IMG/VR virus record: IMGVR_UViG_3300027770_000026
Coordinates: 62,001 to 126,000 of that record
Length of the DNA: 64,000 bases
Direction: 5' to 3' (one strand)
Part shown: positions 1 through 64,000 of the stretch, piece after piece
Position numbering within the stretch: position 1 is the first letter of the stretch
Layout of the letters: the number at the start of each line of letters is the position of its first letter
Notes under the pieces: model-generated
The model's input: only the letters and a program-made list of their open reading frames with translations
The model's database searches: none
What the model was told of the DNA's origin: nothing
Position numbers and translations under genes: made by a program

Positions 1-288
1 CTCCAAATCTACTGCTTCATACAGCATGTTGTGTATAGTCAAGTATCCCGAGTACTGTGCCGGTGCATAAGAATCTGTACCAAACTCAAACACATCGTAT
101 AGTACTCCGCGGTAGCTTTGACGTTCCTTGATCTCGCCTCGGTATATACGTCTAACTACAGCACAGAATAGCATAAGCTGCTGGTCTTTGTCAAGTGCAT
201 TCCACGCTGCTTCGCTGTCTGCATCAAACTGCTTTGCAGCCTCACGCATGGCTTCACCTGCTGCAGCTAGTTCCTGCAGTAGATCCAT
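1..288 (-). CDS. hypothetical phage protein (runs off window start)
   Basis: Open frame from ATG at 288 (MDLLQELAAAGEAMREAAKQF...) to the window edge; not in ORF track because it has no stop in the window. Confidence 0.7.
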   Translation of the reverse strand, partial: MDLLQELAAAGEAMREAAKQFDADSEAAWNALDKDQQLMLFCAVVRRIYRGEIKERQSYRGVLYDVFEFGTDSYAPAQYSGYLTIHNMLYEAVDLE

Positions 289-295
289 ATTTGTT

Positions 296-610
296 TTATC
301 TGCTGTACTGACCATATATGTATGTTAACACTTCTTCAGGATAAGTTGCAAGTACTTCTCGGGGGGTGCGACTATCAAATGCCAAATTAGGTGACGCCAA
401 CCATTCCTCCACCAACTCGTCGCTGCCTAATATTGGTAGTAGCAACTGGTTAATTTCATTACGAATATGGTTATACCTTAACCAATCACTACACCATCGC
501 ATGTGGTCGTCTCGCTGTATACGAACTTTGTCGTTAGACAGCTCCACATAATCACGAGCGATGGTGTAGATTAGGTCTTCTGCACTAAGTCGATTAGTGT
601 ACTGGCTCAC
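296..610 (-). CDS. protein with C-terminal Xre/MbcA/ParS antitoxin-like domain
   Basis: WLASPNLAFDSRTPREVL matches the W..pn.af.g.tP.e.l signature; start re-set to GTG at 610. Confidence 0.55.
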   Translation of the reverse strand: MSQYTNRLSAEDLIYTIARDYVELSNDKVRIQRDDHMRWCSDWLRYNHIRNEINQLLLPILGSDELVEEWLASPNLAFDSRTPREVLATYPEEVLTYIYGQYSR

Positions 611-905
611 TTGGTGTCTCGGTTGCAACTGATGGAACAGTTTCAGCGGGTGCCACTGGCTCTTCTGGATCAGGTTCAGGTGCAAACACTGCCGGTTCAG
701 ACTCGGACGGTGATGTGCAAGTAGTCCATGCAAACTCTCCGGTCAGATCATCAAACCGTGCGCCGCAATTTTGTGTAGCAGCTTTCTGCAGCTTTGCAGT
801 GGCAATATTACTACCAACTACAGCACCAGTACCAAACACAACAATTGCTGCACCAATTACGATACACAGTAGTGTTAACTTTTCAAATCCTGTACGCTCT
901 GACAT
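594..905 (-). CDS. membrane-anchored hypothetical protein with acidic Pro/Glu tail
   Basis: N-terminal hydrophobic helix; GGAG SD upstream. Confidence 0.75.
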   Translation of the reverse strand: MSERTGFEKLTLLCIVIGAAIVVFGTGAVVGSNIATAKLQKAATQNCGARFDDLTGEFAWTTCTSPSESEPAVFAPEPDPEEPVAPAETVPSVATETPSEPVH

Positions 906-920
906 TATGGTCTCCTTATA

Positions 921-1103
921 TTACCATTCTGAATTTTCAAGTCTAAACTTGCTCTTGGGAGCAGCACGGTTTAGTACCTGGATTAGTTCTGCACCAAGCA
1001 GTTCAAAGTTTGGTGCTTCAAATATGGGATGCTCGCTATCGTTATCGATTACAATAATAGGATGCGTTTCGTCGTCTTGATAGATTAAAATTGATTTAAT
1101 CAT
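921..1103 (-). CDS. hypothetical protein
   Basis: ORF track; ATGA overlap with upstream small ORF; GAGG upstream. Confidence 0.6.
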   Translation of the reverse strand: MIKSILIYQDDETHPIIVIDNDSEHPIFEAPNFELLGAELIQVLNRAAPKSKFRLENSEW

Positions 1104-1225
1104 AGTTGTTGTTCCTCATCATACGGCAACCAGTTCTTAGATTGTATCTGCTTAAGTGTATGTAGTACTACTGCAAACACCAAACCAATAAAAAATCCAC
1201 CTAAAAATACCAATGTATCATGCAT
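1100..1225 (-). CDS. small membrane protein (41 aa)
   Basis: MHDTLVFLGGFFIGLVFAVVLHTLKQ..., fills the gap and overlaps the next start (ATGA). Confidence 0.55.
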   Translation of the reverse strand: MHDTLVFLGGFFIGLVFAVVLHTLKQIQSKNWLPYDEEQQL

Positions 1226-1235
1226 ATTTTATACT

Positions 1236-1457
1236 TTATGATTCGTCAACAGTAGTTAGTACGTTATGTACATCTGCAATATACCGCCAGGGATCAAAGC
1301 GATGACTGCGGCAACGATGTACAGTATCTAACCATGCCCAATAGCCATCTTCGGACAATACAGGAAACCATGCGTATGCTGTATGCCACTTACGCTGGGC
1401 TTGCATCTTCTCGTCTTTTGCTAAACGTTGAAGATTGGCTCGTTTAGTTGCGGTCAT
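1236..1457 (-). CDS. hypothetical phage protein
   Basis: WHTAYAWFPV...WAWL motif typical of small phage proteins; start re-set to MTATK. Confidence 0.6.
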   Translation of the reverse strand: MTATKRANLQRLAKDEKMQAQRKWHTAYAWFPVLSEDGYWAWLDTVHRCRSHRFDPWRYIADVHNVLTTVDES

Positions 1458-1656
1458 TTTTGAGCTGTTCCTCAACAGCAACCGTCGCTAGCATGGCAGG
1501 AGTCCCCATCATAATAATTATAAGTAGCACACCGCTAACACCCGATACTGAATATGCCCAGACGCTCCATACGACAAACCATGCAGCGAGAGAGATTACG
1601 GCAAACTTACGGCGAAACATTCGATTGCTCCTTAATAATCTGTATATCTTTAACAC
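1444..1656 (-). CDS. small membrane protein
   Basis: Two hydrophobic segments; start uncertain. Confidence 0.5.
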   Translation of the reverse strand: MLKIYRLLRSNRMFRRKFAVISLAAWFVVWSVWAYSVSGVSGVLLIIIMMGTPAMLATVAVEEQLKNDRN

Positions 1657-1873
1657 ACATAAGGTAGTTATCGTTGACTACCCTAACCAACACACCACCT
1701 TGTTGTTGGCATTTATTCATATAGGCTTTTTGCTCTTTTTTGAAGGCGTCATGCATTAGCCTAAAACCAAATACGCCAAAACCTACGATGATTAGGAATG
1801 GTAGTGTCTTTTTGAATACATCCCACGCCTTGCCTAATCGCAGTGCTGTGGTTTCTGTTACGGGAATACGCAT
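1607..1873 (-). CDS. membrane-anchored protein with Cys pair
   Basis: TM helix followed by C..GG.....C. Confidence 0.6.
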   Translation of the reverse strand: MRIPVTETTALRLGKAWDVFKKTLPFLIIVGFGVFGFRLMHDAFKKEQKAYMNKCQQQGGVLVRVVNDNYLMCVKDIQIIKEQSNVSP

Positions 1874-1979
1874 ATTTTCTCTACTTAGTTGTGCTAGAAC
1901 CGTGTACTAGTATTTTAGCAGGGTGTGCGGGGTAATGCAAGAGCATGTCCAAAATATAAAATTTTGGATAAATATTGGC

Positions 1980-2291
1980 ATGAAGTCCACCACCCTAAAA
2001 GTTGCCCTAGCAGTTATTACCACTGTGGGTTCAATTGCTGTTGCAGCATTGACCTTGTTTGGTGGTGGGGACGAAAAAGCTGAACCTGCATCTAATACAC
2101 CGTCTATTGTATTGAGTCCTTCAATGAACCAATCTAGCGTTAATAGCAATACTAATACTGCAACAAATCAAAGTTCAAAGCCCGAACGTCCACCAGTTGT
2201 AAACAATTATATTATCCAACCTGCAGAAGAAAGCCCCGATGAAGAATACGAAGAAATCGTAGACGACACCGAGGCTACAGTAGAACCTTAG
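1980..2291 (+). CDS. membrane-anchored low-complexity protein, late-promoter driven
   Basis: TAAATA at 1969-1974, 5 nt before ATG 1980; N-terminal signal/TM, Asn/Thr-rich middle, acidic tail. Confidence 0.65.
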   Translation: MKSTTLKVALAVITTVGSIAVAALTLFGGGDEKAEPASNTPSIVLSPSMNQSSVNSNTNTATNQSSKPERPPVVNNYIIQPAEESPDEEYEEIVDDTEATVEP

Positions 2292-2293
2292 TT

Positions 2294-3298
2294 TTACTTT
2301 TCAAGCCTAGTAACAATTGTAGGCTGCTTAGGACACTTGTTCTTATACTTGATCTTGGTAATCACTTTAGGTGGTGGTGTAGGATGGAATACCACTTCTC
2401 GAACTACTTCCCTGATAATCTGCTGCGGAGGCGGCGCAAGCGGTGCCACAGTTACTGCCGCAGTGGGGGGAGCCGATGGAATTGGTACGTCTTTGGTGAT
2501 AATTGGAGGCGGTTCACGGCATTCAACCCCAGCAGCAGCCATTGCCTTATCAATCTTTGGATCCTGTCGAGCATAGAAACAAGCTGCACTCGGTAGTCCC
2601 ATTGTTAGCAGCAACTTGGTGTTCTTGATCATAACACAGTTTTCATCAACCACAGTCTTGCCACCGCTTACGCCTAGGATCTGTGTCTGCACTCCGCCTG
2701 TTACCGAACCCAAGCAGGTGTCTGCACCTGCAGTTAGATTGCTGCCAACAGCACTGTTAACTGGGTTCAGTCGTTCACGATAAACATCGCTAAATGACTG
2801 ATTCACCGTAGTAGAGTTACCGCTACCATTACCACTTGCAGTAGCGTTGCCACCTTGTGCAGTTGCTACCGAATAACCGCCATTGGCTACCTGATGCTGT
2901 TCCTGTCCCTGTAGTTGATCCTGAACCTGTGTTTGGTTCTGATCTAGTGCATTAACATTGTCGTTACGGTTGTTGTTAGCATTACTGCTAGTGCTAGTGT
3001 TAGTGTTGCTGCTGTTGACTGTGTTGTTATTACGATTAGCAACATGGTTAACATTGGACAATGTATTGGTGTTATCAATAGCGTTGTTATTAGTATTAGC
3101 ACCATTTAAACTATTATTGTTGGTGTTATTACCAGTGAGTGAATTGGTATTGTTACCAACCAGGCTGTTGGTATTAGTACCAGTAACAGTTCCTGACGTT
3201 CCCACAAGAGGACTACCGCCTTCGTTATCATTGCTGGCCATTGCCACACTAGTACACAATACAGCAGCAATAGCTGCTGATAGAATAAACTTCTTCAT
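2294..3298 (-). CDS. secreted Asn/Thr/Gln-rich repeat protein
   Basis: Sec signal (MKKFILSAAIAAVLCTSVAMA), NTNxLxG repeats, Cys-containing C-terminal domain; AAGGAG SD. Confidence 0.8.
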   Translation of the reverse strand: MKKFILSAAIAAVLCTSVAMASNDNEGGSPLVGTSGTVTGTNTNSLVGNNTNSLTGNNTNNNSLNGANTNNNAIDNTNTLSNVNHVANRNNNTVNSSNTNTSTSSNANNNRNDNVNALDQNQTQVQDQLQGQEQHQVANGGYSVATAQGGNATASGNGSGNSTTVNQSFSDVYRERLNPVNSAVGSNLTAGADTCLGSVTGGVQTQILGVSGGKTVVDENCVMIKNTKLLLTMGLPSAACFYARQDPKIDKAMAAAGVECREPPPIITKDVPIPSAPPTAAVTVAPLAPPPQQIIREVVREVVFHPTPPPKVITKIKYKNKCPKQPTIVTRLEK

Positions 3299-3326
3299 TA
3301 AAACTCCTTTAACAGTTATAGGTCGT

Positions 3327-3355
3327 AGTATACGCAGTCATCAACATGGTGTCAA
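3327..3355 (-). promoter_or_regulatory. sigma70-type promoter
   Basis: TTGACA-17nt-TATACT. Confidence 0.75.
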
Positions 3356-3778
3356 CTATTCGCACCAAGACTTCTTAGCATCACCAAAATATTCTCGAGC
3401 ATGCCCATTTGCGATCAACAATGCGCGAAGACTCTTGCCATCCAATTCAGCATCACCTAAAATACGACCACCAAACTTGTCCCATTCCTTGATAGTGATT
3501 TGAACCTTCTTTGCATCCTTTAATTGCGCTTTAGCAAATGCTGTAGCAGCTTCACCACGAGCAGCTTCACTTGGGCACTTAGCACGACCACCCTTCTCGG
3601 GAGTATCAACACCATAGATACGTATGCGAATAGTCTTACCTAGTTCGCTTGGTAACCAAACTGCTTCAACTTCTAGTGTATCGCCATCAACGGCTCGAAC
3701 TACCTTCCAATCGTAGGGATTGGCATTTGCTGCAAAACTTAGCATAGCAGCGACTGTAAACATGATTAATTTCTTCAT
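3356..3778 (-). CDS. thermonuclease (SNase-like) with signal peptide
   Basis: VVRAVDGDT, IRIYGVDTPE, DKFGGRIL motifs; N-terminal signal peptide. Confidence 0.9.
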   Translation of the reverse strand: MKKLIMFTVAAMLSFAANANPYDWKVVRAVDGDTLEVEAVWLPSELGKTIRIRIYGVDTPEKGGRAKCPSEAARGEAATAFAKAQLKDAKKVQITIKEWDKFGGRILGDAELDGKSLRALLIANGHAREYFGDAKKSWCE

Positions 3779-3797
3779 AACAACTCCTTATTGTGAA

Positions 3798-4619
3798 CTA
3801 TTTAAGTTCAAATACCAGGTTGCTATTAAATTCTGAATTCAGGTAATGACCATGGTAGCCACGTGGATTGCACACTACTCTACAGCCTTCTACCATGTAG
3901 TCCATGCTGTCGTGCATGTGACCATGGAACCAATACTTGATATGCGGTGCCGAGATCATAATGTTTTCCAAGTCGCTAGCATATGCGTCGTTCAACAAGC
4001 TACCCTTGTAGATTTCATGTACGCTATTGTAGCTAGGTGCATGGTGGCTCATCACAATGAGCTTACGCATGTCTAGTGCAAGATCTTCTACGCACTTGCT
4101 TAGTTCGTGCATAAACTGTTCATGATCCGCTAGCGCATCGTTGGGGTAAAACTGCGGACGATAAGCACGATAGCCACTGGATTCTGCTGACTTGCGAATG
4201 TGCTCGTGATCCGTCATACCACACTGCGCTGCATTCATGCTCATAGGATTGGCATTGCGATAGTTAGTCCACATGGTACCACCAAAGATGGTCCAATCAT
4301 CTACAGTGACTGCTTGCTTTTCTAATAGCGTTACATTGGTACCCGCAAGGTACTCACAAAGTATAGCGGCATTGTTATCAAACACACCACCGTAGTGTTC
4401 ATGGTTACCCATGATATAGTACACAGTATTGTACTTGCTGCATTCGTTGTGAAAGAACATATCGCAGGTTTCGCGATGCCGTATTGCGTCTCGATCGGTA
4501 CGTTCGGCGCGAAAACAATCGGCTACGCAGATATCGCCGGCTAGCAGTAGTACATCGCCTCCAGGCAGTGTCATATCTCCAAACTCCAAGTGGAGGTCAC
4601 TCATTAGCTGTAGTTTCAT
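3798..4619 (-). CDS. calcineurin-like metallophosphoesterase
   Basis: SDLH, AGD, GNHE, SHHAP, HGHMH, NPRGY motifs. Confidence 0.92.
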   Translation of the reverse strand: MKLQLMSDLHLEFGDMTLPGGDVLLLAGDICVADCFRAERTDRDAIRHRETCDMFFHNECSKYNTVYYIMGNHEHYGGVFDNNAAILCEYLAGTNVTLLEKQAVTVDDWTIFGGTMWTNYRNANPMSMNAAQCGMTDHEHIRKSAESSGYRAYRPQFYPNDALADHEQFMHELSKCVEDLALDMRKLIVMSHHAPSYNSVHEIYKGSLLNDAYASDLENIMISAPHIKYWFHGHMHDSMDYMVEGCRVVCNPRGYHGHYLNSEFNSNLVFELK

Positions 4620-4810
4620 GTGCGTAGTTTCTCAAACAACTTCTTGGTATTAGTATACAGGAAATTTACAATGGCGCCGACAGTTCCAATAACAATTATA
4701 ACCAAAGCAAATCCAAAAGCAACAGCTAATCCCGCAAGTTCTGGTTTCATTCTACGTTTCAACTTCGTCTTCGTATACGGCATTGGGTGTGATCTTCTTG
4801 GTGCTGGCAC
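4616..4810 (-). CDS. small membrane protein
   Basis: Single TM helix; start uncertain. Confidence 0.5.
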   Translation of the reverse strand: MPAPRRSHPMPYTKTKLKRRMKPELAGLAVAFGFALVIIVIGTVGAIVNFLYTNTKKLFEKLRT

Positions 4811-5006
4811 GTTTCTTTTTTAACTTGGCCAGTTCGTCTGCTTGCTTCATATCAGTAATAACCTGCAAGTTCAAATAGACGTCACCCAAGGCCATGGTCC
4901 AACGACCATGTTTGGTATCCACATACCACCCCAGGCTTTCCCGAACTTCTATTTTAAGATCCGCAAACTTGGCTTTGAGATCGTGTAGACAGTTAACGCC
5001 CTTCAT
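4752..5006 (-). CDS. hypothetical protein
   Basis: ORF track; overlaps neighbours in operon-like packing. Confidence 0.6.
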   Translation of the reverse strand: MKGVNCLHDLKAKFADLKIEVRESLGWYVDTKHGRWTMALGDVYLNLQVITDMKQADELAKLKKKRASTKKITPNAVYEDEVET

Positions 5007-5194
5007 GCAAGGATGGCGGTATCCCCACCGTAAGCCACTGTTCGGGCAACGTTATTGTTGATTTCTAATAACTTGAACTTGTGTTCCTTTTGAAACGCAG
5101 TCCAACTATTGAGGATTAGCTCGCGACTTCCGCTCTTGATCAAAACTTGATTTCGATCACCATCAACAATTGCAAAGTATCGCACAGTGTCCAT
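5003..5194 (-). CDS. hypothetical protein
   Basis: ORF track; ATGA overlap with the next gene. Confidence 0.5.
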   Translation of the reverse strand: MDTVRYFAIVDGDRNQVLIKSGSRELILNSWTAFQKEHKFKLLEINNNVARTVAYGGDTAILA

Positions 5195-5228
5195 CCTTAG
5201 TTGCCCTTTAAAAGAAATAGCAGGTTAT

Positions 5229-5474
5229 TTATGTCTTGAGGTAACGATCCTTGTTCATATACCAACGCAAGAGTTTCTCGCGGCAAAGATCTGGCACATT
5301 AACATAGGGCTGCTCAAGTAGGAAGGGACAGGGAGAGCCCCAACCTCTATTGTCCATAAATTCCGCAAAGCGGCGGCGGTGATCTACCTTAGAGGGATCA
5401 AACTCTACTTGCCAAATTGCATGACGACCAGTGACACGGGGATTGGACTTTTCCATAAACTTCACAGCGGACAT
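5229..5474 (-). CDS. hypothetical phage protein
   Basis: GGAG SD; FDP...HR..F...W..CPF.LE.PY pattern; downstream of a promoter. Confidence 0.75.
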   Translation of the reverse strand: MSAVKFMEKSNPRVTGRHAIWQVEFDPSKVDHRRRFAEFMDNRGWGSPCPFLLEQPYVNVPDLCREKLLRWYMNKDRYLKT

Positions 5475-5503
5475 TGCTGTCTCCAGTAATTTAACTCAAA
5501 GAT

Positions 5504-5532
5504 ATTGTAACACGGCTGTAACACTGTGTCAA
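5504..5532 (-). promoter_or_regulatory. sigma70-type promoter with internal GTGTTACA direct repeat
   Basis: TTGACA-17nt-TACAAT. Confidence 0.75.
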
Positions 5533-5756
5533 TGGATTTTCCCCATAATTTTAGCTGCTGCTACTTCAGCTTCTAGCTCTGCATGTTTGGGCAAAGTTAA
5601 CCAAATATCAAACTCTTCGGGTGGGATTTCTTCCTCTTCATAGCCCAAAAGCATCATAAGATCGGAACTGCGAAGCTCATCCACTCCCTGCTGTTTGAAT
5701 TGGTACATGATGGAAAGGATTTGGTCACGCAGTGGCTGATCGTCATCATCGTTCAT
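5529..5756 (-). CDS. acidic hypothetical protein
   Basis: ORF track; GGAG SD; ATGA overlap. Confidence 0.65.
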   Translation of the reverse strand: MNDDDDQPLRDQILSIMYQFKQQGVDELRSSDLMMLLGYEEEEIPPEEFDIWLTLPKHAELEAEVAAAKIMGKIH

Positions 5757-6121
5757 TTGGTTGCTCCAATTTTAAAAGTTTTACCAGTTGGTGCGGCTAT
5801 TCGTTGGAGCTCAATGAATTTTTCTAGATCTAAGGTTGCAAGGTCCTGCCACGTTTCTGCATACCTGCATGTCACCCGAAACAGTGTAGCAGTGTCGCTG
5901 GCTGCGGGCATTAGGTTATCAAAACGGTCCGTGCCGTAGTACCTCAACCTAATAGGAAAGATTTGAGCAATATTCCAGGCCATAGCTTTGTTCTCGGGTG
6001 TGTACTGAACCAGAATACTCTGTTTTGCGTTTACATGCATGTAGCACCAATCCTGCTGCTCAGGATTGAGTATGAGAAAACGTAGTGTAGTGTCGTGTAT
6101 GCTGCCTTTTACAAGGGTCAT
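5753..6121 (-). CDS. hypothetical protein
   Basis: ORF track; AAGGA SD. Confidence 0.65.
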   Translation of the reverse strand: MTLVKGSIHDTTLRFLILNPEQQDWCYMHVNAKQSILVQYTPENKAMAWNIAQIFPIRLRYYGTDRFDNLMPAASDTATLFRVTCRYAETWQDLATLDLEKFIELQRIAAPTGKTFKIGATK

Positions 6122-6170
6122 GGTACTGTCCTTATCTTAACGCCTGCTTCATTGTTTATCCTATAGATAT

Positions 6171-6208
6171 GAGGGTTTTTCTGTTGCAGGGAAAACTCAC
6201 AAACCCCG
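6171..6208 (-). repeat. 38-nt copy of the tmRNA coding-piece 3' element (hairpin)
   Basis: 35/38 identical to 8682-8719. Confidence 0.9.
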
Positions 6209-6214
6209 TAATGC

Positions 6215-6451
6215 TTAGATCTTACCGTTAGAGATGAACTCGTTGAGGCGCGAAGCCTTAACAATTACATCTTCTTCAGTAAAGTACTGGGGGAACTCTG
6301 GGGTATCGGGCAATGCCTTTTGATTGTGCATTGCTGATTGAACCTGATTGTTCCAGTCTGTCTCAACAAATCCACGCTTGCTGTGGTATTCGTCGTTGAG
6401 CATGTCCTTTGCGAGCCGTACTAGCTCTAGTCTAATTTCAAATGGTGTCAT
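6215..6451 (-). CDS. conserved small myophage protein (PFEIRLEL family)
   Basis: MTPFEIRLELVRLAKDML...; AAGGAG SD preceded by a CA-rich tract and a GCAGGA/TCCTGC hairpin. Confidence 0.85.
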   Translation of the reverse strand: MTPFEIRLELVRLAKDMLNDEYHSKRGFVETDWNNQVQSAMHNQKALPDTPEFPQYFTEEDVIVKASRLNEFISNGKI

Positions 6452-6539
6452 CTTCGTCTCCTTGTGTGTATGTGTGTACGCAGGATCGTTCCTGCAATTG
6501 TATATAGCAGATAGTTGTACTATTCATATAAATATTGGT

Positions 6540-8681
6540 ATGAAAATACATGATATACTCACCGAAGCACAGCGTTTTGACTTCGACAAACACCGTGATA
6601 CTATTCTGCGTTTTGTGCAAAATACGCTGGCCGGCAAGCCCAATAACAGACAATTCAATCCCTTTTATGAACTGATTGTGGGTGGCGGGCAAGTGGGTGC
6701 CGCAAACAAATTGGGTATTGATCCCAAGATGGCAGCAACATGGAAACAGTACTTCCAAAGCAAGCCCTTCCTAGGTGGAGCCGGTGAACCTTGGAGTCAG
6801 GTTAACATTGGTGATCAGTACGCTAAGGCCACAGGCGATGACCGAACCCTGAACTTTTATGTTACTGTAAGCAAAGACAAGGACAATATAATGAAGTTCT
6901 TTAGGAACTATCACAGCCTTGCTAGCTACTTACAGCCCATAAGTCAACAGAACCAAACGCCTATCAAGTTTAAAACACACAGTATATTAGACAGCTTTAT
7001 TGGGCACAACGACAGTTTCAAGGTCTACTACTACGATCCTAAACTACGGAACCAAATAGTTGCTGCTGTTAAGAAATGGCTCAGTGACAGTGGTGTAAGC
7101 ACTGCTGCAAGATCACACGAACACGGCGTGGACGTAAAGAGTAATGGTGGTAGCTTTGGACAGTTACTAAGCAATCACGTATACGACGAGTTCACCAAAC
7201 TGATAAAAACAAACGGCGCTAAGGTTACTCCTGAACAGTACTTTGACTGGCTTAAGAAGAATCTCCCTGTGTTAATAGCACAGGTAAAGCCTAAGGAGCA
7301 AATGACAGAATCCTGGAGCAAGGGCTACAAGAAGAGCATTGATTGCTCAAATCCAAAAGGGTTTGGTATGAGAGCCAGCGAATTTATAACTGAAACACCA
7401 CTTGATCCTAGCACATCAAGTAAAATACTAGCTATGGCAACACGGCAAAAATACCAACTGCTGGGACAAGGCGCTGATGCTACTGTATTTGGTAGCTCTA
7501 CTCACCGTCCAAAAACGGTAGTTAAGATAACGTCGGGCGAACTATACACATCTGCAAAAAAAGCCAGCATAGGTTTCGACCACTTTTACGAGTTTTGCCA
7601 ACAGCACCCCGATAGCCCCTACCTGCCAAAGTTTGAGGAACGGGGATTCTTTGAAGTAAACAGGGAAAAGATTCCTTGGGTGCGTATGGAGCGTTTGAAC
7701 GAACATCCACAGGATTTGCATATCTATGCTGCTGTAGATACGCTAATAGAGGAATCATTTAAAAACGAATTTGCTGATTGGAAACTTGTGAAGTCTCTGC
7801 ATCCAAAATTGACCCTACAACAGCTGGGGATGCTTAAGAAATTTTACTCCATGCTCTCGGAACTAACAGACTACTTTTGGAAAAAAAGATCCAAATTGAA
7901 GTGGGATCTAGGAAAACGTAATATTATGTACCGTAGTAACGTTCCTGTTATCACAGATCCGTTCATGGCTAAAGAGCGAGAAGAATATGAAGAATCCTGG
8001 AGTAAGAGCTACAAGAAGAGCATTGATTGCTCAAATCCAAAAGGGTTTAGTCAACGTGCTCACTGTGCGGGACGCAAAGCACGACGTGCGGGCAAGAAGA
8101 CCAAAAGCGGTAGCGTAAGTGAAGAAGGAGAACTACTTTGGTCGTCAATGAATGAAGCTAGAGCCAATAGTGTGGAAGATTACAAGCCCACTGACCAACA
8201 ATTAGATGACCTAAAAAGCAAGTATCTTCCCAATTGGGAAATGTCAGATCATAAAATGTTACAGGCACGCTACATAGCCAAAGATCATCGACGTGCTGAA
8301 AAATTTATCAGGTTCATAAACCAAGTATCCGAACGTATGGATCACTTTGCCAAAGTAACTCAGGATGTATCCGAAGTCACTGTGGAAACAACTACCTTTG
8401 ATGTAAAAGGTCTGACTATTTTGGACTTCCAGTTGGCCTCGGCCATAGACAAATATGCAGAAAGAAATCAAATTGAACAGGCGAGGTCAGGCGGTAATTT
8501 TGAAATGTATGAAAACTTTGCAGATGGCGAGAAGCCTGGTCGCAAAGGACTAGCCAAACGTTCAGGTGTTGACTGTAAGCAAAGTGTGAGTAAATTGCGT
8601 AGTGTTGCTAAGAATAGCACAGGTGAAAAGCAGCGTATAGCACATTGGTGTGCCAATATGAAATCAGGGAAGAAAAAATAA
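6540..8681 (+). CDS. capsid-targeted polyprotein: HopA1-like domain, Ser/Thr kinase-like domain, pterin-carbinolamine-dehydratase-like domain and Cys/basic peptide modules
   Basis: TATAAATA at 6527-6534 then ATG 6540 (MKIHDILTE); kinase LGQGADATVF/VVKI/DLGKRNIM/TDP; PCD-like LPNW...MDHF...GLTILDFQLA; modules separated by xxE sites. Confidence 0.8.
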   Translation: MKIHDILTEAQRFDFDKHRDTILRFVQNTLAGKPNNRQFNPFYELIVGGGQVGAANKLGIDPKMAATWKQYFQSKPFLGGAGEPWSQVNIGDQYAKATGDDRTLNFYVTVSKDKDNIMKFFRNYHSLASYLQPISQQNQTPIKFKTHSILDSFIGHNDSFKVYYYDPKLRNQIVAAVKKWLSDSGVSTAARSHEHGVDVKSNGGSFGQLLSNHVYDEFTKLIKTNGAKVTPEQYFDWLKKNLPVLIAQVKPKEQMTESWSKGYKKSIDCSNPKGFGMRASEFITETPLDPSTSSKILAMATRQKYQLLGQGADATVFGSSTHRPKTVVKITSGELYTSAKKASIGFDHFYEFCQQHPDSPYLPKFEERGFFEVNREKIPWVRMERLNEHPQDLHIYAAVDTLIEESFKNEFADWKLVKSLHPKLTLQQLGMLKKFYSMLSELTDYFWKKRSKLKWDLGKRNIMYRSNVPVITDPFMAKEREEYEESWSKSYKKSIDCSNPKGFSQRAHCAGRKARRAGKKTKSGSVSEEGELLWSSMNEARANSVEDYKPTDQQLDDLKSKYLPNWEMSDHKMLQARYIAKDHRRAEKFIRFINQVSERMDHFAKVTQDVSEVTVETTTFDVKGLTILDFQLASAIDKYAERNQIEQARSGGNFEMYENFADGEKPGRKGLAKRSGVDCKQSVSKLRSVAKNSTGEKQRIAHWCANMKSGKKK
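7307..7364 (+). repeat. 58-bp direct repeat, copy 1
   Basis: 56/58 identical to 7991-8048; encodes ESWSKxYKKSIDCSNPKGF. Confidence 0.95.
7991..8048 (+). repeat. 58-bp direct repeat, copy 2
   Basis: 56/58 identical to 7307-7364. Confidence 0.95.
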
Positions 8682-8978
8682 GAGGGTTTTTCTGTTGCCA
8701 GGAAAACCCACAAACCCCGGTCTATTCCGCTATTAGGCGGCTAGTGCCATGTCGTAATTGCTATCGTTTGCAGTTACTGTTTTTGCGCTGATTAAGTCAG
8801 TCGCCTCACTGGTAGCCCTTAGTTTATTACTCACCCTGTCAAACCTGGTCGGCCCCAACAACAACACACTTCGTCCTGCAGTACATTCCTAATAGGTGTG
8901 ACACGGTCTGCAAATGTGCTGTTGGTGGAGCCGGGGGGAATCGCACCCCCGTCCAAGATGCCTTTAGTTAAGAGTTTA
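8682..8978 (-). ncRNA. ssrA: circularly permuted two-piece tmRNA
   Basis: Acceptor piece about 8978-8923 ends CGGCTCCACCA; self-pairing intervening segment 8922-8857; coding piece starts GGGGCCG at 8856 (G3.U70 pair); tag GCA(8771)..TAA(8733) = ANDSNYDMALAA; 3' CTG-GCAA-CAG hairpin; TATAAT at 8989-8984. Confidence 0.93.
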
Positions 8979-8996
8979 CTACCATTATACACTTAC

Positions 8997-9746
8997 TTAT
9001 AGTTTTTGATCATATGGTACTTCAATCCATCTACGATTATTCCACGTTGTATTGATAGTATGCACAACACCTTTCCTTATATCATGATAAAACAGTCTTG
9101 CTTGTGTTTGTGATGTGATGCTATCAACTAATGCCCAAAAACTGCTCGACACACAATGTATTTCTGTTGCGTTTCTGATCAGAGTAACCCACTTTAACAA
9201 GTTACCCTGATCTAGATCCAAAGTAACATAGATTATTTTGATATTAGGTAACCCGTTCACAACACGATATTGTTCAATGTCAATTGGAAAGCCATCTAGG
9301 TAATGACTGGATGATTTATGAATCAATACATATGGTTCTCCGGGGGTAACTAACGAACAGTACAGTTCATCCGAATCATCAATATGTTTTGGTAAACGAA
9401 AATTAGTATATCTCAAAGAGAAAGGCAAGTTATAAGAATCATAATATTGCTGAGAGAAATTAATTGGGATATGAATTCCGTTTATAACTGTGTAATTAAG
9501 CATCCTTCTCTTAATTTGAGAAAGTCCGCTATCTGATATGTATTGAGGTTCATAATTTGGGTGTACAGATACTACCTTAATATTAGGCCAATCTTGATAC
9601 AGACAACGAGTAGTTTCATAATAGCAAGGTTGAGTCGGAATATGTAATTCTCGACACCGATCGCCATAGTAATGAGCTATACCATTGTGAATAAAAGTAT
9701 CACCGAGGCTTTGATAACCTATAAAGAACAAACGATCAAATATCAC
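8997..9746 (-). CDS. glycosyltransferase-like protein, paralog 2
   Basis: SLGD..I.NG N-terminal motif and A.EIHCVSSSF C-terminal motif, GT-B (GT9/GT11-like) pattern; paralog of next gene. Confidence 0.6.
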   Translation of the reverse strand: MIFDRLFFIGYQSLGDTFIHNGIAHYYGDRCRELHIPTQPCYYETTRCLYQDWPNIKVVSVHPNYEPQYISDSGLSQIKRRMLNYTVINGIHIPINFSQQYYDSYNLPFSLRYTNFRLPKHIDDSDELYCSLVTPGEPYVLIHKSSSHYLDGFPIDIEQYRVVNGLPNIKIIYVTLDLDQGNLLKWVTLIRNATEIHCVSSSFWALVDSITSQTQARLFYHDIRKGVVHTINTTWNNRRWIEVPYDQKL

Positions 9747-9748
9747 TT

Positions 9749-10507
9749 TTATACTTTATCGTGATAATTTACAATATTCCAGCAACGACGATTCCATTCA
9801 CTGTTAACACGAGTAACAGAGAAAGCACGAATGTCATGAAAGAACAATTTTGCATTAGTTTGATTAAACATGCTATCTACTAATGCCCAAAAACTACTAG
9901 ATACACAATGTATTTCGCTAGCGTTCTTAATCAACTTAACCCAGCGAAGTAAGTTCCTACCATCCAAACTTTCGTCTACATGTATTACTTTAAGTTGTGG
10001 TAATCCGTTTATTTGTCTAAACCAATCAATATTGATAGATATACCATCCGGATGGTGTCCTGTTTTATTGTGTAATAAAATATAAGGCTCACCGCCCGAC
10101 AATTGATCATATAACTCGTCGCTACCATCTACATAGTTTGGTAAACGAAAGTTAGTATAACGCATGGAAAAAGGTATACTATAGTAGTCGTAGTATTGCA
10201 TGTCAAATGCAACTGGTATTAGCTGCCCGCTTAGATGCACCGAATAAACACTGTTTCTTAGAATGCGAGAAAGTTTATTCTCTGCAACATATTGATCTTC
10301 TCCCTGATTATGCGGCATCAGGGGAACTACAATGATATGGGGATGATCCTGATACAAAGTACGAATAGTATCGTAGTATTTAGGAAGACAAGGTATATGC
10401 AATTCGTCTGTCATATCACCGTAGTAATGTGCAACCCCATTCATTATAAACGCATCGCCAAGACTCATTGGTCCCGTAAAAAACAATCGATCAAAAATCT
10501 TAGTCAC
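9749..10507 (-). CDS. glycosyltransferase-like protein, paralog 1
   Basis: Same motifs; collinear with 8997-9746. Confidence 0.6.
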   Translation of the reverse strand: MTKIFDRLFFTGPMSLGDAFIMNGVAHYYGDMTDELHIPCLPKYYDTIRTLYQDHPHIIVVPLMPHNQGEDQYVAENKLSRILRNSVYSVHLSGQLIPVAFDMQYYDYYSIPFSMRYTNFRLPNYVDGSDELYDQLSGGEPYILLHNKTGHHPDGISINIDWFRQINGLPQLKVIHVDESLDGRNLLRWVKLIKNASEIHCVSSSFWALVDSMFNQTNAKLFFHDIRAFSVTRVNSEWNRRCWNIVNYHDKV

Positions 10508-10679
10508 AATCTTTCCTATTATCTTTCACGCCACAATGTGGACAATACCAGGTCTTAGGTTGCCACCCTGCATCCATTGTAGCAAAACTCCACCATAGAT
10601 AACAATGGTCACAACTAAAATGCCAAATTGTTTCTCTATAGGGAGTTAGCTTGATGTCATCGATCTCGATGGTACTCAT
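10500..10679 (-). CDS. small zinc-ribbon protein
   Basis: CDHC...CPHCG. Confidence 0.65.
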   Translation of the reverse strand: MSTIEIDDIKLTPYRETIWHFSCDHCYLWWSFATMDAGWQPKTWYCPHCGVKDNRKDCD

Positions 10680-10968
10680 ATTCGTCTGAGTCATTCCAAG
10701 CGTAGTCAAAGTCTGCCATGCAACGTTTCATATGGTGATAATATTGTGGATATCGGTATGGCGCACGTTCTTCACAGAAGCGTAGTGCCTTGCGATAGGG
10801 ATAGCGTTCGGGATAGTAACGTGGCTCACGTTCGCGTTCGTGATGTTTGCCAATATGGTAACCAATGACGCCACCGATGATTGCTGCTACGGCGTCATCT
10901 CCTGCAAATGCTGAATTTGGCACTGCTAGCCCTAAAACCATTGCGGAAACAAGTAGAATATTCTTCAT
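10657..10968 (-). CDS. secreted glycine-zipper-like protein
   Basis: Signal peptide ending AFA, then AAIIGGVIGY. Confidence 0.7.
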   Translation of the reverse strand: MKNILLVSAMVLGLAVPNSAFAGDDAVAAIIGGVIGYHIGKHHEREREPRYYPERYPYRKALRFCEERAPYRYPQYYHHMKRCMADFDYAWNDSDEYEYHRDR

Positions 10969-11002
10969 TTGAATGCCCTCATAAGATATTTAGTACAGCG
11001 TA

Positions 11003-11287
11003 CTAGTAGTCCCGTACTTTGTCATGACTAGCACCGCAGCGACCACAGTACCACCAACTCCAACCTAATCCATTGGTGTGGAACTTGGACTTGAGATGCT
11101 CACCATGTTCCTGTACACATTTTTCCTGTATCTCTTTAAGAGCAGGATAGTATACCGTGCGGTCATACTCCTCCATCAGCTCCTGCATCTTCTTCCTGCG
11201 GGCGTCCTGTATCCCCCAGTAAGTATCTGGTGGATCGTTTTTCATTTTGATTGCTCGCGCCATGCGAATGATGTCATCATGGTCCAT
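11003..11287 (-). CDS. hypothetical protein with Cys/His knuckle
   Basis: C...H....CGRCG. Confidence 0.6.
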   Translation of the reverse strand: MDHDDIIRMARAIKMKNDPPDTYWGIQDARRKKMQELMEEYDRTVYYPALKEIQEKCVQEHGEHLKSKFHTNGLGWSWWYCGRCGASHDKVRDY

Positions 11288-11582
11288 TGAATTCCTTTGG
11301 GTCTACAGGCAGTAGTGTTTCAACAGTACCCTCATGATATGCAAATGCGTCTAAGAATCGCTTAGGTGCACCAACTACACCCGCTAGTTGGTATGCTACT
11401 GCCAGCAGGTCGCGCAGGTGTTCATTCTCGTACTGTAGGCGACGGGCTTCGCGTTCGTGACAACTGCCTGTATGAAAGCCTGCACAGTCACAGTACTGTG
11501 GCGGTACACCTTCTTCATTCACGGCGGCTGCTACTTGTATTTTTTTGATTATCTGTAACAACGATGTTGTCTTCGTCATCAT
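11277..11582 (-). CDS. hypothetical protein
   Basis: ORF track; CDC...H...C. Confidence 0.55.
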   Translation of the reverse strand: MMTKTTSLLQIIKKIQVAAAVNEEGVPPQYCDCAGFHTGSCHEREARRLQYENEHLRDLLAVAYQLAGVVGAPKRFLDAFAYHEGTVETLLPVDPKEFNGP

Positions 11583-12042
11583 TCCAGTAATCCATACCTA
11601 TTTTCCACTTGTCGCAATATTGTTTAAAAAATGAATGTAGGAGTGGTTCATACAAATCCATATCATAATCTTTTTCTGGCATAACTGCCAATGGATCCAG
11701 ATGACTATCAAAAAGTACCCTACTGCCATTTAGAATAACATTTTCATCCAATTCCATCATACAATCAAATCTATCAAAAAGTGCCTGCACGACAGCATCG
11801 TTCATTTTTCGTGTTTTACAATATTCAGCTTTTTCTTTTTGAATTTGTTCTCTTTCGAGCGTTTTTTCGTATTCATATTGGCTGTATGTCAGCGTAGCAA
11901 TCCATTCCTGATATTTAATTAATATGTCTGGGGCGCCAAGACGTTTCATTGCACCAACTATCTTTCTTTGTCTAGACCTGTGTTCTCTAGTACGCACCAG
12001 TTCGCTATCTATTTCAACGGTCTCATTATCCGGTTCTTCCAT
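11515..12042 (-). CDS. hypothetical protein (AT-rich)
   Basis: ORF track; start probably MEEPD at 12042 or a TTG just upstream. Confidence 0.6.
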   Translation of the reverse strand: MEEPDNETVEIDSELVRTREHRSRQRKIVGAMKRLGAPDILIKYQEWIATLTYSQYEYEKTLEREQIQKEKAEYCKTRKMNDAVVQALFDRFDCMMELDENVILNGSRVLFDSHLDPLAVMPEKDYDMDLYEPLLHSFFKQYCDKWKIGMDYWNDDEDNIVVTDNQKNTSSSRRE

Positions 12043-12076
12043 AATTTCTATTTCTTTCTTATTGTACTTTTTCAAG

Positions 12077-12244
12077 TTAATCTCCCCATTCCGTACTGCG
12101 GAGGGTAGCCTGTTCTTCAAGCAGATAGGTTATCTGCTCAATTAGATCTGCGACCTTATCTTTGGCTTGGTCTGACACGGGCAAGTCGTAGATGCGATTT
12201 GCCAAATCGTCAACATCTTCTAAAAACTTATCAAGTGTTCTCAT
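12077..12244 (-). CDS. small hypothetical protein
   Basis: GGAGGT SD; ATGA overlap. Confidence 0.65.
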   Translation of the reverse strand: MRTLDKFLEDVDDLANRIYDLPVSDQAKDKVADLIEQITYLLEEQATLRSTEWGD

Positions 12245-12450
12245 TCTATTACCTCCCATGCATCGTGTAATATCATCCAATCCCATATGCAATCTTCAAA
12301 ACAATAAGTTGCATCCGCATGCTCCCTACCATAGGTGTCGCACTTGCGTTCATGCCATTTGGGATAGTAGTCGCGACGAATATAATTCTCGTTTACGGTA
12401 ACTATTTGTCCGTGTGTAGGATCCGGCTCGTTATATGAAAAATATCTCAT
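12241..12450 (-). CDS. hypothetical phage protein
   Basis: ATGA overlaps at both ends. Confidence 0.7.
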   Translation of the reverse strand: MRYFSYNEPDPTHGQIVTVNENYIRRDYYPKWHERKCDTYGREHADATYCFEDCIWDWMILHDAWEVIE

Positions 12451-12827
12451 TTGATCTTCCGGCCCAGAGTCTGAATCTCAGCTTCGTCGCATACGTATTG
12501 GTAGGCGCCCTTGTTGTAGGCAGGAGCCAGTCGCTTGCTCTTGGCAATGATGGCTTCGCGTACCTCTGGTGCTTCCTTGGCTAACTGCGCAGCATCCATC
12601 ATGCTGTTACGAGCAGTAGCTTGAGATACGTCGTTGGTGGTCACATGCGACTTGAGCGCAAGTGCCGTGTCAGCACCTGGTCGCAGAGGGCGGCCATTGT
12701 AGGTTGGTGAATGGTCAACTTGAAGACGACGAAGCCTGCTGACATCAAGTTTGACGGCAACAGGCCCGGCAGGTTTCTTTTTACTCTTGCGCCGAGGCTT
12801 GTAACGATTATCTACGTAGATCAACAT
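12447..12827 (-). CDS. conserved basic phage protein
   Basis: C-terminal APAYNKGAYQYV motif; GAGGT SD. Confidence 0.8.
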   Translation of the reverse strand: MLIYVDNRYKPRRKSKKKPAGPVAVKLDVSRLRRLQVDHSPTYNGRPLRPGADTALALKSHVTTNDVSQATARNSMMDAAQLAKEAPEVREAIIAKSKRLAPAYNKGAYQYVCDEAEIQTLGRKIK

Positions 12828-12886
12828 TGCAAGTACCTCAAGTTAAAAGTGGTGTTTTAAAAGGATAACACCTAACCTGGGGGACG

Positions 12887-13225
12887 TCAAGCCGCAGTGG
12901 TAGTCTTCGCCTTGGCCTTGCTCTTGGGAGCAACAACCTCGGCAACAACTTCAGCAACAGCCTCTTCAACCTCGTCAGCACCAACCAGTGCCCGCTTGAG
13001 CGCAACGCCAGCGCCTGGGGGGATGTTCTGAACGTTATCCAGAACATACTGCGCAGCAGCAACCTTGGTCATCTCCTCGGGAAGGTCGAGGAAGGTAACC
13101 TCAGTCTGGCCTGCACGGACCAGGAGCGCGGTACGCGCCTTTGCAGTAGTATTGGCGAAACGAGCCTTGTACTGGCCGTTCGTGAGCTTGCTGTAACCAG
13201 CGATCGAGAAAGTCTTGTTCGACAT
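12887..13225 (-). CDS. early phage protein with Lys/Ala tail ending -AA
   Basis: GAGGTG SD, own promoter, GC-rich codon usage. Confidence 0.8.
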   Translation of the reverse strand: MSNKTFSIAGYSKLTNGQYKARFANTTAKARTALLVRAGQTEVTFLDLPEEMTKVAAAQYVLDNVQNIPPGAGVALKRALVGADEVEEAVAEVVAEVVAPKSKAKAKTTTAA

Positions 13226-13291
13226 GATAAACACCTCAGTTTCAATTAAATTAAGTAAACTATCAAACTAGCACATAAGCCGTGCCGTGCT

Positions 13292-13320
13292 ATTGTACTA
13301 CCAAGTCAAGCCGTTATCAA
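13292..13320 (-). promoter_or_regulatory. sigma70-type promoter
   Basis: TTGATA-17nt-TACAAT. Confidence 0.65.
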
Positions 13321-13483
13321 GCCTTGATAGCTCAAATCCAAGCGTTGTGATATTCTACCGCAACGCACATCTCTACCAAATCCTCAACCTCGTATTGGTC
13401 GGGATCGTTAATACCAAACTCTTCCTCCGCTACGGAGTAGATGAGTCGATCATTACGCAGTTCAGTGCGCAATTCGTTCAAGC

Positions 13484-13512
13484 AGTTTAGCACCGTATTG
13501 TCCATATGTCAA
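13484..13512 (-). promoter_or_regulatory. sigma70-type promoter
   Basis: TTGACA-17nt-TAAACT. Confidence 0.6.
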
Positions 13513-13700
13513 GCCTTTTTGCTAGGATAATAATTAGTGTTCACAAACACGAGCAGCACAAATCCTGCTAGCCACGTCTTGAACGTATAAGGAATGGTCA
13601 AGGGGAACAAGGTGTTCAGTGCCCAAACCAATGCCCACGGGATGAGGATAACCCCCACCAGCAGTGCAATGCCTGCTGTCGTTTTGAGAAAATTAACCAT
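13509..13700 (-). CDS. small two-TM membrane protein
   Basis: WALNTLFPL.IPYTF.TW motif; hydrophobic. Confidence 0.75.
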   Translation of the reverse strand: MVNFLKTTAGIALLVGVILIPWALVWALNTLFPLTIPYTFKTWLAGFVLLVFVNTNYYPSKKA

Positions 13701-13806
13701 TGCGGGTTGTCCAGCGGTAGTAAATGCGCTGTGGGATGCCCAACTTGGCGGCCCACAGTACGTCCATGACTACCATCCCCAAAAGAAACATACCCAAGTC
13801 ACGCAT
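13693..13806 (-). CDS. small membrane protein (37 aa)
   Basis: GGGAG SD; MRDLGMFLLGMVVMDVLWAAKLGIPQRIYYRW... Confidence 0.6.
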   Translation of the reverse strand: MRDLGMFLLGMVVMDVLWAAKLGIPQRIYYRWTTRNG

Positions 13807-13831
13807 TACTATCTCCCTAATCATTTCGTAT

Positions 13832-13860
13832 ACTATAATATCTGTGTTTGGGCGTGTCAA
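13832..13860 (-). promoter_or_regulatory. sigma70-type promoter
   Basis: TTGACA-17nt-TATAGT. Confidence 0.75.
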
Positions 13861-14072
13861 CCACTAATTTTAGAAATTTCTTTGTGTTCTAAAATCACGC
13901 GGTCGCGCACTGCCCCGTAAACCGTAATGGGTTGGTCAAGAACCACATGATGGGAGATGGTGCCGCCGTACTTTACACGGCTCAGCTCCACAGTGCCCGA
14001 GACATCAAACTGATTCATGTAGCGTCCGTAAACCCGGAGCCCTTCCAACTGCCACTGCGTCACTGAGTACAT
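13857..14072 (-). CDS. conserved early phage protein
   Basis: AAGGAG SD; SRVKYGG...H.V.LD.PI.VYG. Confidence 0.8.
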   Translation of the reverse strand: MYSVTQWQLEGLRVYGRYMNQFDVSGTVELSRVKYGGTISHHVVLDQPITVYGAVRDRVILEHKEISKISG

Positions 14073-14103
14073 GTTCTGCTCCTTTCCCTAACCCTATGTG
14101 CAT

Positions 14104-14164
14104 ATTATAGGTTCTGGGTACCCATAACGCAAGAACTAAATTTCCAATAGAATCAATGACTTAC
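14104..14164 (-). promoter_or_regulatory. sigma70-type promoter with upstream IHF-consensus site
   Basis: TTGCGT-17nt-TATAAT (14132-14104); AATCAATGACTTA at 14151-14163 matches WATCAANNNNTTR. Confidence 0.65.
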
Positions 14165-14219
14165 GTTTTTGAGTCCAAAATACCTACTTCTAGCCCACGT
14201 TTTCTGCTTAAATAGTGTC

Positions 14220-14759
14220 ATGAAACTGACAGAAATTGGGGAGTCCAAGCCCCACTTGTACTTGGATATGGACGGGGTTCAGGCGGACTTTTTCACTGCA
14301 TGGGCTCGTATACACGATAAGGATCGTTACAAAGAGATTGGAGACAAGGAAGCTCGTGAAGCCAGCATTGTCGATATGGCTGCACGGGGTCCGGAGTTCG
14401 TTGAGGACTTCTTTACTAACTTGGAACCCCTGCCAGGTGGCACCAAGCTGGTTGCATGGCTCAAGGCCAACAGCATCCCCTTCACTATTCTCAGTGCTCC
14501 GCTGCGTGACCAGCGTACGGCCAGTGTAAAGGGCAAACGAGCTTGGTTGGACCAGCATAATCCTGGCACTAGCGACACTGCTAAGTTTGATGGCTTTAAG
14601 GAACGCTACGCTGTTACCGGCGGGCGTGTTAACTTGCTAATTGACGACCATAAGAAGTATATTGGTCGTTGGGAGGAAAAGGGCGGCCTTGGTATTCTCT
14701 ACCGCGATGACCATGTTGACGAAGTCATCGGCCGCCTCAAGGAAATCTACGGCGTTTAG
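14220..14759 (+). CDS. HAD-family 5'(3')-deoxyribonucleotidase (NT5C-like) with capsid-targeting-like N terminus
   Basis: YLDMDGVQADF, ILSAP, LLIDD motifs; TAAATA 14209-14214 then MKLTEIGE. Confidence 0.85.
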   Translation: MKLTEIGESKPHLYLDMDGVQADFFTAWARIHDKDRYKEIGDKEAREASIVDMAARGPEFVEDFFTNLEPLPGGTKLVAWLKANSIPFTILSAPLRDQRTASVKGKRAWLDQHNPGTSDTAKFDGFKERYAVTGGRVNLLIDDHKKYIGRWEEKGGLGILYRDDHVDEVIGRLKEIYGV

Positions 14760-14974
14760 ATTCCTGCCTTACTAAGTCCAGCTGCTGCTAGTGCGGCACT
14801 GGACTTGTCTACTCGTGCCTTAACAAGTTCAACACGTTCCTTTGCTTTAGTGATTGCTTCCTCATTGGGCTCTTTTGAGTTCTTGAGAGTCTTAAGCTTG
14901 CGTCTGGCTAACGTTAGGTCTCGCTGAGCACAAACATATTCCAATTCTGAACTTTGAATTCTACCGTTACGCAT
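14756..14974 (-). CDS. hypothetical coiled-coil protein
   Basis: ORF track; AAGGA SD. Confidence 0.6.
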   Translation of the reverse strand: MRNGRIQSSELEYVCAQRDLTLARRKLKTLKNSKEPNEEAITKAKERVELVKARVDKSSAALAAAGLSKAGI

Positions 14975-14985
14975 ATATATTATCC

Positions 14986-15198
14986 TTAGATTTGATCGGG
15001 GTCTAGCACGATGTCGATACCTGCTACCTTACCAAGATACTTACCAGTCTTGACATCCAACTTCATAATAACTATATGGTTAGTTGGTAAACGTGCCCAT
15101 AGTTTATTTTCTTGGTAATCGATATCAACTATTAAAACAATAACTTCCTTTTTGGAACGATCGCTAGTTACAGCAAGTTTCATACCTTTCTCAATCAT
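14986..15198 (-). CDS. hypothetical protein
   Basis: Start re-set to MIEKG (ATGA overlap). Confidence 0.6.
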   Translation of the reverse strand: MIEKGMKLAVTSDRSKKEVIVLIVDIDYQENKLWARLPTNHIVIMKLDVKTGKYLGKVAGIDIVLDPDQI

Positions 15199-15737
15199 AG
15201 AGTCCTTACTCCCAGTTGTTTCAAACAATATTGAACCTGTTCCGCTTGCCACCTAACATCGTACAGTGCATCGTGCGCACCTTTGCCCTTAGCAGGTACG
15301 GTTGGTACAAAACTTAATAGTGTACGACTGTCGCGCCATTGCCAATAATGCCAAGGGCGTGGCATGCTGCAAGTAGTATATGCTGCTTCAAGTAATGGTG
15401 GGTCAAAGTTCATGCCCTGACACCATAGACGATTTGCATTAGCAACAAACTTGCTCAGTTGTTCTAATGCGTTGGGCAGGGTAACACGTGGTCCACTTTC
15501 AAATGCTTTAGCACGTACTTCGGGTGCTTGCTTCTCCCACCATGCAATGGTGTCCGCATCGTAAGAGAGATTCCATTTTTCCAAACAATCGTCTGGATCA
15601 ACTAGTGCTTCAAATTCTACTACAGTATCCGAACGACCCAGTGCATCAAATCTAATGGCTGCAATGCTGAGAATAGCAGAGCCAGGTTGCGTACCCAGCG
15701 TTTCAATGTCGATCATGCAGTCTGGTGGGGCAATCAT
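15195..15737 (-). CDS. DEDDh 3'-5' exo(ribo)nuclease (Rv2179c-like)
   Basis: MIDIETLG, FD, RDSRT, HDALYD motifs. Confidence 0.9.
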   Translation of the reverse strand: MIAPPDCMIDIETLGTQPGSAILSIAAIRFDALGRSDTVVEFEALVDPDDCLEKWNLSYDADTIAWWEKQAPEVRAKAFESGPRVTLPNALEQLSKFVANANRLWCQGMNFDPPLLEAAYTTCSMPRPWHYWQWRDSRTLLSFVPTVPAKGKGAHDALYDVRWQAEQVQYCLKQLGVRTL

Positions 15738-15738
15738 G

Positions 15739-16524
15739 TTAGGTCCAAAGGTACTTGCGTAGTTTAACTAGTCGCACCATCATTTCCGTATCCTCGTCCT
15801 CATAGTTTTTTTCAATCTTGTGAGACAAGTCTAGTATAGCATGTATACGCGCCTGTGTATATGGTTCTACATATGAATCCATACCAACCTTGTTTACTTC
15901 GCGCCAACGGTTGTATTCGGACCAACCAGATGCGTCAAGTGGCTCCGGACGATGAAAACGGTGGCATGTCCACCAAAAGTATAATTCCAATACTTCTTTA
16001 CCACTAGCGTCTGGAGCTAGTCCACTATTAAACTGAAAGGATGAGTTTTCAGCAATTTGCTCGCGAAAGTATTGAACACCTAATTCTGAACTGCGCCATA
16101 TGCGGAACCAACGACGCCACTTGGGTGGTGCTGTTGGATGATCGTGCTTGTCGCCCCATCCACCGGTGGTAAACAGTGCGCACTCTACTTCTACAAAGTC
16201 TACTAGTTCAGTGAACATACCATGTAGTAGACGATTTTCAAACTCATGCCATTGACCAGGTTCTAGACTGGTCTTCATGTAGTGCGTCTTGTCAATCCAA
16301 CGATTGACTGCATAACAGCGAGCACCCCAAAGTTTATCTTTGGGCCAGCATACAATGTTCTGTAATTTGTTTAGCAGTTCCTCTGCAAGCCAATGTCGTA
16401 CGGGATTGGCAGTCTTGGCTTTGTCTTGCCATTCATCCCATTCATCCAATGTAGCATATGTTGGACGTGGGGTACCACGAATCCAGTGAGCGAGCTTGCT
16501 ATCGCTCCAGTATTTGAATCGCAT
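15739..16524 (-). CDS. conserved hypothetical phage protein
   Basis: Long ORF, GAGG SD, Trp-rich. Confidence 0.8.
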   Translation of the reverse strand: MRFKYWSDSKLAHWIRGTPRPTYATLDEWDEWQDKAKTANPVRHWLAEELLNKLQNIVCWPKDKLWGARCYAVNRWIDKTHYMKTSLEPGQWHEFENRLLHGMFTELVDFVEVECALFTTGGWGDKHDHPTAPPKWRRWFRIWRSSELGVQYFREQIAENSSFQFNSGLAPDASGKEVLELYFWWTCHRFHRPEPLDASGWSEYNRWREVNKVGMDSYVEPYTQARIHAILDLSHKIEKNYEDEDTEMMVRLVKLRKYLWT

Positions 16525-16540
16525 ATTAACCTCTAGTGGG

Positions 16541-16843
16541 TCAGGCTGGTTTAACTTTTACTTCTAATGGATAACCGTTGCGCCGGGCAGCATAAGTGCA
16601 TTCCAACGCTCGCTGTTCTGCCAACTCGTAGTGATAAGTGGCAACAACAGCCTGACCCTGCTCATGGACCAGCATCATGATTTCAAAGCTGCGGGTATTA
16701 TCATATTCAAAAATCTCAGCCAACAATTGAATAACAAAGTCCATACTGGTTACATTGTCATTCATAAAAATCACATTAAACTTTTTGGGTTCTTCTGTTG
16801 TGATGCTATTTTTGATTTTGGGTTTTACTGCAACTTCTGTCAT
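16541..16843 (-). CDS. clpS: ATP-dependent Clp protease adaptor ClpS
   Basis: F.VIF.ND..TSMDFV...IMM.VH..G.AVV...E.AE...GYPL. Confidence 0.92.
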   Translation of the reverse strand: MTEVAVKPKIKNSITTEEPKKFNVIFMNDNVTSMDFVIQLLAEIFEYDNTRSFEIMMLVHEQGQAVVATYHYELAEQRALECTYAARRNGYPLEVKVKPA

Positions 16844-16858
16844 AATGCTATCCTTTTA

Positions 16859-17284
16859 TTAGCTGCGCTTGATTTCGATCTTGCGTGGCTTGAGCTCTTC
16901 TGGTACCTTCTTGACTAATTGTACAGTCAACAGGCCGTTTTTGCAAGTGGCAGATTCAACTTCCACATGCTCACCGAGACGCCAATTCAATTCAAAGTCT
17001 CGATTAGCAATGCCCTTGTACACATAGTCACGTGGCTCTTCATCCGGTACTCGTGAGCCAGTAACGTGCAGCACGTTATTGTCCACAGTAACTTCAATAT
17101 CGTCCGGAGAGAAGCCAGCAACTGCAACAGTGATGCTCCAGGTATTGTCTTCGAGTCGTTCGATATTGTATGGTGGATACTTGGCCTGAGGTAAACCGTT
17201 TCGTCCCATAAGGTCATTGAGATATTCAAACCCTACGGTTAAACGGTTCAGATGGTCGTTGAGATTTGTAGTTGTTACATTCAT
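16859..17284 (-). CDS. small heat shock protein Hsp20 (IbpA-like)
   Basis: YPPYNI, AVAGF, YKGIA.R.F, NGLL motifs. Confidence 0.95.
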   Translation of the reverse strand: MNVTTTNLNDHLNRLTVGFEYLNDLMGRNGLPQAKYPPYNIERLEDNTWSITVAVAGFSPDDIEVTVDNNVLHVTGSRVPDEEPRDYVYKGIANRDFELNWRLGEHVEVESATCKNGLLTVQLVKKVPEELKPRKIEIKRS

Positions 17285-17368
17285 TTTATTGCTCCTTTAA
17301 AAGCGAGTTGTATGGAACCCCAATTGGGCGTTCCTTGTAGTACGCACACCATGTGCCTACTACAATTT
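17285..17368 (-). promoter_or_regulatory. ROSE-like RNA thermometer in the hsp20 leader
   Basis: Two hairpins followed by CTCGCT-TTTAA-AGGAG, pairing U(U/C)GCU with the SD. Confidence 0.65.
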
Positions 17369-17399
17369 TATTTATACACGAACTATCGAGTCAAGTCAA
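17369..17399 (-). promoter_or_regulatory. overlapping late (TATAAATA) and sigma70-like promoter
   Basis: TTGACT-17nt-TATAAA(TA). Confidence 0.6.
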
Positions 17400-17617
17400 G
17401 TTTTAATTTTTTGCTCGCGACGAGTGCGGGCGACAGCTTTGGCTTTAGCACGGCGTGCAACAATGCTGGGCTTGAGGTATTCACGCTTCTTGTCCAGATC
17501 GTCCAAACGTCCACTGTTCTCTACTTTCTTTTTGAACTTGCGCAGCATCTTCTCAAAACTATCGCTGCCGTTATCGTCTACACGTAGACCTTTGATAATT
17601 GGTTCTTTATGTCTCAT
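17396..17617 (-). CDS. rpsU: 30S ribosomal protein bS21
   Basis: FEKMLRKFKKKVENSG.L....KREYLKPS..RR. Confidence 0.88.
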   Translation of the reverse strand: MRHKEPIIKGLRVDDNGSDSFEKMLRKFKKKVENSGRLDDLDKKREYLKPSIVARRAKAKAVARTRREQKIKT

Positions 17618-18861
17618 TATACACCTTTTTTCTTTTGCTTGTGCTTTATCAAAGGCATTTCTTCTGTACCGTTGATATACTCTTTAGTTATCGTTACTGT
17701 GCTTACTGTTTGTAAATTCTTATGGCTAAGACTGTACTGCAACGGTGTTAACTTCTTCTCTAATATACTGCGCAAACTACGTGCGCCTGTTCCCTGCTTG
17801 ATAGCTTTTTGTGCAATACTACTCAGTGCTTCCGGTGCAAACTTTAATTTTACGGGAGAGAACATAGCTTCATACTGTTTGATGATACTGTCTTTTGGTT
17901 CCGTAAGGATCTTGACCATTTGTTCTTCTGTTAGCATTTCAGTGGAAGTGATAACCGGCAAGCGTCCCATTAGTTCTGGGATCATACCATACTTTACCAA
18001 ATCTGTTGCAGCCAATAAGTCCCAATTAATTTTCTTGTTAGATGTTACATTAGCAGAAAATCCAATACCAGTGCTAGTGGACTGTTGCTGCTCTAGATGT
18101 TTCTCTAGTCCAACAAATGCTCCACTACACACAAAGAGGATATTACTAGTGTCCATCTTAACAGTATCACCTAGTCCAAATGGCTTATCTGGATCTGTGG
18201 GTACACTGATCTCGCAGCCTTCGATCATTTTTAGTAGTGCTTGCTGCACACCTTCGCCCGACACATCTCGTTCTACCGTAGCACCACTGTGTGCCCGTGC
18301 GATCTTGTCAATCTCGTCAATAAAGATTATACCTTGTTCAGCTAGTTGTACATTACCATTAGCTGCTTGCAGCAATCTACTTAGGAGTACATCTGCATCG
18401 TCACCTGCATAACCTGCTTGAGTCAGTGCAGTAGCGTCTCCGATTATCATTGGTACACTTAGCAAGTTAGCAATGGCTTTGACCATTAGAGTTTTACCCG
18501 AACCAGTTGGTCCAAGTAACAAGATGTTGCTCTTATCTACTCGTACACTTTCTTTGTCTGCTTTACGGAACAATCGTTTGTAATGATTGTGTACAGCAAC
18601 ACTAAGGACTACCTTAGCTTTATCCTGACCAATTACAATTGTATCAAGATATTCTTTAATCTCAATCGGTGTTATTATTTTAGGTTTAGTTTTAGGTTGG
18701 GGCGTTTTGACTTCGGGTACTTTTTTAACTAATAGGTCTACTATAGACTGTACACATATGTTGCAGATACCCGCTGTTTCACCAACAATCAGACGCTCAA
18801 CTTCTGCCTGAGTTCGCTGACAAAAACTACAGTGCTTTACCGTATTTTTTTTGGATTGCAT
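17617..18861 (-). CDS. clpX: ClpX AAA+ unfoldase
   Basis: C4 zinc finger (CSFC...CNIC), [36 protein letters not shown] loop, GARSLRSI. Confidence 0.96.
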
Positions 18862-19222
18862 TATTCACCAGTAAGTTAATGTTTTCTTCTACAATGTGTC
18901 GTAATGACAACTTGTACAATGTATTTAAGCTCGCGCTGTCATATTCCATGTAATAGCAATTTGGCAGCGATAGTATGTAGCCTGTTAACCAGTGAAACAA
19001 GTTTGGGTTGTTAAATATTATTAGATTGCTTGTTTCTAGCACTGCTAGAACATACTCAATGTCGTTAGTTTGTGGGGATAGATCGTATAACGCAATGTTA
19101 CCGTCTATTTCAACTTCATTGAGTAATGTTGTAACTTTTTCCTGAACTTCTGAATCTAGGCCGATAACCGTTACTTTGAAACCGGTGTATGTAATATCAG
19201 GTGATGTTAACAGACTGATCAT
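18827..19222 (-). CDS. hypothetical protein
   Basis: ORF track; overlaps neighbours. Confidence 0.65.
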
Positions 19223-20495
19223 TGTCTAGGTATTTAAGAATGGCGGCACACTGCACCCAACTTAGTTCGTCAACGGTCATGTTATTGTTAGTAAGTTGAT
19301 CCATTAGATTACGCACAGTTTCTAAACTAATTAGTTCAGGCTTCTCCCTCAAAGAGTCAAGAGAAATAATTTTACCATCAAACCTTACGTAGTCGGGACC
19401 AATCTGTTGATAACGATTTGAGATTAGTTCTCTTGTATTATCCGGTGTCTCTTCTACCGGTGCTTCAACTATAACCCAATTACGTTTTGCTGAATCCCAT
19501 GTCATACTTCCGGGTGTGCTGCTAACAGTGTCATAATTGAATACTTCAGCATGTGGCGGTAATTCGTCGATAAGTGGTGTCGAAGCTACCTCATCTGGTA
19601 CAATCTCAAGATCTGCAGGAGTTGAATCAATTTCTAATTCTATCGGAACTACCACTTCCTCTGCTTTAACTTCCGGCACAGGTTCAACTACTGCAACAGG
19701 TGCAGGTGGTTCTACTGGAAGGATGGGATCGACTGCAGTTTTTGCTGCCTGTTCCTTACGGTGCAGTGCCATGCCAAAGTTAGCAGCAATAAGCATGATA
19801 ACTGCTAGTGGGTCAAACACCACAATAAGGATAATGATTACTGAACGCACTGCTTGGTCAAAGTGACTCTTAGCTTGTTCGCCGTAGATTAGTTCTGCAA
19901 TATACTTTAGCGGGCCAATCTCCGCTTCTACTTTGCGATTGCTAATATCCAGCGGAATCTTTTCTTCGTATAACTTGTCAATGTCTGTTTGTAATGCTTT
20001 CTTTTCGTTTGCAACACCACGAAGCTCGCGTTTCATTCGATCACGCTGTGCCAATGCTTGGCTTACACGATCCTTTTCAATTAGCGCGTCAACTGCATGG
20101 TTGAGACGGTCTTCGGTACCAGTTAGTCTTTCCAGCTGCTTTTCCTTAACAGCAATGTCTTGCTCCATACGTTCCAACTGCAAGCTAGTGTCCGATGTTG
20201 CAGCACGTTGTTCCAAGTGTGCTTTTGATAGATAACCAAAGATTCCCATGCTGGTAATGAACATGAGCACAACTACTGCTGCACTCATATAGGCTTTCAG
20301 CGCACGTGGTGCAGCGATCCAATTGTTATACACCCAACTGGCGCAAACTAACTTGGCTACTTCCAATGTACCGCCCATGATCATGATGCTGATTGGGGCA
20401 GCAGAGAAGATAGCAATAAGTCCTGCAACAGAGAACCAAGCTGCAACGCCACTAAGGGCAAGTCCAGTTAAAAGCATTAGAATTGTAGCAAACAT
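19197..20495 (-). CDS. multi-TM coiled-coil membrane protein
   Basis: Three N-terminal TMs, ITSMGIFGYLS, coiled coil, EIGPLKYIA, VFDPLAV; TAAATA 7 nt before ATG. Confidence 0.8.
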   Translation of the reverse strand: MFATILMLLTGLALSGVAAWFSVAGLIAIFSAAPISIMIMGGTLEVAKLVCASWVYNNWIAAPRALKAYMSAAVVVLMFITSMGIFGYLSKAHLEQRAATSDTSLQLERMEQDIAVKEKQLERLTGTEDRLNHAVDALIEKDRVSQALAQRDRMKRELRGVANEKKALQTDIDKLYEEKIPLDISNRKVEAEIGPLKYIAELIYGEQAKSHFDQAVRSVIIILIVVFDPLAVIMLIAANFGMALHRKEQAAKTAVDPILPVEPPAPVAVVEPVPEVKAEEVVVPIELEIDSTPADLEIVPDEVASTPLIDELPPHAEVFNYDTVSSTPGSMTWDSAKRNWVIVEAPVEETPDNTRELISNRYQQIGPDYVRFDGKIISLDSLREKPELISLETVRNLMDQLTNNNMTVDELSWVQCAAILKYLDNDQSVNIT

Positions 20496-20519
20496 AAGTT
20501 AATATTTATCCCATATGGG

Positions 20520-21299
20520 TTAAGCGAACGGTGAATACTGTTTGATCTTACGGCGTGTTAATGCGCGTTTATAGTGTATCTTGTAGCTACTCAATTTATT
20601 CTTACCATTTAACGCTTCGTATTCTTCATACATGTCAATATACTTGATCAGTCGCTTGATAAAACGTGCCTGTACTCGTATATTATCTAGTTTAGCATAG
20701 CTTGCTAGTTCCGTGCAATGACTATCACGGGTCTTAAATTTAGCAACACGCTTTCGTGCTTCGCGTATACCAAATCTTGCAACTAGCCCTTGTGCTGCGT
20801 TTAGTGCGTAGCTGTCAATCTCATCTGGGTCTTCAAGATATTCACCGTGCCATTCTAAAAATCTATAATTCTTCTTACGACCTTGTTTGAGATGATTTAA
20901 TTCGTGTGTGATTGTTTTGAATATCTCATTAGCTAGCCATTCTTTAGCACCGGGTGTAGAGTAGTCAGGCCAGTCCCAACGATATATCTTTAACTTGATT
21001 GGTTTCTTTTTGCGCTTGTCTAAATGGTCCTCATACACTCCGCCAACAGCAAATGTATCAATTGGTTTATGTTTGCCTTTAAGCGAACAATACACAATGC
21101 GTACATCAATATAGGGACGCAATGGTTCTACTAGGTATAGTAACCAATCACGGAAGGTTGCGTTCTTGAATTGTTTGCTAGCAAATCTAGTCCATAGATA
21201 GTGTTCTACTTCTATGAACCAGTGCTTGCGGTTAAGATTAACAATGTAATCTTCGGTTAATCTAAATCGTAAACTAGGTTTGCGTTTAGATTTAACCAT
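20520..21299 (-). CDS. basic protein with zincin-like HExxH motif
   Basis: THELNHLKQ...Y..DPDEIDSYA. Confidence 0.6.
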   Translation of the reverse strand: MVKSKRKPSLRFRLTEDYIVNLNRKHWFIEVEHYLWTRFASKQFKNATFRDWLLYLVEPLRPYIDVRIVYCSLKGKHKPIDTFAVGGVYEDHLDKRKKKPIKLKIYRWDWPDYSTPGAKEWLANEIFKTITHELNHLKQGRKKNYRFLEWHGEYLEDPDEIDSYALNAAQGLVARFGIREARKRVAKFKTRDSHCTELASYAKLDNIRVQARFIKRLIKYIDMYEEYEALNGKNKLSSYKIHYKRALTRRKIKQYSPFA

Positions 21300-21302
21300 G
21301 CG

Positions 21303-21623
21303 CTAACCGGTAACTAGGCCTGCTGGCGCTTTAACTATACTGCTCGTAAGAGATTCATAATGATCAGCAATTTCCTTTTCAGGTGCTGCTGTTGCCATAA
21401 CAAACTCAATCTTAAGATCAACCAGTTTATCTTTGTCAGCAAACACTGACCACTTGTTCATCATTGGACCGTTTGGTCCCATGCCCAATGCGCAAGGGCG
21501 ACGCAGTTTAACTGAGTCAGAATCCTTACTCTCAATCCTAGCAATAACTTCTTCGCCGGAAGACAGCTTCAGTACTACAACTTCGCCTACTTCCAATACA
21601 CCTGTATTCTTATTGATTAGCAT
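21303..21623 (-). CDS. Sm-like fold phage protein
   Basis: VVLKLSSGEEVIARI...Y...TS.I pattern. Confidence 0.6.
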   Translation of the reverse strand: MLINKNTGVLEVGEVVVLKLSSGEEVIARIESKDSDSVKLRRPCALGMGPNGPMMNKWSVFADKDKLVDLKIEFVMATAAPEKEIADHYESLTSSIVKAPAGLVTG

Positions 21624-21632
21624 TTGTTTTCC

Positions 21633-22646
21633 TTAAAAGTCAATTGAGTCGAACTTAATATCTTCTGCACGGGCAGTTACTCCACCAATCTGGTAATCGC
21701 TTACTGTACGTTCAAAGAAGTTGGTATGGCTTGCAAGATCCTGCAGTTCAGTGAATGGGAACGGATTGTGTCCGTTGAAGCGGAATTCAATGCCGAGTCG
21801 TGCAAGACGCATGTCTGCAATGAACTTGAGATAGCTTTCCATATCCTTTGCACTGAGTCCTGCAATGCCTAATTCTAGTGTATCCTTGGCAAACTCCATT
21901 TCGCAAGCGATAGCTTCGGTTAGCATTTGTACTACTTTACCTTCTAGCTCGCTGGTCCATAAGTCTGGATATTCGTTACGCACTGTATCCACAATGTCAA
22001 AGGCTACATTCATGTGCATGCTTTCGTCACGGAAGATCCAATTAGTTGCACTAGCCAACCCATGCAACAAGCCCTTGCTGCGTAGGAAGTATACATAAGC
22101 AAACGCACCAAAGAAGAATAGTCCTTCTACTGCGGCAGCAAATGTGATTAGGTTAAGTAGGAACTGCTGACGCTGCTCGTTAGTTTCAATACGATCCATT
22201 TCATTTATACTGTCAATCCATTTGAAGCAGAACTCAGCCTTGTGCTGGATTGCTGGTACGTTGTTGATAGCATCGAATGCTTTGAAGCGTTCCTGATCGT
22301 CTGGTAGATAGTTGTCCAGCAGTGTAAGGTAAGCTTGTACGTGTAGAGCCTCTTCATAGATCTGGCGGCTGTAGTACATACGTGCTTCTGGACTGTTTAC
22401 ATGCTTGTATAGGTTGAGAACTAGGTTGTTACCAACCACGCTGTCGCCTGTGGCAAAGAATGCAACCAAACGTCCAACTACATGTTTCTCCGCAGGTGTT
22501 AACTTGTCGCGCAGGTCAGCAACGTCAGTGCTGAAACTGATTTCATCAACAGTCCAGGTGTTCTTGATGGCGTTTAGATAGTGCTGGTAGAACTGTGGAT
22601 ATTTCATTGGACGTAATGTTAGGTTAAAACCTGGATCGAGTATCAT
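21633..22646 (-). CDS. nrdB: ribonucleotide reductase class Ia beta subunit
   Basis: FFATGD, EEALH..AY, VEGLFF, RDESMH, NFFE motifs. Confidence 0.97.
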   Translation of the reverse strand: MILDPGFNLTLRPMKYPQFYQHYLNAIKNTWTVDEISFSTDVADLRDKLTPAEKHVVGRLVAFFATGDSVVGNNLVLNLYKHVNSPEARMYYSRQIYEEALHVQAYLTLLDNYLPDDQERFKAFDAINNVPAIQHKAEFCFKWIDSINEMDRIETNEQRQQFLLNLITFAAAVEGLFFFGAFAYVYFLRSKGLLHGLASATNWIFRDESMHMNVAFDIVDTVRNEYPDLWTSELEGKVVQMLTEAIACEMEFAKDTLELGIAGLSAKDMESYLKFIADMRLARLGIEFRFNGHNPFPFTELQDLASHTNFFERTVSDYQIGGVTARAEDIKFDSIDF

Positions 22647-22669
22647 ATAGTTTCCTTGTAGAGTTTTAG

Positions 22670-22876
22670 TTATCGCGAAAGCATATCGCCGCCAAACAAA
22701 CTGACGTTCATATTCAGTGCATTATCTGTGGGCTTTTGCTTTTTTGGTAGCTTGTGTTTAGGCTTACGTGAACCACTCAAATATGGATTGGTCACGTGTG
22801 GATTTGCTACGGTTGCAATGCTGCCGGAGCTAGTGCTACCGGCGCTTGCGTCTTCAAGTAGTTCGTGTATTTTCAT
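22670..22876 (-). CDS. small capsid-tagged protein between nrdA and nrdB
   Basis: TAAGTA 5 nt before MKIHELLE; ASAGSTSSGSIA. Confidence 0.7.
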   Translation of the reverse strand: MKIHELLEDASAGSTSSGSIATVANPHVTNPYLSGSRKPKHKLPKKQKPTDNALNMNVSLFGGDMLSR

Positions 22877-22891
22877 ACACGTACTTATACG

Positions 22892-25306
22892 TTACTGGCA
22901 GCTTTCGCACACCTCATCTGCCTCTACTTTTGCAGCAGTTGTAGTGCTGTTTTCAGTAGATGTCAGCTTGTTAATGTTGGTTGCTGCCTTGCTGCGTAGG
23001 TAGTAAGTAGTTTTGACCCCGTTTTCCCAAGCATACATGTACATTGCACTCAATTTTTCAATTTCCGGGGTAGTCATAAACAGGTTTAGACTAGCAGCCT
23101 GGTCAATAAATCGACCACGTGCCACTGCCAAATCAATTAGGGCCCGCTGCTTAATTTCCCAAACAGTCTTGTAGATATTCTTGATATTGTCGGGAATGCT
23201 TGCGATATCCTGAACACTACCATTGGCTGCTTTGATCTGATTCATCATGTCCGGGTTCCACAAACCTAATGCTGTAAGGTCGGCGACCAAGTACTTGTTA
23301 ATAGTGATAAATTCACCGCTCAACGTTTCGCGTTTAAAAAGGTTGCTAATCTGCGGCTCAGTGCATTCATAAGCACCACAGATACCACTAATAGTTGCGG
23401 TAGGTGCAACAGCAATAAGCAAACTATTGCGTAATCCATGTTGTTTAATTTCTTCCTTTAGTTCAATCCATCTCTTATCTTGATTGAGATGATCAGCGCC
23501 GCCTGCTAGATCAAACTGTAGTTTACCCTGTGCAGCATGTGTATGTTCAAAGTCACGATGTGCGCCGTGCTTCTTGGCTAGTTCGCAAGATGTTTTGAGC
23601 GCAACGTAATAAATCTCTTCTTGTATCTTGGCTGCAAGTTCATGTGCAGTCTGGCTTTCAAATCCCAACTTGAGTTGGAACAACATGTCCTGCCACCCCA
23701 TTAAGCCCAGTCCAACTGGACGCCAATGGTTGTTGCTGTTCTTAGCTTCGGGCACTGGATAGAAGTTCTTGTCAATGACACGGTCTAGGAACTTGACAGC
23801 CACTGCTATATTCTTGCGCAGCTTCTTGTAATCAACCTTGCCGTCGTGTGTAACATACTTGGCTAGGTTAATGCTGCCTAGATTGCATACTGCGATCTCG
23901 CCGCTTTCCATTACTTCCAATTCATCAGTCATGGGATTGTAGCCAATCACACGAGCATTGTTAGCATGCTCTGGCAGGAAGTCTTCGCGTTTGACACGAG
24001 TACGCCGGCCAGCAAAGGTTGGCTCGATAATTTCAGTACATAGGTTACTATTACGAACAACATGTCCATTTACTGCACTGTTGCAACGCTTGTTACTGGT
24101 GTCCTTCCAAGTCATCCAACCATTGCCAGTTTCAGCAAGTGTACGCATCATACGAGCATAAACCTTACGTGCTGGCAACTGCTTGACGTATTCCCCAGCT
24201 TCTTCTAGACGCTGATATTCTGTATCAAAGTCTTCGCCAAACAGGTCAAGTAATTGTGGATGCAGGCTGGGTTCAAACAAACTCCACACGCTATCTTCCC
24301 TGAGACGCTTCATAAACAAATCTGGAATCCAGTTAGCTAGATTTAGATTGTAGGCGCGCTTCTCTCTGTCACCAGTGTTGTCACGCAGTTCCAAGAACTC
24401 CATGATGTCCGGATGCCATGTTTCCAAGTATACGCAAGCACTGCCCTTGCGCTTGCCACCTTGATTAACTGCTGCTACGTTTGAACTTAGGCTGTGCAGG
24501 AATGGAATGATACCATTGCTCTTACCGTTAGTGCCCTTGATCAGTGCGCCACTGCCACGTACACGGCTGTAGTTAAGACCAATGCCGCCTGCCCACTTAC
24601 TGAGCTGTGCAATGTCTGCGTGACGCTTTTCAATATCTTCCAGCTCGTCTAGCGGACTATCCAGCAAGTAGCAACTGCTCATCTGACTATGCTGCGTACC
24701 ACTGTTGAACAGCGTTGGCGTGCTAGTCATATATTCGAGACTGCTGAGCAGGTTGTAGAGTTCAACGGCCTCATCAACCGACTCAGCAAGACCGCAACTT
24801 ACTCGCATTAGAAAGTACTGAGGTGTTTCCAACACCAGTCGGCGTGTTGGATGCTTCAGCAAGTAGCGGTCATAAACTGTTCTGATACCGTAATATTCAA
24901 ACAAGTCATTACGTTCAGGCTTTACTGCGTGATTTAATTTACGCTTGTTAGATTGTACAAACTCTTGTACTGTCTTGTCAATAAGGCCAGCCGTAAAACA
25001 TGCGTCTACACTCTGACTAAAACTTTCTACATCCTGGCCACTTACTTCCTTGTCGATGTAGCGGCTTAGTAGGCGCGCAGCAACACGACTGTATTCAGGG
25101 CTTTCTGCAATAAATCCCACTGCAGTTTGAATGCTGAGTAGGTCTAGTTCAGTAGTTGGTACACCATCATACAAACCTCCTACAGTCTTAGTTGCAATCT
25201 TGTAGGGATCAATATCTACTAAACCATCACTCACAAAGCCTAGTGCTCGTGTAATCTTTTCCAAATTAACTTCTTCTAATGCGCCGGAACGCTTGCGTAC
25301 TTTCAT
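22892..25306 (-). CDS. nrdA: ribonucleotide reductase class Ia alpha subunit
   Basis: ATP cone, TPTLFNSG, SSCYL, SNLCTEI, VCNLGS, APTA, KTTYYLR, C-terminal CESC. Confidence 0.98.
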   Translation of the reverse strand: MKVRKRSGALEEVNLEKITRALGFVSDGLVDIDPYKIATKTVGGLYDGVPTTELDLLSIQTAVGFIAESPEYSRVAARLLSRYIDKEVSGQDVESFSQSVDACFTAGLIDKTVQEFVQSNKRKLNHAVKPERNDLFEYYGIRTVYDRYLLKHPTRRLVLETPQYFLMRVSCGLAESVDEAVELYNLLSSLEYMTSTPTLFNSGTQHSQMSSCYLLDSPLDELEDIEKRHADIAQLSKWAGGIGLNYSRVRGSGALIKGTNGKSNGIIPFLHSLSSNVAAVNQGGKRKGSACVYLETWHPDIMEFLELRDNTGDREKRAYNLNLANWIPDLFMKRLREDSVWSLFEPSLHPQLLDLFGEDFDTEYQRLEEAGEYVKQLPARKVYARMMRTLAETGNGWMTWKDTSNKRCNSAVNGHVVRNSNLCTEIIEPTFAGRRTRVKREDFLPEHANNARVIGYNPMTDELEVMESGEIAVCNLGSINLAKYVTHDGKVDYKKLRKNIAVAVKFLDRVIDKNFYPVPEAKNSNNHWRPVGLGLMGWQDMLFQLKLGFESQTAHELAAKIQEEIYYVALKTSCELAKKHGAHRDFEHTHAAQGKLQFDLAGGADHLNQDKRWIELKEEIKQHGLRNSLLIAVAPTATISGICGAYECTEPQISNLFKRETLSGEFITINKYLVADLTALGLWNPDMMNQIKAANGSVQDIASIPDNIKNIYKTVWEIKQRALIDLAVARGRFIDQAASLNLFMTTPEIEKLSAMYMYAWENGVKTTYYLRSKAATNINKLTSTENSTTTAAKVEADEVCESCQ

Positions 25307-25373
25307 CGTAAACTCCTAAGAACTATTGTTAGTATCGTAGTGGTATTTACGTTAGTTGCAAGTGATACTCAAA

Positions 25374-26987
25374 TCATTCGATGAGTAAATTGGTTGCAGA
25401 AACTACCAATGTTGCGGCCGTTAATCCAGCATTATCGCAGTCAATTGACACTTCGCTTGTTGCACCGTCCCGTGATGCAGAGAATGAAATATCGTCATCT
25501 ACGGTTGAAGATCCAACATAATTGTACTCTTCTGTTAAGTCAAAACTAGTGGAATGTACTGCTAGTCGTAGTGTACCTGTTCTTGTATAACTAGTACCTA
25601 CTTTAAGTACGTATCGTATTTCCTGATGGTAGGTATTGCCATTGTAGCCTACACTAGGTTTTACACGTATCTCGTATAAATTTTCTGTTGTACCATCACT
25701 CACTGTATAACTGTATGTGCGTAATGTCTCTTTGAGCCCCCAACGGAAACGATCTTCTGAATTAGCGTATGCTATTGTTTGCGCTGCGCCAGACGATGTA
25801 ACGTTAATACGCTGTAGATCACCCGGAGTTAGTTCTGTAGCCAAACGATCAAAGCGATCCATCCAGCTGACACTACCTTCGCCTTCGCTAGTTAATACCG
25901 AATACAATGGAGAACCCGTACCTTGATTGCCCACGTTAACAAAACGATTACTAATACTGGTAAACTTTGTTGTATTTCCTGCGTAAATTGCTTCTCTGCT
26001 GATGTCATGGAAATAGCAATTCTGCACCGTAACGGGATCTAGTATGTCTGGGTCGGTGATATCTAAGTTTATACCAATCCAACAAGTATCAAACAAGCAA
26101 CGATCAAAGCTAATATCGTACAACAATTCAGTTTGCTCGAACGCACGACCTAGCTGACGAAATCTGCTGCCTGTCACTGTGATTTTACCACTTGCACTTG
26201 GACTTCCGGGACTAACAAAACCTAGTCCTATCTGTCCCGAATTAGTTACATCGCTGGAGATATCAGTATACGCACCCAAGAATTCTACACGATCTAATAC
26301 AAGATTCGTTGTGCTACGTAATTCTGTCATGTCTGTATCGGTTGTTGCCCAGAATGTAACATCACGTATTAATATGTTATTAGGTAGTTGGGTTGACACT
26401 AATCCCATCGAACCACCACTGTCGCCGTTTCCGTCTACTGTTCTAATTAAAGGAACAGTGCTATTTGTTTTGATAATAGTATTGCCCATACCGTCGCCAA
26501 CAATAATAGTGTTAGGAGGTAATTCTAGTGCGGAGCCAATTAGATATGTGCCCGCAGGGAAATACAAGGTCATACGTGTTTGTTGATCGCCTGTTCTGAA
26601 CAGATCACTTAGTGCTTGGTTGATTGCACCGCTACACTCGTTACCGTCACCGTCGGCTCCAAAGTCTCTAACTGATACAGTATCGTTAAGCTTGCTAGCA
26701 ATTGTACGCTCTACACCTGATGCAACGGGTGCTGCTACGCTATTGCTTGTAAATGTGAATGAGTTTGCTGTCGATCCTAAAAAGCCCAGCAACGATGCTA
26801 GATCAGAATGTTCTGTTAGTATTTCAGTATTACCAACATATGGCGCACCTTCTGCTAGGCTACCATTACCAATGTACAACTGTTGAGAATCTATTGCCCA
26901 ACCAAGTTCGCCACTAGCTAGTGGTGTAGGCAAATCTGCGCGATCGCCTCTGCGGTGTTGAATTCGAGTGATGTTGACAATGGCCAT
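25374..26987 (-). CDS. tail fibre/spike-type protein with pectate-lyase-like beta-helix
   Basis: RIQHRRG...L.SGELGW N-terminal anchor; VSVRDFGA.GDG, LYFPAGTY; late promoter upstream. Confidence 0.8.
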   Translation of the reverse strand: MAIVNITRIQHRRGDRADLPTPLASGELGWAIDSQQLYIGNGSLAEGAPYVGNTEILTEHSDLASLLGFLGSTANSFTFTSNSVAAPVASGVERTIASKLNDTVSVRDFGADGDGNECSGAINQALSDLFRTGDQQTRMTLYFPAGTYLIGSALELPPNTIIVGDGMGNTIIKTNSTVPLIRTVDGNGDSGGSMGLVSTQLPNNILIRDVTFWATTDTDMTELRSTTNLVLDRVEFLGAYTDISSDVTNSGQIGLGFVSPGSPSASGKITVTGSRFRQLGRAFEQTELLYDISFDRCLFDTCWIGINLDITDPDILDPVTVQNCYFHDISREAIYAGNTTKFTSISNRFVNVGNQGTGSPLYSVLTSEGEGSVSWMDRFDRLATELTPGDLQRINVTSSGAAQTIAYANSEDRFRWGLKETLRTYSYTVSDGTTENLYEIRVKPSVGYNGNTYHQEIRYVLKVGTSYTRTGTLRLAVHSTSFDLTEEYNYVGSSTVDDDISFSASRDGATSEVSIDCDNAGLTAATLVVSATNLLIE

Positions 26988-27030
26988 AGCGTTTCCTAAT
27001 CCTGTGCTGTATTTATAGCCAGATTAGGTT

Positions 27031-27711
27031 TTAGGTGCTATGGTATTTTTGATAGTATTGATCTACTCGTTCCCACCACTTGGTTTGATGCGCGGCCCAT
27101 TCGTCTCCCTCAATTTCAAATATCTGAGGCTCTAGGTCCTTGGTGCAAACCAGTACAACACCCTTTTTAATATCAGTTCCGTAGACTTCGTTGTGACATT
27201 CTGCGTATGCTACCAGCTGGCAGAAGTAATCCTCAATCCATTCACGCTTCTTGGGCTTGTTACTTTGTTTGAAGTCCATGATTGCAGGCGTACCTTTCCA
27301 TGTTCCCGCAAGGTCACAGGTTCCTGCATACAGTTCAGGAAAATACAGAGGAATTTCGTTACCCCATGCTTCAGTCAGATTGGGCTTTAGAACCTGTTCA
27401 ATCATTACGGTGGCCATCTTATGGGCGTGTTGCTGTACTAGATTACTACCTGGAGTCTTTTCTGCTTGGTGCAACCAGTTTTCAATAAACTTGTGCATGG
27501 TTGTACCACGCCCAGCAGCTTCCGTGGTAATGCGTTGTGCTTCCACTTCGCCCACACGTTTACGCCACGCAATTAAGTGCGTTTTGTCCTTAGTCTTATC
27601 GAGGATTGTGGTAACACTAGGTAGTGCAACATTACCCGGAGTAACGTAATAACGTCCCCGTGTTGTGCTTTCTCTAGTAAGTGCGTGATATTTGTATGGG
27701 TTTGTTAGCAT
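27031..27711 (-). CDS. PD-(D/E)XK exonuclease
   Basis: PSVTTIL, RGT.MH, YAGTCD, IMDFKQS, QLVAYA. Confidence 0.9.
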   Translation of the reverse strand: MLTNPYKYHALTRESTTRGRYYVTPGNVALPSVTTILDKTKDKTHLIAWRKRVGEVEAQRITTEAAGRGTTMHKFIENWLHQAEKTPGSNLVQQHAHKMATVMIEQVLKPNLTEAWGNEIPLYFPELYAGTCDLAGTWKGTPAIMDFKQSNKPKKREWIEDYFCQLVAYAECHNEVYGTDIKKGVVLVCTKDLEPQIFEIEGDEWAAHQTKWWERVDQYYQKYHST

Positions 27712-27741
27712 GATACAAATATGTATCACCTGCTAAAAGGT

Positions 27742-28089
27742 TTACCAAGTAATGTACCACAGGAACGTGGTGTTGCTAGTTGCTGCGTTTGCTACACGCT
27801 TGATGCCGTAGCCTAATTTACTAAAGTTATCAATCACAGCCTGCATGTTTGCACTTTTAGTATCATCTTCTACTGTGCCTTTCCATACATTGTAATATGC
27901 TTGAGCTGTGGTGAGCGGTGAACCTGCTGTGGTATTGGTCATAGTTGTACTACCACCAACAGCAGGATCGCGTAATGAGCTAGCTTGTATTGCTGCTAGC
28001 ACCGCACTTTCAATGGTGTGTATTTCGTTTAGCACAGTGGTGTTACCTACTGCTTGGCTACGTGCTTGTGTTGCGGTAGGGAAACTCAC
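27742..28089 (-). CDS. putative virion structural protein
   Basis: Thr/Ala-rich, ends F.WYITW; late block. Confidence 0.6.
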   Translation of the reverse strand: MSFPTATQARSQAVGNTTVLNEIHTIESAVLAAIQASSLRDPAVGGSTTMTNTTAGSPLTTAQAYYNVWKGTVEDDTKSANMQAVIDNFSKLGYGIKRVANAATSNTTFLWYITW

Positions 28090-28565
28090 AGACTTCTCCT
28101 CTTAGCAGCACGGGCTGCTGCTTTTCTTAATAGATCTGGACCAGCTGGTGCCTCGATTGCTGCTTCAGGTTCTGCCATAGCAGGCTCTGCACCCATTGGT
28201 GCACCGCCCATACCCATATCACCTTCGGGAGCAGGTTCTTCAGGTGGCATTTCTTCACCTTCGGGCGGCATGTCCATAATGGGTTCAGCTGCGGCTGCAG
28301 CAATGTCCGAGGCAACACCAGTTGCATCTACTTCAATATTGGTTTCGTCAAAGTTGCTAAACTTACTAGCTAGTTCCGGATTACTATTCATTACTGTTTC
28401 TAAATCTGACTTAGATAGTTCACCTGGATAGTCAATCATATGAGCTAATTGAGTGTAGTCGATAGAATAGGGCTCGCCCGTAGTCTTACTACGAGCAAGC
28501 ATAACTCCAATCGCATCTTTGATTCGAGAATTGATAGGATCCTCGATTAGCTCCATTAATCGCAT
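28086..28565 (-). CDS. acidic capsid-tagged protein (core/scaffold-like)
   Basis: MRLMELIE; Pro/Glu/Met-rich region, basic tail. Confidence 0.7.
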   Translation of the reverse strand: MRLMELIEDPINSRIKDAIGVMLARSKTTGEPYSIDYTQLAHMIDYPGELSKSDLETVMNSNPELASKFSNFDETNIEVDATGVASDIAAAAAEPIMDMPPEGEEMPPEEPAPEGDMGMGGAPMGAEPAMAEPEAAIEAPAGPDLLRKAAARAAKRRSL

Positions 28566-28566
28566 T

Positions 28567-29124
28567 TTACTTCTTTTTCTTCTTCTGCATCATTAGCATT
28601 TTAGCTGGCAGCTTCTTCTTAGCGCGTTTGGCTTCAAAAATCTTTCTTTCAATTGATTCAATCATGGCCTTCATTCTGCGCTCACGTGATTCACGCTTGC
28701 TGCGACCCAATGGTTCCTCGCCGCCTGCTGCAGTATCACCCATCGCTGCGCTCATATCCTCTTCACCTTCTGGTGCTGCGCCTTCTTCACCGCCTAGATC
28801 CATTGCTTGCTCAATGTCAGCTTCGCCACCCATTGGCATACTGCCGTCACCTGTGATAGCCAGTGTAGCTTGGTCCACTTGCTTGTTTGATTCTGTAACA
28901 GCGTCAATTGCTGATTGCAATGCATTGCTTACTGCAGTTTCAAACTTAGTTGCTGTATCGTTGTCGATGCTGGAACGTAGACCTTCTTTAATAGCAGGTA
29001 GCTCTTCAACCTTGAGTTTGGTCAACTTTGCTATCATGTCCTGCAGCTGATCTACCATGTCTCTTGCTGCTAGTTGCAGCTGAGCCTTTTCCAATTCACC
29101 TTCTAATAGTGTTTTTAATGACAT
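28567..29124 (-). CDS. acidic coiled-coil prohead core/scaffold-like protein
   Basis: LLE site, acidic linker, LGRSKRES; late promoter upstream. Confidence 0.65.
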   Translation of the reverse strand: MSLKTLLEGELEKAQLQLAARDMVDQLQDMIAKLTKLKVEELPAIKEGLRSSIDNDTATKFETAVSNALQSAIDAVTESNKQVDQATLAITGDGSMPMGGEADIEQAMDLGGEEGAAPEGEEDMSAAMGDTAAGGEEPLGRSKRESRERRMKAMIESIERKIFEAKRAKKKLPAKMLMMQKKKKK

Positions 29125-29149
29125 ACAAAAATTCCCGTTGTTATATTAT

Positions 29150-29548
29150 TTAGTCTAAAATATTTAATACCAGCCGCGCAAGCGACTGCATGTGTTCTCT
29201 GTGACGCTGCTCAGCCTGCTGCTGTTTGGCCACAAGTGGATCATCATTATCGTCCACTGCTTTGGCAATAGATTTCATGTGATTATCAAGTGAGCCTGCT
29301 TGCTCATCCAGTTGCTTGATCTGATTAGCAGTATAGTTATCATTCATTTGTAAACACCTTGCATAGCCCATAGCACCCATTCTGGTACTAAAGTTTTCTA
29401 CTACGCCCTTGCCCGTCATTATCCAATTACCTGATTGCCGATGACTGATCTTATAGGGACCAACTCGCACATAACGTGCGCTCTGTTCTCTGTAGGGCAA
29501 TAGATCAAACTGTTCGATAATTCTCTTGACACCGTCTAGCTTTTTCAT
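29150..29548 (-). CDS. hypothetical protein
   Basis: ORF track; ATGA overlap. Confidence 0.65.
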   Translation of the reverse strand: MKKLDGVKRIIEQFDLLPYREQSARYVRVGPYKISHRQSGNWIMTGKGVVENFSTRMGAMGYARCLQMNDNYTANQIKQLDEQAGSLDNHMKSIAKAVDDNDDPLVAKQQQAEQRHREHMQSLARLVLNILD

Positions 29549-29712
29549 TCCACTAACCCCTTTATTTTGAGACTGTGCAGAACGATTTCACGTTCCCGCT
29601 CAGTTAATTTACTCGTTTTTGGGTCATGGCGTAACTTTTTCAACAGGTCGCGTTCCTCATTACTGAGATGAACTTTCATTCGTATCTGACCCGTTAGTTC
29701 GTGTAGTTTCAT
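29545..29712 (-). CDS. small protein (55 aa) with capsid-tag-like start
   Basis: MKLHELTGQIRMKVHLSNEERDLLKKL...; below ORF-track cutoff; fills the gap exactly. Confidence 0.7.
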   Translation of the reverse strand: MKLHELTGQIRMKVHLSNEERDLLKKLRHDPKTSKLTEREREIVLHSLKIKGLVE

Positions 29713-29713
29713 T

Positions 29714-30019
29714 TTAGTGTGGCGTTGACATTATCATAGCAACCAGTCCTAATAGACCAGCAATTACTGTTGCACTGCTGGTAATGATGGCGGTTCTGAG
29801 GCTTTGACTTTCTTTGATATTTTCTTCGCGCAAGGCCTTGATCTCCACGAGATATTCCTGCCGCATATCTTTAACATCTTCTGCTAAACTATCAACTTTT
29901 TCTTCCACGCTGCTGATACGTTCTTGTAAACGTTGGTAACGCTGCCAGCACAGTTCTACGTGTGCTTCAAGATTTTCTTTTTCAATACCGGTCGCAATAG
30001 ACATAGGTGACTCCGACAT
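29714..30019 (-). CDS. coiled-coil protein with C-terminal TM (XhlA-like)
   Basis: IEKENLEAHVELC..RY, heptads, hydrophobic C terminus. Confidence 0.7.
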   Translation of the reverse strand: MSESPMSIATGIEKENLEAHVELCWQRYQRLQERISSVEEKVDSLAEDVKDMRQEYLVEIKALREENIKESQSLRTAIITSSATVIAGLLGLVAMIMSTPH

Positions 30020-30056
30020 AATTCCACCCTCGTTTGAGAAGGGGTACTGTTATGTA

Positions 30057-30392
30057 TCAGTCCCCAGTTGAATTATTTATGGCAATTGACTCAAAAGTTA
30101 ATAACGATTCCGCAAGTACTACTTTGCCTTTATGGTGCACCATAAGAACAGATAAGTCCTGTTTGAGCAATGCTTGATCGTCACCCCAGTATTCGGGACG
30201 CTCGAGGAATATTACTAATTCGCCTTGCTTCTTATTATTGATCAAGCTAACAACTTCAATCTGACTACGAAATCCTGCAGATGTAGTGAGTAGATTAAGA
30301 TTTTTTCGACCAATGGGGTCAGCTGGATCTATATTGAATTTGGTTGTAATTTTAATGTTCATACAGTATCTATCCTGATCTTGGATGAACAC
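30057..30392 (-). CDS. hypothetical protein
   Basis: ORF track; start may be MNIKI. Confidence 0.55.
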   Translation of the reverse strand: MFIQDQDRYCMNIKITTKFNIDPADPIGRKNLNLLTTSAGFRSQIEVVSLINNKKQGELVIFLERPEYWGDDQALLKQDLSVLMVHHKGKVVLAESLLTFESIAINNSTGD

Positions 30393-30393
30393 C

Positions 30394-30423
30394 CAAAAAG
30401 AAAGGGCCTTGCGACCCTTTCTT
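30394..30423 (-). terminator. intrinsic terminator, copy 1
   Basis: AAGAAAGGGTC-GCAA-GGCCCTTTCTT-TTT; identical to 30894-30923. Confidence 0.9.
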
Positions 30424-30444
30424 AATTAACAGTTTAAAAAACTA

Positions 30445-30837
30445 TTACAGCTCTAGATCCTTAGCTGTTACTGTTGATGCACTTAGGTCAACTGCACCAA
30501 CTAGGTTCAGCGCACGGATTGCATCACGTAGTCCGGTTGCTGCTGTGAGATCTGCATTAGCACCGCCTGGGTACTCAACGGCAAATGACTGCTTGGTTGC
30601 TGAACCAATATAACCATCGTTTACACCAGCAAATACTGAACCAATGTATGCGATTGTGCCGTAGTTCTGAATTGTGTTGATCACTGCAGTTATTGCGCCC
30701 GAAGGGCCTGTTTCTGCTGCTACGTTCGATGCACCAGCTGAGCCAATGTACGCAACTGTGATAAACTTTAGCGATGTACCCTGTAGGTTGACATTGCCTA
30801 CTGTTGCTGCTGGGTTAACTTTTGTAATACCTACCAT
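30445..30837 (-). CDS. small virion (decoration-like) protein, paralog B
   Basis: MVGITKVNPAAT; late promoter, leader hairpin, AGGAG. Confidence 0.7.
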   Translation of the reverse strand: MVGITKVNPAATVGNVNLQGTSLKFITVAYIGSAGASNVAAETGPSGAITAVINTIQNYGTIAYIGSVFAGVNDGYIGSATKQSFAVEYPGGANADLTAATGLRDAIRALNLVGAVDLSASTVTAKDLEL

Positions 30838-30893
30838 AAAATAATCTCCTAGTAATGTAGTCTCTTGGACTATGCTTTTATTTATGCAAAACT

Positions 30894-30923
30894 CAAAAAG
30901 AAAGGGCCTTGCGACCCTTTCTT
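30894..30923 (-). terminator. intrinsic terminator, copy 2
   Basis: Identical 30 bp to 30394-30423. Confidence 0.9.
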
Positions 30924-30944
30924 TATCAAAATAATACTATTGTA

Positions 30945-31283
30945 TTACTTGGTCAGTGTTGTAGTTGCTACTGTAGCTGAGTTGTTTGCCTCTGTTGCAG
31001 CAACTGCGGTCTGCAATGCTGTAATTGATGTTGCGTCAACTGGACCACCGCTTACACCAAACATCTGCTGTGAACCAGTGTCGTACAATGGGCCAATTGC
31101 TTCAATTGTGTAGCCCATGTTGTCAAACACGCGAAGAACCTGCTGCTGAATACCTGTTACACCAGCTGGTGTTGCACCACTTACGTCGTCGATGTAGTCA
31201 ACAATCAAGAATGTAATATCGCGACCAACTAGCTCAACGCCTGTTGTTGTTGCTGATGGGTTTGCCTTTGAAATACCTGCCAT
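30945..31283 (-). CDS. small virion (decoration-like) protein, paralog A
   Basis: MAGISKANPSAT; TATAAATA, leader hairpin, AGGAG. Confidence 0.7.
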   Translation of the reverse strand: MAGISKANPSATTTGVELVGRDITFLIVDYIDDVSGATPAGVTGIQQQVLRVFDNMGYTIEAIGPLYDTGSQQMFGVSGGPVDATSITALQTAVAATEANNSATVATTTLTK

Positions 31284-31354
31284 AAAATTAATCTCCTATA
31301 TATTTGCTTGCTGCTGCAAGCTGTAATGTATTTATACTCTAAAGGAAAAATGGG

Positions 31355-31993
31355 CTACTTTCCCAGTCTTTTCCCTATCTGATAACCAATTGTTGCCACT
31401 GCACCCACCGTAAGTGCCCACATCAGCAAGCTCTTGCCCATGCTAGTATGGGCTTTTGTGGAGCCAATGTCCAACATGTCGCTTTTTCCGCCAAACGGCC
31501 CGTAGTACCGCGCCATGTCTGCTAGTAATTCTTCACGCTGATGCACAGATAAGTGTTCAAAATCGCCCACGCGACGACGAACACCCGTTAGCATGGAACT
31601 GGATATGTCAAAACTGCGTTGTGCATCCATGGTAAACTTAGCATAGTCTGAATTCTTTGCTCTTCCCACACTAGCATCACGTAGAATTTTCATTAACAAG
31701 GGTATATTGATAACGCCGTGTCTGATGCCTAGCTTGGTGCGATGCTCGGGACTGTTTAATGCTGTGGCTGCGTTGTACAAGTCAGTACCAAACATACGCC
31801 AACGCATGAACATGCCGCTGTCTAGAGAATTCTTTGCATACTTTTGTGCGGCTTTTTCGTTTTGAAACAGTACTACTGCACCAAGTTCTAGAAACAACAA
31901 ACGCATAACACTGTCAGGTCCAACTTTGCTTAGTTGTCCCACGCGGCTTAGTGCCCGTCCTTCGTCTAGTTGTTGTATGAATTCTAATTGCAT
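31355..31993 (-). CDS. late protein with C-terminal TM
   Basis: TAAATA 5 nt before MQLEFIQQLDE; TDLYN motif. Confidence 0.75.
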   Translation of the reverse strand: MQLEFIQQLDEGRALSRVGQLSKVGPDSVMRLLFLELGAVVLFQNEKAAQKYAKNSLDSGMFMRWRMFGTDLYNAATALNSPEHRTKLGIRHGVINIPLLMKILRDASVGRAKNSDYAKFTMDAQRSFDISSSMLTGVRRRVGDFEHLSVHQREELLADMARYYGPFGGKSDMLDIGSTKAHTSMGKSLLMWALTVGAVATIGYQIGKRLGK

Positions 31994-32001
31994 GTGAGTA
32001 T

Positions 32002-32448
32002 TTAGCGTTCGTCAGCTTGTTGCATGAGTTCAACGCTGTCGTCGTCTTGCAGCAGTTCACGAAAGCCTGGATGCATGGGCTTAGGCCAATGTCCGTAGCT
32101 GATCCATTTGAATTCAGAATTTTCCCAGTTCAGCTTTGGTTCAAACTCTTCGAGAACAATTCCCAAGTAATTAAAATATACACTTTCATCTGAGATGTTT
32201 ACTAGCATGGGCATGAGATTGATTTCACCAAAATAGCCTGCTTCTTCACCTACTTCACGAAGCACTGTGGTCTCAGGTGATTCACCTGCTTCCATCTTGC
32301 CACCCCATGTGCTCCAATGATTGGGATAACTTATTTCTCTATTACTACGACGTGCAACACAGAACCTACGTGTCTCGGGGCAGAAGAATATACAGCCTGC
32401 AGCACGACGCTTCGTTTCGTTGGTAGGATGGAACTCATTTATTTTCAT
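32002..32448 (-). CDS. Nudix hydrolase with capsid-tag-like N terminus
   Basis: GGKMEAGESPETTVLREVGEEAG Nudix box; LNWE; MKINEF start. Confidence 0.92.
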   Translation of the reverse strand: MKINEFHPTNETKRRAAGCIFFCPETRRFCVARRSNREISYPNHWSTWGGKMEAGESPETTVLREVGEEAGYFGEINLMPMLVNISDESVYFNYLGIVLEEFEPKLNWENSEFKWISYGHWPKPMHPGFRELLQDDDSVELMQQADER

Positions 32449-33536
32449 TAATAGTTATTCCATACTGATCGAACTTTTTCCAATCCTAAACGAATCTTTT
32501 CTTTGTCGCGATCAGCTTTGGCTTGTGCTTCTGGTGTTGCCGCCTTGGCTCGCTTGCTGGATTCTATATCTCGATTGGCCTTGTCTTCGTATGTGGTCCA
32601 AAATGCATCGCGGAATGCATCGGCGTTGGGGAATGCTTCTAAGTGTCCTTTGCCGTACATGTTGTTTGCAGTAAAGCTACGTGCAAGTCCATGCACGCCT
32701 GCAACCAGGTCACTTATGCGTGAATGCGATGGGTCCATGTGTACCTGTGGATTGACCCCAGGGTGCTGCGTTAGTAGTACGTCTATCTTAGCAGGACCCT
32801 GCTTATCCTGTACCTTATACTCGTGATCAAAAATATCACGGATAAAAGTATCCGGCTCATCTGATAGTGTGTATAAGGTTACATCCTTACGGGTAGTAAA
32901 TGGCACACGCTTGCCGTCTCTTGCTTTGTATTGTACGCCCGCATGTTGTATGCTGAAGCCCAGCAGCTCGCCTAGTACGGAGAACATGTTGCCATGTAGC
33001 AATCCTTTTAGTCCACGCTCGGGTGTGACTCTTGCTTTACCCCAACGCGCATTAGCGTGAGGCATGAGGTCTACTTGTGCGTACATGCTGCCGTTGGTTG
33101 CATCACTGATGTCTAGTATCAAGTGACCACGGAACTGATTTGTACCTTCTTCATTCCTCTTTAGTGTATCTTCGTGTACGTAAGGCGGCTTGGTAGTTTC
33201 GATAAACTCCAACCACTTTGCATACCAATAATTCTGTAGTTGTGTGTATGCTAGTCCTGCGTATAGATCCAACTTGGGAACTTCAATCTGCAGATCCACA
33301 TCACCATATTCTGTATCGGGTTTTTCTTTGAGGTCTTGCCGCCAATGGCTGCTACTACCTGTTGGAGATCCTACACGTATTTCGTGCCAACCTTTATCGT
33401 TGGCGTATGTATTAAAGTCTTGTACAAACTTTTCTACTATTTTAATAATCTTGGGTACTATAGCAGGTGTGAGTCGTGTGCCCTGTGTTACGACACTGTC
33501 CCATCCACCTTCACGTAGTATTTCGCGTATGCGCAT
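32448..33536 (-). CDS. pol-beta-superfamily nucleotidyltransferase-like protein, capsid-tagged
   Basis: MRIREILRE|GG; TGS...YGDVDL...QVDLM. Confidence 0.7.
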   Translation of the reverse strand: MRIREILREGGWDSVVTQGTRLTPAIVPKIIKIVEKFVQDFNTYANDKGWHEIRVGSPTGSSSHWRQDLKEKPDTEYGDVDLQIEVPKLDLYAGLAYTQLQNYWYAKWLEFIETTKPPYVHEDTLKRNEEGTNQFRGHLILDISDATNGSMYAQVDLMPHANARWGKARVTPERGLKGLLHGNMFSVLGELLGFSIQHAGVQYKARDGKRVPFTTRKDVTLYTLSDEPDTFIRDIFDHEYKVQDKQGPAKIDVLLTQHPGVNPQVHMDPSHSRISDLVAGVHGLARSFTANNMYGKGHLEAFPNADAFRDAFWTTYEDKANRDIESSKRAKAATPEAQAKADRDKEKIRLGLEKVRSVWNNY

Positions 33537-33547
33537 TATTATTCTCT

Positions 33548-33576
33548 AAAAAACAGTGGGCGTTACCGCCCACTGT
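33548..33576 (-). terminator. intrinsic terminator
   Basis: ACAGTGGGCG-GTAA-CGCCCACTGT-TTTTT. Confidence 0.9.
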
Positions 33577-33593
33577 ATATAGCTCAATTGCTA

Positions 33594-34757
33594 TTAGGCG
33601 TTCTCGACTTGTACGCTGGTGTTGAGTACAGCAGCAGTTAATTTCCAAGGAACTGTAACTCCGCTTGCAAACTCATATGCTGCACCATTAATAGCCTTGC
33701 GTGTCAATAGCGCACGGTGAGCTGTTAGTTTGGTTACATAATATTCGTTTGTGTCGCTGTCAACTGCAACAATAGTTGCTTCACCAGCAGCCGGACCTGC
33801 AGCTACTAGCTTGACTTGGCTTTGGCCTTGTGCAGTGTCTACTAGATAACGACGGCTTGCTTCCTGCTTGATGATATCACCAGCTACTGCTGAACTTCCG
33901 CCAACGACCCATGCAGTGATCTTGATAGCATTTGCCTTAGTTGAAGTTAGTGTGATAGTCTGTAGTGTTACGCTTTGTGTAACGCTTGAACTTGGAGCAG
34001 TATAATAACCTGCACCAGCAGTTGTGATCACTACTGACTTAGCACGATATGTTGGCGTAATTGTTAGACCAGCACCGTATGTATCACATACAGCAGCTTG
34101 TGCACCTGTTACTAGTGCTTCAAATTCGCCACGGTTAACTGGGGTCAGTGCCGTGACTGTGCCGTATGTTACACCGCGTGTGAATGTTGCACCTGTTACA
34201 GTTGAACCACCAATTGCTAGTGGACTGGTTGCAGCTACTGCATCAGCATAGGTAGCATACAGTGTTGCAGCAGTTGCTGTTGTTGGTGCTCCAACGTAGT
34301 AAATCTGTCCGCCAGCAATAGTTGTACCACCAATGGTCAAGTTACCAGTAACTGTTCCAGTAATGTGAATACTGGTACCAGAAATCATTGCAGTTGTAGT
34401 GGTGGTGAAGCTGATCTGAGTGTTAGCAGAGTTAGCTATGCTTGATAGTGCGCTGGATGTTACAGTTGCAGTGTATGTTGATGTTGTTGTACCACCAACA
34501 AAACTGATTGCACCTGCTGTAATAGGATAAGCACGAGTCTGTGTGCCACCAATCGCAACACTTAACACTTCTGATGTGATAGTACCTAGTGCTAGTACAC
34601 CACCTGACGCTACTGGAACGTCAGGGTTACCAAATGTGATCAACGGACGAGTGGTGTATGAACCTGCAGCATTAACTGCTGCGCTTGCTACACCTTCACC
34701 ACCTACTGGTGGGCTGTTTGTATTACCAAAATATTTCTTATGAATCGGGCGTCCCAT
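33594..34757 (-). CDS. virion structural protein (Thr/Ala/Gly-rich)
   Basis: MGRPIHKKYFG start, beta-rich, IIKQEASRRYLV; own late promoter and terminator. Confidence 0.75.
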   Translation of the reverse strand: MGRPIHKKYFGNTNSPPVGGEGVASAAVNAAGSYTTRPLITFGNPDVPVASGGVLALGTITSEVLSVAIGGTQTRAYPITAGAISFVGGTTTSTYTATVTSSALSSIANSANTQISFTTTTTAMISGTSIHITGTVTGNLTIGGTTIAGGQIYYVGAPTTATAATLYATYADAVAATSPLAIGGSTVTGATFTRGVTYGTVTALTPVNRGEFEALVTGAQAAVCDTYGAGLTITPTYRAKSVVITTAGAGYYTAPSSSVTQSVTLQTITLTSTKANAIKITAWVVGGSSAVAGDIIKQEASRRYLVDTAQGQSQVKLVAAGPAAGEATIVAVDSDTNEYYVTKLTAHRALLTRKAINGAAYEFASGVTVPWKLTAAVLNTSVQVENA

Positions 34758-34845
34758 TTTGTTTCTCCTTAAGTGAGTTAAAGTCGTTCTAGGACTTACG
34801 CGGTGGGGACCGCATAACTCTGTTATTGAACAGACAATGTATTTA
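34758..34845 (-). promoter_or_regulatory. late promoter and three-hairpin 5' leader
   Basis: TAAATA 34845-34840; hairpins TCTGTT/AACAGA, TATGCGGT/ACCGCGTA, AGTC/GACT; AAGGAG. Confidence 0.55.
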
Positions 34846-34847
34846 GC

Positions 34848-35849
34848 TTATTTTGCGGAGAAGTGTACTTTGGGCATTGCGTCACGATCGCTACCCCAAA
34901 TCTGTGGAGAAGATACACGCATCTTGTCCATTACGTCTGCAATGTCAGTGAAGTACAGGGAAGTTTGGCTAGGATAGTCTAGCATGAGAATGCCAGAGAA
35001 TCCACTGGTTGCTACGTAATTATAAAAGCTGGACATACCATATCCGCGACGTATACCTTCGAGGTCACCGCGAACTAGTGCGGCATGCAGTTCTGTTGTC
35101 TTATCCGTAAAGCGGAACATGTTCTTGACCACGCTATCAGCTACAGACTTGCGTTGGGGTGCGGTCAGAGTAGGGAAATAGTTTTGCACATAGTCTATCG
35201 CAGTAAGTGATTGCTTGCCCGACAGATCAATGCCAACACTGGTCAGTGTCTGCTCCACGGCCTGTGGCTGAAACTTGGATTTAGCGGGGTCGTACAATCG
35301 ACCAGCATTGACCACACGCGACTTTATTTCAACTGCTTGCTTGCCTACCTGTATGTCGCCGCCGCCTTCGCTGCTGCCTGACCATTTGATATGTGGATTG
35401 AGCAATGCAAATGCTCGCTCGCCAGGACCAATTCCAGCACTTCTGAGCGCACTGTGACTGCTCAGTGAATTAAACAGTGCAACCGACATTGGGCCACCCA
35501 TCATCCAACTGCTAAAAGATTGAATCTGGTTTGTGGCAAGTAGTTCCGATGCATCAACATAGCCCGACGAGCCATAGCTCTTGAGCATGGCTTCTTTGGA
35601 TTCAAAACTGCCCGGTAGTCGTTCCACAATGTCAGTAAATACCGACAGGTGTTCCTTGACCATACCGTTGGCCAATGATATGTTTTCGCAAAGATGTTCG
35701 ATGTGCTTGCGATTAAGAATGGTGTAAACCTGGTTGAGCATTTCCACATCTTCGGATGCATTTACTAGCTTGTTGATTTCCAAACGGATGTCCACTGACA
35801 TCTTGTCAGTATCCTCGATCAGAAACGTATCAAAATCCAAACACTTCAT
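34848..35849 (-). CDS. PD-(D/E)XK restriction-endonuclease-like protein
   Basis: GPGE...GDIQV...VEIK; start MKCLDFDTFLIE (ATGA overlap). Confidence 0.6.
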   Translation of the reverse strand: MKCLDFDTFLIEDTDKMSVDIRLEINKLVNASEDVEMLNQVYTILNRKHIEHLCENISLANGMVKEHLSVFTDIVERLPGSFESKEAMLKSYGSSGYVDASELLATNQIQSFSSWMMGGPMSVALFNSLSSHSALRSAGIGPGERAFALLNPHIKWSGSSEGGGDIQVGKQAVEIKSRVVNAGRLYDPAKSKFQPQAVEQTLTSVGIDLSGKQSLTAIDYVQNYFPTLTAPQRKSVADSVVKNMFRFTDKTTELHAALVRGDLEGIRRGYGMSSFYNYVATSGFSGILMLDYPSQTSLYFTDIADVMDKMRVSSPQIWGSDRDAMPKVHFSAK

Positions 35850-36331
35850 TTTGTACTCCAGACCCATGCAGCACTACGTGCGGCACCAATGGGTGTTTCT
35901 AAGTATGTAGGTATTTTCAGCAGGTCAATGCCCAATGCTTTGCTACACTTAAAGTAGTTATCTTTTCCAACGATTTTTATAAATCCCCGTCCACGATAGT
36001 CCCATCCATCGGGTCGAGGTTCGTTTCCATTGCCATATTTACCACTGTAAACCCGTATGGCAATCTTGTCCTGTTTGTGTTCGTATAGGCTTGCTAGTGT
36101 ATAGTCAGGAAACTGTTTGGGAAAGTGTTTTTGCAAATCTGCAGCAGAATATTTGAAAGTTTCCGTCAATTTAGTTAAATTATCGCTGGCTTTCACAATG
36201 TCAACGATAAAATTGGGGCTATCTATCCTAAATTCTGCCATTGCGTCTAGTATAGCAGGCAGATATTTGTTGGCTAACACAGGTTTGACATTTGGAAACT
36301 GTTCCAAAAATTGTTCTATGGTAATGTGCAT
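35846..36331 (-). CDS. degenerate GH19 lysozyme/chitinase-like protein
   Basis: Y...GNG...DGWDYRGRGFIKIVGKDNY; HES catalytic motif absent. Confidence 0.75.
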   Translation of the reverse strand: MHITIEQFLEQFPNVKPVLANKYLPAILDAMAEFRIDSPNFIVDIVKASDNLTKLTETFKYSAADLQKHFPKQFPDYTLASLYEHKQDKIAIRVYSGKYGNGNEPRPDGWDYRGRGFIKIVGKDNYFKCSKALGIDLLKIPTYLETPIGAARSAAWVWSTK

Positions 36332-36338
36332 GTTGTAT

Positions 36339-37037
36339 TTAATCCAAACTTAGCTGTTGGATTAAAGAATGGTTAATGAATTCACTTAGCTTGTCAAGAT
36401 ATCCCTGATTGCGTAATACCTTAAAGGTCAGGTTCTCTACACCATACTGACCATTCTTTGCAAGGCCTGCTTTGCGCATGTTGTTGATCTTGTCTTTAAT
36501 CTCACGCGCCTCGTCAACATCACCGTGTTCAATCGTTTGATCAACCTGACTCATGTAGCTTTTAACACGGGCACTCACATTGCGATCATTTACTGCTGGT
36601 TGTTCCTTGCGTGGCTTCTCTATCCATTTGTCGCGTAATACTGAATAGCAGCCATTGGTAACATTAACTTGATCGATGTCTTGTGCATATAATTCTACTG
36701 GATGTCCGTGAATTTCAACGGGCATATTAAAATTCCACAAACGCTTTTTAGCGTCAAACAATTGTTCTACCAGTTCAGGATCGCAAGTTAGTTTCTTCTT
36801 GTCAACGATTAGGTGTAAGTCAAAGTCACTGTAGTCTGTATAGTTGTAACTGGCCAGACTGCCCGTTAGCTGTACGTCAACTAGGGGTAGCGGATCTATT
36901 TTAAGACTACGTGCGAATTGAAGTGCAGTTTGCAATAAATGCACCTGCACTTCTTTATCTAGCTTGCCCTGATTCCAAACTTTAGGATTAAGCTTGTCAT
37001 GGAATTGAACATTCTTATCAACGTAGCTCTGTTCCAT
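36339..37037 (-). CDS. pol-beta-superfamily nucleotidyltransferase
   Basis: LTGSLASYNY..YSDFDLH, PVELY.QD, ENLTFK.LR. Confidence 0.8.
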   Translation of the reverse strand: MEQSYVDKNVQFHDKLNPKVWNQGKLDKEVQVHLLQTALQFARSLKIDPLPLVDVQLTGSLASYNYTDYSDFDLHLIVDKKKLTCDPELVEQLFDAKKRLWNFNMPVEIHGHPVELYAQDIDQVNVTNGCYSVLRDKWIEKPRKEQPAVNDRNVSARVKSYMSQVDQTIEHGDVDEAREIKDKINNMRKAGLAKNGQYGVENLTFKVLRNQGYLDKLSEFINHSLIQQLSLD

Positions 37038-37903
37038 TACACTGGATACTTACACTTGCCCTTGGTTTCTTCGGGTGGTAGGTACTTGCCGTAATACTTG
37101 ACAATGAGACAGTTGAGGAAGTCTGTGTATTCGGGAATCTTGCTCAACAGCGCGATATCCGCTTGGTTAATTGCCGAGTCTCGCTCGTCCATGAACTGAC
37201 CTGATTCGTAGTGTAGCTGCCACTTTCTCAGCTTACCGCCTGCCTTGGCCATGATAATGTACAGTGGACCTTGGCTGTGATAGTGGGTAAATCTATTGTT
37301 GGTGTCGCCTGCGGTACACCAGCGTGTGCCCGAGCCAATTCTGCAAGCAGCTTCCTCAGTTTGTGGAATGTAGACCTTGAAGTTAGGAGTGTCAATTACC
37401 TTGTTTGCACCCTGCATTTCCTGACGTGCAACTTCCTTGCCGGATACGTCTTCTGCACCGCCTGACAGGTCGGCTAGGTCGTAGAGATCGTTTAGGCTCT
37501 TTAGCTGTAGTAGGTCAGCAACACCATTGGGATACTTGGCTAACAGTTCTTCATTGCCTGGCTCTTTGAGCTTGGTCAGAATGGTACGCTGCGACTTCTT
37601 GAACTTGTCAATGTCTGTCTTAACTTGGTTGAGGTCTTCCATCTTGAACTGACCAGCAATGTACATGTTAGCAATGAACTGTAGATTCTTGCCCTGTGGA
37701 TCAGGGTCTGCTTTCTTAAGTGCTGCTACTATGTCCCTGGAGTCTGGTTGTTTTCCTGCTGGTGTAGGATATGAATTGTCCTTTTGCGCCGCAGCTTCTA
37801 GCTTGGCCTTGAGGTTAGTGGCAATATAATCTGCACGGTCTTCCAATAGCATGGAAGCCCAGTTGCCACGTGATTCTACAATTCGTATTTCTCTAATCTT
37901 CAT
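37037..37903 (-). CDS. capsid-tagged WCT-motif (PcfJ-like) domain protein
   Basis: MKIREIRIVE; EAAC.IG.GTRWCTA...F.HY...GPLYII...KWQLH...FMD..D. Confidence 0.7.
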   Translation of the reverse strand: MKIREIRIVESRGNWASMLLEDRADYIATNLKAKLEAAAQKDNSYPTPAGKQPDSRDIVAALKKADPDPQGKNLQFIANMYIAGQFKMEDLNQVKTDIDKFKKSQRTILTKLKEPGNEELLAKYPNGVADLLQLKSLNDLYDLADLSGGAEDVSGKEVARQEMQGANKVIDTPNFKVYIPQTEEAACRIGSGTRWCTAGDTNNRFTHYHSQGPLYIIMAKAGGKLRKWQLHYESGQFMDERDSAINQADIALLSKIPEYTDFLNCLIVKYYGKYLPPEETKGKCKYPV

Positions 37904-37932
37904 ACCAAATTCTCCATTATGCTTTATTTAGT

Positions 37933-39231
37933 TCAGAGGTTCTTAATATATTCTTTATACTTTGCGGGACTTTGCTTTTGTAGCAAACGGTCAAACGCTG
38001 GCCACCCGTTATTGTCACGATTGCGGCTATAATTTGCAATACTGCCTGCAGCAATTGTGCCACTTATAACAGCATTGACCATAATGGGAGCTATCACTTT
38101 TTCAAGTTGTACTAGAAAACGCTCTGAGGCATCATTATAATCTGCAGATTCTGTTAGTTCGGCTGCAAAATCTAATAGTTGCCGCGGCGAACTGTATTTT
38201 ACTATAGTGGGTATGCAGCCAGTCCATATGGAGCTGGTGCCGTGCTCGCTTACTAACGCATTTAGCGAATATACTACAAGGTCCTCAGCATCTTGTTCTT
38301 TAACTGCATGATCCAATAGCCAGGGTTCAAATGCTTTCACTCTATCCCCAATGAATCTCACATACGCTAATGCTGTTCTAGTATCGTTGAGTAGCATGAC
38401 CGCATGCTCTACAAAGGCATTACGATCAATGCCTTCTTCATCCTCGCTAGATGCTACATAGTTGTCTAGCAGTGTTTTTAGCAGTGCTTGATCACGTTCT
38501 ATTATCCCGTATATTGCTGGATTTATTTTATTATCAAAGTCAGTATATTCTAGGTAACCTGCTGCTGCTTGCGGGTCATTTAATTTCACAATATAGGGTT
38601 CAAGTTCAGGCAATCTGCTACTGGTATAATCACTTTTTTCATTGAGATATGCTATAAGCGATTGTGGAGACTTTGCAATTGCAGGTAATGCTTCCTTCCA
38701 CAACCTGTCGGTTAGTAACCGAGATTCGTAGTGGGCAATGCCCGCAGGGTCTTGCATTATGCGAGCTTGTATTTCGGATGTGGGCTTTATCATTGCAGCA
38801 TCGATATAGTACACCAGCTGCCTGACTGTTCCTGAAGCCATTATGGTGTTTAGGGCTTCAGGCCATACCATTGGTTTGTTAGTATTTTGAGCCCGTCTCC
38901 AAATGTATACCTCAATGAGTTCTGGATCGTTTACTATGAGTTTTTCAATTGACGGATCCCTCTTAGTGCCATTACTCATTCCACCATTCATAGTATATGC
39001 AAGTAATGCTTTCTGAAATACGTTTGAATCCTTTATATACAAGGGCATCCAGGCTAGTAGTTCCCCGCGGCGGGTTTTGCGATCCTCGGGGGTTTTTTCG
39101 CGATAATTGATCCGATGTAGCTTGCACTGCTTCCGCCAAACATATGACGGAATATGCTGTTCTCGCGTTTTATAACCCACTAATTTAGTGGGCGCAGTGT
39201 GAAATTTAAATAGGTCTATTGAATCAAACAT
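37933..39231 (-). CDS. helical-repeat protein, LYxYH array member 7
   Basis: DLFKFHTAPTKLVGY; WPEA, RLPELE, WPAFD repeats. Confidence 0.8.
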   Translation of the reverse strand: MFDSIDLFKFHTAPTKLVGYKTREQHIPSYVWRKQCKLHRINYREKTPEDRKTRRGELLAWMPLYIKDSNVFQKALLAYTMNGGMSNGTKRDPSIEKLIVNDPELIEVYIWRRAQNTNKPMVWPEALNTIMASGTVRQLVYYIDAAMIKPTSEIQARIMQDPAGIAHYESRLLTDRLWKEALPAIAKSPQSLIAYLNEKSDYTSSRLPELEPYIVKLNDPQAAAGYLEYTDFDNKINPAIYGIIERDQALLKTLLDNYVASSEDEEGIDRNAFVEHAVMLLNDTRTALAYVRFIGDRVKAFEPWLLDHAVKEQDAEDLVVYSLNALVSEHGTSSIWTGCIPTIVKYSSPRQLLDFAAELTESADYNDASERFLVQLEKVIAPIMVNAVISGTIAAGSIANYSRNRDNNGWPAFDRLLQKQSPAKYKEYIKNL

Positions 39232-39234
39232 ATG

Positions 39235-39981
39235 TTATCTTCTTGCTATCTTGTTTTCTTTGTCGGCTACCCACTGTCTATGCAGCTGATCAATTTCACT
39301 TTGACTTGTGCCAGTATGACGCAGCGCATTATAGAAATATGGATACCATTCGTCAGAATTGGCTTTAACAATGGGCTCTAACTCCGGATGACGCACGCCT
39401 GTTTCCCAAGTAAAATCAATGACCAGACGTGTACTCTGTTTAATTATATCCATTAATTTACTGGGTATTTGTATATCATTTTCAAAAAGATATCCTGCAT
39501 ACTCAATTAGTATAGTATTGCGAGTATCTCTTTTATATGAGTCAGTTGTGTCCATATTCGTCAGTACGTTTTCCAATTCAGGCCAACGCTCCCCAATGGC
39601 CTCTTTGACATATTTCATTATTATTTCCGACTTGCTGATGAGCTTGAAATTTAATAGTCTGGGTTCTATTCCGGGCAATCTTTTTCCTAGTTTAGAAGCA
39701 TATCCCACAGCAAGATGTGGACTTAGTGCTAGTACTTCTTGCACATCTAGGCCAAGATCACCTGTTTCTATTGAATACCACATGGCGTCTGCTGCATCGT
39801 GCATGAATAGTGGTTTACGTTTAACTATCTGAGATCGTTCCATGGGAATTTTATCACGGAAGAATCTCACAAAGTCAGGATGTATGTCCATTACAGCCTT
39901 TGCTGCAGTTAAAGTCTCAGGATTGCTGTGGTAATTGTACAGCATAAAATCAATTTCTTGCGATGGATCCATCTCTTCCAT
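39235..39981 (-). CDS. helical-repeat protein, LYxYH array member 6
   Basis: MLYNYHSNPETL; RLPGIE, RWPELE, RHPELE. Confidence 0.8.
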   Translation of the reverse strand: MEEMDPSQEIDFMLYNYHSNPETLTAAKAVMDIHPDFVRFFRDKIPMERSQIVKRKPLFMHDAADAMWYSIETGDLGLDVQEVLALSPHLAVGYASKLGKRLPGIEPRLLNFKLISKSEIIMKYVKEAIGERWPELENVLTNMDTTDSYKRDTRNTILIEYAGYLFENDIQIPSKLMDIIKQSTRLVIDFTWETGVRHPELEPIVKANSDEWYPYFYNALRHTGTSQSEIDQLHRQWVADKENKIARR

Positions 39982-39982
39982 A

Positions 39983-40213
39983 TTATTTGTCCTTGTCCGC
40001 TACGGGCTTTTCGCCTGTGAGATAGGGCTTGCTAAACCACAGTTTAAACCATGCATCAGTACCGGGCTTGATATTTTTCTCGCGTTCTATTTTACGCTTC
40101 TCGGTGCCAGTCATGCTGACATTGCTGCCAGGGTATTTACTCCAGTCTACTGGCTTGGAGCTGTTAGCATAGTGATCCAACCCCGCTAGTTTACGTAGTT
40201 CATCGAGGTTCAT
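39983..40213 (-). CDS. small phage protein interrupting the array
   Basis: LDELRKLAGL...NIKPGT.AWFKLWF. Confidence 0.75.
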   Translation of the reverse strand: MNLDELRKLAGLDHYANSSKPVDWSKYPGSNVSMTGTEKRKIEREKNIKPGTDAWFKLWFSKPYLTGEKPVADKDK

Positions 40214-40319
40214 ATTTTTTGATATCCCAATTTAAATTCACGGCCATTAAATCCGTAACGAGCAATGGCACTAATTTTTTATCCACATGATACTTGTATA
40301 AATTTAATACTTGTTTCAT
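40200..40319 (-). pseudogene. truncated LYxYH array member (39 aa)
   Basis: ATG 40319 overlaps the upstream TGA; MKQVLNLYKYHVDKKLVP...EPR*; no repeats. Confidence 0.6.
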
Positions 40320-41095
40320 CGGAAAACCCTTCCTTTAAATCCGCGCTCTTTTATCAATTGATATCTTGCTGAAAGATTGTGTAATTGCGCTAGATACAAA
40401 TTCCACGGTGAGTCAAAGTGTGGATAATCTTTAAGTTTTACTGAAGGTGATTCTTCATCCCAGTCGATGTCAACCGGTAGATCCATGTAATCTTCCTCGG
40501 CAGTTTCCAACCACTCTCGCCTATTAGGATTCCAATTGTAGATAGCATCCTCTAGCTCGGGTATACGTTCCCATCGTTTGCCGCCTGTGACGGCCTGATG
40601 GAAAGCTGTTACAGGATCGTCACTTATGCGGGCTAAGACTTTTTTCACAAAGTCAGGATACTTTTTTATCAGATCTTTAAGCTCAAAATGCCCAAGATAT
40701 TCGTTTAGTATTTCTGGTGCGGCTTTTATTATCTGATCAAAATACTCAGGTGCAACTATACCTAGCACATCACTGGTATAATCCGCTATCGATTCGGGAT
40801 CAGTTGCTATAATCTGCTCTACTGCGCCACGTCGTGGCCACAACTGGTCTGACACACCCTGCTTTGTGGTGCAATTCTGATAGATTTTTGCCGAACGATA
40901 TGCTATGTCTGGATCTTTTCCCAGTACGGACTGATATTTGTGTATTGCAGCAACTGCCATTTTTGCCTCGGTTGGCCCTCTCCAATAGTCAGTGTTGGCT
41001 ACTTGTTTAAACGCAATAGTTGGCACAGTTAATTGCTTATCATAGCCAATTAACTCGTTGGGAGAGCTGTGATATGTATATAAATTAAGTCTCAT
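40316..41095 (-). CDS. helical-repeat protein, LYxYH array member 5
   Basis: Start re-set to MRLNLYTYHSSPNELIGY; LGKDPDIA, LWP, RIPELE. Confidence 0.8.
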   Translation of the reverse strand: MRLNLYTYHSSPNELIGYDKQLTVPTIAFKQVANTDYWRGPTEAKMAVAAIHKYQSVLGKDPDIAYRSAKIYQNCTTKQGVSDQLWPRRGAVEQIIATDPESIADYTSDVLGIVAPEYFDQIIKAAPEILNEYLGHFELKDLIKKYPDFVKKVLARISDDPVTAFHQAVTGGKRWERIPELEDAIYNWNPNRREWLETAEEDYMDLPVDIDWDEESPSVKLKDYPHFDSPWNLYLAQLHNLSARYQLIKERGFKGRVFR

Positions 41096-41804
41096 AACCG
41101 GCTGCGCTTGCGTCTGATACTGCTTGTCTTCCGTCTTGGAAGGCCAAAGTACTAAGGTAATATTCCCATGCTGTTTTGTAAGATGTTGTGAGGCCATGGT
41201 GTCGTGTAAAGCTAAGGTGATTTAACTGAGGACTATTCTTAATGAGATCCTGCCAGTCATCCTCGGACATGCGCAATAATACGGGCTCTATTACAGTATT
41301 ACGCCGCGTGGACCGAGCAGAATATGCAATTGAAGCTGCAATATCTTTACTGAGCATTTTCAGCACCTTATATTTAAAATCAGGATCCACGTAATAGTTG
41401 TCTTTTACCAGATAGCCTAGATATTTTGCCACAAATACTGGATCCAGTTGACCTAGTATGTCTAGATATCTTGGATCCCGTTGTAATTTACTGCCAATAT
41501 GATATTTTAAATGCTCGTCACGATGCTGGGGCGAACGCAACAGTGCCATTTCAACTTCGCCACCAACAGGCCATAAATTATCAATTTCGCTATTTTTGTA
41601 TATTTCCGCTGCACGTATTGCAACGTCTAGGTCTTTACCCAGTACATCCTGATACTGTTTCATTAGTCTGACTTTTGCGTCAGTGCCAGGTATGTTTCTA
41701 ATTTTATCAAATAGAATTGTAGGGATCATCTCATGGGATTCATACCCTATTAATTCCATTGGATCAGTGTGAAATGCAAAAATGTTTCGTTTAATATTTG
41801 TCAT
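41085..41804 (-). CDS. helical-repeat protein, LYxYH array member 4
   Basis: Start re-set to MTNIKRNIFAFHTDPMELIGY; YQDVLGKDLDVA, LWP. Confidence 0.8.
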   Translation of the reverse strand: MTNIKRNIFAFHTDPMELIGYESHEMIPTILFDKIRNIPGTDAKVRLMKQYQDVLGKDLDVAIRAAEIYKNSEIDNLWPVGGEVEMALLRSPQHRDEHLKYHIGSKLQRDPRYLDILGQLDPVFVAKYLGYLVKDNYYVDPDFKYKVLKMLSKDIAASIAYSARSTRRNTVIEPVLLRMSEDDWQDLIKNSPQLNHLSFTRHHGLTTSYKTAWEYYLSTLAFQDGRQAVSDASAAGYET

Positions 41805-41805
41805 T

Positions 41806-42651
41806 TTATTTTGTAAATCTCGATGCACGGCGTCGTGCTGCTTCTGCTTCACGTGGGGTTAGCATGCTCAGATAAAGGTCCCACGCAGTTTCATCTGACG
41901 GGAATCCTGTTTCACCGCGCCAATTTTTATTTTTATTAAAATATATTATGCGTTCTGCTTTTAGGAAAGGTGTACGCACATCTGCAATTTGTACATACAT
42001 TAAGCTTGCTAGCACATCTTGTGCTATAATATCTTCTAGTTTGCCTCTGAATTCAGGTGGAGTTCCAGCCCAATCTTCGTGTCCATGATCTTCAAGATAA
42101 TCCACTGCATCTCGCGGAGATAACTGTAATAGTGTGGGCTCTAGTTCGGGAATATGGCGCGTGACCACGAACCTTGCAAAGCGCGAAGCAAATACAGGAT
42201 CCTGTTTAATTAATTCAAATTCACGACTGTTCTTGGGCCATATGAGGTCTTTACCGTTGCCTTCATATCTAACGGATAAAGGCATTTGGTTTACTTGATC
42301 AAGAATATTGCGTAATGTTTCTTTTGGTCCAGGATATACTGCGGTACTGCGTAATAATTGCTGTATAAGGTTGAGTAATTCCTTGCTGGCACTTTTACAT
42401 AATCGTGTAATATGATATACTTCCTCAACCGATTCGGCATAACGATGTCGATTATTAATTAATTTAGTTAGAACTCTAAAAGTATTTTCCACAAGAAGTA
42501 TTAGGTCGTTGTCATGTGGCCCTCTTATTAATTTATTTTGTAGTGCGTTTGTCTGCATACTAAGTTGATTTTTAATATAGGGCAGCAGATTCATGCGCTC
42601 TTTATAGCCACTTAATTTAGAGGGTGTATCGTGATAGTCGTATAGTCGCAT
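41806..42651 (-). CDS. helical-repeat protein, LYxYH array member 3
   Basis: MRLYDYHDTPSKLSGY; IWP, QDPVFA, HIPELE. Confidence 0.8.
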   Translation of the reverse strand: MRLYDYHDTPSKLSGYKERMNLLPYIKNQLSMQTNALQNKLIRGPHDNDLILLVENTFRVLTKLINNRHRYAESVEEVYHITRLCKSASKELLNLIQQLLRSTAVYPGPKETLRNILDQVNQMPLSVRYEGNGKDLIWPKNSREFELIKQDPVFASRFARFVVTRHIPELEPTLLQLSPRDAVDYLEDHGHEDWAGTPPEFRGKLEDIIAQDVLASLMYVQIADVRTPFLKAERIIYFNKNKNWRGETGFPSDETAWDLYLSMLTPREAEAARRRASRFTK

Positions 42652-43406
42652 TAGTTTTGATGCTCGCGCTTGTTATCAATTTGTCGCATTCTCAGCGTCA
42701 AATCATCCGCGTCACTGGGATTCTTCATGCCTTTGGCTATTTCTCCCACTGCCCATCTGATCAATGCCCCACTGTTTGGATCTGCAGCATATTCTTGCAT
42801 TAGTAATTCCTCGCCCTCGGCCCAACGTTTTTTAATCATAGCTAGGAATACTGCTGTTGCCGTTACGTCTGACAACATGCGTTCACGCGCACGTTCCCAA
42901 AAACTTGCAGGCGTTTGGTTGTATTTCTTTCCTTCAAATTGTGCAGCATACAATGCAATATCCATTGCAGGAGCTGTGAGAATCCGCTCGTTGTATTGTG
43001 AATCCAATGGCAAATCAACTATGCGTTCCGCGTATTTCATACGATCTGATATGGTTCCGTCTTGATCAATTCTGTTGCGCATGTCAACATTAACGCCAAA
43101 CTTTTCCATGTATCTTATCAGATTTGTTAAATCCCGTGCATTGGCTGCTGCAAATTTTTCTTCGTTTCCGTATAACGGGGCACCTTGATACATGAAGGCA
43201 AATTCTGCAGCAAGATCAGGATCTTGCGTTATTGTTTTTCTATAATGACGCAGTGCCTGTTCATGATCGCCGGTAAGTTTGCGACTTGAACTTGCCGACG
43301 GGACCAAGGAGCGCAATCGCTGATATGCTATCGCAGGTATTTCACTTTGATAGTCATCGCCTACTAAGTGCGGGCCAGTATAATAATTGTATAGATTTAA
43401 AGGCAT
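42651..43406 (-). CDS. helical-repeat protein, LYxYH array member 2
   Basis: TAAATA 4 nt before MPLNLYNYYTGPHLVG; QDPDLA, KRWAEGE. Confidence 0.8.
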   Translation of the reverse strand: MPLNLYNYYTGPHLVGDDYQSEIPAIAYQRLRSLVPSASSSRKLTGDHEQALRHYRKTITQDPDLAAEFAFMYQGAPLYGNEEKFAAANARDLTNLIRYMEKFGVNVDMRNRIDQDGTISDRMKYAERIVDLPLDSQYNERILTAPAMDIALYAAQFEGKKYNQTPASFWERARERMLSDVTATAVFLAMIKKRWAEGEELLMQEYAADPNSGALIRWAVGEIAKGMKNPSDADDLTLRMRQIDNKREHQN

Positions 43407-43436
43407 GCAGTATTTAGCTGCAGGTTGGGATATGGG

Positions 43437-44168
43437 TTAGTCTCCCGGTACGTAACCCCACTTCTTAGCAGCTTCCGTACGTTCAGGAAAATCTGCTAGG
43501 TATGTTCTAACATAGTTGGCTTTTACTAATGTGCGCTCGCCTTCGGGCCAAGGTGCTTTGACCACACGCTGAATATAGGTCAGTGTAGGGTATCCCATTC
43601 TGAGGATAGTGGGTTCTGCTGCAGGCCAACGTTTACCCATTATCTGAGCGTAGAAAACCAAAAACTTGTTTTTATATTTTAGTTCGTCGTGTGTTCTTTC
43701 GGGTAAATCTAGTAGAATTTTTTCCAAGTCTGGCCAGGATTTTAAACCCACTTGCTGCATATAGAACATGGTATGATGCAGGGTGTCTGAATCGATATTA
43801 CTTTTTATTATTTTCTGTATTGCTAATTTTTCAAATTCTGGCCAATGACCTTTAAAAAATTGATGTACGTATGGTGCTAACTGTTGAATTTCAACATCTA
43901 AATCCTTATGCAATATTGCATGTTCAATTGCAGGCGATCGTTTATTGGCAATTGCAGTAGCATAAAACAATGCTTGACCAACATCGCCGGCAGCAGCCAG
44001 AGCTTTTTGCAGATATTCATCTTGCTGCTCGTATGCTTCTTCAGGAAAATCATCAGGATCTAATTCTCCCCCGTAGTATGACGCAAGAGTACGAAGCTGC
44101 GCACGGTCTGAACCAATTAGCTGCTTGGGATCATTATGATATCCCCATAAGTTCATACTTAAACTCAT
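43437..44168 (-). CDS. helical-repeat protein, LYxYH array member 1
   Basis: MNLWGYHNDPKQLIG; five Y...(R/H/S/P)(W/S)PxxE repeats. Confidence 0.8.
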   Translation of the reverse strand: MSLSMNLWGYHNDPKQLIGSDRAQLRTLASYYGGELDPDDFPEEAYEQQDEYLQKALAAAGDVGQALFYATAIANKRSPAIEHAILHKDLDVEIQQLAPYVHQFFKGHWPEFEKLAIQKIIKSNIDSDTLHHTMFYMQQVGLKSWPDLEKILLDLPERTHDELKYKNKFLVFYAQIMGKRWPAAEPTILRMGYPTLTYIQRVVKAPWPEGERTLVKANYVRTYLADFPERTEAAKKWGYVPGD

Positions 44169-45100
44169 GACTCATCCAGTTCCCATGGACCGTAGTTTTT
44201 AGTCTTAACCATCCATTTAAGTGCAGCAGTTCTGTCGTATTTGCGATACTGCCCTGGGTCGTTGGCATTTACTTTGCCCAATTCGTAGTACTGTTCCTTG
44301 CGCATCACAATGTTTCTGCCATTACTGGTATCAAGTACAACATCGCCTACTTCATTCCAAGCATGCTCATGGCGCACACCTTCGATGCCACCCTGTCCGG
44401 TAACCATAGCGTGTACTAGCACTAGCCCCGGTATCTCATCGCGTATTACGTTCTTACCCGCAGCCTTAAAGCAATCGCCTAGTTCTTTGGCCTCACGTAG
44501 TTTCTTCTTACGCATTAGCAGTGCAGGATATCCATCACGGTTCACTTTGCTACCAAACTTAGCGGCTTCAATGGAGGTTTGATTTAATCCCACATCCTGT
44601 GTAACATTCTGCGGAGTAATACGTCCCACACCTTCGTTAACCATGCGCTTAAACAATGGTCCACGCTTTAAAGCTCGTGTACGCTCCAGGTACATACCCT
44701 GGTTCAGTGCTTCAATTATCTTGGGAGTTAGGTCACGATTACGTATGTCGTCCCTAAAGAACAGGTGTGTCTCTATAGGTATATTGCCTTCTAGCTCTTG
44801 CACAATCTGCATGCGATTACGACCTTCGTGGCTCACTACTTGTGCGGGCTCGGAATAGTCGCTGGAATCAAACCAAGCTACGGGTATTTGTATAATAAGG
44901 AAAGGTGCGCCAATTGCAGCACCGTCCTCGATAGCTTTTTCTACGTGTGTGTTTCTGTTGTCACGCGGCAAAAATGCAGCAAGGTCTAGAAATACAGATG
45001 GCTTCATTAGCACACGAAGACCGCGGTAGTCTACTTCTTGGTTATAGGGCGTTGCGCCCAGACCCTTACGGTTGTCAATTGTTACTTCGCTGATCTTCAT
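44165..45100 (-). CDS. capsid-tagged polyprotein: ParB/Srx-like domain, short module, transglutaminase/papain-like domain
   Basis: MKISEV; HEGRNR; VNE|GVGRI; LRE|...GDCF...HAW.E...VLD. Confidence 0.6.
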   Translation of the reverse strand: MKISEVTIDNRKGLGATPYNQEVDYRGLRVLMKPSVFLDLAAFLPRDNRNTHVEKAIEDGAAIGAPFLIIQIPVAWFDSSDYSEPAQVVSHEGRNRMQIVQELEGNIPIETHLFFRDDIRNRDLTPKIIEALNQGMYLERTRALKRGPLFKRMVNEGVGRITPQNVTQDVGLNQTSIEAAKFGSKVNRDGYPALLMRKKKLREAKELGDCFKAAGKNVIRDEIPGLVLVHAMVTGQGGIEGVRHEHAWNEVGDVVLDTSNGRNIVMRKEQYYELGKVNANDPGQYRKYDRTAALKWMVKTKNYGPWELDES

Positions 45101-45720
45101 TACAATTCCTCGGCAAACCAGGGATCAATTACTACCAGTGTGCCGTCTCTGCGCCGCATGACGTTTTCTGTGTGCAAGTCCCAGCCTAAATTATTTAGCA
45201 ATCCGGTGTTGTATAACAGTTGCAGTAGAACATACAGCACATGATACTTTTCCCAAGCACGTGGCTTAATACGTCTGATACTGTTTATTATTTCAGGATT
45301 GTCATACGTAGCCCATTCTGCGGAATCCTGCAGCTTGTGGTGTACCTGCGCCCACTTTATGTCCTTGCGAGCGTATTCACTCAGCTGCCATACTACAGCT
45401 TCTTGTGTGCTGCCCTTGCGCACGGGATATAGTCGTTCCATTGCGATACGGTGATAGTGTATGCCATTGTGTATAAATGGTTCATGATGTTTGCCGCTGG
45501 GTAGTGTATGGAATCTTGGTAGATTTTCAATATCACTGTTACGTTGGCAAAAGTGATAGAACTTCTTAAAGGTGCGTACAGCATGGCTTAGTTTACCTTC
45601 GGGCATGAGTATTTTAATCACATGCTCGCTGCTACTGGTCCACACGCTAGCGTCTGCGCCATGCCCAAGCTTTTTATAGCCCTGACGATGCAGATCATGC
45701 TCTAGATCTTCTAATATCAT
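45100..45720 (-). CDS. Ser/Thr protein kinase-like protein
   Basis: LGHGADASVW, VIKI, MERL, DLHTENVM, VIDP. Confidence 0.85.
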   Translation of the reverse strand: MILEDLEHDLHRQGYKKLGHGADASVWTSSSEHVIKILMPEGKLSHAVRTFKKFYHFCQRNSDIENLPRFHTLPSGKHHEPFIHNGIHYHRIAMERLYPVRKGSTQEAVVWQLSEYARKDIKWAQVHHKLQDSAEWATYDNPEIINSIRRIKPRAWEKYHVLYVLLQLLYNTGLLNNLGWDLHTENVMRRRDGTLVVIDPWFAEEL

Positions 45721-46982
45721 TTGGGCAATTTAACGGGAGTTTGTTTACGAGTCATTAGTGCAGCAAGATCGCTGCGATTAATGTAGCCAATTCTATACTG
45801 TTCCATTGGCGGTAAATCTCGCATAGATTTAAATTTGGCACTTGGTACACTGTATATCAGCTTGTAGACCTTGGTTAGGTATTCTTGTCGATATGCTTGC
45901 GGATCCACAGCAGCTTCTAATGCTACTACCAATCGGTTCACTGTGTCAACGATTTTTTCAACGGGTTCACTAAGCCAATCCCCGCCCGCTGAACGTAGTT
46001 CAATGCGGTCAGACTGAAAGTTAACACTAAGTCTACCAAATATTCGTAGAGCTTTTTGTGCTGCAGCCATATCACCTGTACGTAGTGCATCGGCGATTTC
46101 TAGTTCAGCTGCGGGAGATGCTATTTTACCCGATGCGCGAACACGATTAGCTGCGCTGGGAGCATAGCTATTAAGTTCTCTCTTAAATTGTTTCAGCACA
46201 TATTCATCGCCAAGCAGTGTAATCAACTTGAGATAATCCAGCTTGTCGTAGTTTGGTACGCTGACGTTAATGTGCAGTCCGCAAGTGCGATTGGTTTCTG
46301 CTTTTACTTTATATGCATAAAATTTAACATTATTAATGGCGTCTATAATGTCGTCTACAGCCATGGGATAGCTGACAATCTCCGCACCAATCCATTCTTC
46401 ATTACCGTCGTGGTGTTGCACAGTGCTGTCCGTTTCAAAGGTAAAATGATTGGGTTCACGTGGTCCACCATGTCCATTAAATGGTACAGTGGCATAGCCT
46501 GTTATTTTTGAAAAGCGATCTGCAGCTACTTTTATTTCTTCTAGTGCAGTACTACTAGTGGGATTTTCATAAGGCCAATCCACAATGTGGTCATACCCTT
46601 CATATACTGTCAAAGTATAATCTAGGTCTTCAGCTTCTAGAAAATCTTGCTGTTCATTTTGTACTGCATTACGAATAAATTGTTCGTAGTCATCATCTTC
46701 AATATCCAGTTCTTCTGATAGTGCTACCGCCCAGTCGTGTAGTCTACGTTCAAGCTGGGCGTTCAGTCTCGCAATTGATCCACTGCTATTAACCCCTAAT
46801 TCCCCAAAGAACTCTAGTATTTCGTCAATGCTGGTAACACGACGATTGTAAGTAAAGTCTGGAACAATTACATTATCATCACGTGGAACCAGCATCTCAA
46901 ATTCAATGCCAACTAATGCCTTGCTGCCATAAGCCTGCGCAGCAAGCCGCTGCGAACTCATTTTGATCTCGCTGAGTCTCAT
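45717..46982 (-). CDS. putative amidoligase (COOH-NH2 ligase)
   Basis: GIEFE, ETDST, EIVSYP, TCGLHINVS, IELRSAGG; MRLSEI start. Confidence 0.82.
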   Translation of the reverse strand: MRLSEIKMSSQRLAAQAYGSKALVGIEFEMLVPRDDNVIVPDFTYNRRVTSIDEILEFFGELGVNSSGSIARLNAQLERRLHDWAVALSEELDIEDDDYEQFIRNAVQNEQQDFLEAEDLDYTLTVYEGYDHIVDWPYENPTSSTALEEIKVAADRFSKITGYATVPFNGHGGPREPNHFTFETDSTVQHHDGNEEWIGAEIVSYPMAVDDIIDAINNVKFYAYKVKAETNRTCGLHINVSVPNYDKLDYLKLITLLGDEYVLKQFKRELNSYAPSAANRVRASGKIASPAAELEIADALRTGDMAAAQKALRIFGRLSVNFQSDRIELRSAGGDWLSEPVEKIVDTVNRLVVALEAAVDPQAYRQEYLTKVYKLIYSVPSAKFKSMRDLPPMEQYRIGYINRSDLAALMTRKQTPVKLPK

Positions 46983-48124
46983 TTTTTGTCTAGTTTCAAC
47001 GCAGAACGTGCAATTGCGCTCTTAGCAGTTTCCTCGATTGGTACGCAATTGTTCACACGCACACCATCTTTTACTTTGGTCTTAGGGTTGCCAATCTTTT
47101 TACCTTTCCAGCATTTGGGATCTAGTCGTGTTTTGATTGCTTTCTTTTCCAACAAGTTCTGCTGTTGTTCTGGTGGGCTTTCTTCGTCCCCGCTAGCCCA
47201 CGATATTGGAAAGATACGGCCGAGATTTAATATTTCGTGCCCAACATCATATTCTGTTCCGATGAACTCAGATGCTTTAGACTTTTTCTTAATTTCATCT
47301 GCATTCTTAGCCATTAGTTCCCCTATCTTTTTCATAAGACCGGGAAACAAACTGGCAAACCTTAGATCGTTAATGTCTAGACTATGTCTGTTTTCCTGTT
47401 CCGCATTTACTAACTGACGGGTTGACGCATGCAATTGCCACTTGCCGTTTTTATTCTCAAGATTTGTTTTGTCTGCAATCATGATAATTGGACCGTCAGG
47501 CATGTATCTACGTGACCAAGTTAGTCCGTTGCTACCGCCCGTACAGAAGTTGGCCTGTATGCCTTCAGCATTATTGAACGTATAGCAAGAACCATAGTTG
47601 TAGGGAATCATTATATAGAAACGATCATCGTTCATTAGCACAGTTTCGCTTCTCTCACGCTTGTGCTTTTCAACCATTTCTTGATTCTTAATTTGATCCA
47701 ATTGCGAGCTGTACTTGCGCATGGCTTTTTGTATGTCTTCAATGTTTTTAAATCTATTAAAGTCCTGATCCTTAGGCTCTAGCAAAGACCGTATGTTAAG
47801 TGCATGCCATTTGCCCAGCGTGTCTGCAGCTTCGCCGCTGATGTCTTCCCAGTTTGCATGTCCGTTTGCATACTGGCGTGCAACCCATAGGTCAAACTTA
47901 CCGCCCGACAAGTCACCATAGTTACTGGTGCTCATTACTCGATCCAGCATGTCGCTCCAGGCTTGTACGATTTTCTGTTCACTGGGACGTGGTCCCAACT
48001 TGGCAACTACATAGGGAGGAAGTGTGCCATCTGTATTCCAGTTAATCGCTATGAACTTGGCTAGTCTGGGATCTGCTTTTAGCTTTTCTGCAACGTTTGC
48101 TTCTAGTATTTTTTCTAATCTCAT
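46979..48124 (-). CDS. capsid-tagged FCT-motif (PcfJ-like) protein with C-terminal CWKG...NCVP module
   Basis: MRLEKILE; ANFCTG...Y..DGPI...KWQLH; LLE|...CWKG...VNNCVPIEE. Confidence 0.7.
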   Translation of the reverse strand: MRLEKILEANVAEKLKADPRLAKFIAINWNTDGTLPPYVVAKLGPRPSEQKIVQAWSDMLDRVMSTSNYGDLSGGKFDLWVARQYANGHANWEDISGEAADTLGKWHALNIRSLLEPKDQDFNRFKNIEDIQKAMRKYSSQLDQIKNQEMVEKHKRERSETVLMNDDRFYIMIPYNYGSCYTFNNAEGIQANFCTGGSNGLTWSRRYMPDGPIIMIADKTNLENKNGKWQLHASTRQLVNAEQENRHSLDINDLRFASLFPGLMKKIGELMAKNADEIKKKSKASEFIGTEYDVGHEILNLGRIFPISWASGDEESPPEQQQNLLEKKAIKTRLDPKCWKGKKIGNPKTKVKDGVRVNNCVPIEETAKSAIARSALKLDKK

Positions 48125-48133
48125 AGTATGATC

Positions 48134-49114
48134 CTATTTTACCAACATCATGTAGCGTTTGAAGTAGTAGAGTACTTCAGACAGAATCTTTCCATCGCCG
48201 CCGCTAGCTCTCTCTAGAATTTCACGAAAGTGATCCGCTGCTACGTCAACAGTGACGTTTTCTCCCCATCCACCTAAACGAGCAGTGCTTATATCAAACT
48301 CTCTTACTGCAGTCATGTTAATGGCATAACTCACTGCTTTTCTTACTAGATCAGTTGAATTGGAATCTTCCACACCATTTTCTAGTTGGGACAATACTTT
48401 GTTAATTATCTTTAGTCTGTTTATTATTTTGCTTGCACGTTCATATCCTTTAGCCTTGATAGCAATGCTTAACACACCCGATAGTTCGGCATCTGCTTGT
48501 ATTATAGTTTTCTTTACTATGGGTTTGAATTTGCGTACTATTACATCTTGTGTAATAGTTCCTTTGCTTGTTGTAGCTAATGTGGTGCGAAGTTGTCGTT
48601 TGTTTTGCTGCTTGTCAGTTTCTCGGGCACTGTAAACTTTTTTTATTTTGCCAACAGCAACACGTATCGCTTTTAGCATCTCATCTTTTCGCTCAATTGC
48701 CATATCAATAACATTGTCATTGATATTAACTCTAGAGGAAACAACGTTATCAATTTCTTTTTGCGCACGTTCAATTGCTGTGGTAACTATGCCAGTATCT
48801 GGATCTACATTGTCGGACCCAGTTAACCATGCATTGTTGGACAACACAAGGGTATAGCTGTTGTGTGGGCCGCTGCGGCGTATTGCTGCAACGCCGTTAT
48901 CGCATTTGAATAGCAACCAAGCTCGTAGTGTCTTAAAATCAGCCCAATTGATTTGATTTTTATCGAGGGGAAGGAATTCCAAGTTGTGCGGTGCTGCTTT
49001 TTGTTTGTGTAGATATTTCAACAGTCGATGAACATCTTCGCTACTGCCCAGTGTAGCGGATATTGTGCTAGCTTCGTCTAGTTGTGTGGTAGATACAGTC
49101 ACGCCATACTCCAT
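48134..49114 (-). CDS. hypothetical late protein
   Basis: TAAATA upstream; LDE|A site near the N terminus. Confidence 0.7.
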   Translation of the reverse strand: MEYGVTVSTTQLDEASTISATLGSSEDVHRLLKYLHKQKAAPHNLEFLPLDKNQINWADFKTLRAWLLFKCDNGVAAIRRSGPHNSYTLVLSNNAWLTGSDNVDPDTGIVTTAIERAQKEIDNVVSSRVNINDNVIDMAIERKDEMLKAIRVAVGKIKKVYSARETDKQQNKRQLRTTLATTSKGTITQDVIVRKFKPIVKKTIIQADAELSGVLSIAIKAKGYERASKIINRLKIINKVLSQLENGVEDSNSTDLVRKAVSYAINMTAVREFDISTARLGGWGENVTVDVAADHFREILERASGGDGKILSEVLYYFKRYMMLVK

Positions 49115-49133
49115 AATCGTATAGAGTATTTAG

Positions 49134-50090
49134 CTATTCGTCTAGATCAGTGATGTTCAATCCTAGACGTTTGAGGTCTCGCATGTAGCGATGTTCCTCT
49201 TCCTCACTGCCAAAACTCAGCATGGTTTGCGGCGGGCCTGTACCAAAGTCCTTAGGATCTGCGTCATCTAGATCGTTGATATGTGTGCCCAGCTTGTACC
49301 AGTCGTATACGTCGCGTACACCCACTTTTACTGTACCTTTGGGGAAGGGAATTAAACTATGCTTGTGACTTTCTTCGCCCTCTTCGCCTTGCTCATCGTC
49401 GGCGTCTTCGTTGGTTTGTTCAGCATCGTCTACATCTTTTTTGTACTTTTTGTACAGCTCGCGTCTACGATCCAAATGACTCAACCCTGCATTAATTTTG
49501 CGGGTAGTAGCGGTCATACCTTTCTTTACCGTATTACCTACACGGGACTTCCAATACCATACTGCAATTCGTGCTGCATGTTTAGGTTCTGCTGCTAGGT
49601 CAGGATTGTTTACTAGGTCTAAGCCCAGTGCTTTGCCAGCTTTAGCGTAGTTATAACGTCCAGTTAATTGAATGTAACCTCGGCCGTGGAACAGTTCTCC
49701 ATCCCCGTCTTCTGTGTTGCCCAATAACTTTGCAGTTGTGGGATTGTATTTCTTTTCGTACTTGTGAAAGTGTGGATCATTATCGTTTGGCGTTTCGTGC
49801 ATGCGAGTAAAGCCCATGCTTTCGTGTGCTGTATGTGCTAGAAACTGTGCAAGCTCGTCGCCCGCCATCTTTGCATCAAGTGCTGCACGTAGTATTATGC
49901 GCTCGGGCTGTAGTAGTTCGTGCGCAGAATGAATCACTTGAACAGGGTTAGCACCAAGTTCTTGTTTGTAGTGATCCAATACGCCCTTGCTGATTGCGCC
50001 AATTCCAAATGCTGCAAGTAGAATAGCTCCAATCTTTTCCTTAATCGATGCTTCTTCTAGTGTTTGTTCAGTAAGCTCATGTGCTCGCAT
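49134..50090 (-). CDS. capsid-tagged GH19 lysozyme/chitinase with extra C-terminal module
   Basis: AQFLAHTAHES, FHGRGYIQLTGRYNY, AVWYW, TRKINAG; MRAHELTE. Confidence 0.9.
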   Translation of the reverse strand: MRAHELTEQTLEEASIKEKIGAILLAAFGIGAISKGVLDHYKQELGANPVQVIHSAHELLQPERIILRAALDAKMAGDELAQFLAHTAHESMGFTRMHETPNDNDPHFHKYEKKYNPTTAKLLGNTEDGDGELFHGRGYIQLTGRYNYAKAGKALGLDLVNNPDLAAEPKHAARIAVWYWKSRVGNTVKKGMTATTRKINAGLSHLDRRRELYKKYKKDVDDAEQTNEDADDEQGEEGEESHKHSLIPFPKGTVKVGVRDVYDWYKLGTHINDLDDADPKDFGTGPPQTMLSFGSEEEEHRYMRDLKRLGLNITDLDE

Positions 50091-52091
50091 TTACCACTTC
50101 CTACAAGACCAATAACGAGCTTTGGTTCTTGGTCCCGGAGTTTCGCAGTGATGACGTGCGCGGAAGCTTCTACGGCGGGCAGGATTGCTCTTCTTGATGC
50201 GCATGTTAGGATCGCCAAAGTTTACTTTCTTAATGTTGCCAGTCTTGGGATCCTTCACATAGACCTTAAATTTTTTAACATCGCCCTGCATGGGTTTACC
50301 CAATTGCACCTTGTGTCCGTGATATTCAGCTTCCATGATAGAGGAAGCATCTAGCATGGCCATTGTTGCGTTGTCTGCAGCTAGTAGTACAGTGTCGTGA
50401 TTGGCACGTAGCACTGTGGTTTCGATCAGTGTGTTGCCCATTTCAATAAAGAATACGTCGCCTTCGGATACATCTTCACTCTTGTTATTCTTGTGTTGAA
50501 ACAGATTGAATGCTTGACGAGCTGTTGCTGGCATGCTACCGATGTAGAATTTCATTGCAGGGACTCTGTCATACTGCTTAGTTAATACAGTCTCTGGCTT
50601 ATCCAGGTTTACTGTTGCTGTCATCTCACCGTCGCGTGATTTTATTGTAAGTGTTGCTTTAGTGGCATCAATTTTCTCAAACTTTATGACGAGGAAGGTC
50701 CCAGATATGCCATCGCCAATACCAGAGTGATTCTTTACTTTAACACGAATTGGCTGATCTTTGTAAGCATCATACCATTCCATGTCAGCATTGCTACCAT
50801 GCCATTTAGGATCTGCTGAGTTTCCTGTTCCCTCTTCCATTGGTCCAGCTTGTCCTGCACGACGTTGATTAGCGTCTAGTTTTTCAGACACACGTTGTCC
50901 TAGTTGCTTTTTAATCCATGGTATTACTGTATCGTTAATATACTTTTGTGCAGCAGGATCATCGTTAGGGTCTACCCCAGGCTTTAGTTTAGGCAAGGAT
51001 TTCAATTGTGACAGAATCTTTCCTTTAACTGCTGGATCAGCTTTGCTAAGTGCTATGCTGATAAATTGTTCACCTTCTTGGTGTCTACCTTGCATAAAAT
51101 ACACTATTGCTTTGGCTAGTTTAGCATCGCTAAATCCAGCACCCATAGCACCAAACGCTCCGCCTATCTGATTACCGGTATTTTCTTCTACATCCTGTTC
51201 GTGTATTGGATCACCATATTCAGTCCAACGGTCGTGTTTTGGATCAAAAATGGGTTTGTCGTTAATAGCAGCATCGCGGAACATTTTAGCTATTTCCTTG
51301 CTCATGCCGTACTTGTCTTCAAACTCTTCGTCACTTATGTTGGGATCATGTATGTCGTCGTCAATTTCTGGGTTGTCTAGCTCGGCGTCAAGTCTTGACA
51401 TTTTGCTTTCATGTACTGTAGCTGGCTCTAGGTCTGCTAGATCAACTTCTGATCCAACAGGCTCATGGCCATCATCAATTTCAAAATCTACTAGCGCAGC
51501 ATTGTCGGCTAATAGCTTTACTAGCACGCCATATAGTTCTGGATGACCTTTGACTCTGACTTCATCACCTGGACTAAAACGTGCAGGCATGTTTATTTGT
51601 TTTTCCGTAATATGAGGGCGTGGGCCAGCAGGAGTTGGCTCTGCCTTAGTTGGCTTGACTTCCCATTTGCGCCCAGTTTGTACACTCTTTCGATTGCACA
51701 TTTTTTCTAATCTATCCATCTCACTACGTTGTGCAAGGCTATTGTCTGGGCCTGCACCCTTAAATACTCGCCACGAACGACCGTTAATAAAGACTTGAAA
51801 GTTTGTAGTTACCGCAGTCGAAGCTGAAGGGGTAATAGTATCATTTGGTTCCTGAGAAGTTGATCGCCATGACCATACTTTGCCGCTCTCTGCAGTTTTG
51901 CGTTGGCACATGCCTGCTATACGATTTTCCTCACGCACCTGTTCGGGACTGTCATCCGGACCTTTACCTGGCAATATCTTCCAAGGTTGACCGTCGATAC
52001 GTATTTCAAAATTGTTTACTTCATGTTCTACGCCATGATTGCGGTCGCGGCTGGCCATATTCTCGTTAACTTGTATATCGTGTAGTCTCAT
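50091..52091 (-). CDS. capsid-tagged multi-module polyprotein
   Basis: MRLHDIQVNE; duplicated NF.I.I.G..W...G.GPD.S..Q...C.RK....G..W module; C-terminal basic FG.PNM...RR.SFRARH.C...ARYWSC module. Confidence 0.75.
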   Translation of the reverse strand: MRLHDIQVNENMASRDRNHGVEHEVNNFEIRIDGQPWKILPGKGPDDSPEQVREENRIAGMCQRKTAESGKVWSWRSTSQEPNDTITPSASTAVTTNFQVFINGRSWRVFKGAGPDNSLAQRSEMDRLEKMCNRKSVQTGRKWEVKPTKAEPTPAGPRPHITEKQINMPARFSPGDEVRVKGHPELYGVLVKLLADNAALVDFEIDDGHEPVGSEVDLADLEPATVHESKMSRLDAELDNPEIDDDIHDPNISDEEFEDKYGMSKEIAKMFRDAAINDKPIFDPKHDRWTEYGDPIHEQDVEENTGNQIGGAFGAMGAGFSDAKLAKAIVYFMQGRHQEGEQFISIALSKADPAVKGKILSQLKSLPKLKPGVDPNDDPAAQKYINDTVIPWIKKQLGQRVSEKLDANQRRAGQAGPMEEGTGNSADPKWHGSNADMEWYDAYKDQPIRVKVKNHSGIGDGISGTFLVIKFEKIDATKATLTIKSRDGEMTATVNLDKPETVLTKQYDRVPAMKFYIGSMPATARQAFNLFQHKNNKSEDVSEGDVFFIEMGNTLIETTVLRANHDTVLLAADNATMAMLDASSIMEAEYHGHKVQLGKPMQGDVKKFKVYVKDPKTGNIKKVNFGDPNMRIKKSNPARRRSFRARHHCETPGPRTKARYWSCRKW

Positions 52092-52390
52092 AGCTTTTTA
52101 ATACTCTTAATGAACTCAGTAAGGTCAGTATCACTGACATCACTTGCTTGTTCTTCTATACGACGAAGACTGTTAGTAAATTTACTAGCATCTCGCGCAC
52201 GTACTGCATTTAGTAACTTGCGTTCTAGGTTTTCTGCAGTTTCGCGGTCGTAAGATTCGTGAATGCTATCAAGAAAATTAATAAAACTACTCAGCACGTG
52301 ACTGGCACGGCTATTGATTACTTCCTGGCGACTCTTATTTGGTACCAAGTCATTAATCTCTTCAAGTATGCTGCGAGTTTTACGCTTCAT
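52088..52390 (-). CDS. conserved late phage protein
   Basis: MKRKTRSILEEI...L.R..LNA.R.RD..KF. Confidence 0.75.
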   Translation of the reverse strand: MKRKTRSILEEINDLVPNKSRQEVINSRASHVLSSFINFLDSIHESYDRETAENLERKLLNAVRARDASKFTNSLRRIEEQASDVSDTDLTEFIKSIKKL

Positions 52391-52401
52391 ATATGTTACT
52401 C

Positions 52402-53238
52402 TTAGATGTTATCTAGTTTCTGAGCAAATTCACTTAGAATTTGATCGTCAATACTTTCTTTGACAATTTTAACCTGCTGCGGGCCAAGTTTCTTCATGCC
52501 GCCTGCCTTTTGTGTAGCTTGTCTTGCTTGTGCTGCTTGCCCGCGTTGTGCAATTGTTTGGCGTTCGGGTTTAGGAGCAGCTGGTTGTGGTTCAGGCGCA
52601 GCGGGTGCTGGTTGTGGTTGTGGTTCAGGCGCAGCGGGTGCTGGTTGTGGTTGCGGGGCAGGTGCAGCAGGTGCTGGTTGTGGTTGTGGTTCAGGCGCAG
52701 CGGGTGCTGGTTGTGGTTGCGGGGCAGGTGCAGCAGGTTGTGGTTCAGGTGCTGCTTGCTGAGGTGTAGGTTGTAGTTGTGGTGTAGGTTGTACTTGGGG
52801 AGCAGCGGTTTGTGGCTGGTCCTGTGCAGCTTGCTGATTGCCTCCACTTTGTGGATTTGCTACAGCATCTCTACGAGAAGACTGCTGTAAATATCCAACT
52901 AGTACTTTACCCAGCTGGCGCATGCTTAATTTTGCATCACCGTCAATTCCTGCTTTCTGTATAGCAGTATTCATTATGCCCTGATCAAATCTACCTTGCT
53001 GGATGCTAACTACATTAACGAGATCATTGGCGCTTACGGCCCGTTCGCCCGATTGCCCCATCCATTTCTTTACCTGCTTGTATAGATTGTTAGCTTCGTG
53101 CGCTACATCTAGCTTACCTAAGGCTTTCTGACTGCCAAGTGTTGCGCCTAGCTTATATAAGCCTCGCTTCCATAGCGGCACTGCACCTATCTCATCGAGA
53201 AATTCTTGTTCTTTAACAGCAAATTCAGAAATCTTCAT
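52402..53238 (-). CDS. capsid-tagged protein with Pro/Gln/Ala linker
   Basis: MKISEF...LDE; PQPAPAAPE repeats; late promoter and GGAG. Confidence 0.75.
   Translation of the reverse strand: MKISEFAVKEQEFLDEIGAVPLWKRGLYKLGATLGSQKALGKLDVAHEANNLYKQVKKWMGQSGERAVSANDLVNVVSIQQGRFDQGIMNTAIQKAGIDGDAKLSMRQLGKVLVGYLQQSSRRDAVANPQSGGNQQAAQDQPQTAAPQVQPTPQLQPTPQQAAPEPQPAAPAPQPQPAPAAPEPQPQPAPAAPAPQPQPAPAAPEPQPQPAPAAPEPQPAAPKPERQTIAQRGQAAQARQATQKAGGMKKLGPQQVKIVKESIDDQILSEFAQKLDNI
52604..52735. repeat. perfect 2 x 66-bp tandem duplication within the PQPA linker
   Basis: 52604-52669 is identical to 52670-52735. Confidence 0.9.
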
Positions 53239-53282
53239 TAGATTAACTCCAGCATTGCTTTATTTAGCAAGGCTGCAATCAA

Positions 53283-54713
53283 TTATTGATTCAAATTGCC
53301 CAGCATCTGTTTGAGACGACTGCTACTGGTGTTTGCTGTAATCTTCCCAACGGGTTCGTCCCATGCTGCACTAGGTGAATCTGACCCAGTATTAAATGTT
53401 GTACCTGGATCTGCAGCAATTGTACTACGTGTTTTAATGTTCTGATATAATGCTGTAGATGCGGGTTGATTGTTACTGTTAGTGCTGTTCTTAATACGCA
53501 GTGTTTCTGTGTCAAACTCAAGTTCAACCTTGCGTCCTACCCCGTTACTGCTGCGTGTTTTCATAAACTGTACCTGATACAGCCCACGCTCACGCATGGC
53601 TCTACTGGTAAAGATACCAATCACGTTGTCTGCAGTGTTGATCTTACTCATACCACCTGCAATATGACTGTGGTCAAACTCCACTTCCTCAACTGCTGCA
53701 CGGTTAAGCTGACTGCCAGTAATGCAAATAGCGTTCAGTTCTTTGGCCAAGTTGCGCATCTCTTCACTTACGTACTTGTCCTTCACGAACAAGTTACCTG
53801 GGTCTATAGTCTTGCTATTGGGACTGCACAAGTCCAGATAGTCAATAGCAACAAAGTCTGGTTTGTGCCCTGTGCGTGTGGTGTATTCTTTGATGTAACT
53901 GCGGAAGTCGTTACAACTGCTGCCTGATGGCATGTACTTGATCTGAAGTGCTCCTGACCGCTTGCCCGCCATACGCACCTTAAGCTCAACGTCGTCGATA
54001 CGTTTAAATACATCGCGCGAACTGACTTCTGCAACCATACTGTCCAGTCGCATGCTGCACAGTGCTTCGCTAAGTTCCAGTGTAAAGTAAATGCCGTTTA
54101 ATCCTGCTAGTACCCAGTTGAGACTGAGGTTCTGCATAAGCAAGCTCTTGCCTGAACCTGAGCCACCTGCCCAAATAGTAAGCTCGCCGCGATTTAGTCC
54201 ACCATACAGTGCATGGTCAATATCGGTCCAACCGCTGCTGATCTGTCCGTTACCGTCTCGCAATCCAGTCAGTCGAGCGCGGGGGTCTTCAAAGTAATTG
54301 GTACCAATATCCTTGGTAAGCCCAATCTGTACTGCGGCTTTGATCTTGTTTTCTACATCGCCATAGTGTCCCTTTTCCAACATATCTGCACTGGCAATGA
54401 TTGCTCGCTCTAATGCCTTATGCCTTGCAAAGGTTTCAAACTCATCCATCAACCAGTCAAGGTGAGCGGGAGTAATACCCTCAATTCGATCAAACTTTTG
54501 ATTAGTAGTAGCCTGTATCTGTTCTAGTGTGGGCAGTACCTTGTATTCGCTAACGTGGGTGTTAATGAATTCTGCAGTGGGTCGCAGATTACGATCAAAG
54601 CTTTCTGGATCAAAGATACTTTGTACACGCACAAAGGTTTCGGCATCATGCAACAGCATCTGCAGATACAGTTTTTGGATATCTATATCGTAGTTTTTAA
54701 TTTGTTCTTTCAT
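53283..54713 (-). CDS. replicative DnaB/gp41-type helicase
   Basis: GGSGSGKS, TLELSE, IDYLDL, SQLNR, KTRSS. Confidence 0.93.
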   Translation of the reverse strand: MKEQIKNYDIDIQKLYLQMLLHDAETFVRVQSIFDPESFDRNLRPTAEFINTHVSEYKVLPTLEQIQATTNQKFDRIEGITPAHLDWLMDEFETFARHKALERAIIASADMLEKGHYGDVENKIKAAVQIGLTKDIGTNYFEDPRARLTGLRDGNGQISSGWTDIDHALYGGLNRGELTIWAGGSGSGKSLLMQNLSLNWVLAGLNGIYFTLELSEALCSMRLDSMVAEVSSRDVFKRIDDVELKVRMAGKRSGALQIKYMPSGSSCNDFRSYIKEYTTRTGHKPDFVAIDYLDLCSPNSKTIDPGNLFVKDKYVSEEMRNLAKELNAICITGSQLNRAAVEEVEFDHSHIAGGMSKINTADNVIGIFTSRAMRERGLYQVQFMKTRSSNGVGRKVELEFDTETLRIKNSTNSNNQPASTALYQNIKTRSTIAADPGTTFNTGSDSPSAAWDEPVGKITANTSSSRLKQMLGNLNQ

Positions 54714-55695
54714 GCTTGAGCTTGTGCCTTAATTGTTTGATTCGCAAAGTAGCGGATACTTTATTGCGAGTTGCTGATGTAATTATGCTTAGTAAAGTGG
54801 CTTCCCGACCATATCGGACTACGGCATCATTAATATCTTTGCAGTCTTGCCAGTGCGGGATACTAATAGCCCATCCCCATCCCCATGCTAACACTCGCTC
54901 GGCTACCCTAAGCCCAGTTTCGTCTTGGTCGGCTACCCATATAATCTGTTTACCTGATCGTTCAATATGTTCTCGCTGTTTATTAGACATTGAACTACCT
55001 AGTACAGCAACACCACCTATTATATCAGCATCGAGTACACCTTCACACACAATCATCACTGTCCAGTCTGGGTGCTGATGATCTAGCCCATATACATATC
55101 CGTTAGGCACATAACTAAGATACTTTGGTTTTGTTTTTCCTATACTTCTCGCAGTCCATCCTACGTTTTTATTATGCCATGTAAACGGAATAATCCAGCG
55201 ATTGGGCATGTCCGGCGACCAGTAATACTTGCCGAGATCCAGTTGTCTTGCTAGTATGCGATTGCATACTTCGACGAGTTGTTGATTATCAGCATGTTCA
55301 ACTAGTGCTTGTGCGATAGGAATTGCTTGCTCGGGCAAATCGTGAAGGGGAAATGCTGCTGCTACGGTGTCTCGCGTGTTTAAAAGAGGTATGTCCTCTT
55401 TTAGTCTCAATGCTATCATTGACAGTTGAGACAACTGGTCATCACTTGCACCAAGTTTATGTATGAAGTCTCTATTCTTAACTGACAGTAATCGACCGGG
55501 CATCCAACCAGTTTTAAACTGGCAATTAAAACAATGCCAATTCCAAGATCCGTCAACATCTGATCGCAGACCGCCTCGCCCTCTGCGGTCATCGCAGCAC
55601 ACAGCGTTACCACTAATCCAACCTGTTGGACTAAGTTTGGTTTTCCTACCCTGTCTCCAAAGATCAACTACAGTTTGTGTTAAGGCATTAGTCAT
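54697..55695 (-). CDS. DNA primase (Zn finger plus TOPRIM)
   Basis: CC...HCFNC, KPKYL, CEGVLDA, D.DETG, KDINDAV. Confidence 0.9.
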   Translation of the reverse strand: MTNALTQTVVDLWRQGRKTKLSPTGWISGNAVCCDDRRGRGGLRSDVDGSWNWHCFNCQFKTGWMPGRLLSVKNRDFIHKLGASDDQLSQLSMIALRLKEDIPLLNTRDTVAAAFPLHDLPEQAIPIAQALVEHADNQQLVEVCNRILARQLDLGKYYWSPDMPNRWIIPFTWHNKNVGWTARSIGKTKPKYLSYVPNGYVYGLDHQHPDWTVMIVCEGVLDADIIGGVAVLGSSMSNKQREHIERSGKQIIWVADQDETGLRVAERVLAWGWGWAISIPHWQDCKDINDAVVRYGREATLLSIITSATRNKVSATLRIKQLRHKLKHERTN

Positions 55696-55735
55696 ACATG
55701 TATTGTATACTTAAATGCTGGTCAAAATCAAGTTT

Positions 55736-56440
55736 TTAAAACAATCTATAGTATAAAGTTTGGATAGTGCCGCTGCTATAAATGGACGGTGTAAAACGGA
55801 AACGAAGGCGTTCATAGATACCATAAAAATTGTTGTAACTGTTTGTTGTTCCCGCAGTGAGCGTTATGGTATATGCTGTTGCCCATGTTGCGTTGGTCAT
55901 GTTGTTTGATACTTCAACAGTTAGTTTACCGTCTGCTCCTGCATCTTTGAATACTGCAATGGTATGCATGGGACTGAGTTGGCTACCTGTTAGCGCATCT
56001 AATGTGACTACGCCACTTAGTATGTCATTGGTAACATTGGTAGTGTTTGCGTCCAATGTCCATGTGTCCAATACTGCAGATACTAGTGCGTCATCTGCGT
56101 AGCTCCAATCTGATATCTCAAGTGAACCTTCGGTTGCACCGTTTTGTTCTAGGTATAGTGGACGCTCTAGTCCTTCACCGTCATCAATACTTAAACCCCA
56201 TTTGTATAATGCAGGTTCAAGATCCGCAATCTCGTGACGACTAATGTCTAACGCTAGTCTGTTAGTGAAGCCTTCTCGAAAGTTGAGCTCTTTACTGAGT
56301 ACAGGAATTTCATTGAAGTCCACTGCACGGAATCGTATCACATATGTTCTAACTGGTATAGGCTGTTGATCAAAGTCCTGCACTTGTATATCAAATACGT
56401 TGTCTACACCTTTGAATAGTTTTATAGGTTTATTCCACAT
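55736..56440 (-). CDS. Ig-like/BppU-like virion domain, paralog 3, with C-terminal extension
   Basis: KPIKLFKGVDN...WGLSI...RPLYL..NG..EGSL. Confidence 0.6.
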   Translation of the reverse strand: MWNKPIKLFKGVDNVFDIQVQDFDQQPIPVRTYVIRFRAVDFNEIPVLSKELNFREGFTNRLALDISRHEIADLEPALYKWGLSIDDGEGLERPLYLEQNGATEGSLEISDWSYADDALVSAVLDTWTLDANTTNVTNDILSGVVTLDALTGSQLSPMHTIAVFKDAGADGKLTVEVSNNMTNATWATAYTITLTAGTTNSYNNFYGIYERLRFRFTPSIYSSGTIQTLYYRLF

Positions 56441-56451
56441 GCTTGTTCACC

Positions 56452-56796
56452 TTATGAGATTGGACTATTTTCAACTTGAAGTGTACCTTCGATGTCGCCG
56501 TTTAATGCTAGGAATAAAGGACGAGTTTTGTTGTCCTCATCTACTACGGTAATGCCCCAAACATATGACCCTAGGTCGATACTGTCTAGATCGGCAACTA
56601 GTAAATCTACTGCTAGCTTATCTGTACACCCTTCAACGAAACCTAGTGCTTTGTCTATAATTATGTTAGCTTCTCGATCTCTAACTTTAAAATGAAAAGA
56701 GTATTCGCTAACAGACAAGGATTGTTGTTCTTGGTCTTTTACTGCAACGTCGATGAAATTATCCACGCCCTTAAACACTTTTATACTTCTAGACAT
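56452..56796 (-). CDS. Ig-like/BppU-like virion domain, paralog 2
   Basis: IKVFKGVDNFID...WGITV...RPLFL.LNG.IEG. Confidence 0.6.
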   Translation of the reverse strand: MSRSIKVFKGVDNFIDVAVKDQEQQSLSVSEYSFHFKVRDREANIIIDKALGFVEGCTDKLAVDLLVADLDSIDLGSYVWGITVVDEDNKTRPLFLALNGDIEGTLQVENSPIS

Positions 56797-56799
56797 GGG

Positions 56800-57231
56800 T
56801 TACACCGCGCCAAAGAACCATCTTGCAACCTGTATTGAACCCTCTGCGTTACCGTTAAGTTCTAGGTACAGAGGACGTTTTAACCCATTTTCATCTGTGA
56901 GACTTATGCCCCAAGTATACATTCCAATGTTTACATCTGCTAGATCTGCTTCTAGAATATTAAGTGCTAGGCGATTGGTAAATCCAGTTTTGATAGCAAT
57001 ATCTTTATCTAATAAGAGAGTCTGCTCTCTGTCTCGCACACGGAAGTTGAAAGTGTAAAGGTTAACAGTAGTTGGCTGTAAATCAAAGTCATTGACTACA
57101 ATATCAATGAAATTGTCTGCACCCTTGTACACTCGCAGTGGCTTGTTCCACATAACTGTGTTACGCACAGTATTTGGTTTGTTAAACCTTGCCATCACTT
57201 CTGGGTTGAATAAATAAGCTGTAATTTGCAT
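56800..57231 (-). CDS. Ig-like/BppU-like virion domain, paralog 1
   Basis: TATAAATA 5 nt before ATG; KPLRVYKGADNFID...WGISL...RPLYL.LNG..EG. Confidence 0.6.
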   Translation of the reverse strand: MQITAYLFNPEVMARFNKPNTVRNTVMWNKPLRVYKGADNFIDIVVNDFDLQPTTVNLYTFNFRVRDREQTLLLDKDIAIKTGFTNRLALNILEADLADVNIGMYTWGISLTDENGLKRPLYLELNGNAEGSIQVARWFFGAV

Positions 57232-57247
57232 AAGAGTATTTATACCC

Positions 57248-57625
57248 GTGACAACACCTAAACTACCAGAACTATTAAAAAAGTTTCCCTTTCTAGCAGT
57301 AGTCAGCTACTGTGGAGAAGAATATGTGGGAATAATACAAAACAGTGACGGTAATTTTATAAACTTTTATGATTTCCAAGCAATAGAGTCAGACGATCTA
57401 AAAACATACTTCCTCAGAATGGGAGAACAATGGTGGTGGGAAAGTAATAGAATAATCCCCATCAACTTGTTCTTAAAGGACGATTTCCACCCATTCAGAC
57501 CCTGTCTTAAAACGTTCAGCACCAAAGAAATCAAAATTATTGCGGGACATATGGTTAGTTTACACGATTTCTTTAAGAAGCGTATCAAACGACGCAGTGT
57601 TCAACTAGTCAAGCGGGTTAAGTAA
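57248..57625 (+). CDS. conserved phage protein
   Basis: FPFL...EYVGIIQN...WWWESNR.IPINLFL; basic tail. Confidence 0.75.
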   Translation: MTTPKLPELLKKFPFLAVVSYCGEEYVGIIQNSDGNFINFYDFQAIESDDLKTYFLRMGEQWWWESNRIIPINLFLKDDFHPFRPCLKTFSTKEIKIIAGHMVSLHDFFKKRIKRRSVQLVKRVK

Positions 57626-58186
57626 CTGCTCGCATAGGAGGTTCATATGGACTGCCGCAAGATGAGCGTAAGCAATGCTGTGCGATTGTTTGAATCCAAA
57701 CTTGCCATCATTGGACTTCAACCAAACAGTCTTTTCAACTTCTGCCCAGAGCTGTCCTGTCAGGTGTCGCTTTGCGGGGCGGAGTATAGCCAAGAACATA
57801 GCAAGGTGTTTGATGCTAGTGATGGGCTCGGGCATAGCACGGATTGAATCATAGTGCCCATGGATGTGGATCACTTGGTCTACAAATTCACAATTCTCCA
57901 ATAGTTCCCACAAGGGTTCTTGATTCATCAATTGAATCAAATGTTCTTCATCCCGCACCTGCTGATAAACGTGTACGTTAAGTAAGTCTATCTTAAAGAA
58001 GCCCAACTCCTCTGCTGTATGATAATCTACTGCAGACAATCTAGTTAATGGATCAGTGGGAATGTATTGAAAATATACCCCAGTAGGGTGCTTACCCGCT
58101 ATTCCATCTTTGATACTACTAGCCGGAACGTGTCGTACCAGTTCCATTAACTGTGTTCGATCACCTAGATCGATATCAACGTCCAT
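57605..58186 (-). CDS. minimal C-family (DnaE/Pol III alpha-like) polymerase catalytic core
   Basis: DVDID, KHPTGV, KIDLL, AILRP, FKQSHSIAY. Confidence 0.85.
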   Translation of the reverse strand: MDVDIDLGDRTQLMELVRHVPASSIKDGIAGKHPTGVYFQYIPTDPLTRLSAVDYHTAEELGFFKIDLLNVHVYQQVRDEEHLIQLMNQEPLWELLENCEFVDQVIHIHGHYDSIRAMPEPITSIKHLAMFLAILRPAKRHLTGQLWAEVEKTVWLKSNDGKFGFKQSHSIAYAHLAAVHMNLLCEQLLNPLD

Positions 58187-58890
58187 TAGTTAATGCCTAC
58201 CTGTTCACATATGCTGCAAACAAACTCTATCTGATCTGTTTCTTCTTTGATCTTATTATACCACACAGTTGGATCAATATAACGGATAATCAGATGCACC
58301 TGATCGTCGTTGAACCTTGATAGCAGTTCTTGTCCAGTCTTAGTGCCGTACAACAGCCAAGGACTAACCCTACCGCTGATAATATCATGCACAATCTTGT
58401 TAGTATTTGCATGATATAGATATTGATCCAATGTTAATTTATTCTGTTCAGCCCATTCCTGCATATGATGGAATGTTCGTTCGATACCATTCTCTGCTGA
58501 TTCGTTTGCTAGCAGTTGTGTGAGATAGCGTTCGTATGTGGTGTCGCGGGACCAATACTCTAACTTGATATTATTCTTAATTACCCAATCTACAAACAAC
58601 ATGGGATTGACCACATCCATACTGCGAATGTATTTGGCAAACTTAGTAAAGCCGTTGTAGTATGGACTGTCGGCAAACTGCTCCCATGTTTTACTCTTGC
58701 GTTGAGTCTGTTGATAGAACTTGTCGTATACAGTAAATGCTAATTTACCATCGGCAGTTTGTCCTTCTTGATGGCGTAACTTCTGCCTGCAAGTATGCGA
58801 TAGTAATGTACGTTCACGTTTGAATTCACGCTTGCAAAACTCGCAAGCAAAGTCATTCAAAGTCTGACTCAAATTCTCTGTATTCATCAT
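58186..58890 (-). CDS. replication-cluster protein with N-terminal Zn finger
   Basis: CEFC..EF.RERTL..H.C; GRVSPW. Confidence 0.7.
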   Translation of the reverse strand: MMNTENLSQTLNDFACEFCKREFKRERTLLSHTCRQKLRHQEGQTADGKLAFTVYDKFYQQTQRKSKTWEQFADSPYYNGFTKFAKYIRSMDVVNPMLFVDWVIKNNIKLEYWSRDTTYERYLTQLLANESAENGIERTFHHMQEWAEQNKLTLDQYLYHANTNKIVHDIISGRVSPWLLYGTKTGQELLSRFNDDQVHLIIRYIDPTVWYNKIKEETDQIEFVCSICEQVGIN

Positions 58891-59299
58891 TTATTACCTC
58901 TAGCTCCTGATCAGAAACTGTTTCTGACAGTAGTTCTAAGTCTGCTTGTTTGGCTGCGGGATACAATCGTAGTAGTGCATCTAGCTTCTTGTTTTTCTTT
59001 TTAAACTCGCGCCCAAGATACTCATGTTTAATACGTTGTGTACTGCCCACTTGGGAATACATCAACCACATAAACTTGGGATACCTAGCCAGTGTAAAGT
59101 AGTTGATATTAACCATGCGGTTGGTTTCCTCCACGTACCAGGATTCCAGCACAGGATTACTATTAACTGTGCTAACCCAACGTAGCATGATGTAAGGGCT
59201 AAATGCCTTACGCTCATCGTCGGTTAGGTTATCGTAGAACGTTTTATCTCTGCGGTCTACTGCAGCCAATATACGGAATATATCTAACTTAGCAGCCAT
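58853..59299 (-). CDS. clamp-loader small subunit-like (gp62-like) protein
   Basis: FSPYIMLRWVS...N..VN pattern and location. Confidence 0.5.
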   Translation of the reverse strand: MAAKLDIFRILAAVDRRDKTFYDNLTDDERKAFSPYIMLRWVSTVNSNPVLESWYVEETNRMVNINYFTLARYPKFMWLMYSQVGSTQRIKHEYLGREFKKKNKKLDALLRLYPAAKQADLELLSETVSDQELEVINDEYREFESDFE

Positions 59300-59799
59300 T
59301 ACCAAAGCTCGTCAATCTTCACAATCTGTTGTGTACGACTAATCTCTCGAGCAAAGAACACACAATTGGGATTACTTCCTTCTGTAAGTGGTACTGCTAA
59401 TAGATGCCCCGATTTAAGCTTGGGGAAGTACCACTTGACTTCGGGATATACATCTACAATATCAATCTTCTCAAAGAGAGGACGGAAACCAGTTAGTGGA
59501 TTTACTGTTAGTGTTTCGAACCCACGCTCGCTGATACTAGTAAGCGGTATAACTTCTAGATCGCCAATCTCAGGATCACCTATCATTACCTGCCAGTCCA
59601 ATGGCATCTTAATTGTATGTTTACCTATTTCTAGTATTGCAGCAGGGGCAGTAAAGCTTTCTAGAAAGATCAAGGGAATAAAAAAGTAATCCGGATCGTT
59701 TGGATCGCTGTTGTCTAGTACTGCAAAACGCAAGTCGTCTACCTCTGCAGGTAGTTCTAGCATGCTCATACTAATGTTTTCAATTGTGAGAATATTCAT
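59299..59799 (-). CDS. conserved replication-cluster protein
   Basis: DYFFIPLIFLESF, WYFPKLK; TGATG overlap. Confidence 0.75.
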   Translation of the reverse strand: MNILTIENISMSMLELPAEVDDLRFAVLDNSDPNDPDYFFIPLIFLESFTAPAAILEIGKHTIKMPLDWQVMIGDPEIGDLEVIPLTSISERGFETLTVNPLTGFRPLFEKIDIVDVYPEVKWYFPKLKSGHLLAVPLTEGSNPNCVFFAREISRTQQIVKIDELW

Positions 59800-61241
59800 C
59801 AAATGTTTACCTTTTGTAGTTCCCATTCATAATTTGCATCGTTATAAAACTGTTTGCGTTTGGTCATGTGTCGCTTGCTGAACTTGCAACTGCTAGTCAC
59901 ATCCCAAATCTCTACACTGTCCTTGTCCTGCGCCTTGCGTAATCCACGTCCGATGCTCTGTATAGTGCGCACGAAACTCTTGCCTGGCTCTACTAGTACA
60001 ATGTGAAACAAGCGTGGTAAGTTAATGCCCACTGCTGCTACACCATATGTCGCAACAATTACCTTACCTTCTGCTGTAGCTACTTCGTCGTAGTGTTCTT
60101 GCCTGTCCTGACTTTTAACACCGCCCGAAATAAACACTGCGTTGGGTATACGATCTACCAATTCTTGTCCTGCTTCGATGCGGTCTACAAGTACTAGTGT
60201 ATTGCCTTGCGCACTGATTTGCTTGACTAGTTTGGACATGTAATCTATTCGTTTAGTATCTGTTAGTAGATACTTGAGTTCGCTTTGGTAGTTGGAGAAG
60301 GTGCGTTGGTCCTGTATCTGTACAATATTAACTTTACACTGTGCAAGTACGCCCTGATCCTGCAGATCTGCTGCACGGATCTTGTTTACTACAGCACCAA
60401 TTCCCACATGTAAACAACGCCATTCAAACTCTTCTTTGGGAATGGTTCCTGTCAACCCCCAACGAATTGGCACTTGCGCAAACGGCCCACTTAGCATGGC
60501 TTTGAGTACATCGCCCTTGGCCATGTGGGCTTCGTCTACAATGATGCAGTTAACACCTTGAGCAAACTCCGGCCACTCAACAGGTGCTGTACCGTCTTTG
60601 GTTTTCTTGCCGAGACTATTCAGACTTTGCCATGTGCAAATGGTATGTGTCTTTTGATATTCTTTCTGACTACCATAGAAAACCCCCACATCTAGACCAA
60701 TTAGCTGATAGTCTTTGAGTGTTTGTTTAACCAAGTCCACGTTGGGTACAATGGTTAAGGTACGCCCATACTTCTCTGCGCGGCTGCACAGTGTAGCAGT
60801 CATTATGGTCTTGCCCGCACCTGTGCTAATCTCTTGTATGCTCTGTGGCTCCGCGAGAAATGCATTGATTGCTTCCACTTGATAGTCACGCAGCGTTACA
60901 GGAGTACCAGCAGAAGTATGATTCTCGGGCCAGGATATATGAGCTAGGCTTTGTTCAGTTACTGATTCGAACTCTAGTTCCCACCCCTGCCTGTAGTCTT
61001 CAATTTCAATATCTAGATGTTCAATCTCAGGAAGGATTTCTTCCAGAAGTTTGAGATAGGTTGTGCCGCTAGCGGCAAAGAACTGAATACACCCGTCCCA
61101 ACGTCCCAATCTTACAGCGGGTAGATGTCGTGCATACGGCACTTGGTATTTGAACTTGCTGACTAACTTGCGCCGCATCATGGGCTCAAGTCCTTCAATC
61201 TTAATGTTGACTTCGTCGCGGATAATGATTTTTACTGTCAT
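59799..61241 (-). CDS. uvsW: UvsW-like SF2 helicase
   Basis: WDG, LRDYQ, TGAGKT, DEAH, GLTGT, QSIGRGLR. Confidence 0.92.
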   Translation of the reverse strand: MTVKIIIRDEVNIKIEGLEPMMRRKLVSKFKYQVPYARHLPAVRLGRWDGCIQFFAASGTTYLKLLEEILPEIEHLDIEIEDYRQGWELEFESVTEQSLAHISWPENHTSAGTPVTLRDYQVEAINAFLAEPQSIQEISTGAGKTIMTATLCSRAEKYGRTLTIVPNVDLVKQTLKDYQLIGLDVGVFYGSQKEYQKTHTICTWQSLNSLGKKTKDGTAPVEWPEFAQGVNCIIVDEAHMAKGDVLKAMLSGPFAQVPIRWGLTGTIPKEEFEWRCLHVGIGAVVNKIRAADLQDQGVLAQCKVNIVQIQDQRTFSNYQSELKYLLTDTKRIDYMSKLVKQISAQGNTLVLVDRIEAGQELVDRIPNAVFISGGVKSQDRQEHYDEVATAEGKVIVATYGVAAVGINLPRLFHIVLVEPGKSFVRTIQSIGRGLRKAQDKDSVEIWDVTSSCKFSKRHMTKRKQFYNDANYEWELQKVNI

Positions 61242-61311
61242 AGATACAAGTGTACTAGGTATATGTATTTAAAGCAAGATGCATAGCCGTAATAGTTGGG
61301 CTAAATACCAC

Positions 61312-61929
61312 ATGCGGGCAACAGAATTCATAACGGAATCACTTGATAAACCCTACCCATGGCGACAGGCAAGAGCCAAATACGCTATGGCAAAATATGT
61401 GTTCCGTGCCAACAGTATACTCAAACGCTATCAGATATCATTTGATGTACGAGGAGACAATCGTGTAGAAGTTGGTTTTGGTCGTTACACTCTGACGCGC
61501 GGTTTAGACCTGGGAAAGACCAAAGATAGTTATCAGGAGGCACAGAGAATCTTTGCTACAGTTGGTGCTGTCATAATGGATTTCCTCAAAAATAATCCCA
61601 GCGTGAACACTATTCATTTCAGTGCCCCTGCAGACAAAGGCGAGACTGAAAAAACATCCAGCAGAATACGACTGTATGGTGCACTAGCCAAACGCCTGCA
61701 ACAACAGTTGGCGTGGCCTAATATAACTCGAGAAGTAGAACCCAATCCTTATACCAATGATCCCGTAGTATATTGGGATATCAGTAAGGATGCCAAAAAG
61801 GTAGAGCCCACACAAGATAGAGATTATGCTGCAGCCCAAGCAGCCAAAAATCCTAACCCTATTTTGGATAAAATATATCCAATGAGAAAAGCTCAAGCAG
61901 TAGACCGAATACTGAGTAAAGGTCTATAA
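61312..61929 (+). CDS. capsid-tagged protein (possible GNAT-like fold)
   Basis: TAAATA 61302-61307 then MRATEFITE; IFATV...F.A...SR.RLY. Confidence 0.7.
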   Translation: MRATEFITESLDKPYPWRQARAKYAMAKYVFRANSILKRYQISFDVRGDNRVEVGFGRYTLTRGLDLGKTKDSYQEAQRIFATVGAVIMDFLKNNPSVNTIHFSAPADKGETEKTSSRIRLYGALAKRLQQQLAWPNITREVEPNPYTNDPVVYWDISKDAKKVEPTQDRDYAAAQAAKNPNPILDKIYPMRKAQAVDRILSKGL

Positions 61930-61953
61930 AAAAGCCCCGCACTAGGCGGGGCT
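61929..61953 (-). terminator. intrinsic terminator between convergent genes
   Basis: AGCCCCGC-CTAGT-GCGGGGCT-TTTT. Confidence 0.85.
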
Positions 61954-61977
61954 CCAAGTTGGCACTTGCGGAATTGA

Positions 61978-63051
61978 TTAGCGCATGCAGGTCATGCGCG
62001 TCAGCTCCTGCCAACGGTTGGGGTTAATCTTGTAAAGGTCAGCCACCTTAAGCGCGGCGCGCAAGCTGATCTCGCGCATCTTGTTCGCATTCTCAGTGAT
62101 GAAATTCACAATCTCCGTCGACTGCTCTTCAGTGAAGCCGTACTTCTCAGCGTCGAACAGCGTACCCGTAGCAGCAATCTGACGCAACCGCAGCAGCTTC
62201 TCGCGCGTGGTGTGGATGGTCAGGTCCAAGTAGTGGCAGCGCGACTGGAGTGCGTCAATGTGATCCTTCAGCTTCTTGCTCTTGATGTTATCGAACTTCA
62301 AATTAGTAATGAAGATCACCGAACCCTTAAAGTCGAAAGCGTTGGGGATACCCTCACGACGCAGCAATGCGCTATCGCTGTTCCAGTGAATGCGCCGCCG
62401 GCTGCTGCTGTCGAGCGCAGCCTTGAGGATGTTGAGGCTGAGGTCTTCAAGCAAGATGCTGTCGCAGTCGTCAAACACCAACACGCAGTTGGAGTCGCTG
62501 AAGTCAAACAGCTTCTTGTAGAGGCCAATGGGCGTCATCGCACCCTTGACCACTTCGTGCTTGACGACCTTGATCAGCTTGTCAAACATGCTCGCTGTCT
62601 CTAGCGTCTGTTCAACGCCGTAGCTCTTGCCCACGCCTGGGGCACCGCTCACAATCATTGCGCGGATGTTGCCTTCCTTAGCAGCCATCGTCATCTCGTT
62701 GAGCACCTCAAAGCGGGCACCCACACGTTGCATGATCTGCTCGTCGGTCTCGTCAGTGTCAACGGGCGTCTCGTACATGACGTCGTCATCCTCGCTCTTG
62801 TTAACAACAGCAGGCGTGAACGCAATCACGTTGTTGGGAATTTCGCTAGCAGCAACGGGCTGGATAGAGCGAATGCTCTCTACCGTAATACGGATGTTCT
62901 TACCGGCGTAGTCGCCCATGTCGTTGCCAGCAAGTACAGTAACGAAGCCGCCCTTGGCGCCTTCCTTGTAATCCTGCACAAGGCGGAACGTCTGATTGCG
63001 GATCTGCATACCGCGATACTTACCGCTAGTAATACGAACGAAATTTGCCAT
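61978..63051 (-). CDS. AAA+ ATPase
   Basis: GAPGVGKS, VFDDCD, IFITN, ALQSR, SLR; start re-set to MANFV (GGAG SD). Confidence 0.85.
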   Translation of the reverse strand: MANFVRITSGKYRGMQIRNQTFRLVQDYKEGAKGGFVTVLAGNDMGDYAGKNIRITVESIRSIQPVAASEIPNNVIAFTPAVVNKSEDDDVMYETPVDTDETDEQIMQRVGARFEVLNEMTMAAKEGNIRAMIVSGAPGVGKSYGVEQTLETASMFDKLIKVVKHEVVKGAMTPIGLYKKLFDFSDSNCVLVFDDCDSILLEDLSLNILKAALDSSSRRRIHWNSDSALLRREGIPNAFDFKGSVIFITNLKFDNIKSKKLKDHIDALQSRCHYLDLTIHTTREKLLRLRQIAATGTLFDAEKYGFTEEQSTEIVNFITENANKMREISLRAALKVADLYKINPNRWQELTRMTCMR

Positions 63052-63088
63052 TTGCTTGTTCTCCATATCGTTGTTCCCTATGTGTCGT

Positions 63089-63224
63089 ATTATACAGCCA
63101 TCCAGGTGCAGTGCAACTCTTTTTGGCAGAAAGAATTCTAATAAAATCAATAACTTAGCAAGGGCGCACGTAAGTCATTGACTCTACAGGGATTTTAGTT
63201 TTCCCAATAAAATCAACAACTTAC
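63089..63224 (-). promoter_or_regulatory. sigma70-type promoter with three IHF-consensus-like sites
   Basis: TTGCAC-16nt-TATAAT; AATCAATAACTTA (63145), inverted AGTCAATGACTTA (63171-63183), AATCAACAACTTA (63211). Confidence 0.65.
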
Positions 63225-63257
63225 GCAGCCTGGGGCTATTTTGAGCGTTTTTTAGGG

Positions 63258-63446
63258 TTAATCTACCCCAAAATCGTCGTCTAAATCGTCATCAACTTGG
63301 TTTTGCCACTTGCGCAGGTCTGCAGCAGTAGCACGACGGTAGTCGTGATCAGATGGTTCCACGCGATGCTTGAATTGGTCATCCTCGCGCAGGGCCCGGG
63401 CAACAGGGTTACGCTTGATAACCTTGCTGGGATTCTTCGACTTCAT
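63258..63446 (-). CDS. ArfA-like small protein
   Basis: IKRNPVARALREDDQFKHRVE resembles ArfA [20 protein letters not shown]; start 63446 or 63461. Confidence 0.45.
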   Translation of the reverse strand: MKSKNPSKVIKRNPVARALREDDQFKHRVEPSDHDYRRATAADLRKWQNQVDDDLDDDFGVD

Positions 63447-63457
63447 AACGCTCTTTT

Positions 63458-64000
63458 TCACTCCTTAACAAGATAAAGCACACGATTTAGTTTGGTGGTG
63501 TTGCCGTCTATGTGCGCCTTAACGGTACCACGTATGTAAACGTAATCATCTTCGTAAACATCTTGCTTGCTATGCCAGTAGAGGTAGAGATTGCCATCGT
63601 CTCCCAGCAAAATATGTCCATTGGTTTCTTGATATACTGTGTTCTTTGAAGGAAATACACGCAACACAGTACCACGTACTTCAATACGGTCCTTGAGCTT
63701 GCCCACACAACGAGAGGTCAGTTTGGACCGTTCAATCAGCTCGCCACGACGCTGATTTTCGCGATGTGTAATATAGTAGCCGGGCTGGTTAACCCCAAAC
63801 GTAAAGTTAGTAGATTGGTTAACATCAACTTCTTCCTGCATAAACAGGGTGACTACAATCTTGCCATAGTTGCTGATCTTGCCTGCAATCATATCCAGCA
63901 AGCGACCACGCTGATACTCAATCAGTTCCTGCGCAAGAGCTCGGTCGTCCTCTGTAATTAGAGAGTCATCAGCTAGTGCTGCTTGAGCAAACTGTTGGCG
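63458..64000 (-). CDS. OB-fold-like phage protein (start beyond window end)
   Basis: Frame open to 64000; D..GN...W...IRGTVKAH...TKLNRV. Confidence 0.7.
   Translation of the reverse strand, partial: RQQFAQAALADDSLITEDDRALAQELIEYQRGRLLDMIAGKISNYGKIVVTLFMQEEVDVNQSTNFTFGVNQPGYYITHRENQRRGELIERSKLTSRCVGKLKDRIEVRGTVLRVFPSKNTVYQETNGHILLGDDGNLYLYWHSKQDVYEDDYVYIRGTVKAHIDGNTTKLNRVLYLVKE

What the first reader, a model, noticed from the sequence alone, without database searches (positions are those of the whole stretch)
28086..53238. About 20 proteins share a T4-IP-like capsid targeting peptide: an injected enzyme payload
Seen N termini: MKIHDILTE, MRASEFITE, MKLTEIGE, MKIHELLE, MRLMELIE, MKLHEL, MKINEF, MRIREILRE, MKCLDFDTFLIE, MKIREIRIVE, MKISEV, MRLSEI, MRLEKILE, MRAHELTE, MRLHDIQVNE, MKISEF, MRATEFITE, and weaker ones (MQLEFIQQLDE, MSLKTLLE, MILEDLE). 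Some lie outside this interval. Known: T4 internal proteins use MKTYQEFIAE-type tags removed by prohead protease after E. Inference: kinases, a nucleotidyltransferase, Nudix, HAD nucleotidase, amidoligase, nuclease, GH19 and a Cys-protease-like domain are packaged and delivered at infection.
Basis: partly seen in the sequence, partly recalled or inferred. Interest (0 to 1): 0.8.

Follow-up and report, generated by a model that had tools for sequence, protein, structure and literature searches.

The report
Capsid-targeting tags on giant-phage cargo
About twenty unrelated proteins of an uncultured freshwater giant phage begin with the same short peptide that phage T4 uses to load proteins into its head and then clip off, so this phage probably ships a set of enzymes into its host together with its DNA, and the peptide lets such shipped proteins be predicted from sequence alone.

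Summary
Sixteen of 85 genes in the window start M-[KR]-Φ-x-[ED]-Φ, against 1 of 403 internal Met residues (p=3e-12), and all 16 have Φ-x-E within residues 5-13. A seventeenth copy lies in-frame inside one ORF, and four weaker tags exist. The tagged proteins are unrelated beyond the tag, and conservation is at the amino-acid level. The window belongs to a 266-kb freshwater phage contig. I walked that contig to its head module, which has the T4 order: Portal_T4, small core proteins, Peptidase_S77 (gp21 family), scaffold, Gp23. T4's gp21 cuts after L/I-x-E. In homologs of the tagged amidoligase, a 5-19 aa propeptide always ends in E (53/53) with L/I at P3 (53/53), just before the conserved mature start. 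Two other cargo families behave the same way. In cultured relatives with virion proteomes, tagged proteins are in particles: Atu_ph07 16/16, including gp196, a homolog of the window's amidoligase; PA5oct 5/6. Tail, neck and terminase genes are untagged. The T4-type capsid-targeting reading is therefore well supported. Cleavage and injection remain inferred. I found no prior description for this clade.

The parts
6540..8681 (+). Tagged ORF of 713 aa, MKIHDILTE|. It carries a second in-frame tag at 7368 (MRASEFITE|), followed by a kinase-like stretch and a Pterin_4a/DCoH domain. A TATAAATA element ends 5 nt before the ATG.
14220..14759 (+). Tagged NT5C-type (HAD) 5'-deoxynucleotidase, MKLTEIGE|. 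The domain starts at residue 13 (profile position 4). A TTAAATA element ends 5 nt before the ATG.
22670..22876 (-). Tagged 68-aa protein, MKIHELLE|. The Phosso counterpart starts MKAIEILSE.
28086..28565 (-). Tagged 159-aa acidic protein, MRLMELIE|. No family assigned.
28567..29124 (-). Weakly tagged 185-aa protein, MSLKTLLE|. Homolog of the MS-detected virion proteins PA5oct gp237 and Atu_ph07 gp44; phrog_14154 'virion structural protein'.
29545..29712 (-). Tagged 55-aa protein, MKLHE|L (only the Φ3-x-E5 site). The Phosso counterpart starts MRFYEIKGG.
31355..31993 (-). Weakly tagged 212-aa protein, MQLEFIQQLDE|. A CTAAATA element ends 5 nt before the ATG.
32002..32448 (-). Tagged NUDIX hydrolase, MKINE|F. 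The domain starts at residue 13 (profile position 2).
32448..33536 (-). Tagged 362-aa protein, MRIREILRE|. No family assigned.
34848..35849 (-). Tagged 333-aa protein, MKCLDFDTFLIE|. No family assigned.
35846..36331 (-). 161-aa protein starting MHITIEQFLE| (the 10-residue register of the T4 IPs), with a GH19-like C-terminal part similar to 49134-50090.
37037..37903 (-). Tagged 288-aa protein, MKIREIRIVE|. Ortholog (34% identity) of PA5oct gp205, which is itself tagged (MKLFEVFTLYE) and MS-detected in virions. A CTAAATA element lies 21 nt upstream.
44165..45100 (-). Tagged 311-aa protein, MKISE|V. No family assigned; a ParB_N-like hint is only a lead.
45100..45720 (-). Weakly tagged 206-aa protein, MILEDLE. 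Sub-threshold matches to Kinase-PolyVal and APH(6).
45717..46982 (-). Tagged amidoligase (Amidoligase_2), MRLSE|IKMSS. Homolog of Atu_ph07 gp196, a virion protein detected by MS with 14 peptides.
46979..48124 (-). Tagged 381-aa protein, MRLEKILE|ANVAEK. Member of a family with 1,624 homologs in which E8-A9-N10 is invariant. In the AF2 model the tag is disordered and the fold starts at about residue 10. No PDB fold match.
49134..50090 (-). Tagged GH19 muramidase/chitinase-like protein, MRAHELTE|, followed by a membrane-like segment (residues 20-38). 99 of 120 homologs are tagged, with consensus MRAxEFITE.
50091..52091 (-). Tagged 666-aa modular protein, MRLHDIQVNE|. The C-terminal 83 aa form a widespread basic Cys/His module (phrog_7595).
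52402..53238 (-). Tagged 278-aa protein, MKISEFAVKE|. It is the first gene after the helicase. A CTAAATA element lies 22 nt upstream.
61312..61929 (+). Tagged 205-aa basic protein, MRATEFITE|. A CTAAATA element ends 4 nt before the ATG. Weak DUF6934 hit.
53283..54713 (-). DnaB/gp41-type helicase. It is the conserved anchor that bounds the tagged cluster here and in PA5oct, Phosso, Atu_ph07 and about 80 IMG/VR relatives. It is not tagged.
25374..26987 (-). Tail-fibre-like protein (Mtd_N plus pectate-lyase fold) at the other end of the cluster. Its N-terminal ~35 aa (Mtd_N part) match PA5oct gp241, an MS-detected virion protein. It is untagged and serves as a control: a virion protein outside the head lacks the tag.

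Best explanation
The shared N-terminus is a T4-type capsid targeting sequence (CTS), that is, a cleavable propeptide.

PROPOSED MECHANISM:
1. Late in infection the tagged proteins are made together with the head proteins.
2. The short amphipathic peptide (Met, basic, hydrophobic, x, acidic, hydrophobic ... hydrophobic-x-Glu) takes them into the scaffolding core of the assembling prohead.
3. The gp21-family prohead protease (Peptidase_S77) cuts after the Glu of L/I/V-x-E.
4. The mature proteins stay inside the DNA-filled head and leave it with the DNA at the next infection.

PAYLOAD: it includes a Nudix hydrolase, an NT5C deoxynucleotidase, an amidoligase, a GH19 cell-wall hydrolase, a basic Cys/His-module protein and a dozen proteins of unknown fold.

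SHOWN HERE: the tag and its statistics; its modularity; the T4-type head module and protease in this same genome; the invariant L/I-x-E junction in three cargo families; virion residence of tagged homologs in two cultured relatives.

INFERRED: binding to the core, actual cleavage, and ejection into the host.
For: 1. TAG STATISTICS AND MODULARITY.
2. T4 COMPARISON: the T4 record gives IPII/IPIII MKTYQEFIAE|A, IPI MKTFKEF...ITE|A, gp24 MAKINELLRE|S, gp22 MLKEQLIAE|A. The window has MRASEFITE|, MRATEFITE|, MKIHELLE|, MRIREILRE|.
3. T4 RULES FROM THE LITERATURE: gp21 cleaves after L/I-X-E, and the CTS is a 10-19 aa propeptide sufficient for packaging (PMC9026906).
4. HEAD MODULE IN THIS GENOME: the source contig at 211.8-217.6 kb carries Portal_T4, a 76-aa protein (MHLRDLME|), a 249-aa protein (..QLLE|), Peptidase_S77, a 363-aa protein and Gp23 (..EALLE|G).
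5. AMIDOLIGASE FAMILY: P1=E in 53/53 and P3=L/I in 53/53, directly before the conserved mature start. Propeptide length is 5-19 aa, and two homologs start at the mature MSP.
6. OTHER FAMILIES: in the 46979 family E8-A9-N10 is invariant and 104/120 are tagged. In the GH19 family 99/120 are tagged, with 73 distinct tags.
7. STRUCTURE: in the AF2 model only residues 1-9 at the N-terminus are disordered.
8. PROTEOMES OF RELATIVES: in Atu_ph07, 14/14 tagged proteins of the syntenic cluster versus 14/33 untagged are MS-positive (p=1.8e-4), plus gp196 and gp199. In PA5oct, 5/6 versus a baseline of about 25% (p=0.004).
9. CLADE-WIDE: the small protein after the portal starts M[KR]A[KR][DE]LLVE in 30 loci, and 31 unrelated families carry the tag.
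10. NEGATIVE CONTROLS: terminase, sheath, gp13, gp15, baseplate, fibres, replication genes and the PA5oct early region carry no full tag.
11. LATE PROMOTER: NTAAATA precedes the structural operons and the tagged genes.
Against: - There is no direct evidence for this phage: no virions, no N-terminal peptides, no ejection assay.
- The published proteomes of the relatives give protein lists only, so cleavage at the predicted site is not shown anywhere in this clade.
- Virion MS lists also contain likely contaminants (RNR and thymidylate synthase in PA5oct), so MS presence is imperfect evidence.
- The GH19 cargo has a membrane-like segment after the tag, and a few homologs have Tat-like motifs. 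That fits an exported lysin at least as well as a head-internal protein.
- A 46-member subfamily of the 46979 family (MRLDQLEQHLK) lacks a hydrophobic P3.
- One tagged PA5oct protein (gp271) was not detected in virions.
- Φ-x-E is a short motif (0.019 per residue), so single sites mean little on their own.
Confidence: 0.8

Rival explanations
1. The tag is only a protease-recognition or latency peptide. It marks proteins to be clipped, or kept inactive until clipped, by the prohead protease, while targeting to the head is achieved by other means or does not occur for the enzymes.
For: The best-conserved feature is the Φ-x-E junction. Φ3-x4-E5 of the tag head is itself a potential cleavage site, and in the window's amidoligase it is the only one.
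Against: gp21-type proteases act inside the prohead (established T4 knowledge, PMC9026906), so a substrate has to be there anyway. The head of the tag (Met-basic...acidic-hydrophobic) is conserved in addition to the cleavage site, even when a linker of up to 10 residues separates the two. Tagged proteins are in virions of relatives.
Confidence: 0.08
2. The tag is an N-terminal degron or recognition signal for the phage-encoded AAA+ machinery (ClpX/ClpS, plus tmRNA), or another regulatory N-terminal signal. It would control the stability of late proteins rather than their packaging.
For: The phage encodes ClpS, ClpX and a tmRNA. PA5oct and Atu_ph07 encode further Clp components. From my own knowledge, a Met-basic-hydrophobic N-terminus resembles one class of ClpX N-terminal motifs.
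Against: Tagged proteins accumulate in virions of two relatives. The tag sits on the core proteins next to the portal in 30 or more loci. The invariant L/I-x-E junction before the mature domain has no role in a degron model.
Confidence: 0.04
3. Many of the tagged proteins are prohead core or scaffold components that are degraded or expelled during maturation, like T4 gp22, gp67 and gp68. The tag then marks head assembly, not an injected payload.
For: The tag is ancestral on the small core proteins beside the portal. Several tagged window proteins are small (55-68 aa) or acidic and have no enzyme fold.
Against: Tagged proteins with complete enzyme folds exist: NUDIX, NT5C, amidoligase, GH19. 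Atu_ph07 gp196 and gp53-63 are detected in mature virions with many peptides. This rival is compatible with the main explanation for a subset of the proteins.
Confidence: 0.06
4. The motif is an mRNA-level or translation-initiation signal (A-rich second codon, leaderless late mRNAs), or the remnant of a repeated DNA cassette or a shared paralogous domain.
For: Several tagged genes look leaderless or lack a Shine-Dalgarno sequence. AAA and AGA second codons are common.
Against: Six codons are used at position 2 and eight at position 6, and third-position identity is 0.37. Propeptides of variable length keep the junction. There is no similarity beyond the tag. Leaderless untagged genes exist (57231-, 43406-).
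Confidence: 0.02

Closest known systems
T4 capsid targeting sequence (CTS) of internal proteins IPI, IPII, IPIII, Alt and gp24 (Mullaney and Black; reviewed in PMC9026906, PMC3012670)
   Same: A short N-terminal propeptide on otherwise unrelated proteins. It has the same architecture (Met-basic ... E-Φ-Φ-x-E) and ends in L/I-x-E. The phage has a gp21-family protease, a T4-order head module and a T4-type late-promoter motif. The tagged proteins are virion proteins in relatives.
   Different: The commonest register is one residue shorter (MRAxEFITE against MKTYQEFIAE), and length varies from 5 to 19 aa. T4 tags about five proteins, mostly small basic non-enzymes. This phage tags 20 or more, including complete enzymes of up to 713 aa, and the system is spread over a clade of uncultured 250-490 kb phages. 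Function has not been tested here.
phiKZ / 201phi2-1 / SPN3US inner-body and ejection proteins (PMC5694885, PMC10052503)
   Same: Giant phages that package many proteins in the head. These are processed by a diverged gp21 homolog after Glu.
   Different: Their propeptides are mostly more than 100 residues long and the motif is S/A/G-x-E. There is no shared short N-terminal tag. They form a different phage lineage (virion RNAP, nucleus-forming). This phage has a close T4-type Gp23 and Peptidase_S77 recognised by Pfam.
Polyvalent proteins and MuF/portal-fused effectors; predicted head-packaged Nudix, Macro and ART enzymes (Iyer et al., PMC9503650, PMC7824862)
   Same: The idea is that phages deliver enzymes (Nudix, kinases, nucleotide-targeting enzymes) with their DNA. 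Similar enzyme classes are involved, and one cargo has a weak Kinase-PolyVal match.
   Different: In those systems packaging is inferred from fusion to structural domains or from gene neighbourhood. Here separate proteins each carry a small detachable address label.
T7 gp14/15/16 and P22 ejection proteins (my own knowledge, not tested here)
   Same: These are head-internal proteins that are ejected. One (T7 gp16) combines a muralytic domain with membrane insertion, as the tagged GH19 with its hydrophobic segment might.
   Different: There is no sequence relationship, no cleavable tag, and the assembly pathway differs.

Membership tests
T4-type CTS propeptide system | Short (about 10-19 aa) N-terminal extension shared by otherwise unrelated proteins | tested here: met
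   There are 16 gene starts plus 1 internal copy and 4 weaker ones. No similarity remains after the tag is removed. The Pfam NUDIX and NT5C domains begin at residue 13. In the AF2 model only residues 1-9 are disordered.
T4-type CTS propeptide system | Extension ends in the gp21 cleavage motif L/I-x-E | tested here: met
   16/16 tagged versus 12/69 untagged proteins have Φ-x-E at residues 5-13. In amidoligase homologs P1=E in 53/53 and P3=L/I in 53/53. E8 is invariant in the 46979 family. The motif is as stated in PMC9026906.
T4-type CTS propeptide system | Phage encodes a gp21-family prohead protease within a T4-type core/scaffold module | tested here: met
   The same contig carries Portal_T4, 76-aa and 249-aa proteins, Peptidase_S77, a 363-aa protein and Gp23 at 211.8-217.6 kb. 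The same order is seen in PA5oct and Atu_ph07, with tblastn hits to T4 gp20, gp21 and gp23.
T4-type CTS propeptide system | Tagged proteins reside in the mature virion (head) | tested here: met
   This holds for cultured relatives only. In Atu_ph07, 16/16 tagged proteins are in the ESI-MS/MS virion list, including gp196, a homolog of window 45717-46982. In PA5oct, 5/6. Head versus tail location was not resolved, and this phage itself was not examined.
T4-type CTS propeptide system | Propeptide is actually removed by the protease | not testable with these tools
   The published proteomes give protein lists without peptide-level N-termini.
T4-type CTS propeptide system | Tag is sufficient to package a foreign protein | not testable with these tools
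   This requires a tag-reporter fusion in PA5oct or Atu_ph07.
T4-type CTS propeptide system | Late expression together with head genes | tested here: inconclusive
   NTAAATA (compare the T4 late promoter TATAAATA, from my own knowledge) precedes the structural operons and the tagged genes or cluster. No time-resolved RNA data exist. One metatranscriptome shows only that the phage is transcribed.
T4-type CTS propeptide system | Cargo is ejected into the host with the DNA | not testable with these tools
   Inferred from T4 IPs and Alt (PMC9026906).
phiKZ-like inner-body/ejection protein propeptides | Long (over 100 aa) propeptides cleaved at S/A/G-x-E | tested here: not met
   Propeptides here are 5-19 aa, and P3 is L/I/V. 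The definition is from PMC5694885.
SAR- or Tat-exported endolysin (for the GH19 cargo only) | N-terminal weakly hydrophobic signal-anchor or twin-arginine signal preceding the muralytic domain | tested here: inconclusive
   The window GH19 has a hydrophobic 19-mer (KD 1.96) at residues 20-38. Of the tagged homologs, 31/99 have a weaker stretch and 6/99 have RRxFL. The contig also has a separate GH19+Peptidase_M15 gene and a 1464-aa GH19 baseplate-region gene.

The most novel reading that the evidence does not exclude
The peptide is a general, portable address label of the T4-related virosphere, and it turns the phage head into a delivery vehicle with an exchangeable payload. Thousands of metagenomic proteins carry it: hundreds among the top hits of only three families, in two registers, including the exact T4 register MKTFKDYLAE. 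That would allow sequence-only prediction of the injected first-minute arsenal of uncultured phages. The arsenal would include enzymes that act on nucleotide pools and signals (Nudix, NT5C), peptide- or metabolite-ligating amidoligases, and cell-wall hydrolases that carry their own export signal and would be re-exported after injection.
Probability: 0.35. Interest if true: 0.85.

Novelty: new variant of a known kind. Interest (0 to 1): 0.72.

Why it matters
Proteins that a phage injects with its DNA act before any phage gene is expressed. They are therefore prime candidates for anti-defence and host-takeover functions, but so far they can only be found by virion proteomics of cultured phages.

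If this short tag works as in T4, it is a sequence-only predictor of packaged proteins for a large clade of uncultured giant phages. Relatives include the Pseudomonas, Agrobacterium and Sinorhizobium phages PA5oct, Atu_ph07 and Phosso.

It would also explain why these phages have 90-130 'virion' proteins of unknown role. It points to dozens of new enzyme and unknown-fold families as early effectors. It shows that T4's handful of internal proteins is the small end of a much larger, modular cargo system. Finally, it offers natural variants of a protein-packaging signal that is already used in T4 engineering.

Tried and rejected
- NEAR-IDENTICAL DNA SEARCH against GenBank phages found nothing. 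The phage is known only from metagenomes.
- PARALOGY of the tagged proteins is rejected.
- A DNA-LEVEL REPEAT OR CASSETTE is rejected.
- HEAD MODULE LOCATION: I expected the head module beside NUDIX/gp15, as in PA5oct. It was not within contig 62-177 kb. Walking was blocked by a 4802-aa gene, and I stepped across it with fragment queries. One exact-protein look-up failed on a truncated ORF.
- PFAM, NCBIFAM AND PHROGS leave most cargo unassigned.
- THE ATLAS gave only weak leads for 44165-45100 and 46979-48124.
- FOLDSEEK against PDB found no match for the 46979-family model.
- PDB SEQUENCE SEARCH did not support 'kinase' for 45100-45720.
- PEPTIDE-LEVEL PROTEOMICS for PA5oct are not held, so cleavage could not be checked.
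- NCBI-DERIVED AMIDOLIGASE HOMOLOG on a 339-kb contig: cluster look-up gave no name, and tblastn found only partial matches in Atu_ph07 and RsoM2USA.
- RNA RUNS: one metatranscriptome holds only fragments of three highly expressed genes, so there is no information on cargo genes or transcript starts.
- LITERATURE SEARCHES with several vocabularies found no description of this tag outside T4-like coliphages.
- COUNTS ACROSS HOMOLOGOUS LOCI were confounded by orthology, and one scrambled control motif also scored often. I therefore counted families instead.


Full report
WHAT THE WINDOW IS

The window is phage DNA, with genes mostly on the minus strand. It has no near-identical relative among 50,697 GenBank phage records.

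It comes from a 265,892-bp contig, IMG/VR UViG_3300027770_000026, which is JGI Ga0209086_10000003. Window position 1 is contig position 62,001. The same phage occurs at 100% identity in two other samples and in several freshwater metagenomes.

By UvsW and helicase similarity (47-51% identity), its closest cultured relatives are the giant myophages Sinorhizobium phage Phosso, Agrobacterium phage Atu_ph07 and the Pseudomonas PA5oct group. Iyer et al. place this group among jumbo phages with a gp23-type capsid and T4-type late sigma (PMC7824862). A two-piece betaproteobacterial tmRNA suggests a betaproteobacterial host.

THE OBSERVATION

- A six-frame scan of all ATG codons for M-[KR]-[ILVACM]-x-[EDK]-[ILFVM] returns 17 hits. 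All are at the start of a long ORF, except one in-frame copy inside ORF 6540-8681.
- That is 16 of 85 gene starts against 1 of 403 internal methionines (p=3e-12). Shuffling the N-terminal 40 residues gives 0.23 hits on average and never more than 3.
- All 16 tagged proteins have hydrophobic-x-Glu ending at residues 5-13, against 12 of 69 untagged ones (p=4e-10).

Conservation is in the peptide, not the DNA. Six codons serve position 2 and eight serve position 6, and third-position identity is 0.37. Once the first 14 residues are removed, the tagged proteins are mutually unrelated. In the two cargo proteins with clean Pfam domains, NUDIX and NT5C, the domain begins at residue 13. The tag is therefore an add-on of about ten residues.

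COMPARISON WITH T4, FROM THE T4 RECORD ITSELF

| T4 protein | N-terminus |
|---|---|
| IPII, IPIII | MKTYQEFIAE\|A |
| IPI | MKTFKEFTST...ITE\|A |
| gp24 | MAKINELLRE\|S |
| gp22 | MLKEQLIAE\|A |
| gp67 | MEGLIE\|A |
| gp21 | MNEPQLLIE\|T |

The window's MRASEFITE, MRATEFITE, MKIHELLE, MRLMELIE and MRIREILRE have the same build, usually one residue shorter.

The T4 review states three things (PMC9026906). First, gp21 cleaves after L/I-X-E. Second, the IP propeptides are 10-19 residues long and were named capsid targeting sequences because the first 10 residues of IPIII suffice for incorporation. Third, targeting depends mainly on residues 4 and 7, and processing on residues 8 and 10.

DOES THIS PHAGE HAVE THE MACHINERY?

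The head module is not in the window. I walked the source contig with exact-protein look-ups and two fragment queries. The assembled 160 kb (contig 62,001-221,761) has no mismatch in any overlap.

At 211.8-217.6 kb lies the head module, in exactly the T4 gene order 20-67-68-21-22-23:

| Protein | N-terminus |
|---|---|
| Portal_T4 (576 aa) | – |
| 76 aa | MHLRDLME\| |
| 249 aa | MSKKFEQLLE\| |
| Peptidase_S77 (210 aa) | MSALLRE\|..AILE\| |
| 363 aa | ..GMLSE\| |
| Gp23 (396 aa) | MSNTLLE\|..EALLE\|G |

PA5oct and Atu_ph07 have the same module, with tblastn matches to T4 gp20, gp21 and gp23.

THE JUNCTION TEST

If the tag is a propeptide, its end should be fixed relative to the mature protein while its length is free.

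- **Amidoligase (45717-46982).** The Amidoligase_2 identity is supported at atlas score 0.95 and TM 0.77. Its 68 homologs are 30-86% identical. Fifty-three have the conserved mature start (I/V)xM(S/N)P. In all 53 the preceding residue is Glu, and P3 is Leu (47) or Ile (6). The extension is 5-19 residues long, and 46 begin M[KR]xx[EDKQ]Φ. Three apparent exceptions are mis-called starts with the tag Met inside, and two homologs start at the mature MSP.
- **46979-48124 family.** It has 1,624 homologs, and 104 of the best 120 are tagged. The mature start ANVAAK is always preceded by Φ-x-E after a variable propeptide. E8, A9 and N10 are invariant in a 40-sequence alignment. In the AF2 model (mean pLDDT 79) only residues 1-9 of the N-terminus are below pLDDT 50, and the fold begins at about residue 10.
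- **GH19 family.** Of the best 120 homologs, 99 are tagged, with 73 distinct tags and the consensus M-R-A-x-E-F-I-T-E.
- **C-terminal module of 50091-52091.** Many proteins sharing it start in the exact T4 register, for example MTKTFKDYLAE, MKNFRDYLAE and MKSLREYIAE.

Across the IMG/VR loci I fetched, 31 unrelated families carry the full tag. The largest is the small protein just after the portal, M[KR]A[KR][DE]LLVE in 30 loci.

ARE TAGGED PROTEINS IN PARTICLES?

Two cultured relatives have virion proteomes.

- **PA5oct.** The GenBank record flags MS-detected proteins. Of six gene starts with the full tag, five are flagged: gp150 MKINDIITE, gp175, gp205 MKLFEVFTLYE, gp237 and gp238 (GTG start, MKIKDILVE). 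The baseline is about 89 of 355 (p=0.004). gp205 is the ortholog of window 37037-37903. The PA5oct paper never mentions N-termini.
- **Atu_ph07.** Supplementary Table S5 of PMC6102473 lists 131 virion proteins. In the cluster that ends at the helicase, which is syntenic with the window's cluster, all 14 proteins with the tag head are listed. These are gp43, 46, 47 and 53-63, for example MRWEQLTE, MKWHQLTE and MRLIDLLE. Fourteen of 33 untagged neighbours are listed (p=1.8e-4).
- **Beside the Atu_ph07 portal.** The tagged small protein gp199 (MKLTELFNPLTE) and gp196 are also listed. gp196 starts MRWQDISSKKLTE|LKMNS and has 14 peptides at 30% coverage. It aligns with the window's amidoligase at E=3e-21.
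- **Combined.** Sixteen of 16 against a genome-wide rate of 131/714 gives about 1e-12.

CONTROLS

In the 96 kb of the same genome outside the window, none of the following is tagged: terminase, sheath, gp13, gp15, baseplate, fibres, the giant 4802-aa protein, RecA. Only five or six further tagged ORFs appear, including MKIQELLQE, MRSREFITE and (V/M)RVVEFITE. The tag is therefore not a property of late or structural genes in general.

The PA5oct early region has one head-only match and no full tag.

NTAAATA resembles the T4 late promoter TATAAATA (my own knowledge). It precedes the first genes of the structural operons of this phage. It also precedes the tagged genes, including all three isolated plus-strand tagged genes, where it ends 4-5 nt before the ATG.

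WHAT THE PAYLOAD IS

| Status | Proteins |
|---|---|
| Confirmed | NUDIX (32002-32448), NT5C/HAD nucleotidase (14220-14759), amidoligase (45717-46982), GH19 (49134-50090, and a GH19-like tail in 35846-36331), Pterin_4a/DCoH domain in the 6540-8681 ORF |
| Weak | 'Kinase' for 45100-45720 and the related stretch after the internal tag at 7368 |
| Not tagged | 36339-37037 (the likely 'nucleotidyltransferase'; phrog_36119, unknown function) and 27031-27729 (homolog of a PA5oct 'putative exonuclease', not MS-detected) |
| Not found | Any Cys-protease-like domain |
| Unassigned | About a dozen tagged proteins with no family; the 46979 family has no PDB fold match |

GH19 homologs fused to NT5C, DUF6934, GNAT or LysM show that these cargo domains travel together. 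Atu_ph07 virions contain three Nudix-type enzymes.

WHAT DOES NOT FIT, OR IS OPEN

- The GH19 cargo has a membrane-like segment after its tag. A third of tagged homologs have a weaker one, and six have a Tat-like motif. This may mean a membrane-inserting ejection protein, or an exported lysin whose tag has another role.
- A 46-member subfamily of the 46979 family lacks a hydrophobic P3.
- Cleavage and ejection are not shown in this clade. The MS lists contain probable contaminants.
- Sequence alone cannot separate a targeting role for the tag head from a second cleavage site (Φ3-x-E5).
- A Clp-degron reading cannot be excluded formally, but it does not explain virion residence or the junction.

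NOVELTY

The concept is known. [quoted passage not shown] Iyer et al. predicted head-packaged Nudix, ART and Macro enzymes from fusions and neighbourhoods (PMC9503650).

Six full-text searches found no description of this tag in the PA5oct, Atu_ph07 or Rak2-related giant phages or in metagenomic phages. They also found no report of a phage with about 20 CTS-tagged proteins that include full-size enzymes.

VERDICT

This is a new, much expanded variant of a known mechanism. My confidence that the tag is a T4-type CTS/propeptide is 0.8. My confidence that the enzymes are actually delivered into the host is lower, about 0.6, and rests on the T4 precedent.

Noticed in passing
window 8659-9038 (-); also 16541-16843 (-) and 17617-18861 (-): The phage encodes a two-piece (permuted) betaproteobacterial-type tmRNA (Rfam RF01850/RF04321; tag peptide ANDSNYDMALAA), together with ClpS and ClpX homologs. 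This hints at a freshwater betaproteobacterial host and at phage control of proteolysis.
   Followed up: partly
window 34755-34834 (-): A 'freshwater-2' RNA motif (RF02980, 64.7 bits) sits in the leader of the strongly signalled 387-aa gene 33594-34757, just downstream of a CTAAATA element. A metatranscriptome contig covers it. Its function is unknown.
   Followed up: partly
window ATGs at 6540+, 14220+, 61312+, 57231-, 43406-, 36331-, 31993-: The late-promoter-like NTAAATA ends only 4-6 nt before the start codon, so these late mRNAs would be leaderless or nearly so. The same holds for the terminase gene outside the window.
   Followed up: partly
window 6540-8681 (+), internal site at 7368: One 713-aa ORF carries two tags: one at its start and one in-frame at residue 277 (..KGFG-MRASEFITE-TPLD). 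It could be a fusion of two cargo genes, an internal start, or an internal protease site that would release two mature proteins.
   Followed up: partly
window 50091-50339 (-), i.e. residues 584-666 of the 666-aa protein: The C-terminal basic Cys/His module (..FGDPNMRIKKSNPARRRSFRARHHCETPGPRTKARYWSCRKW; phrog_7595) has 3,937 hits. These are often 80-90% identical and always C-terminal, on unrelated N-terminal parts. They include pelagiphages, roseophages and Nitrosopumilaceae spindle-shaped viruses. It is an unusually conserved mobile module of unknown function.
   Followed up: partly
window 49134-50090 (-): The GH19 cargo has a transmembrane-like segment (residues 20-38) right after the tag. 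Some tagged homologs have Gly/Ala-rich hydrophobic stretches or a Tat-like SRRGFLGG..AQA motif.
   Followed up: partly
window 37933-44168 (-): A run of six untagged 243-432 aa proteins, with weak pairwise similarity among five of them. It sits where Atu_ph07 has its tagged, virion-detected ~30-kDa paralogs gp55-62. No homology between the two sets was detectable.
   Followed up: partly
window 8997-9746 / 9749-10507 (-), and 55736-56440 / 56452-56796 / 56800-57231 (-): There are tandem paralogs: a 55% identical pair, and a triplet at 36-47% identity. Their functions are unknown.
   Followed up: no
window 30445-30837 and 30945-31283 (-): Two paralogous small proteins with strong Shine-Dalgarno sites and upstream ATAAATA. 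They are among the few genes seen in the lake metatranscriptome, so they are probably abundant virion proteins. Their N-termini resemble PA5oct gp233/gp234, but no significant alignment was obtained.
   Followed up: partly
source contig outside the window: about 174.4-188.8 kb, and L183:3147-7541: There is a 4,802-aa protein (YHYH, CBM_5_12 hints) next to the baseplate genes, and a 1,464-aa baseplate-region protein with a GH19 domain. The genome therefore has at least four GH19-containing genes.
   Followed up: no
Atu_ph07 Table S5 (PMC6102473) and GH19 homologs P0249, P0287, P0301, P0247: Atu_ph07 virions contain three Nudix-type enzymes (gp238, gp257, gp303). Metagenomic GH19 homologs are fused to NT5C, DUF6934, GNAT or LysM, which links the cargo domains to one another.
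   Followed up: partly

Follow-up and report, generated by a model that had tools for sequence, protein, structure and literature searches.

A putatively capsid-tagged phage protein and an adjoining array of repeat proteins predicted to dock on it

Introduction

Why does a phage gene whose product starts with a putative capsid tag lie directly beside a series of genes for untagged repeat proteins, and could their products work together? This question is raised by a locus in a 64,000-nucleotide stretch of the IMG/VR virus record IMGVR_UViG_3300027770_000026 (positions 62,001 to 126,000; hereafter the window), which belongs to a genome of 265,892 bp. The original prediction, made from the letters of the window, had described two tagged WCT/FCT paralogs flanking a repeat-protein array and had proposed a split system in which a packaged module is aimed by interchangeable repeat adaptors docking through LYxYH. 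We use WCT, a name coined in this analysis, for the domain of these two proteins, which has no Pfam model.

Results

Two distant WCT paralogs flank the array

Both genes lie on the minus strand at the predicted coordinates, and their products carry the predicted motifs: TRWCTA, GPLYII and KWQLH in the protein encoded at 37037-37903 (288 aa, WCT1), and ANFCTG, GPIIMI and KWQLH in that encoded at 46979-48124 (381 aa, WCT2). In pairwise BLASTP they were 26% identical across 86 aa (E = 2e-4), and a WCT family profile made without both window proteins matched WCT2 at E = 2e-21. Judged from these comparisons, WCT1 and WCT2 are true but distant paralogs, as had been predicted, and they are the only two WCT copies in the entire genome. 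The order of transcription is WCT2, three genes, the array, a 29-nt gap and WCT1. WCT1 consists of an N-terminal tag, a helical domain (residues ~20-165), a remotely PcfJ-like alpha/beta domain (~166-245) and C-terminal predicted docking helices:

37037..37903, minus strand: WCT1, putative hub of 288 aa; open reading frame, AF2 model with pLDDT 89.8, member of the partner-associated clade
37874..37903, minus strand: WCT1 N-terminal tag MKIREIRIVE (residues 1-10) with an I-x-E site, similar to a T4 capsid targeting sequence; based on tag enrichment and low pLDDT
37055..37210, minus strand: WCT1 residues 232-283, predicted docking surface, comprising a hairpin after Q229-x-H231 and the helices LSKIPEYTDFLNCLIVKYYGKYL; based on the interface of the complex model

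The stretch 232-283 is invariant or nearly so across stand-alone WCT1-type proteins.

The array proteins share an N-terminal motif

The array comprises seven paralogs, all on the minus strand, which are the genome's only members of their family, and contains a further small open reading frame:

37933..39231, minus strand: array member 1, 432 aa, N-terminus ..DLFKFHTAPTKLVGY
39235..39981, minus strand: array member 2, 248 aa, N-terminus ..MLYNYHSNPETL, three RxPELEP-like motifs
39983..40213, minus strand: 76-aa open reading frame within the array, with a counterpart in loci L003 and L007
40316..41095, minus strand: array member 3, 259 aa, counted from the MRLNLYTYHSSPNELIGY start
41085..41804, minus strand: array member 4, 239 aa, N-terminus ..NIFAFHTDPMELIGY
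41806..42651, minus strand: array member 5, 281 aa, N-terminus MRLYDYHDTPSKLSGY; modelled alone and in complex
42651..43406, minus strand: array member 6, 251 aa, N-terminus MPLNLYNYYTGPHLVG
43437..44168, minus strand: array member 7, 243 aa, N-terminus ..MNLWGYHNDPKQLIG, RWPAAEP and HWPEFE motifs retained

The 76-aa frame occupies the same place in the arrays of L003 and L007, and its first 60 residues are identical there. The array proteins indeed lack the putative capsid tag; all seven start with LYxYH..P..L.GY instead. Six-frame scans of the genome found this motif at the start of an open reading frame exclusively in the seven array genes, and a looser pattern added one doubtful match. The AF2 model of array member 5, the one array protein modelled, was all-alpha (pLDDT 85), an alpha-solenoid of degenerate repeats. 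Since the N-terminal motif had a pLDDT of 73-83 in this monomer model, it may cap the solenoid instead of being a free peptide. Searches with the model in PDB, AFDB and the Atlas returned only generic HEAT/TPR and designed solenoids. No Pfam match to DUF4116 (PF13475) was detected in the array proteins at E≤0.1; this domain occurs only in fused relatives. The idea that LYxYH is a remnant of the last WCT strand (KWQLH..QFMD) was rejected, as an hhalign comparison between the array and the WCT family gave nothing and the motif followed the domain in 0 of ~270 WCT proteins.

The complex model places the motif on WCT1

Complex prediction, which the original prediction had named as a check, was carried out with WCT1 and array member 5. 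The ipSAE values were 0.73, 0.78 and 0.81 in three runs versus 0.00 for the best of three controls, a score that is the model's own confidence and was obtained with unpaired custom alignments for this one pair. Of 80 solved complexes, 58 reach the pass mark, as do 2 of 110 mismatched pairs. In the modelled interface, residues 1-23 of array member 5, including motif positions L3, Y6, H7, L13 and G15, faced residues 232-283 of WCT1, bearing in mind that such a model may set two chains side by side whether they bind or not. The C-terminal helices of WCT1 are therefore predicted to bind the LYxYH..P..L.GY N-terminus of the neighbouring repeat proteins.

The pair recurs in other phages

WCT1 homologs with 40-51% identity had motif-led genes directly beside them in loci L005 (three genes), L008 and L009. 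Among the 79 IMG/VR loci kept from our scan, partners (one to six motif-led genes within 4 kb) accompanied 13 of 15 stand-alone WCT1-type genes versus 0 of ~66 long or fused WCT genes, and the presence of a partner was associated with that of the docking helix (p = 5.6e-9). All 17 partner-associated WCT genes fell into one clade (support 100/99). In close relatives the synteny is retained and the array is larger, with 11 members in L003; the WCT1-type genes of L014 and L010 had no partner within 6-10 kb. The co-occurrence across genomes that was to be expected of a split system is thus strong and specific among divergent phage contigs.

The window array belongs with the partners of the RWPEAEP type: the NLYxYH lead is present in seven of seven members, the repeats are homologous, and the array adjoins a stand-alone WCT1-type gene. 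In hhalign, its family matched the canonical partners with a probability of 99.2% (E = 2.3e-19). P0059 and P0054, two fused WCT proteins, also matched the partner repeats with their C-termini (99.2% and 98.5%), and the survey of fused versus split architectures found the same repeat family both in the split type and fused to WCT domains. As far as sequence comparison can tell, the two-part WCT1-adaptor module is a recurrent and previously undescribed arrangement in many uncultured phages.

WCT2 probably stands outside the module

The genes upstream of the array are as follows:

44165..46982, minus strand: three genes located between the array and WCT2, all with a tag-like N-terminus; regarded as context
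44165-45100, minus strand: weakly ParB_N-like gene
45100-45720, minus strand: weakly Kinase-PolyVal-like gene, whose start MILEDL is a tag variant
45717-46982, minus strand: Amidoligase_2-like gene
46979..48124, minus strand: WCT2, tagged paralog of 381 aa (MRLEKILE) from another WCT clade that is widely conserved

WCT2 belongs to a distant, separate clade with its own C-terminal extension and without the conserved docking helices, and no array was found near the one relative that we sampled from its 1,654-protein family. It is probably an independent family member outside the docking module, and its position three genes upstream looks like synteny inside a cluster of tagged genes. The split hub-adaptor idea, originally extended to both paralogs, is thus well supported for WCT1, where an interaction is predicted at LYxYH and co-occurrence is specific, and is not supported for WCT2.

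The WCT family is large and remotely PcfJ-like

With 12,348 cluster representatives (clusters at 50% identity), mostly viral, the WCT module ranks with the larger families of phage proteins that have neither a Pfam model nor an assigned function. C196, T197, Y208 and Q229 (WCT1 numbering) are invariant and H231 is near-invariant; this conservation suggests a putative active site in the WCT domain. Frequent fusion of the domain to variable repeat regions at the C-terminus, as stated in the original prediction, was borne out: in other phages, the module is joined to DUF4116, LRV, LRR, ankyrin, WG, HEAT or "RWPEAEP" repeats, and multi-module proteins are also found, e.g. P0193 with five WCT units.

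The Pfam HMM of PcfJ-like proteins (PF14284) matched none of 58 WCT members at E≤1, none of 65 further members at E≤0.01 and nothing in the genome at E≤10. Foldseek comparison of the WCT1 alpha/beta domain (AFDB, BFVD) retrieved named PcfJ-like proteins with E-values of 2.6e-4 to 1e-2 and probabilities of 0.75-1.0 at TM <0.3; in the ESM Atlas, PcfJ was present in 93 of the 100 nearest named clusters, and the score of the ESM features was 0.92. We take the module to be remotely PcfJ-like at most. Fold searches of WCT1 in PDB (Foldseek, VIA-align) gave nothing significant. A GNAT-like fold was considered and dismissed, as its Z of at most 4.7 is under the level that the tool deems meaningful. 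Catalysis by WCT is a guess, given that the domain resembles neither a known enzyme nor any solved structure; PcfJ itself has no known activity, and the likeness to it therefore says nothing about the WCT mechanism. No function was found in the literature on PcfJ, PcfJ-like proteins or DUF4116. Pfam and PHROGs searches with all proteins of the region yielded nothing useful beyond weak TPR matches and phrog_28193, and GenBank phages matched neither the region in megablast nor WCT2 in tblastn.

The N-terminal tag is enriched and points to probable packaging

The pattern M-[KR]-h-x-[ED]-h was present at 17 of 251 ORF N-termini versus 5 of 1,533 internal Met positions (odds ratio 22, p = 2.8e-11), so that the tag noticed originally is a real and enriched sequence feature. 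Most tags are followed by a hydrophobic-x-Glu site. Both paralogs start with a peptide of about 10 residues that includes such a site: WCT1 with MKIREIRIVE followed by S, and WCT2 with MRLEKILE followed by A, the latter being a near variant outside the pattern that was listed through a second one. Tags of the same kind are common across the WCT family. The tag is also carried by a NUDIX-like neighbour and by a membrane-anchored GH19 protein. Its likeness to the T4 capsid targeting sequence was judged against what we take to be the T4 sequence.

Outside the window, the genome encodes a Peptidase_S77 prohead protease (90.6 bits) and a Gp23 capsid protein (335 bits). Annotation of the fused PA5oct homolog EST35_0205 lists it among the structural proteins detected by ESI-MS/MS, and it is not discussed in the PA5oct paper. 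One WCT1 homolog is located among head genes. A scan for the T4 late promoter TATAAATA showed no enrichment and no sites in the region, and scans for sigma-70 promoters and terminators showed no enrichment. For encapsidation in T4, a stretch of ten N-terminal residues is enough (PMC9026906); the internal proteins of this phage are a varied set that counters host defences (PMC9026906, PMC3012670). We infer that the N-terminal motif is a capsid tag and that WCT1 probably carries it as a signal for head packaging.

Discussion

The reading that we prefer, and for which we see the case as evenly poised, is that WCT1 is the tagged hub of a two-part module whose array solenoids are docked, interchangeable adaptors carried into the capsid. 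The N-terminal decapeptide would direct WCT1 into the prohead of this giant T4-type phage, from which it would be ejected into the host with the DNA. Its C-terminal helices and the hairpin beside the Q-x-H strand are predicted to bind the (N)LYxYH..P..L.GY motif of the seven alpha-solenoids, which would recreate non-covalently the architecture of WCT plus variable repeats that is fused in thousands of relatives. As the untagged repeat proteins would dock on a tagged WCT1, they would enter the capsid on it. They may serve as specificity subunits that diversify fast and present host targets to the remotely PcfJ-like domain, the putative active site according to its conserved residues. That the injected hub is an enzyme, drawing its substrate specificity from changeable alpha-solenoid adaptors that are held by their N-terminal peptide and carried into the capsid by the hub, is possible, and we put it forward tentatively.

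The docking evidence fits equally well a rather unlikely alternative, in which WCT1 is only a loading and ejection handle whose tag attaches it to the scaffold core, the repeat proteins are effectors that block host proteins, e.g. those of defence, and the Cys and His residues have a structural role or hold a cofactor. In its favour, every variable part consists of binding repeats and none is an enzyme, the searches with WCT turned up no enzyme fold, and T4 internal proteins are stoichiometric inhibitors (PMC3012670). However, a pure handle would have no need for a Cys-Thr, Tyr and Gln that never vary, and a His that hardly does, over more than 12,000 divergent clusters, a 10-residue tag alone is enough for packaging in T4, and the structural matches include named PcfJ-like proteins. 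Such proteins are also encoded on conjugative plasmids, which have no capsids, and this too counts against a mere carrier. It is less probable still that complexes of WCT1 and array proteins are not packaged and act in the infected cell after ordinary expression, with the tag serving translation, localisation or turnover. The missing late promoter would agree with this, as would the tagged NUDIX-like and GH19 proteins, which are not necessarily head proteins; the annotation of the PA5oct homolog as a virion protein, the T4-type head machinery, the hydrophobic-x-Glu site after most tags and the WCT1 homolog among head genes speak against it.

Could the array proteins instead restrain a harmful WCT1 enzyme in the producing cell, like the immunity arrays beside polymorphic toxins? 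Paralog arrays do adjoin a domain with conserved Cys and His, and the predicted interface reaches residues 232-237, directly after the Q-x-H strand, but we regard this as quite improbable: the same repeats are covalently fused to WCT in other phages, as immunity proteins seldom are, other family members have LRR, Ank or DUF4116 repeats in that position, and no toxin domain was recognised. Finally, the adjacency might be a relic of an old fission without any functional link, and the interface an artefact of a model that can juxtapose chains regardless of binding. This is barely credible, since the predicted interface is made up of two motifs that are found only in the split clade and are conserved down to 40% identity, and the adjacency survives changes in gene order, strand and copy number.

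The hub-adaptor reading is best compared with the internal proteins of T4. Like WCT1, IPI, IPII, IPIII and Alt carry a short N-terminal tag with a hydrophobic-x-Glu site on otherwise unrelated proteins, and a T4-type prohead protease and Gp23 are encoded in the same genome, as in our phage. Their cargo is diverse, fast-evolving and thought to act on the host (PMC3012670, PMC9026906), as we propose here. However, each T4 internal protein has its own tag, whereas in the module predicted here a single tagged hub would hold seven untagged proteins by means of a docking peptide, and neither WCT1 nor the array shares sequence or fold similarity with the internal proteins or Alt. PcfJ-like proteins (PF14284) have an alpha/beta domain that may resemble that of WCT; WCT proteins additionally have a helical domain at the N-terminus and a tag of their own. 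In polyvalent proteins, the domains are predicted packaged early effectors of phages and conjugative elements, and their kinase, ParB-like, Pol-beta NTase-like and lysozyme types also occur in this neighbourhood (Iyer et al. 2017, PMC5512222). That work mentions neither PcfJ nor DUF4116. Polyvalent proteins are single giant polypeptides with 2-15 effector domains each, whereas WCT1 is a single-module protein and the domains here are encoded by separate genes, each with a tag-like N-terminus. By analogy only, SCF/F-box and IpaH-type LRR enzymes also pair one conserved module with many interchangeable target-choosing repeat domains; they have no homology to the WCT system, and neither ligase nor any other chemistry is implied. 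In the Dar system of phage P1, antirestriction proteins are packaged hierarchically, and some head proteins need others for their incorporation (dependence on DarA and Hdf). Such dependent incorporation resembles our proposal, but the P1 components are single genes without homology to it and without a docking-peptide array.

The split clade offers a handle on the WCT family, with a defined predicted interface, a natural series of swappable partners and a prediction of packaging. If our reading is true, a docking peptide allows phages to load proteins that lack a tag into the head, and more host targets would come within reach by duplication of adaptor genes, with no need to duplicate entire effectors. 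Foreign proteins might then be packaged in laboratory phage capsids with the docking pair as a tool. The module would be a non-covalent, expandable counterpart of the WCT-repeat fusions and a new route to diversify the cargo delivered with the DNA.

Genomic setting of the two WCT genes

The virus record comprises 265,892 bp at an estimated completeness of 80%; its bases 62001-126000 form the window. T4-type head genes are present in the genome, namely those for the major capsid protein (Gp23, 335 bits) and for a prohead protease (Peptidase_S77, 90.6 bits). The beta-type tmRNA, for which ARAGORN gave the tag peptide ANDSNYDMALAA, suggests that the host may be a betaproteobacterium. From 33.5 to 52 kb of the window, every gene lies on the minus strand and gaps are nearly absent. 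The two WCT genes (WCT is our own domain name) were found as originally described and are the only WCT copies in the whole genome; seven paralogous genes, the array, and three other genes lie between them.

Features of the window; "tagged" refers to the N-terminal pattern M-[KR]-h-x-[ED]-h, likened to the T4 capsid targeting sequence
8659-9038, -, beta-type tmRNA gene (Rfam beta_tmRNA, 124.5 bits)
34755-34834, -, cis-regulatory RNA, Rfam 'freshwater-2' (64.7 bits, above the gathering score of 49.9)
35846-36331, -, first of two GH19 lysozyme-like genes
37037-37903, -, WCT1, 288 aa
37933-44168, -, array of seven helical-repeat paralogs
39983-40213, -, 76-aa ORF inside the array, beginning MNLDELRKLAGL
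45717-46982, -, tagged Amidoligase_2 (PF12224)-like protein, 421 aa (ESM feature score 0.95; structure TM 0.77)
46979-48124, -, WCT2, 381 aa
49134-50090, -, second GH19 lysozyme-like gene, tagged, with a predicted membrane segment

The Amidoligase_2-like protein had no match in Pfam despite its likeness by ESM features and structure. The other genes between WCT2 and the array showed weaker likeness to a polyvalent-protein kinase and a ParB N-terminal domain, and the gene downstream of WCT1 in a relative had a faint NTP_transf_2 match; kinase, ParB and NTase domains recur in predicted packaged effectors (PMC5512222). Because it is tagged and has a predicted membrane segment, the second GH19 protein may be a virion-associated lysin. 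The 'freshwater-2' motif lies directly upstream of a 387-aa gene (33594-34757). During the terminator scan, we noticed three copies of the 15-mer GGCGCAGCGGGTGCT at 52595-52708, spaced 33 and 66 nt, within a tagged 278-aa gene (52402-53238). Among the tagged proteins here, WCT2 (47000-47110, ..CWKGKK..NCVP) and a 666-aa protein (50091-50200, ..HHCE..YWSCRKW) have short basic C-terminal tails that contain Cys, and a similar tail is found on a 144-aa protein in another phage contig (L010); the tails may represent a small motif in common.

The WCT family

Word-indexed search found 62 relatives of WCT1, and exhaustive profile search yielded 12,348 cluster representatives at E<=0.001, of which 3,020 reached E<=1e-30. 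Residues C196, T197, Y208 and Q229 do not vary, W195, K227, H231 and E89-D90 hardly do, and the conserved Cys/His site may be catalytic. The domain is not covered by any Pfam model. The AF2 model of WCT1 (pLDDT 89.8) consists of a floppy N-terminus, a helical domain, an alpha/beta domain and three helices, and had no match in the PDB. Foldseek searches of AFDB and BFVD repeatedly gave named PcfJ-like proteins among their weaker matches, and 93 of the 100 nearest named ESM Atlas clusters carried PcfJ. The PcfJ HMM did not match, and this relation is therefore classed as remote and not as one of membership. WCT1 and WCT2 are indeed paralogs, if distant ones (BLASTP E=2e-4); a family profile built without either of them scored WCT2 at E=2e-21.

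The original statement that this domain is often fused to variable repeats was right: in other phage proteins the WCT module precedes DUF4116, LRV, LRR, ankyrin, WG, HEAT/Arm or RWPEAEP repeats, with two to five such units in tandem within some giant proteins. P0193 (1844 aa) and 25 further proteins have WCT modules, two to five in each, that alternate with WG, DUF4116, HEAT or LRV repeats; such proteins may be genuine polyproteins or the product of merged gene calls.

Conserved adjacency of WCT1 and motif-led genes

Each of the seven array proteins opens with (N)LYxYH..P..L.GY. Scanning the whole genome in six frames found the motif at ORF starts in no other gene, apart from one doubtful match with a looser pattern. 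The one member modelled (41806-42651) is an all-alpha solenoid (pLDDT 85), and zero to three recognisable RxPELEP-type motifs survive per member.

In two close relatives (L003 and L007), WCT2 is again followed, in this order, by three genes, the array, WCT1, an NTase-like gene and GH19. The array has 11 members in L003, where it is complete, versus seven here, and nine up to the locus end in L007. The 76-aa ORF occupies the matching position in both (7631-7861 and 20599-20829, respectively), with its first 60 residues identical. Genes adjoining WCT1 homologs of only 40-51% identity open with the same motif (L005: MINLFKYHSSPQTL, MLNPFAYHSNPDKL and MLNIYNYHNQPQTL; L008: VLNLYRFHAQPQQL; L009: ..DIYKYHSNPEKL), followed in all these examples by canonical YA..VI.GRWPEAEP.I repeats.

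The scan retained 79 IMG/VR loci, and in these co-occurrence was strong: one to six motif-led genes (partners) lay within 4 kb in 13 of the 15 distinct cases of a stand-alone WCT1-type gene, and one of the two partnerless cases ends 126 nt past the gene. None was found near about 66 long WCT forms. Partners were present in 10/11 cases with the docking-helix pattern versus 4/70 without it (p=5.6e-9). The L025 partners (5265-5888, 6753-7298 and 7186-7908) read MKLHEM-NLY.LHSNPETL, with a tag-like hexapeptide ahead of the docking motif unless the second Met is the true start.

Predicted docking and phylogeny

WCT1 was modelled with array member 41806-42651 using custom alignments. This one pair scored 0.73, 0.78 and 0.81 in three runs, whereas the best of three controls scored 0.00; an interaction is thus predicted. 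The pass mark is reached by 58/80 solved complexes and 2/110 mismatched pairs, counts that are only approximate with custom alignments. The predicted interface comprises residues 1-23 (the motif) and 70-76 of the array protein, and residues 211, 232-237 and 245-283 of WCT1, i.e. its C-terminal helices and the hairpin that follows Q-x-H. Throughout the split clade, these docking helices show little or no variation. No fused relative among about 270 WCT proteins carries the docking motif after the domain, and an intramolecular contact is therefore not what the model reproduces.

A maximum-likelihood tree of 94 WCT domains placed all 17 partner-associated genes in one 22-row clade (support 100/99) and WCT2 in a distant 7-row clade. 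By hhalign, the array family of the window shares homology with the canonical partners (99.2%, E=2.3e-19), and so do the C-termini of two fused WCT proteins with the partner repeats (P0059, 99.2%; P0054, 98.5%). Thus, the same two parts exist joined and separate.

Likely packaging and the proposed split system

The tag occurs at 17/251 ORF starts versus 5/1,533 internal Met positions (p=2.8e-11). A hydrophobic-x-Glu site comes after it in most cases, and the tagged genes are concentrated at 28-53 kb of the window. The WCT2 start, MRLEKILE, is a near variant caught by a second pattern, and many WCT proteins elsewhere have a tag-like start, e.g. MRAYEFITEA. Ten N-terminal residues of the T4 protein IPIII are enough for encapsidation, with cleavage governed by residues 8 and 10 (PMC9026906), and the T4 internal proteins are diverse anti-defence proteins with only the tag in common (PMC3012670). 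The homolog in phage PA5oct, a fused 482-aa form starting with MKLFEV, is annotated as a structural protein (ESI-MS/MS), and one WCT1 homolog sits between the Gp23 and gp13 genes. Because of this evidence, packaging into the phage head is likely.

The original prediction held that both WCT proteins are aimed by repeat adaptors docking through LYxYH. Chief among the competing readings is one in which WCT serves purely as a carrier, with the repeats as the effectors. For WCT2 the proposal is not supported, and this protein, which belongs to another clade, is probably a bystander. For WCT1, a split system of hub and adaptors is well supported, since four independent lines converge on it: the interface predicted by modelling, the conservation of adjacency, the grouping of partner-associated genes in a single clade, and the occurrence of the two parts both fused and separate.

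Follow-up and report, generated by a model that had tools for sequence, protein, structure and literature searches.

Genes m1 to m7, seven minus-strand ORFs at 37933-44168 of the 64-kb stretch of DNA analysed here (the window), which comes from an uncultured jumbo phage, are paralogues in a widespread, undescribed phage family, in which a constant N-terminal element, the handle, is an autonomous module placed by evolution on several unrelated binder scaffolds. A full-length family HMM built solely from unrelated metagenomic members matched all seven proteins (E 2e-23 to 2e-13), with values of 8e-14, 2e-13, 3e-16, 3e-22, 9e-18 and 1e-22 for m2, m3, m4, m5, m6 and m7, respectively. Arrays, whose variable size had been proposed for study in an earlier sequence-only reading of this DNA, ranged from 1 to 27 genes, and none of the cultured phages in INPHARED had the handle.

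The seven genes and their repeat bodies

All seven ORFs claimed for this region were present on the minus strand, each with an ATG start codon. The most regular alpha-solenoid body among them was that of m1 (43437-44168, 243 aa, handle at 44112-44150), and degenerate repeat bodies were found in m2 (42651-43406, 251 aa, handle variant NLYNYYTGPHLVG at 43356-43394) and m3 (41806-42651, 281 aa, handle at 42607-42645, adjoining Met1). The helical body of m4 (41085-41804, 239 aa, handle at 41745-41783) was past recognition by the repeat HMM; m5 (40316-41095, 259 aa, near-consensus handle NLYTYHSSPNELIGY at 41045-41083) and m6 (39235-39981, 248 aa, handle at 39904-39942, Met1 plus 12 residues) had repeat bodies, and m7 (37933-39231, 432 aa, handle at 39175-39213) had a long helical one. 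The tandem array of seven did contain seven members, but it was broken between m5 and m6 by an unrelated minus-strand gene (39983-40213) for a 76-aa basic protein with neither handle nor repeat; this protein was 93% identical to its orthologue in locus L002, and its N-terminus MNLDELRKLAGL was similar to that of the PA5oct virion protein gp203. The genes had been called AT-rich, which held only marginally (GC 0.395-0.439 versus about 0.44 for the window). The N-termini of all seven shared N-L-Y-x-[YFL]-H-x-x-P-x-x-L-x-G-Y, in agreement with the LYxYHxxPxxLxG motif first described: in the relevant frames the handle regex gave seven matches, each being the N-terminus of one member, against a mean of 0.2 in shuffles (n=50), and elsewhere in the 64 kb it gave a single, non-genic match.

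The repeat consensus was ..DPxxAYxYAxxVIKGRWPEAEPxI.., with a period of 26 aa in canonical relatives rather than the roughly 25-35 aa estimated earlier, and the A3 profile placed the repeat in 1,822 cluster representatives. That the bodies consist of helical-repeat units was borne out by repeat-HMM matches for five of the seven (m1, m6, m5, m3 and m2; E 4e-23 for m1, 2e-9 for m6 and 3e-3 for m2), but not for m4 and m7, the bodies of which alone gave no significant match. In Pfam, m2 had TPR matches only, all sub-threshold. The bodies of m1 to m7 appear to be degenerate versions of the 26-aa alpha-solenoid repeat. HEAT, ARM, TPR, Sel1 and designed helical repeats, known alpha-solenoids that were the top Foldseek matches to the family models, likewise consist of two-helix repeats stacked as a solenoid; unlike these, the family repeat has a 26-aa period, a signature of its own (GRWPEAEP...DPxxAYxYA) and no model in Pfam, NCBIfam or PHROG, and the best Foldseek E-value was 0.4-0.8, with TM <0.4, even with a model at pLDDT 96.5. 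The RWPEAEP repeat was unmatched in Pfam, PHROG, NCBIfam, PDB sequences and the literature. In the 27-gene array the variable positions were i, i+4 and i+8 along a single helix, sequence variation being concentrated on one helix face.

Identity to the L002 orthologues was 51% for m1, 44% for m2, 30% for m3, 67% for m5, 37% for m6 and 40% for m7 (448 aa in L002), and m4 and m5 were 33% identical to each other across 177 aa. With ranges of 30-67% for the array and 31-93% for the flanking genes, the latter are not uniformly slower-evolving than the array.

The handle as a module

The handle core comprised 16 residues (N-L-Y-x-[YFL]-H-[ST]-N-P-[ED]-x-L-x-G-Y). In the loci examined it headed 101 alpha-solenoid bodies, 19 LRR-like bodies and 26 others, including MORN-like ones and one DUF7222, with different scaffold types sometimes inside a single array. 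The segments following it were unrelated among LRR, MORN-like, DUF7222 and non-repeat bodies. Fifty-two of 120 LRR homologues started with the handle, and LRR bodies of the same type were also found under other N-terminal heads. At the codon level, 61 of 121 identical-residue pairs differed synonymously, which indicates that the handle is conserved as a peptide and not as DNA. Of 178 unique handles, 104 stood immediately behind Met1. Elsewhere the handle can come after an [LIV]xE junction, in polyproteins or behind an MK[IL]xE tag like that of the window's flanking genes.

In the AlphaFold model of a canonical relative, the handle (residues 1-20, pLDDT 83-88) formed short helices running directly into the solenoid. 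Since it is ordered in this model, the handle is predicted to be a small folded head (about 45 aa) rather than a loose peptide, contrary to the idea of a floppy signal peptide. For m1, AF2 gave a mean pLDDT of 79 with an all-helical body and residues 1-50 at pLDDT 38-57. An ordered handle would fit a cis-packed cap and a docking domain equally.

Tags, junctions and neighbouring genes

A start of the form M[KR][IL]xE[ILVF] was found on about 11 genes at 28-53 kb and was absent from m1 to m7, consistent with the observation that the array lacks the standard tag of its neighbours; none of the seven had [LIV]xE ahead of the handle. The flanking tagged genes may encode capsid cargo. Among relatives, all six unit junctions of the polyproteins P0012 and P0019 were [LIV]xE-[AT]-MNL[YF], every gene of the 27-gene array began MKLRDLFE-A-MDLY, and the genes of locus L013 began MKLHE-MNLY, the tag preceding the handle. 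Tag and handle occur together in such relatives, which shows that the handle is no mere substitute for the tag and is not needed for targeting there. These tags and junctions lend indirect support to the suggested link with virion cargo.

Directly upstream of the array lay a gene for a 311-aa protein starting MKISE (44165-45100, minus strand), and directly downstream one for a 288-aa GTxWCT-domain protein starting MKIRE (37037-37903, minus strand); a second GTxWCT-domain protein, of 381 aa, was identified by HMM match at 46979-48124 (minus strand). Polyprotein P0019 contained three handle units, a VNE junction and, as its C-terminal part, the N-terminal domain of the 311-aa protein, with VNE aligned to MKISE. 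In L002 the 381-aa protein and the product of the next gene formed one fused protein of 823 aa; the junction read ..NISE-IKMSS.. versus MRLSE-IKMSS in the window, the MRLSE start being kept internally. The array had also been described as late-promoter driven, a claim that found no support: TATAAATA was not found in the array region, and CTAAATA, present on the minus strand at 43411-43417 (in the 30-nt gap ahead of m2) and at 37925-37931 (ahead of the GTxWCT gene), is a candidate promoter element only: 10 of its 11 copies were on the minus strand, several within short intergenic gaps, but their total equalled chance expectation.

As heads on the same repeat, the GTxWCT domain occurred in 59 proteins, the handle in 35 and both together in none. 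A GTxWCT gene adjoined arrays in 9 contigs and, in the loci examined, was missing near LRR-type arrays and about half of the solenoid-type arrays. Among cultured phages, Pseudomonas phage PA5oct is the closest to the one analysed here (DnaB 47% identical); its genome encodes a protease of the Peptidase_S77 family as well as a capsid protein of the Gp23 type. Its gp205, which begins MKLFEV and is homologous to the 288-aa and 381-aa proteins, is a structural protein detected in virions by ESI-MS/MS (PMC7318152). The 30-kb region around gp205 contained GTxWCT and neither handle genes nor RWPEAEP repeats, unlike the 59 metagenomic proteins in which the domain is fused to repeats. The GTxWCT-domain protein next door is the best candidate for a handle partner.

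A proposed docking of ejected cargo, and alternative roles

Our preferred reading, held tentatively at a probability of about 0.4, is that the handle proteins are ejected virion cargo with the handle as docking module. The m1 to m7 proteins would be internal-head or ejected cargo of a T4-type capsid. In tagged or polyprotein relatives, cleavage behind [LIV]xE by a putative prohead protease of the S77 (gp21-type) class would leave the handle at the new N-terminus; in the window's phage the handle is N-terminal from the outset and untagged. It would dock every binder onto one common phage partner, possibly the GTxWCT-domain protein, bringing the binders into the head or keeping them there. Several results weigh against this reading: the window's seven have neither the tag nor an [LIV]xE before the handle, an ordered handle would suit a cap equally well, the GTxWCT gene is missing near many arrays, handle genes are absent from the region around PA5oct gp205 and from the cultured phages in INPHARED, and the flanking genes do not all evolve more slowly than the array. 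The internal proteins of T4 are diverse and have only a cleavable capsid-targeting sequence (CTS) in common; the gp21 protease processes them, and they are ejected against host defences (PMC3012670, PMC9958956). Like the handle family, T4 IPI, IPII, IPIII and Alt are diverse small proteins with a short common N-terminal element, both phages have a T4-type head, and relatives have an MK..E tag and [LIV]xE junctions before the handle. Unlike the CTS, the handle is placed beyond the predicted cleavage site, so that the mature protein would retain it, and it is longer (16 conserved residues in the head) and predicted to be folded; the family has repeat scaffolds in multi-gene arrays, whereas the T4 proteins are single and unrelated, and the window's seven are untagged.

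A role as an F-box-like adaptor is unlikely, though it does not exclude the cargo reading, with which it is compatible. The handle would then couple the variable binders to effector machinery, which could be a protease or chaperone of the host or an enzyme of the phage, the GTxWCT-domain and kinase-like proteins being examples; each binder would hand over a different host protein, such as a defence protein, for destruction or modification, and virion packaging would be dispensable. In F-box, SOCS-box and poxvirus ankyrin/PRANC receptors, a docking head of about 40 aa stays constant while the repeat binders (LRR, helical repeats and others) are interchangeable, and genomes in conflict with a host have expanded these receptors into large sets of paralogues. 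A small constant head on LRR, helical-repeat and MORN-like bodies has this substrate-receptor architecture, either the GTxWCT domain or the handle can head the same repeat, the surroundings are enzyme-like (the kinase-like gene and the 311-aa protein, to which handle units are fused in P0019), and the handle is kept even in proteins with a separate tag. However, the likeness is one of architecture, with no sequence or fold similarity found; a ubiquitin system is absent from bacterial hosts, the handle showed no similarity to known adaptor heads, and the GTxWCT domain has no known catalytic function. Loading signals of contractile injection systems and type VI MIX-like motifs are N-terminal elements that mark unrelated payloads for one device; the handle offers a parallel to them but differs in system and sequence. 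That the handle is only an N-terminal capping or folding element, conserved through fold constraints and docking nothing, is improbable: its ordered helices in the canonical member and a C-terminal tail conserved across family members, as in capped solenoids, would suit a cap, but the same 16 residues stand atop beta-type LRR bodies as well as MORN-like, DUF7222 and non-repeat ones, LRR bodies of this kind also occur with other heads, the region is of low confidence in m1, and there is conservation of its placement beside an N-terminus that is either free or newly cut.

We consider it highly doubtful that the handle anchors an external decoration or receptor-binding set outside the capsid, at the neck or the baseplate, widening the adsorption range. 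Tail fibres and spikes have conserved N-terminal anchors, LRR and MORN-like scaffolds are frequent surface binders, tandem cassettes with conserved N- and variable C-termini are the usual layout of receptor-binding proteins, and baseplate-like genes were seen near arrays in several T4-like contigs (by eye, from N-terminal sequences only). Against this, the [LIV]xE junctions and MK[IL]xE tag suggest processing within the prohead, the 311-aa domain fused to handle units belongs to the internal block, the proteins are small, are predicted to be monomeric and helical and show neither fibre nor beta-helix features, and the array is surrounded in the window by kinase-like, lysozyme-like and GTxWCT genes rather than tail genes. 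Just as doubtful is a set of unpackaged host-takeover proteins, the handle of which self-associates, inserting into the next solenoid to form chains, or controls its own protein's stability. Natural polyproteins hold units head-to-tail, the majority of the window's members have an acidic pI (5.4-6.5) and solenoids often bind extended peptides, but nothing tested supported chaining, the receptor would be missing from handle proteins built on LRR or other bodies, and the protease-type junctions favour in-head processing.

Under the preferred reading of docked and ejected cargo, binding to host targets would follow ejection and would involve the variable helix face of the repeats. Other phages have the same handle on unrelated repeat scaffolds, with as many as 27 genes to an array. 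This points to a constant-handle/variable-binder system that is undescribed and probably serves as virion cargo, the handle and binder arrangement being an idea already put forward in the sequence-only reading and now given comparative support by the variety of scaffolds, the range of array sizes, the one-face variation and the conservation at the peptide level.

Organization of the array and its surroundings

The window lies within an uncultured viral contig of 265,892 bp (IMGVR_UViG_3300027770_000026); among cultured phages, its closest relative is PA5oct, a Pseudomonas jumbo phage (DnaB-like helicase 47% identical). PA5oct encodes both an S77/gp21-type prohead protease (gp152, Peptidase_S77) and a gp23-type capsid protein (gp154, Gp23 family), and its head is thus of the T4 type. 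Seven genes with ATG starts (m1 to m7) were located head to tail on the minus strand at positions 37933–44168; most of their stop and start codons overlap or abut, in keeping with the tight packing described in the sequence-only reading. A regular expression for the N-terminal motif matched seven times, always at the N-terminus of an array protein, compared with a mean of 0.2 matches in 50 shuffles, and the seven proteins therefore do have the common N-terminal signal claimed for them. This 16-residue handle, recognized as N-L-Y-x-[YFL]-H-x-x-P-x-x-L-x-G-Y in 7/7 window proteins, is followed by a helical body with an R-x-P-x-x-E-P-x-I signature and by a conserved C-terminal tail, a plan common to paralogues that are 15–33% identical outside the motif.

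The array had also been supposed to be driven by late promoters. This is not supported: the T4 late promoter TATAAATA was not enriched and was absent from the array region. Another sequence, CTAAATA, occurred at 11 sites, 10 of them on the minus strand (e.g., 43411–43417, 37925–37931, 49127–49133 and 53261–53267), often in short gaps 4–24 nt ahead of a start codon; the total count is that expected by chance, and CTAAATA is a candidate promoter core.

Kinase-like, lysozyme-like and GTxWCT-domain genes surround the array. Upstream of it are a 311-aa protein (44165–45100, minus strand), with an HEGRNR motif in its N-terminal domain, conserved Cys and His residues in its C-terminal part and no family match, and a 206-aa kinase-like protein (45100–45720, minus strand), which matched PHROG kinase families (E = 1e-8 and 2e-6) and, weakly, Pfam Kinase-PolyVal, and was 78% identical to its counterpart in L002, the closest relative, a syntenic 17.5-kb contig. 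A Pfam Kinase-PolyVal match in an array neighbor scored 19.2 bits vs. a cut-off of 27. Of the 311-aa protein, L002 keeps the N-terminal domain only, and in the metagenomic protein P0019 this domain comes after three handle units in a single chain. On either side of the block, a glycoside-hydrolase-19/endolysin-like gene was found on the minus strand (35846–36331 and 49134–50090), the longer one starting with a tag-like MRAHEL. Within the array, an unrelated gene for a basic 76-aa protein (39983–40213, minus strand; 93% identical to the L002 orthologue) lies between the fifth and sixth array genes. The start of its product, MNLDELRKLAGL, resembles those of the PA5oct virion protein gp203 (..NDILRLAGV..) and of one leucine-rich repeat (LRR) protein (..RMQLLAGVI..), and might represent yet another, third type of N-terminal address.

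Extent of the family and variation of the repeat body

A family profile was constructed from 19 members, comprising the seven of the window, nine from L002 and three orthologues. Searching 1.84 billion cluster representatives with this profile yielded 1,822 proteins at E ≤1e-3, from which the canonical body could be defined as a 26-aa, two-helix repeat (..DPxxAYxYAxxVIKGRWPEAEPxIAK..). Three architectures were dominant among the 157 sequences inspected: 1) the handle followed by repeats or by a diverged body (35 proteins), to which the window's family belongs, 2) an N-terminal GTxWCT domain followed by RWPEAEP repeats (59 proteins), and 3) only repeats, in proteins of up to 2,253 aa. Six proteins (P0006–P0009, P0034 and P0046; 1,585–2,253 aa) are made up mostly of RWPEAEP repeats, having as many as 27 WPxxE cores, and some of them have signal-peptide-like starts; the contig that encodes P0034 (275 kb) appears to be from another jumbo phage. 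A full-length HMM, for which 16 unrelated metagenomic handle-plus-repeat proteins were the sole input, matched all seven window proteins (E = 2e-23 to 2e-13). Repeat units of 25–35 aa had been proposed for the bodies; a repeat-only HMM was significant on five of the seven, but not on m4 and m7, and the canonical period is 26 aa.

Searches for known relatives of the seven proteins and canonical members in Pfam, PHROGs and NCBIfam returned nothing above threshold. Among the Pfam helical repeats (TPR, HEAT, ARM, Sel1), only m2 matched TPR, below threshold (best 20.9 bits vs. a cut-off of 35.2), and the remaining six had no match. PDB sequence searches with the family profile and the GTxWCT protein gave nothing, and neither did megablast of the array region against 50,697 phage records. 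In tblastn searches of cultured phages (INPHARED), a canonical member had no match and an LRR-type member matched through its LRR body only. A narrow DNA pattern for the handle gave 3 matches in 185,579 species-representative genomes, a chance-level number with none confirmed by HMM, and thus, for the pattern used, no sign of the family was seen in cellular genomes. Full-text literature searches with the motif strings retrieved chance matches only ('cowpea', epitope peptides). The seven proteins thus define a large, undescribed handle-plus-binder family with no counterpart in Pfam, PHROGs, NCBIfam, the PDB or the INPHARED cultured phages.

AlphaFold models were all-helical, with a mean pLDDT of 79 for m1, and a pLDDT of 96.5 and pTM of 0.88 for a canonical member from another viral contig (L016:10001–10582). 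Foldseek searches with both models against the PDB, and with the first against BFVD, gave no significant match (best E 0.4–0.9, TM <0.4). Tail-fibre or receptor-binding proteins with a conserved N-terminal anchor are a poor fit, as the array is not in a tail module and the models are small helical solenoids, not a fibre or spike.

Arrays of variable size, for which an HMM search had been suggested, were indeed found. Scanning IMG/VR with the family alignment and the handle DNA pattern identified about 70 loci, and HMM annotation revealed tandem arrays of 1–7 genes in most contigs. The longest, in IMGVR_UViG_3300035181_001867 (contig positions 359–18654), has 27 consecutive handle-plus-repeat genes with 4–11 repeats each; a partial GTxWCT gene precedes it. 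The first 60 residues are nearly invariant across its genes, and in the repeats, positions 17, 21 and 25 (i, i+4 and i+8 of the first helix) have an entropy of 2.2–3.3 bits, compared with <1 for the framework. Such variation, as read from the alignment, is of the kind seen where a constant scaffold carries a binding surface, and we hypothesize that the variable face binds host targets. In L002, nine members were found vs. seven in the window, with the m4 orthologue in a different position. Identity between the window and L002 was 30–67% for array orthologues and 31–93% for flanking genes; these overlapping ranges indicate that the array belongs to the faster-evolving part of the block, without being unique in this. 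The Mtd_N family is known from targets of diversity-generating retroelements; one protein with this domain is encoded in another locus (L006, 18044–18571), 5 kb from the gene for P0019.

The handle on unrelated bodies

Among 178 unique handles (consensus NLYKYHTNPEELIGYD), the strongest logo positions were Y3 (0.93), H6 (0.90), P9 (0.96) and L12 (0.98), and the handle directly followed Met1 in 104. Unique handle proteins in the collected loci comprised 101 with solenoid, 19 with LRR-like and 26 with other bodies. The LRR bodies are genuine, having 22-aa LPDNLTVxGxLxLxxTxIT repeats and homologues that carry Pfam LRR_1 or LRR_4, one being named a leucine-rich repeat protein. Other bodies consist of 23-aa Gly/Asp-rich repeats (MORN-like by eye, with no Pfam match), one is a DUF7222 body and several are non-repeat; body types are mixed inside one array in two loci (L009 and L007). 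Heads are exchanged as well: among the homologues of a single LRR body (120 in all), the handle is the N-terminal head of 52 and the rest have other heads, including MKLLxILLEQ and ..LLAGV types.

A motif so constant ahead of such divergent bodies might be conserved as DNA, for instance as a recombination box or through gene conversion. This was ruled out by the handle codons of the seven window genes, in which 61 of 121 identical-residue codon pairs differ synonymously, indicating selection on the peptide. Alternatively, the motif could simply cap the repeat domain. In the model of the canonical member, residues 1–20 are ordered (pLDDT 83–88) and are followed by four short helices ahead of the first repeat, suggesting that the handle is part of a small folded head and not a loose peptide. 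To that extent the cap explanation, which the sequence-only reading had itself raised against its proposal, agrees with the prediction; however, a solenoid-specific cap cannot account for the same handle on LRR, MORN-like, DUF7222 and non-repeat bodies. We therefore favor an autonomous docking head as the putative function of the handle, and the proposed arrangement of a constant handle and a variable binder is supported by this range of bodies and, at the level of aligned residues, by the variation on one helix face.

With regard to what such a head would dock to, two genes on the minus strand flank the array, one directly downstream (37037–37903, 288 aa) and one upstream (46979–48124, 381 aa), whose products have a GTxWCT domain (G-S-G-T-[KR]-W-C-T ... 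GPLY ... QxHxE..FMD). No Pfam model exists for it and its PHROGs entry is of unknown function; a conserved Cys and His suggest that it may be enzymatic. In PA5oct, the homologue is gp205, which has an MKLFEV start and carries the annotation of a structural protein detected by ESI-MS/MS (PMC7318152); no handle genes were present within the 30-kb region scanned around it. A GTxWCT gene lies beside arrays in nine contigs, being the most frequent non-array cluster in array loci, and is missing near LRR-type arrays, most of which are on short contigs. Handle and GTxWCT domain were never found in one protein (0 of the 157 sequences inspected). From this alternative-head architecture and the gene adjacency, the GTxWCT protein may, more tentatively, be considered a candidate docking partner of the handle.

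Junctions, possible head cargo and biological meaning

About 11 minus-strand genes at 28086–53238 start with M[KR][IL]xE[ILVF] (e.g., MKISEV, MKIREI, MRLSEI, MRIREI and MKINEF), the supposed capsid-cargo tag, and the array indeed lacks it, as had been noticed (0/7). Elsewhere handle genes do carry a tag, with starts of MKLHE-MNLY in one locus (L013) and MKLRDLFE-A-MDLY in the 27-gene array. Two metagenomic relatives, P0012 (819 aa) and P0019 (1,061 aa), are each encoded by one continuous ORF, with four handle-plus-repeat units in the former and three in the latter, and their 6/6 internal junctions read [LIV]-x-E-[AT]-M-N-L-[YF]; translation with table 11 contained no stops, so they are not alternative-genetic-code artefacts. 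The C-terminal end of P0019 is the domain of the window 311-aa gene, with the junction ..VNE-D.. aligned to the window MKISE-V, and L002 has one 823-aa protein corresponding to the window 381-aa and 421-aa genes, joined as ..NISE-IKMSS.. vs. MRLSE-IKMSS in the window. Thus, a hydrophobic-x-Glu site ahead of the handle is absent from the seven window genes (0/7) and present in 6/6 polyprotein junctions and both tagged lineages, and such a site also occurs in the two further domain junctions.

The T4 cleavage consensus is (L/I)xE. The T4 protease gp21 trims short N-terminal peptides off internal proteins (PMC9958956), and related giant-phage proteases cleave after AXE or SXE (PMC5694885, PMC10052503). 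A hydrophobic-x-Glu site that is kept when internal, as in the fused L002 and P0019 orthologues, is what would be expected of a putative prohead-protease site, and suggests that the tag is a very short, cleavable N-terminal peptide. With the predicted cleavage, mature proteins would start at the handle or one residue before it in all three gene layouts. From tags, junctions, fusions and the PA5oct proteomics, we infer that the array proteins are head cargo. Since the handle is kept in relatives that also carry the tag, it probably serves for more than initial targeting, and might function within the head, at the ejection step or once in the host.

In its logic, the nearest known counterpart is the set of T4 internal proteins, which are diverse and have nothing in common but a cleavable capsid-targeting sequence (PMC3012670). 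The seven window genes, in contrast, lack an MK-type targeting peptide (~10 aa in the T4-type set), and were therefore not filed with the T4-type internal head proteins. In the polyvalent proteins of phages and conjugative elements, many conflict-related domains are joined in one giant protein, whereas the window genes are separate, with partial fusions in relatives. By analogy with F-box-like substrate adaptors, to whose heads the handle head has no similarity in sequence or fold, phages of the T4/PA5oct radiation might use a ~45-aa head to plug interchangeable binders (26-aa solenoid, LRR or MORN-like) into one hub or effector, so that many host-protein binders would be delivered or aimed at once, a counterpart of F-box/PRANC proteins with up to 27 genes per genome. 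This is the most interesting reading compatible with the evidence, and a speculative one, to which we give a probability of roughly one in five.

If the handle docks virion cargo or an effector hub, it would be a second, non-cleaved addressing layer in large phage heads. As an easily searchable marker of 16 residues, it would find such cargo in metagenomes regardless of the body. The RWPEAEP solenoid (26 aa; 1,822 cluster representatives), lacking family models and PDB relatives, is a new fold class. If the handle has such a docking role, the arrays would also constitute a natural, fast-diversifying library of small repeat binders, the targets of which are likely host proteins, possibly those of defence systems.
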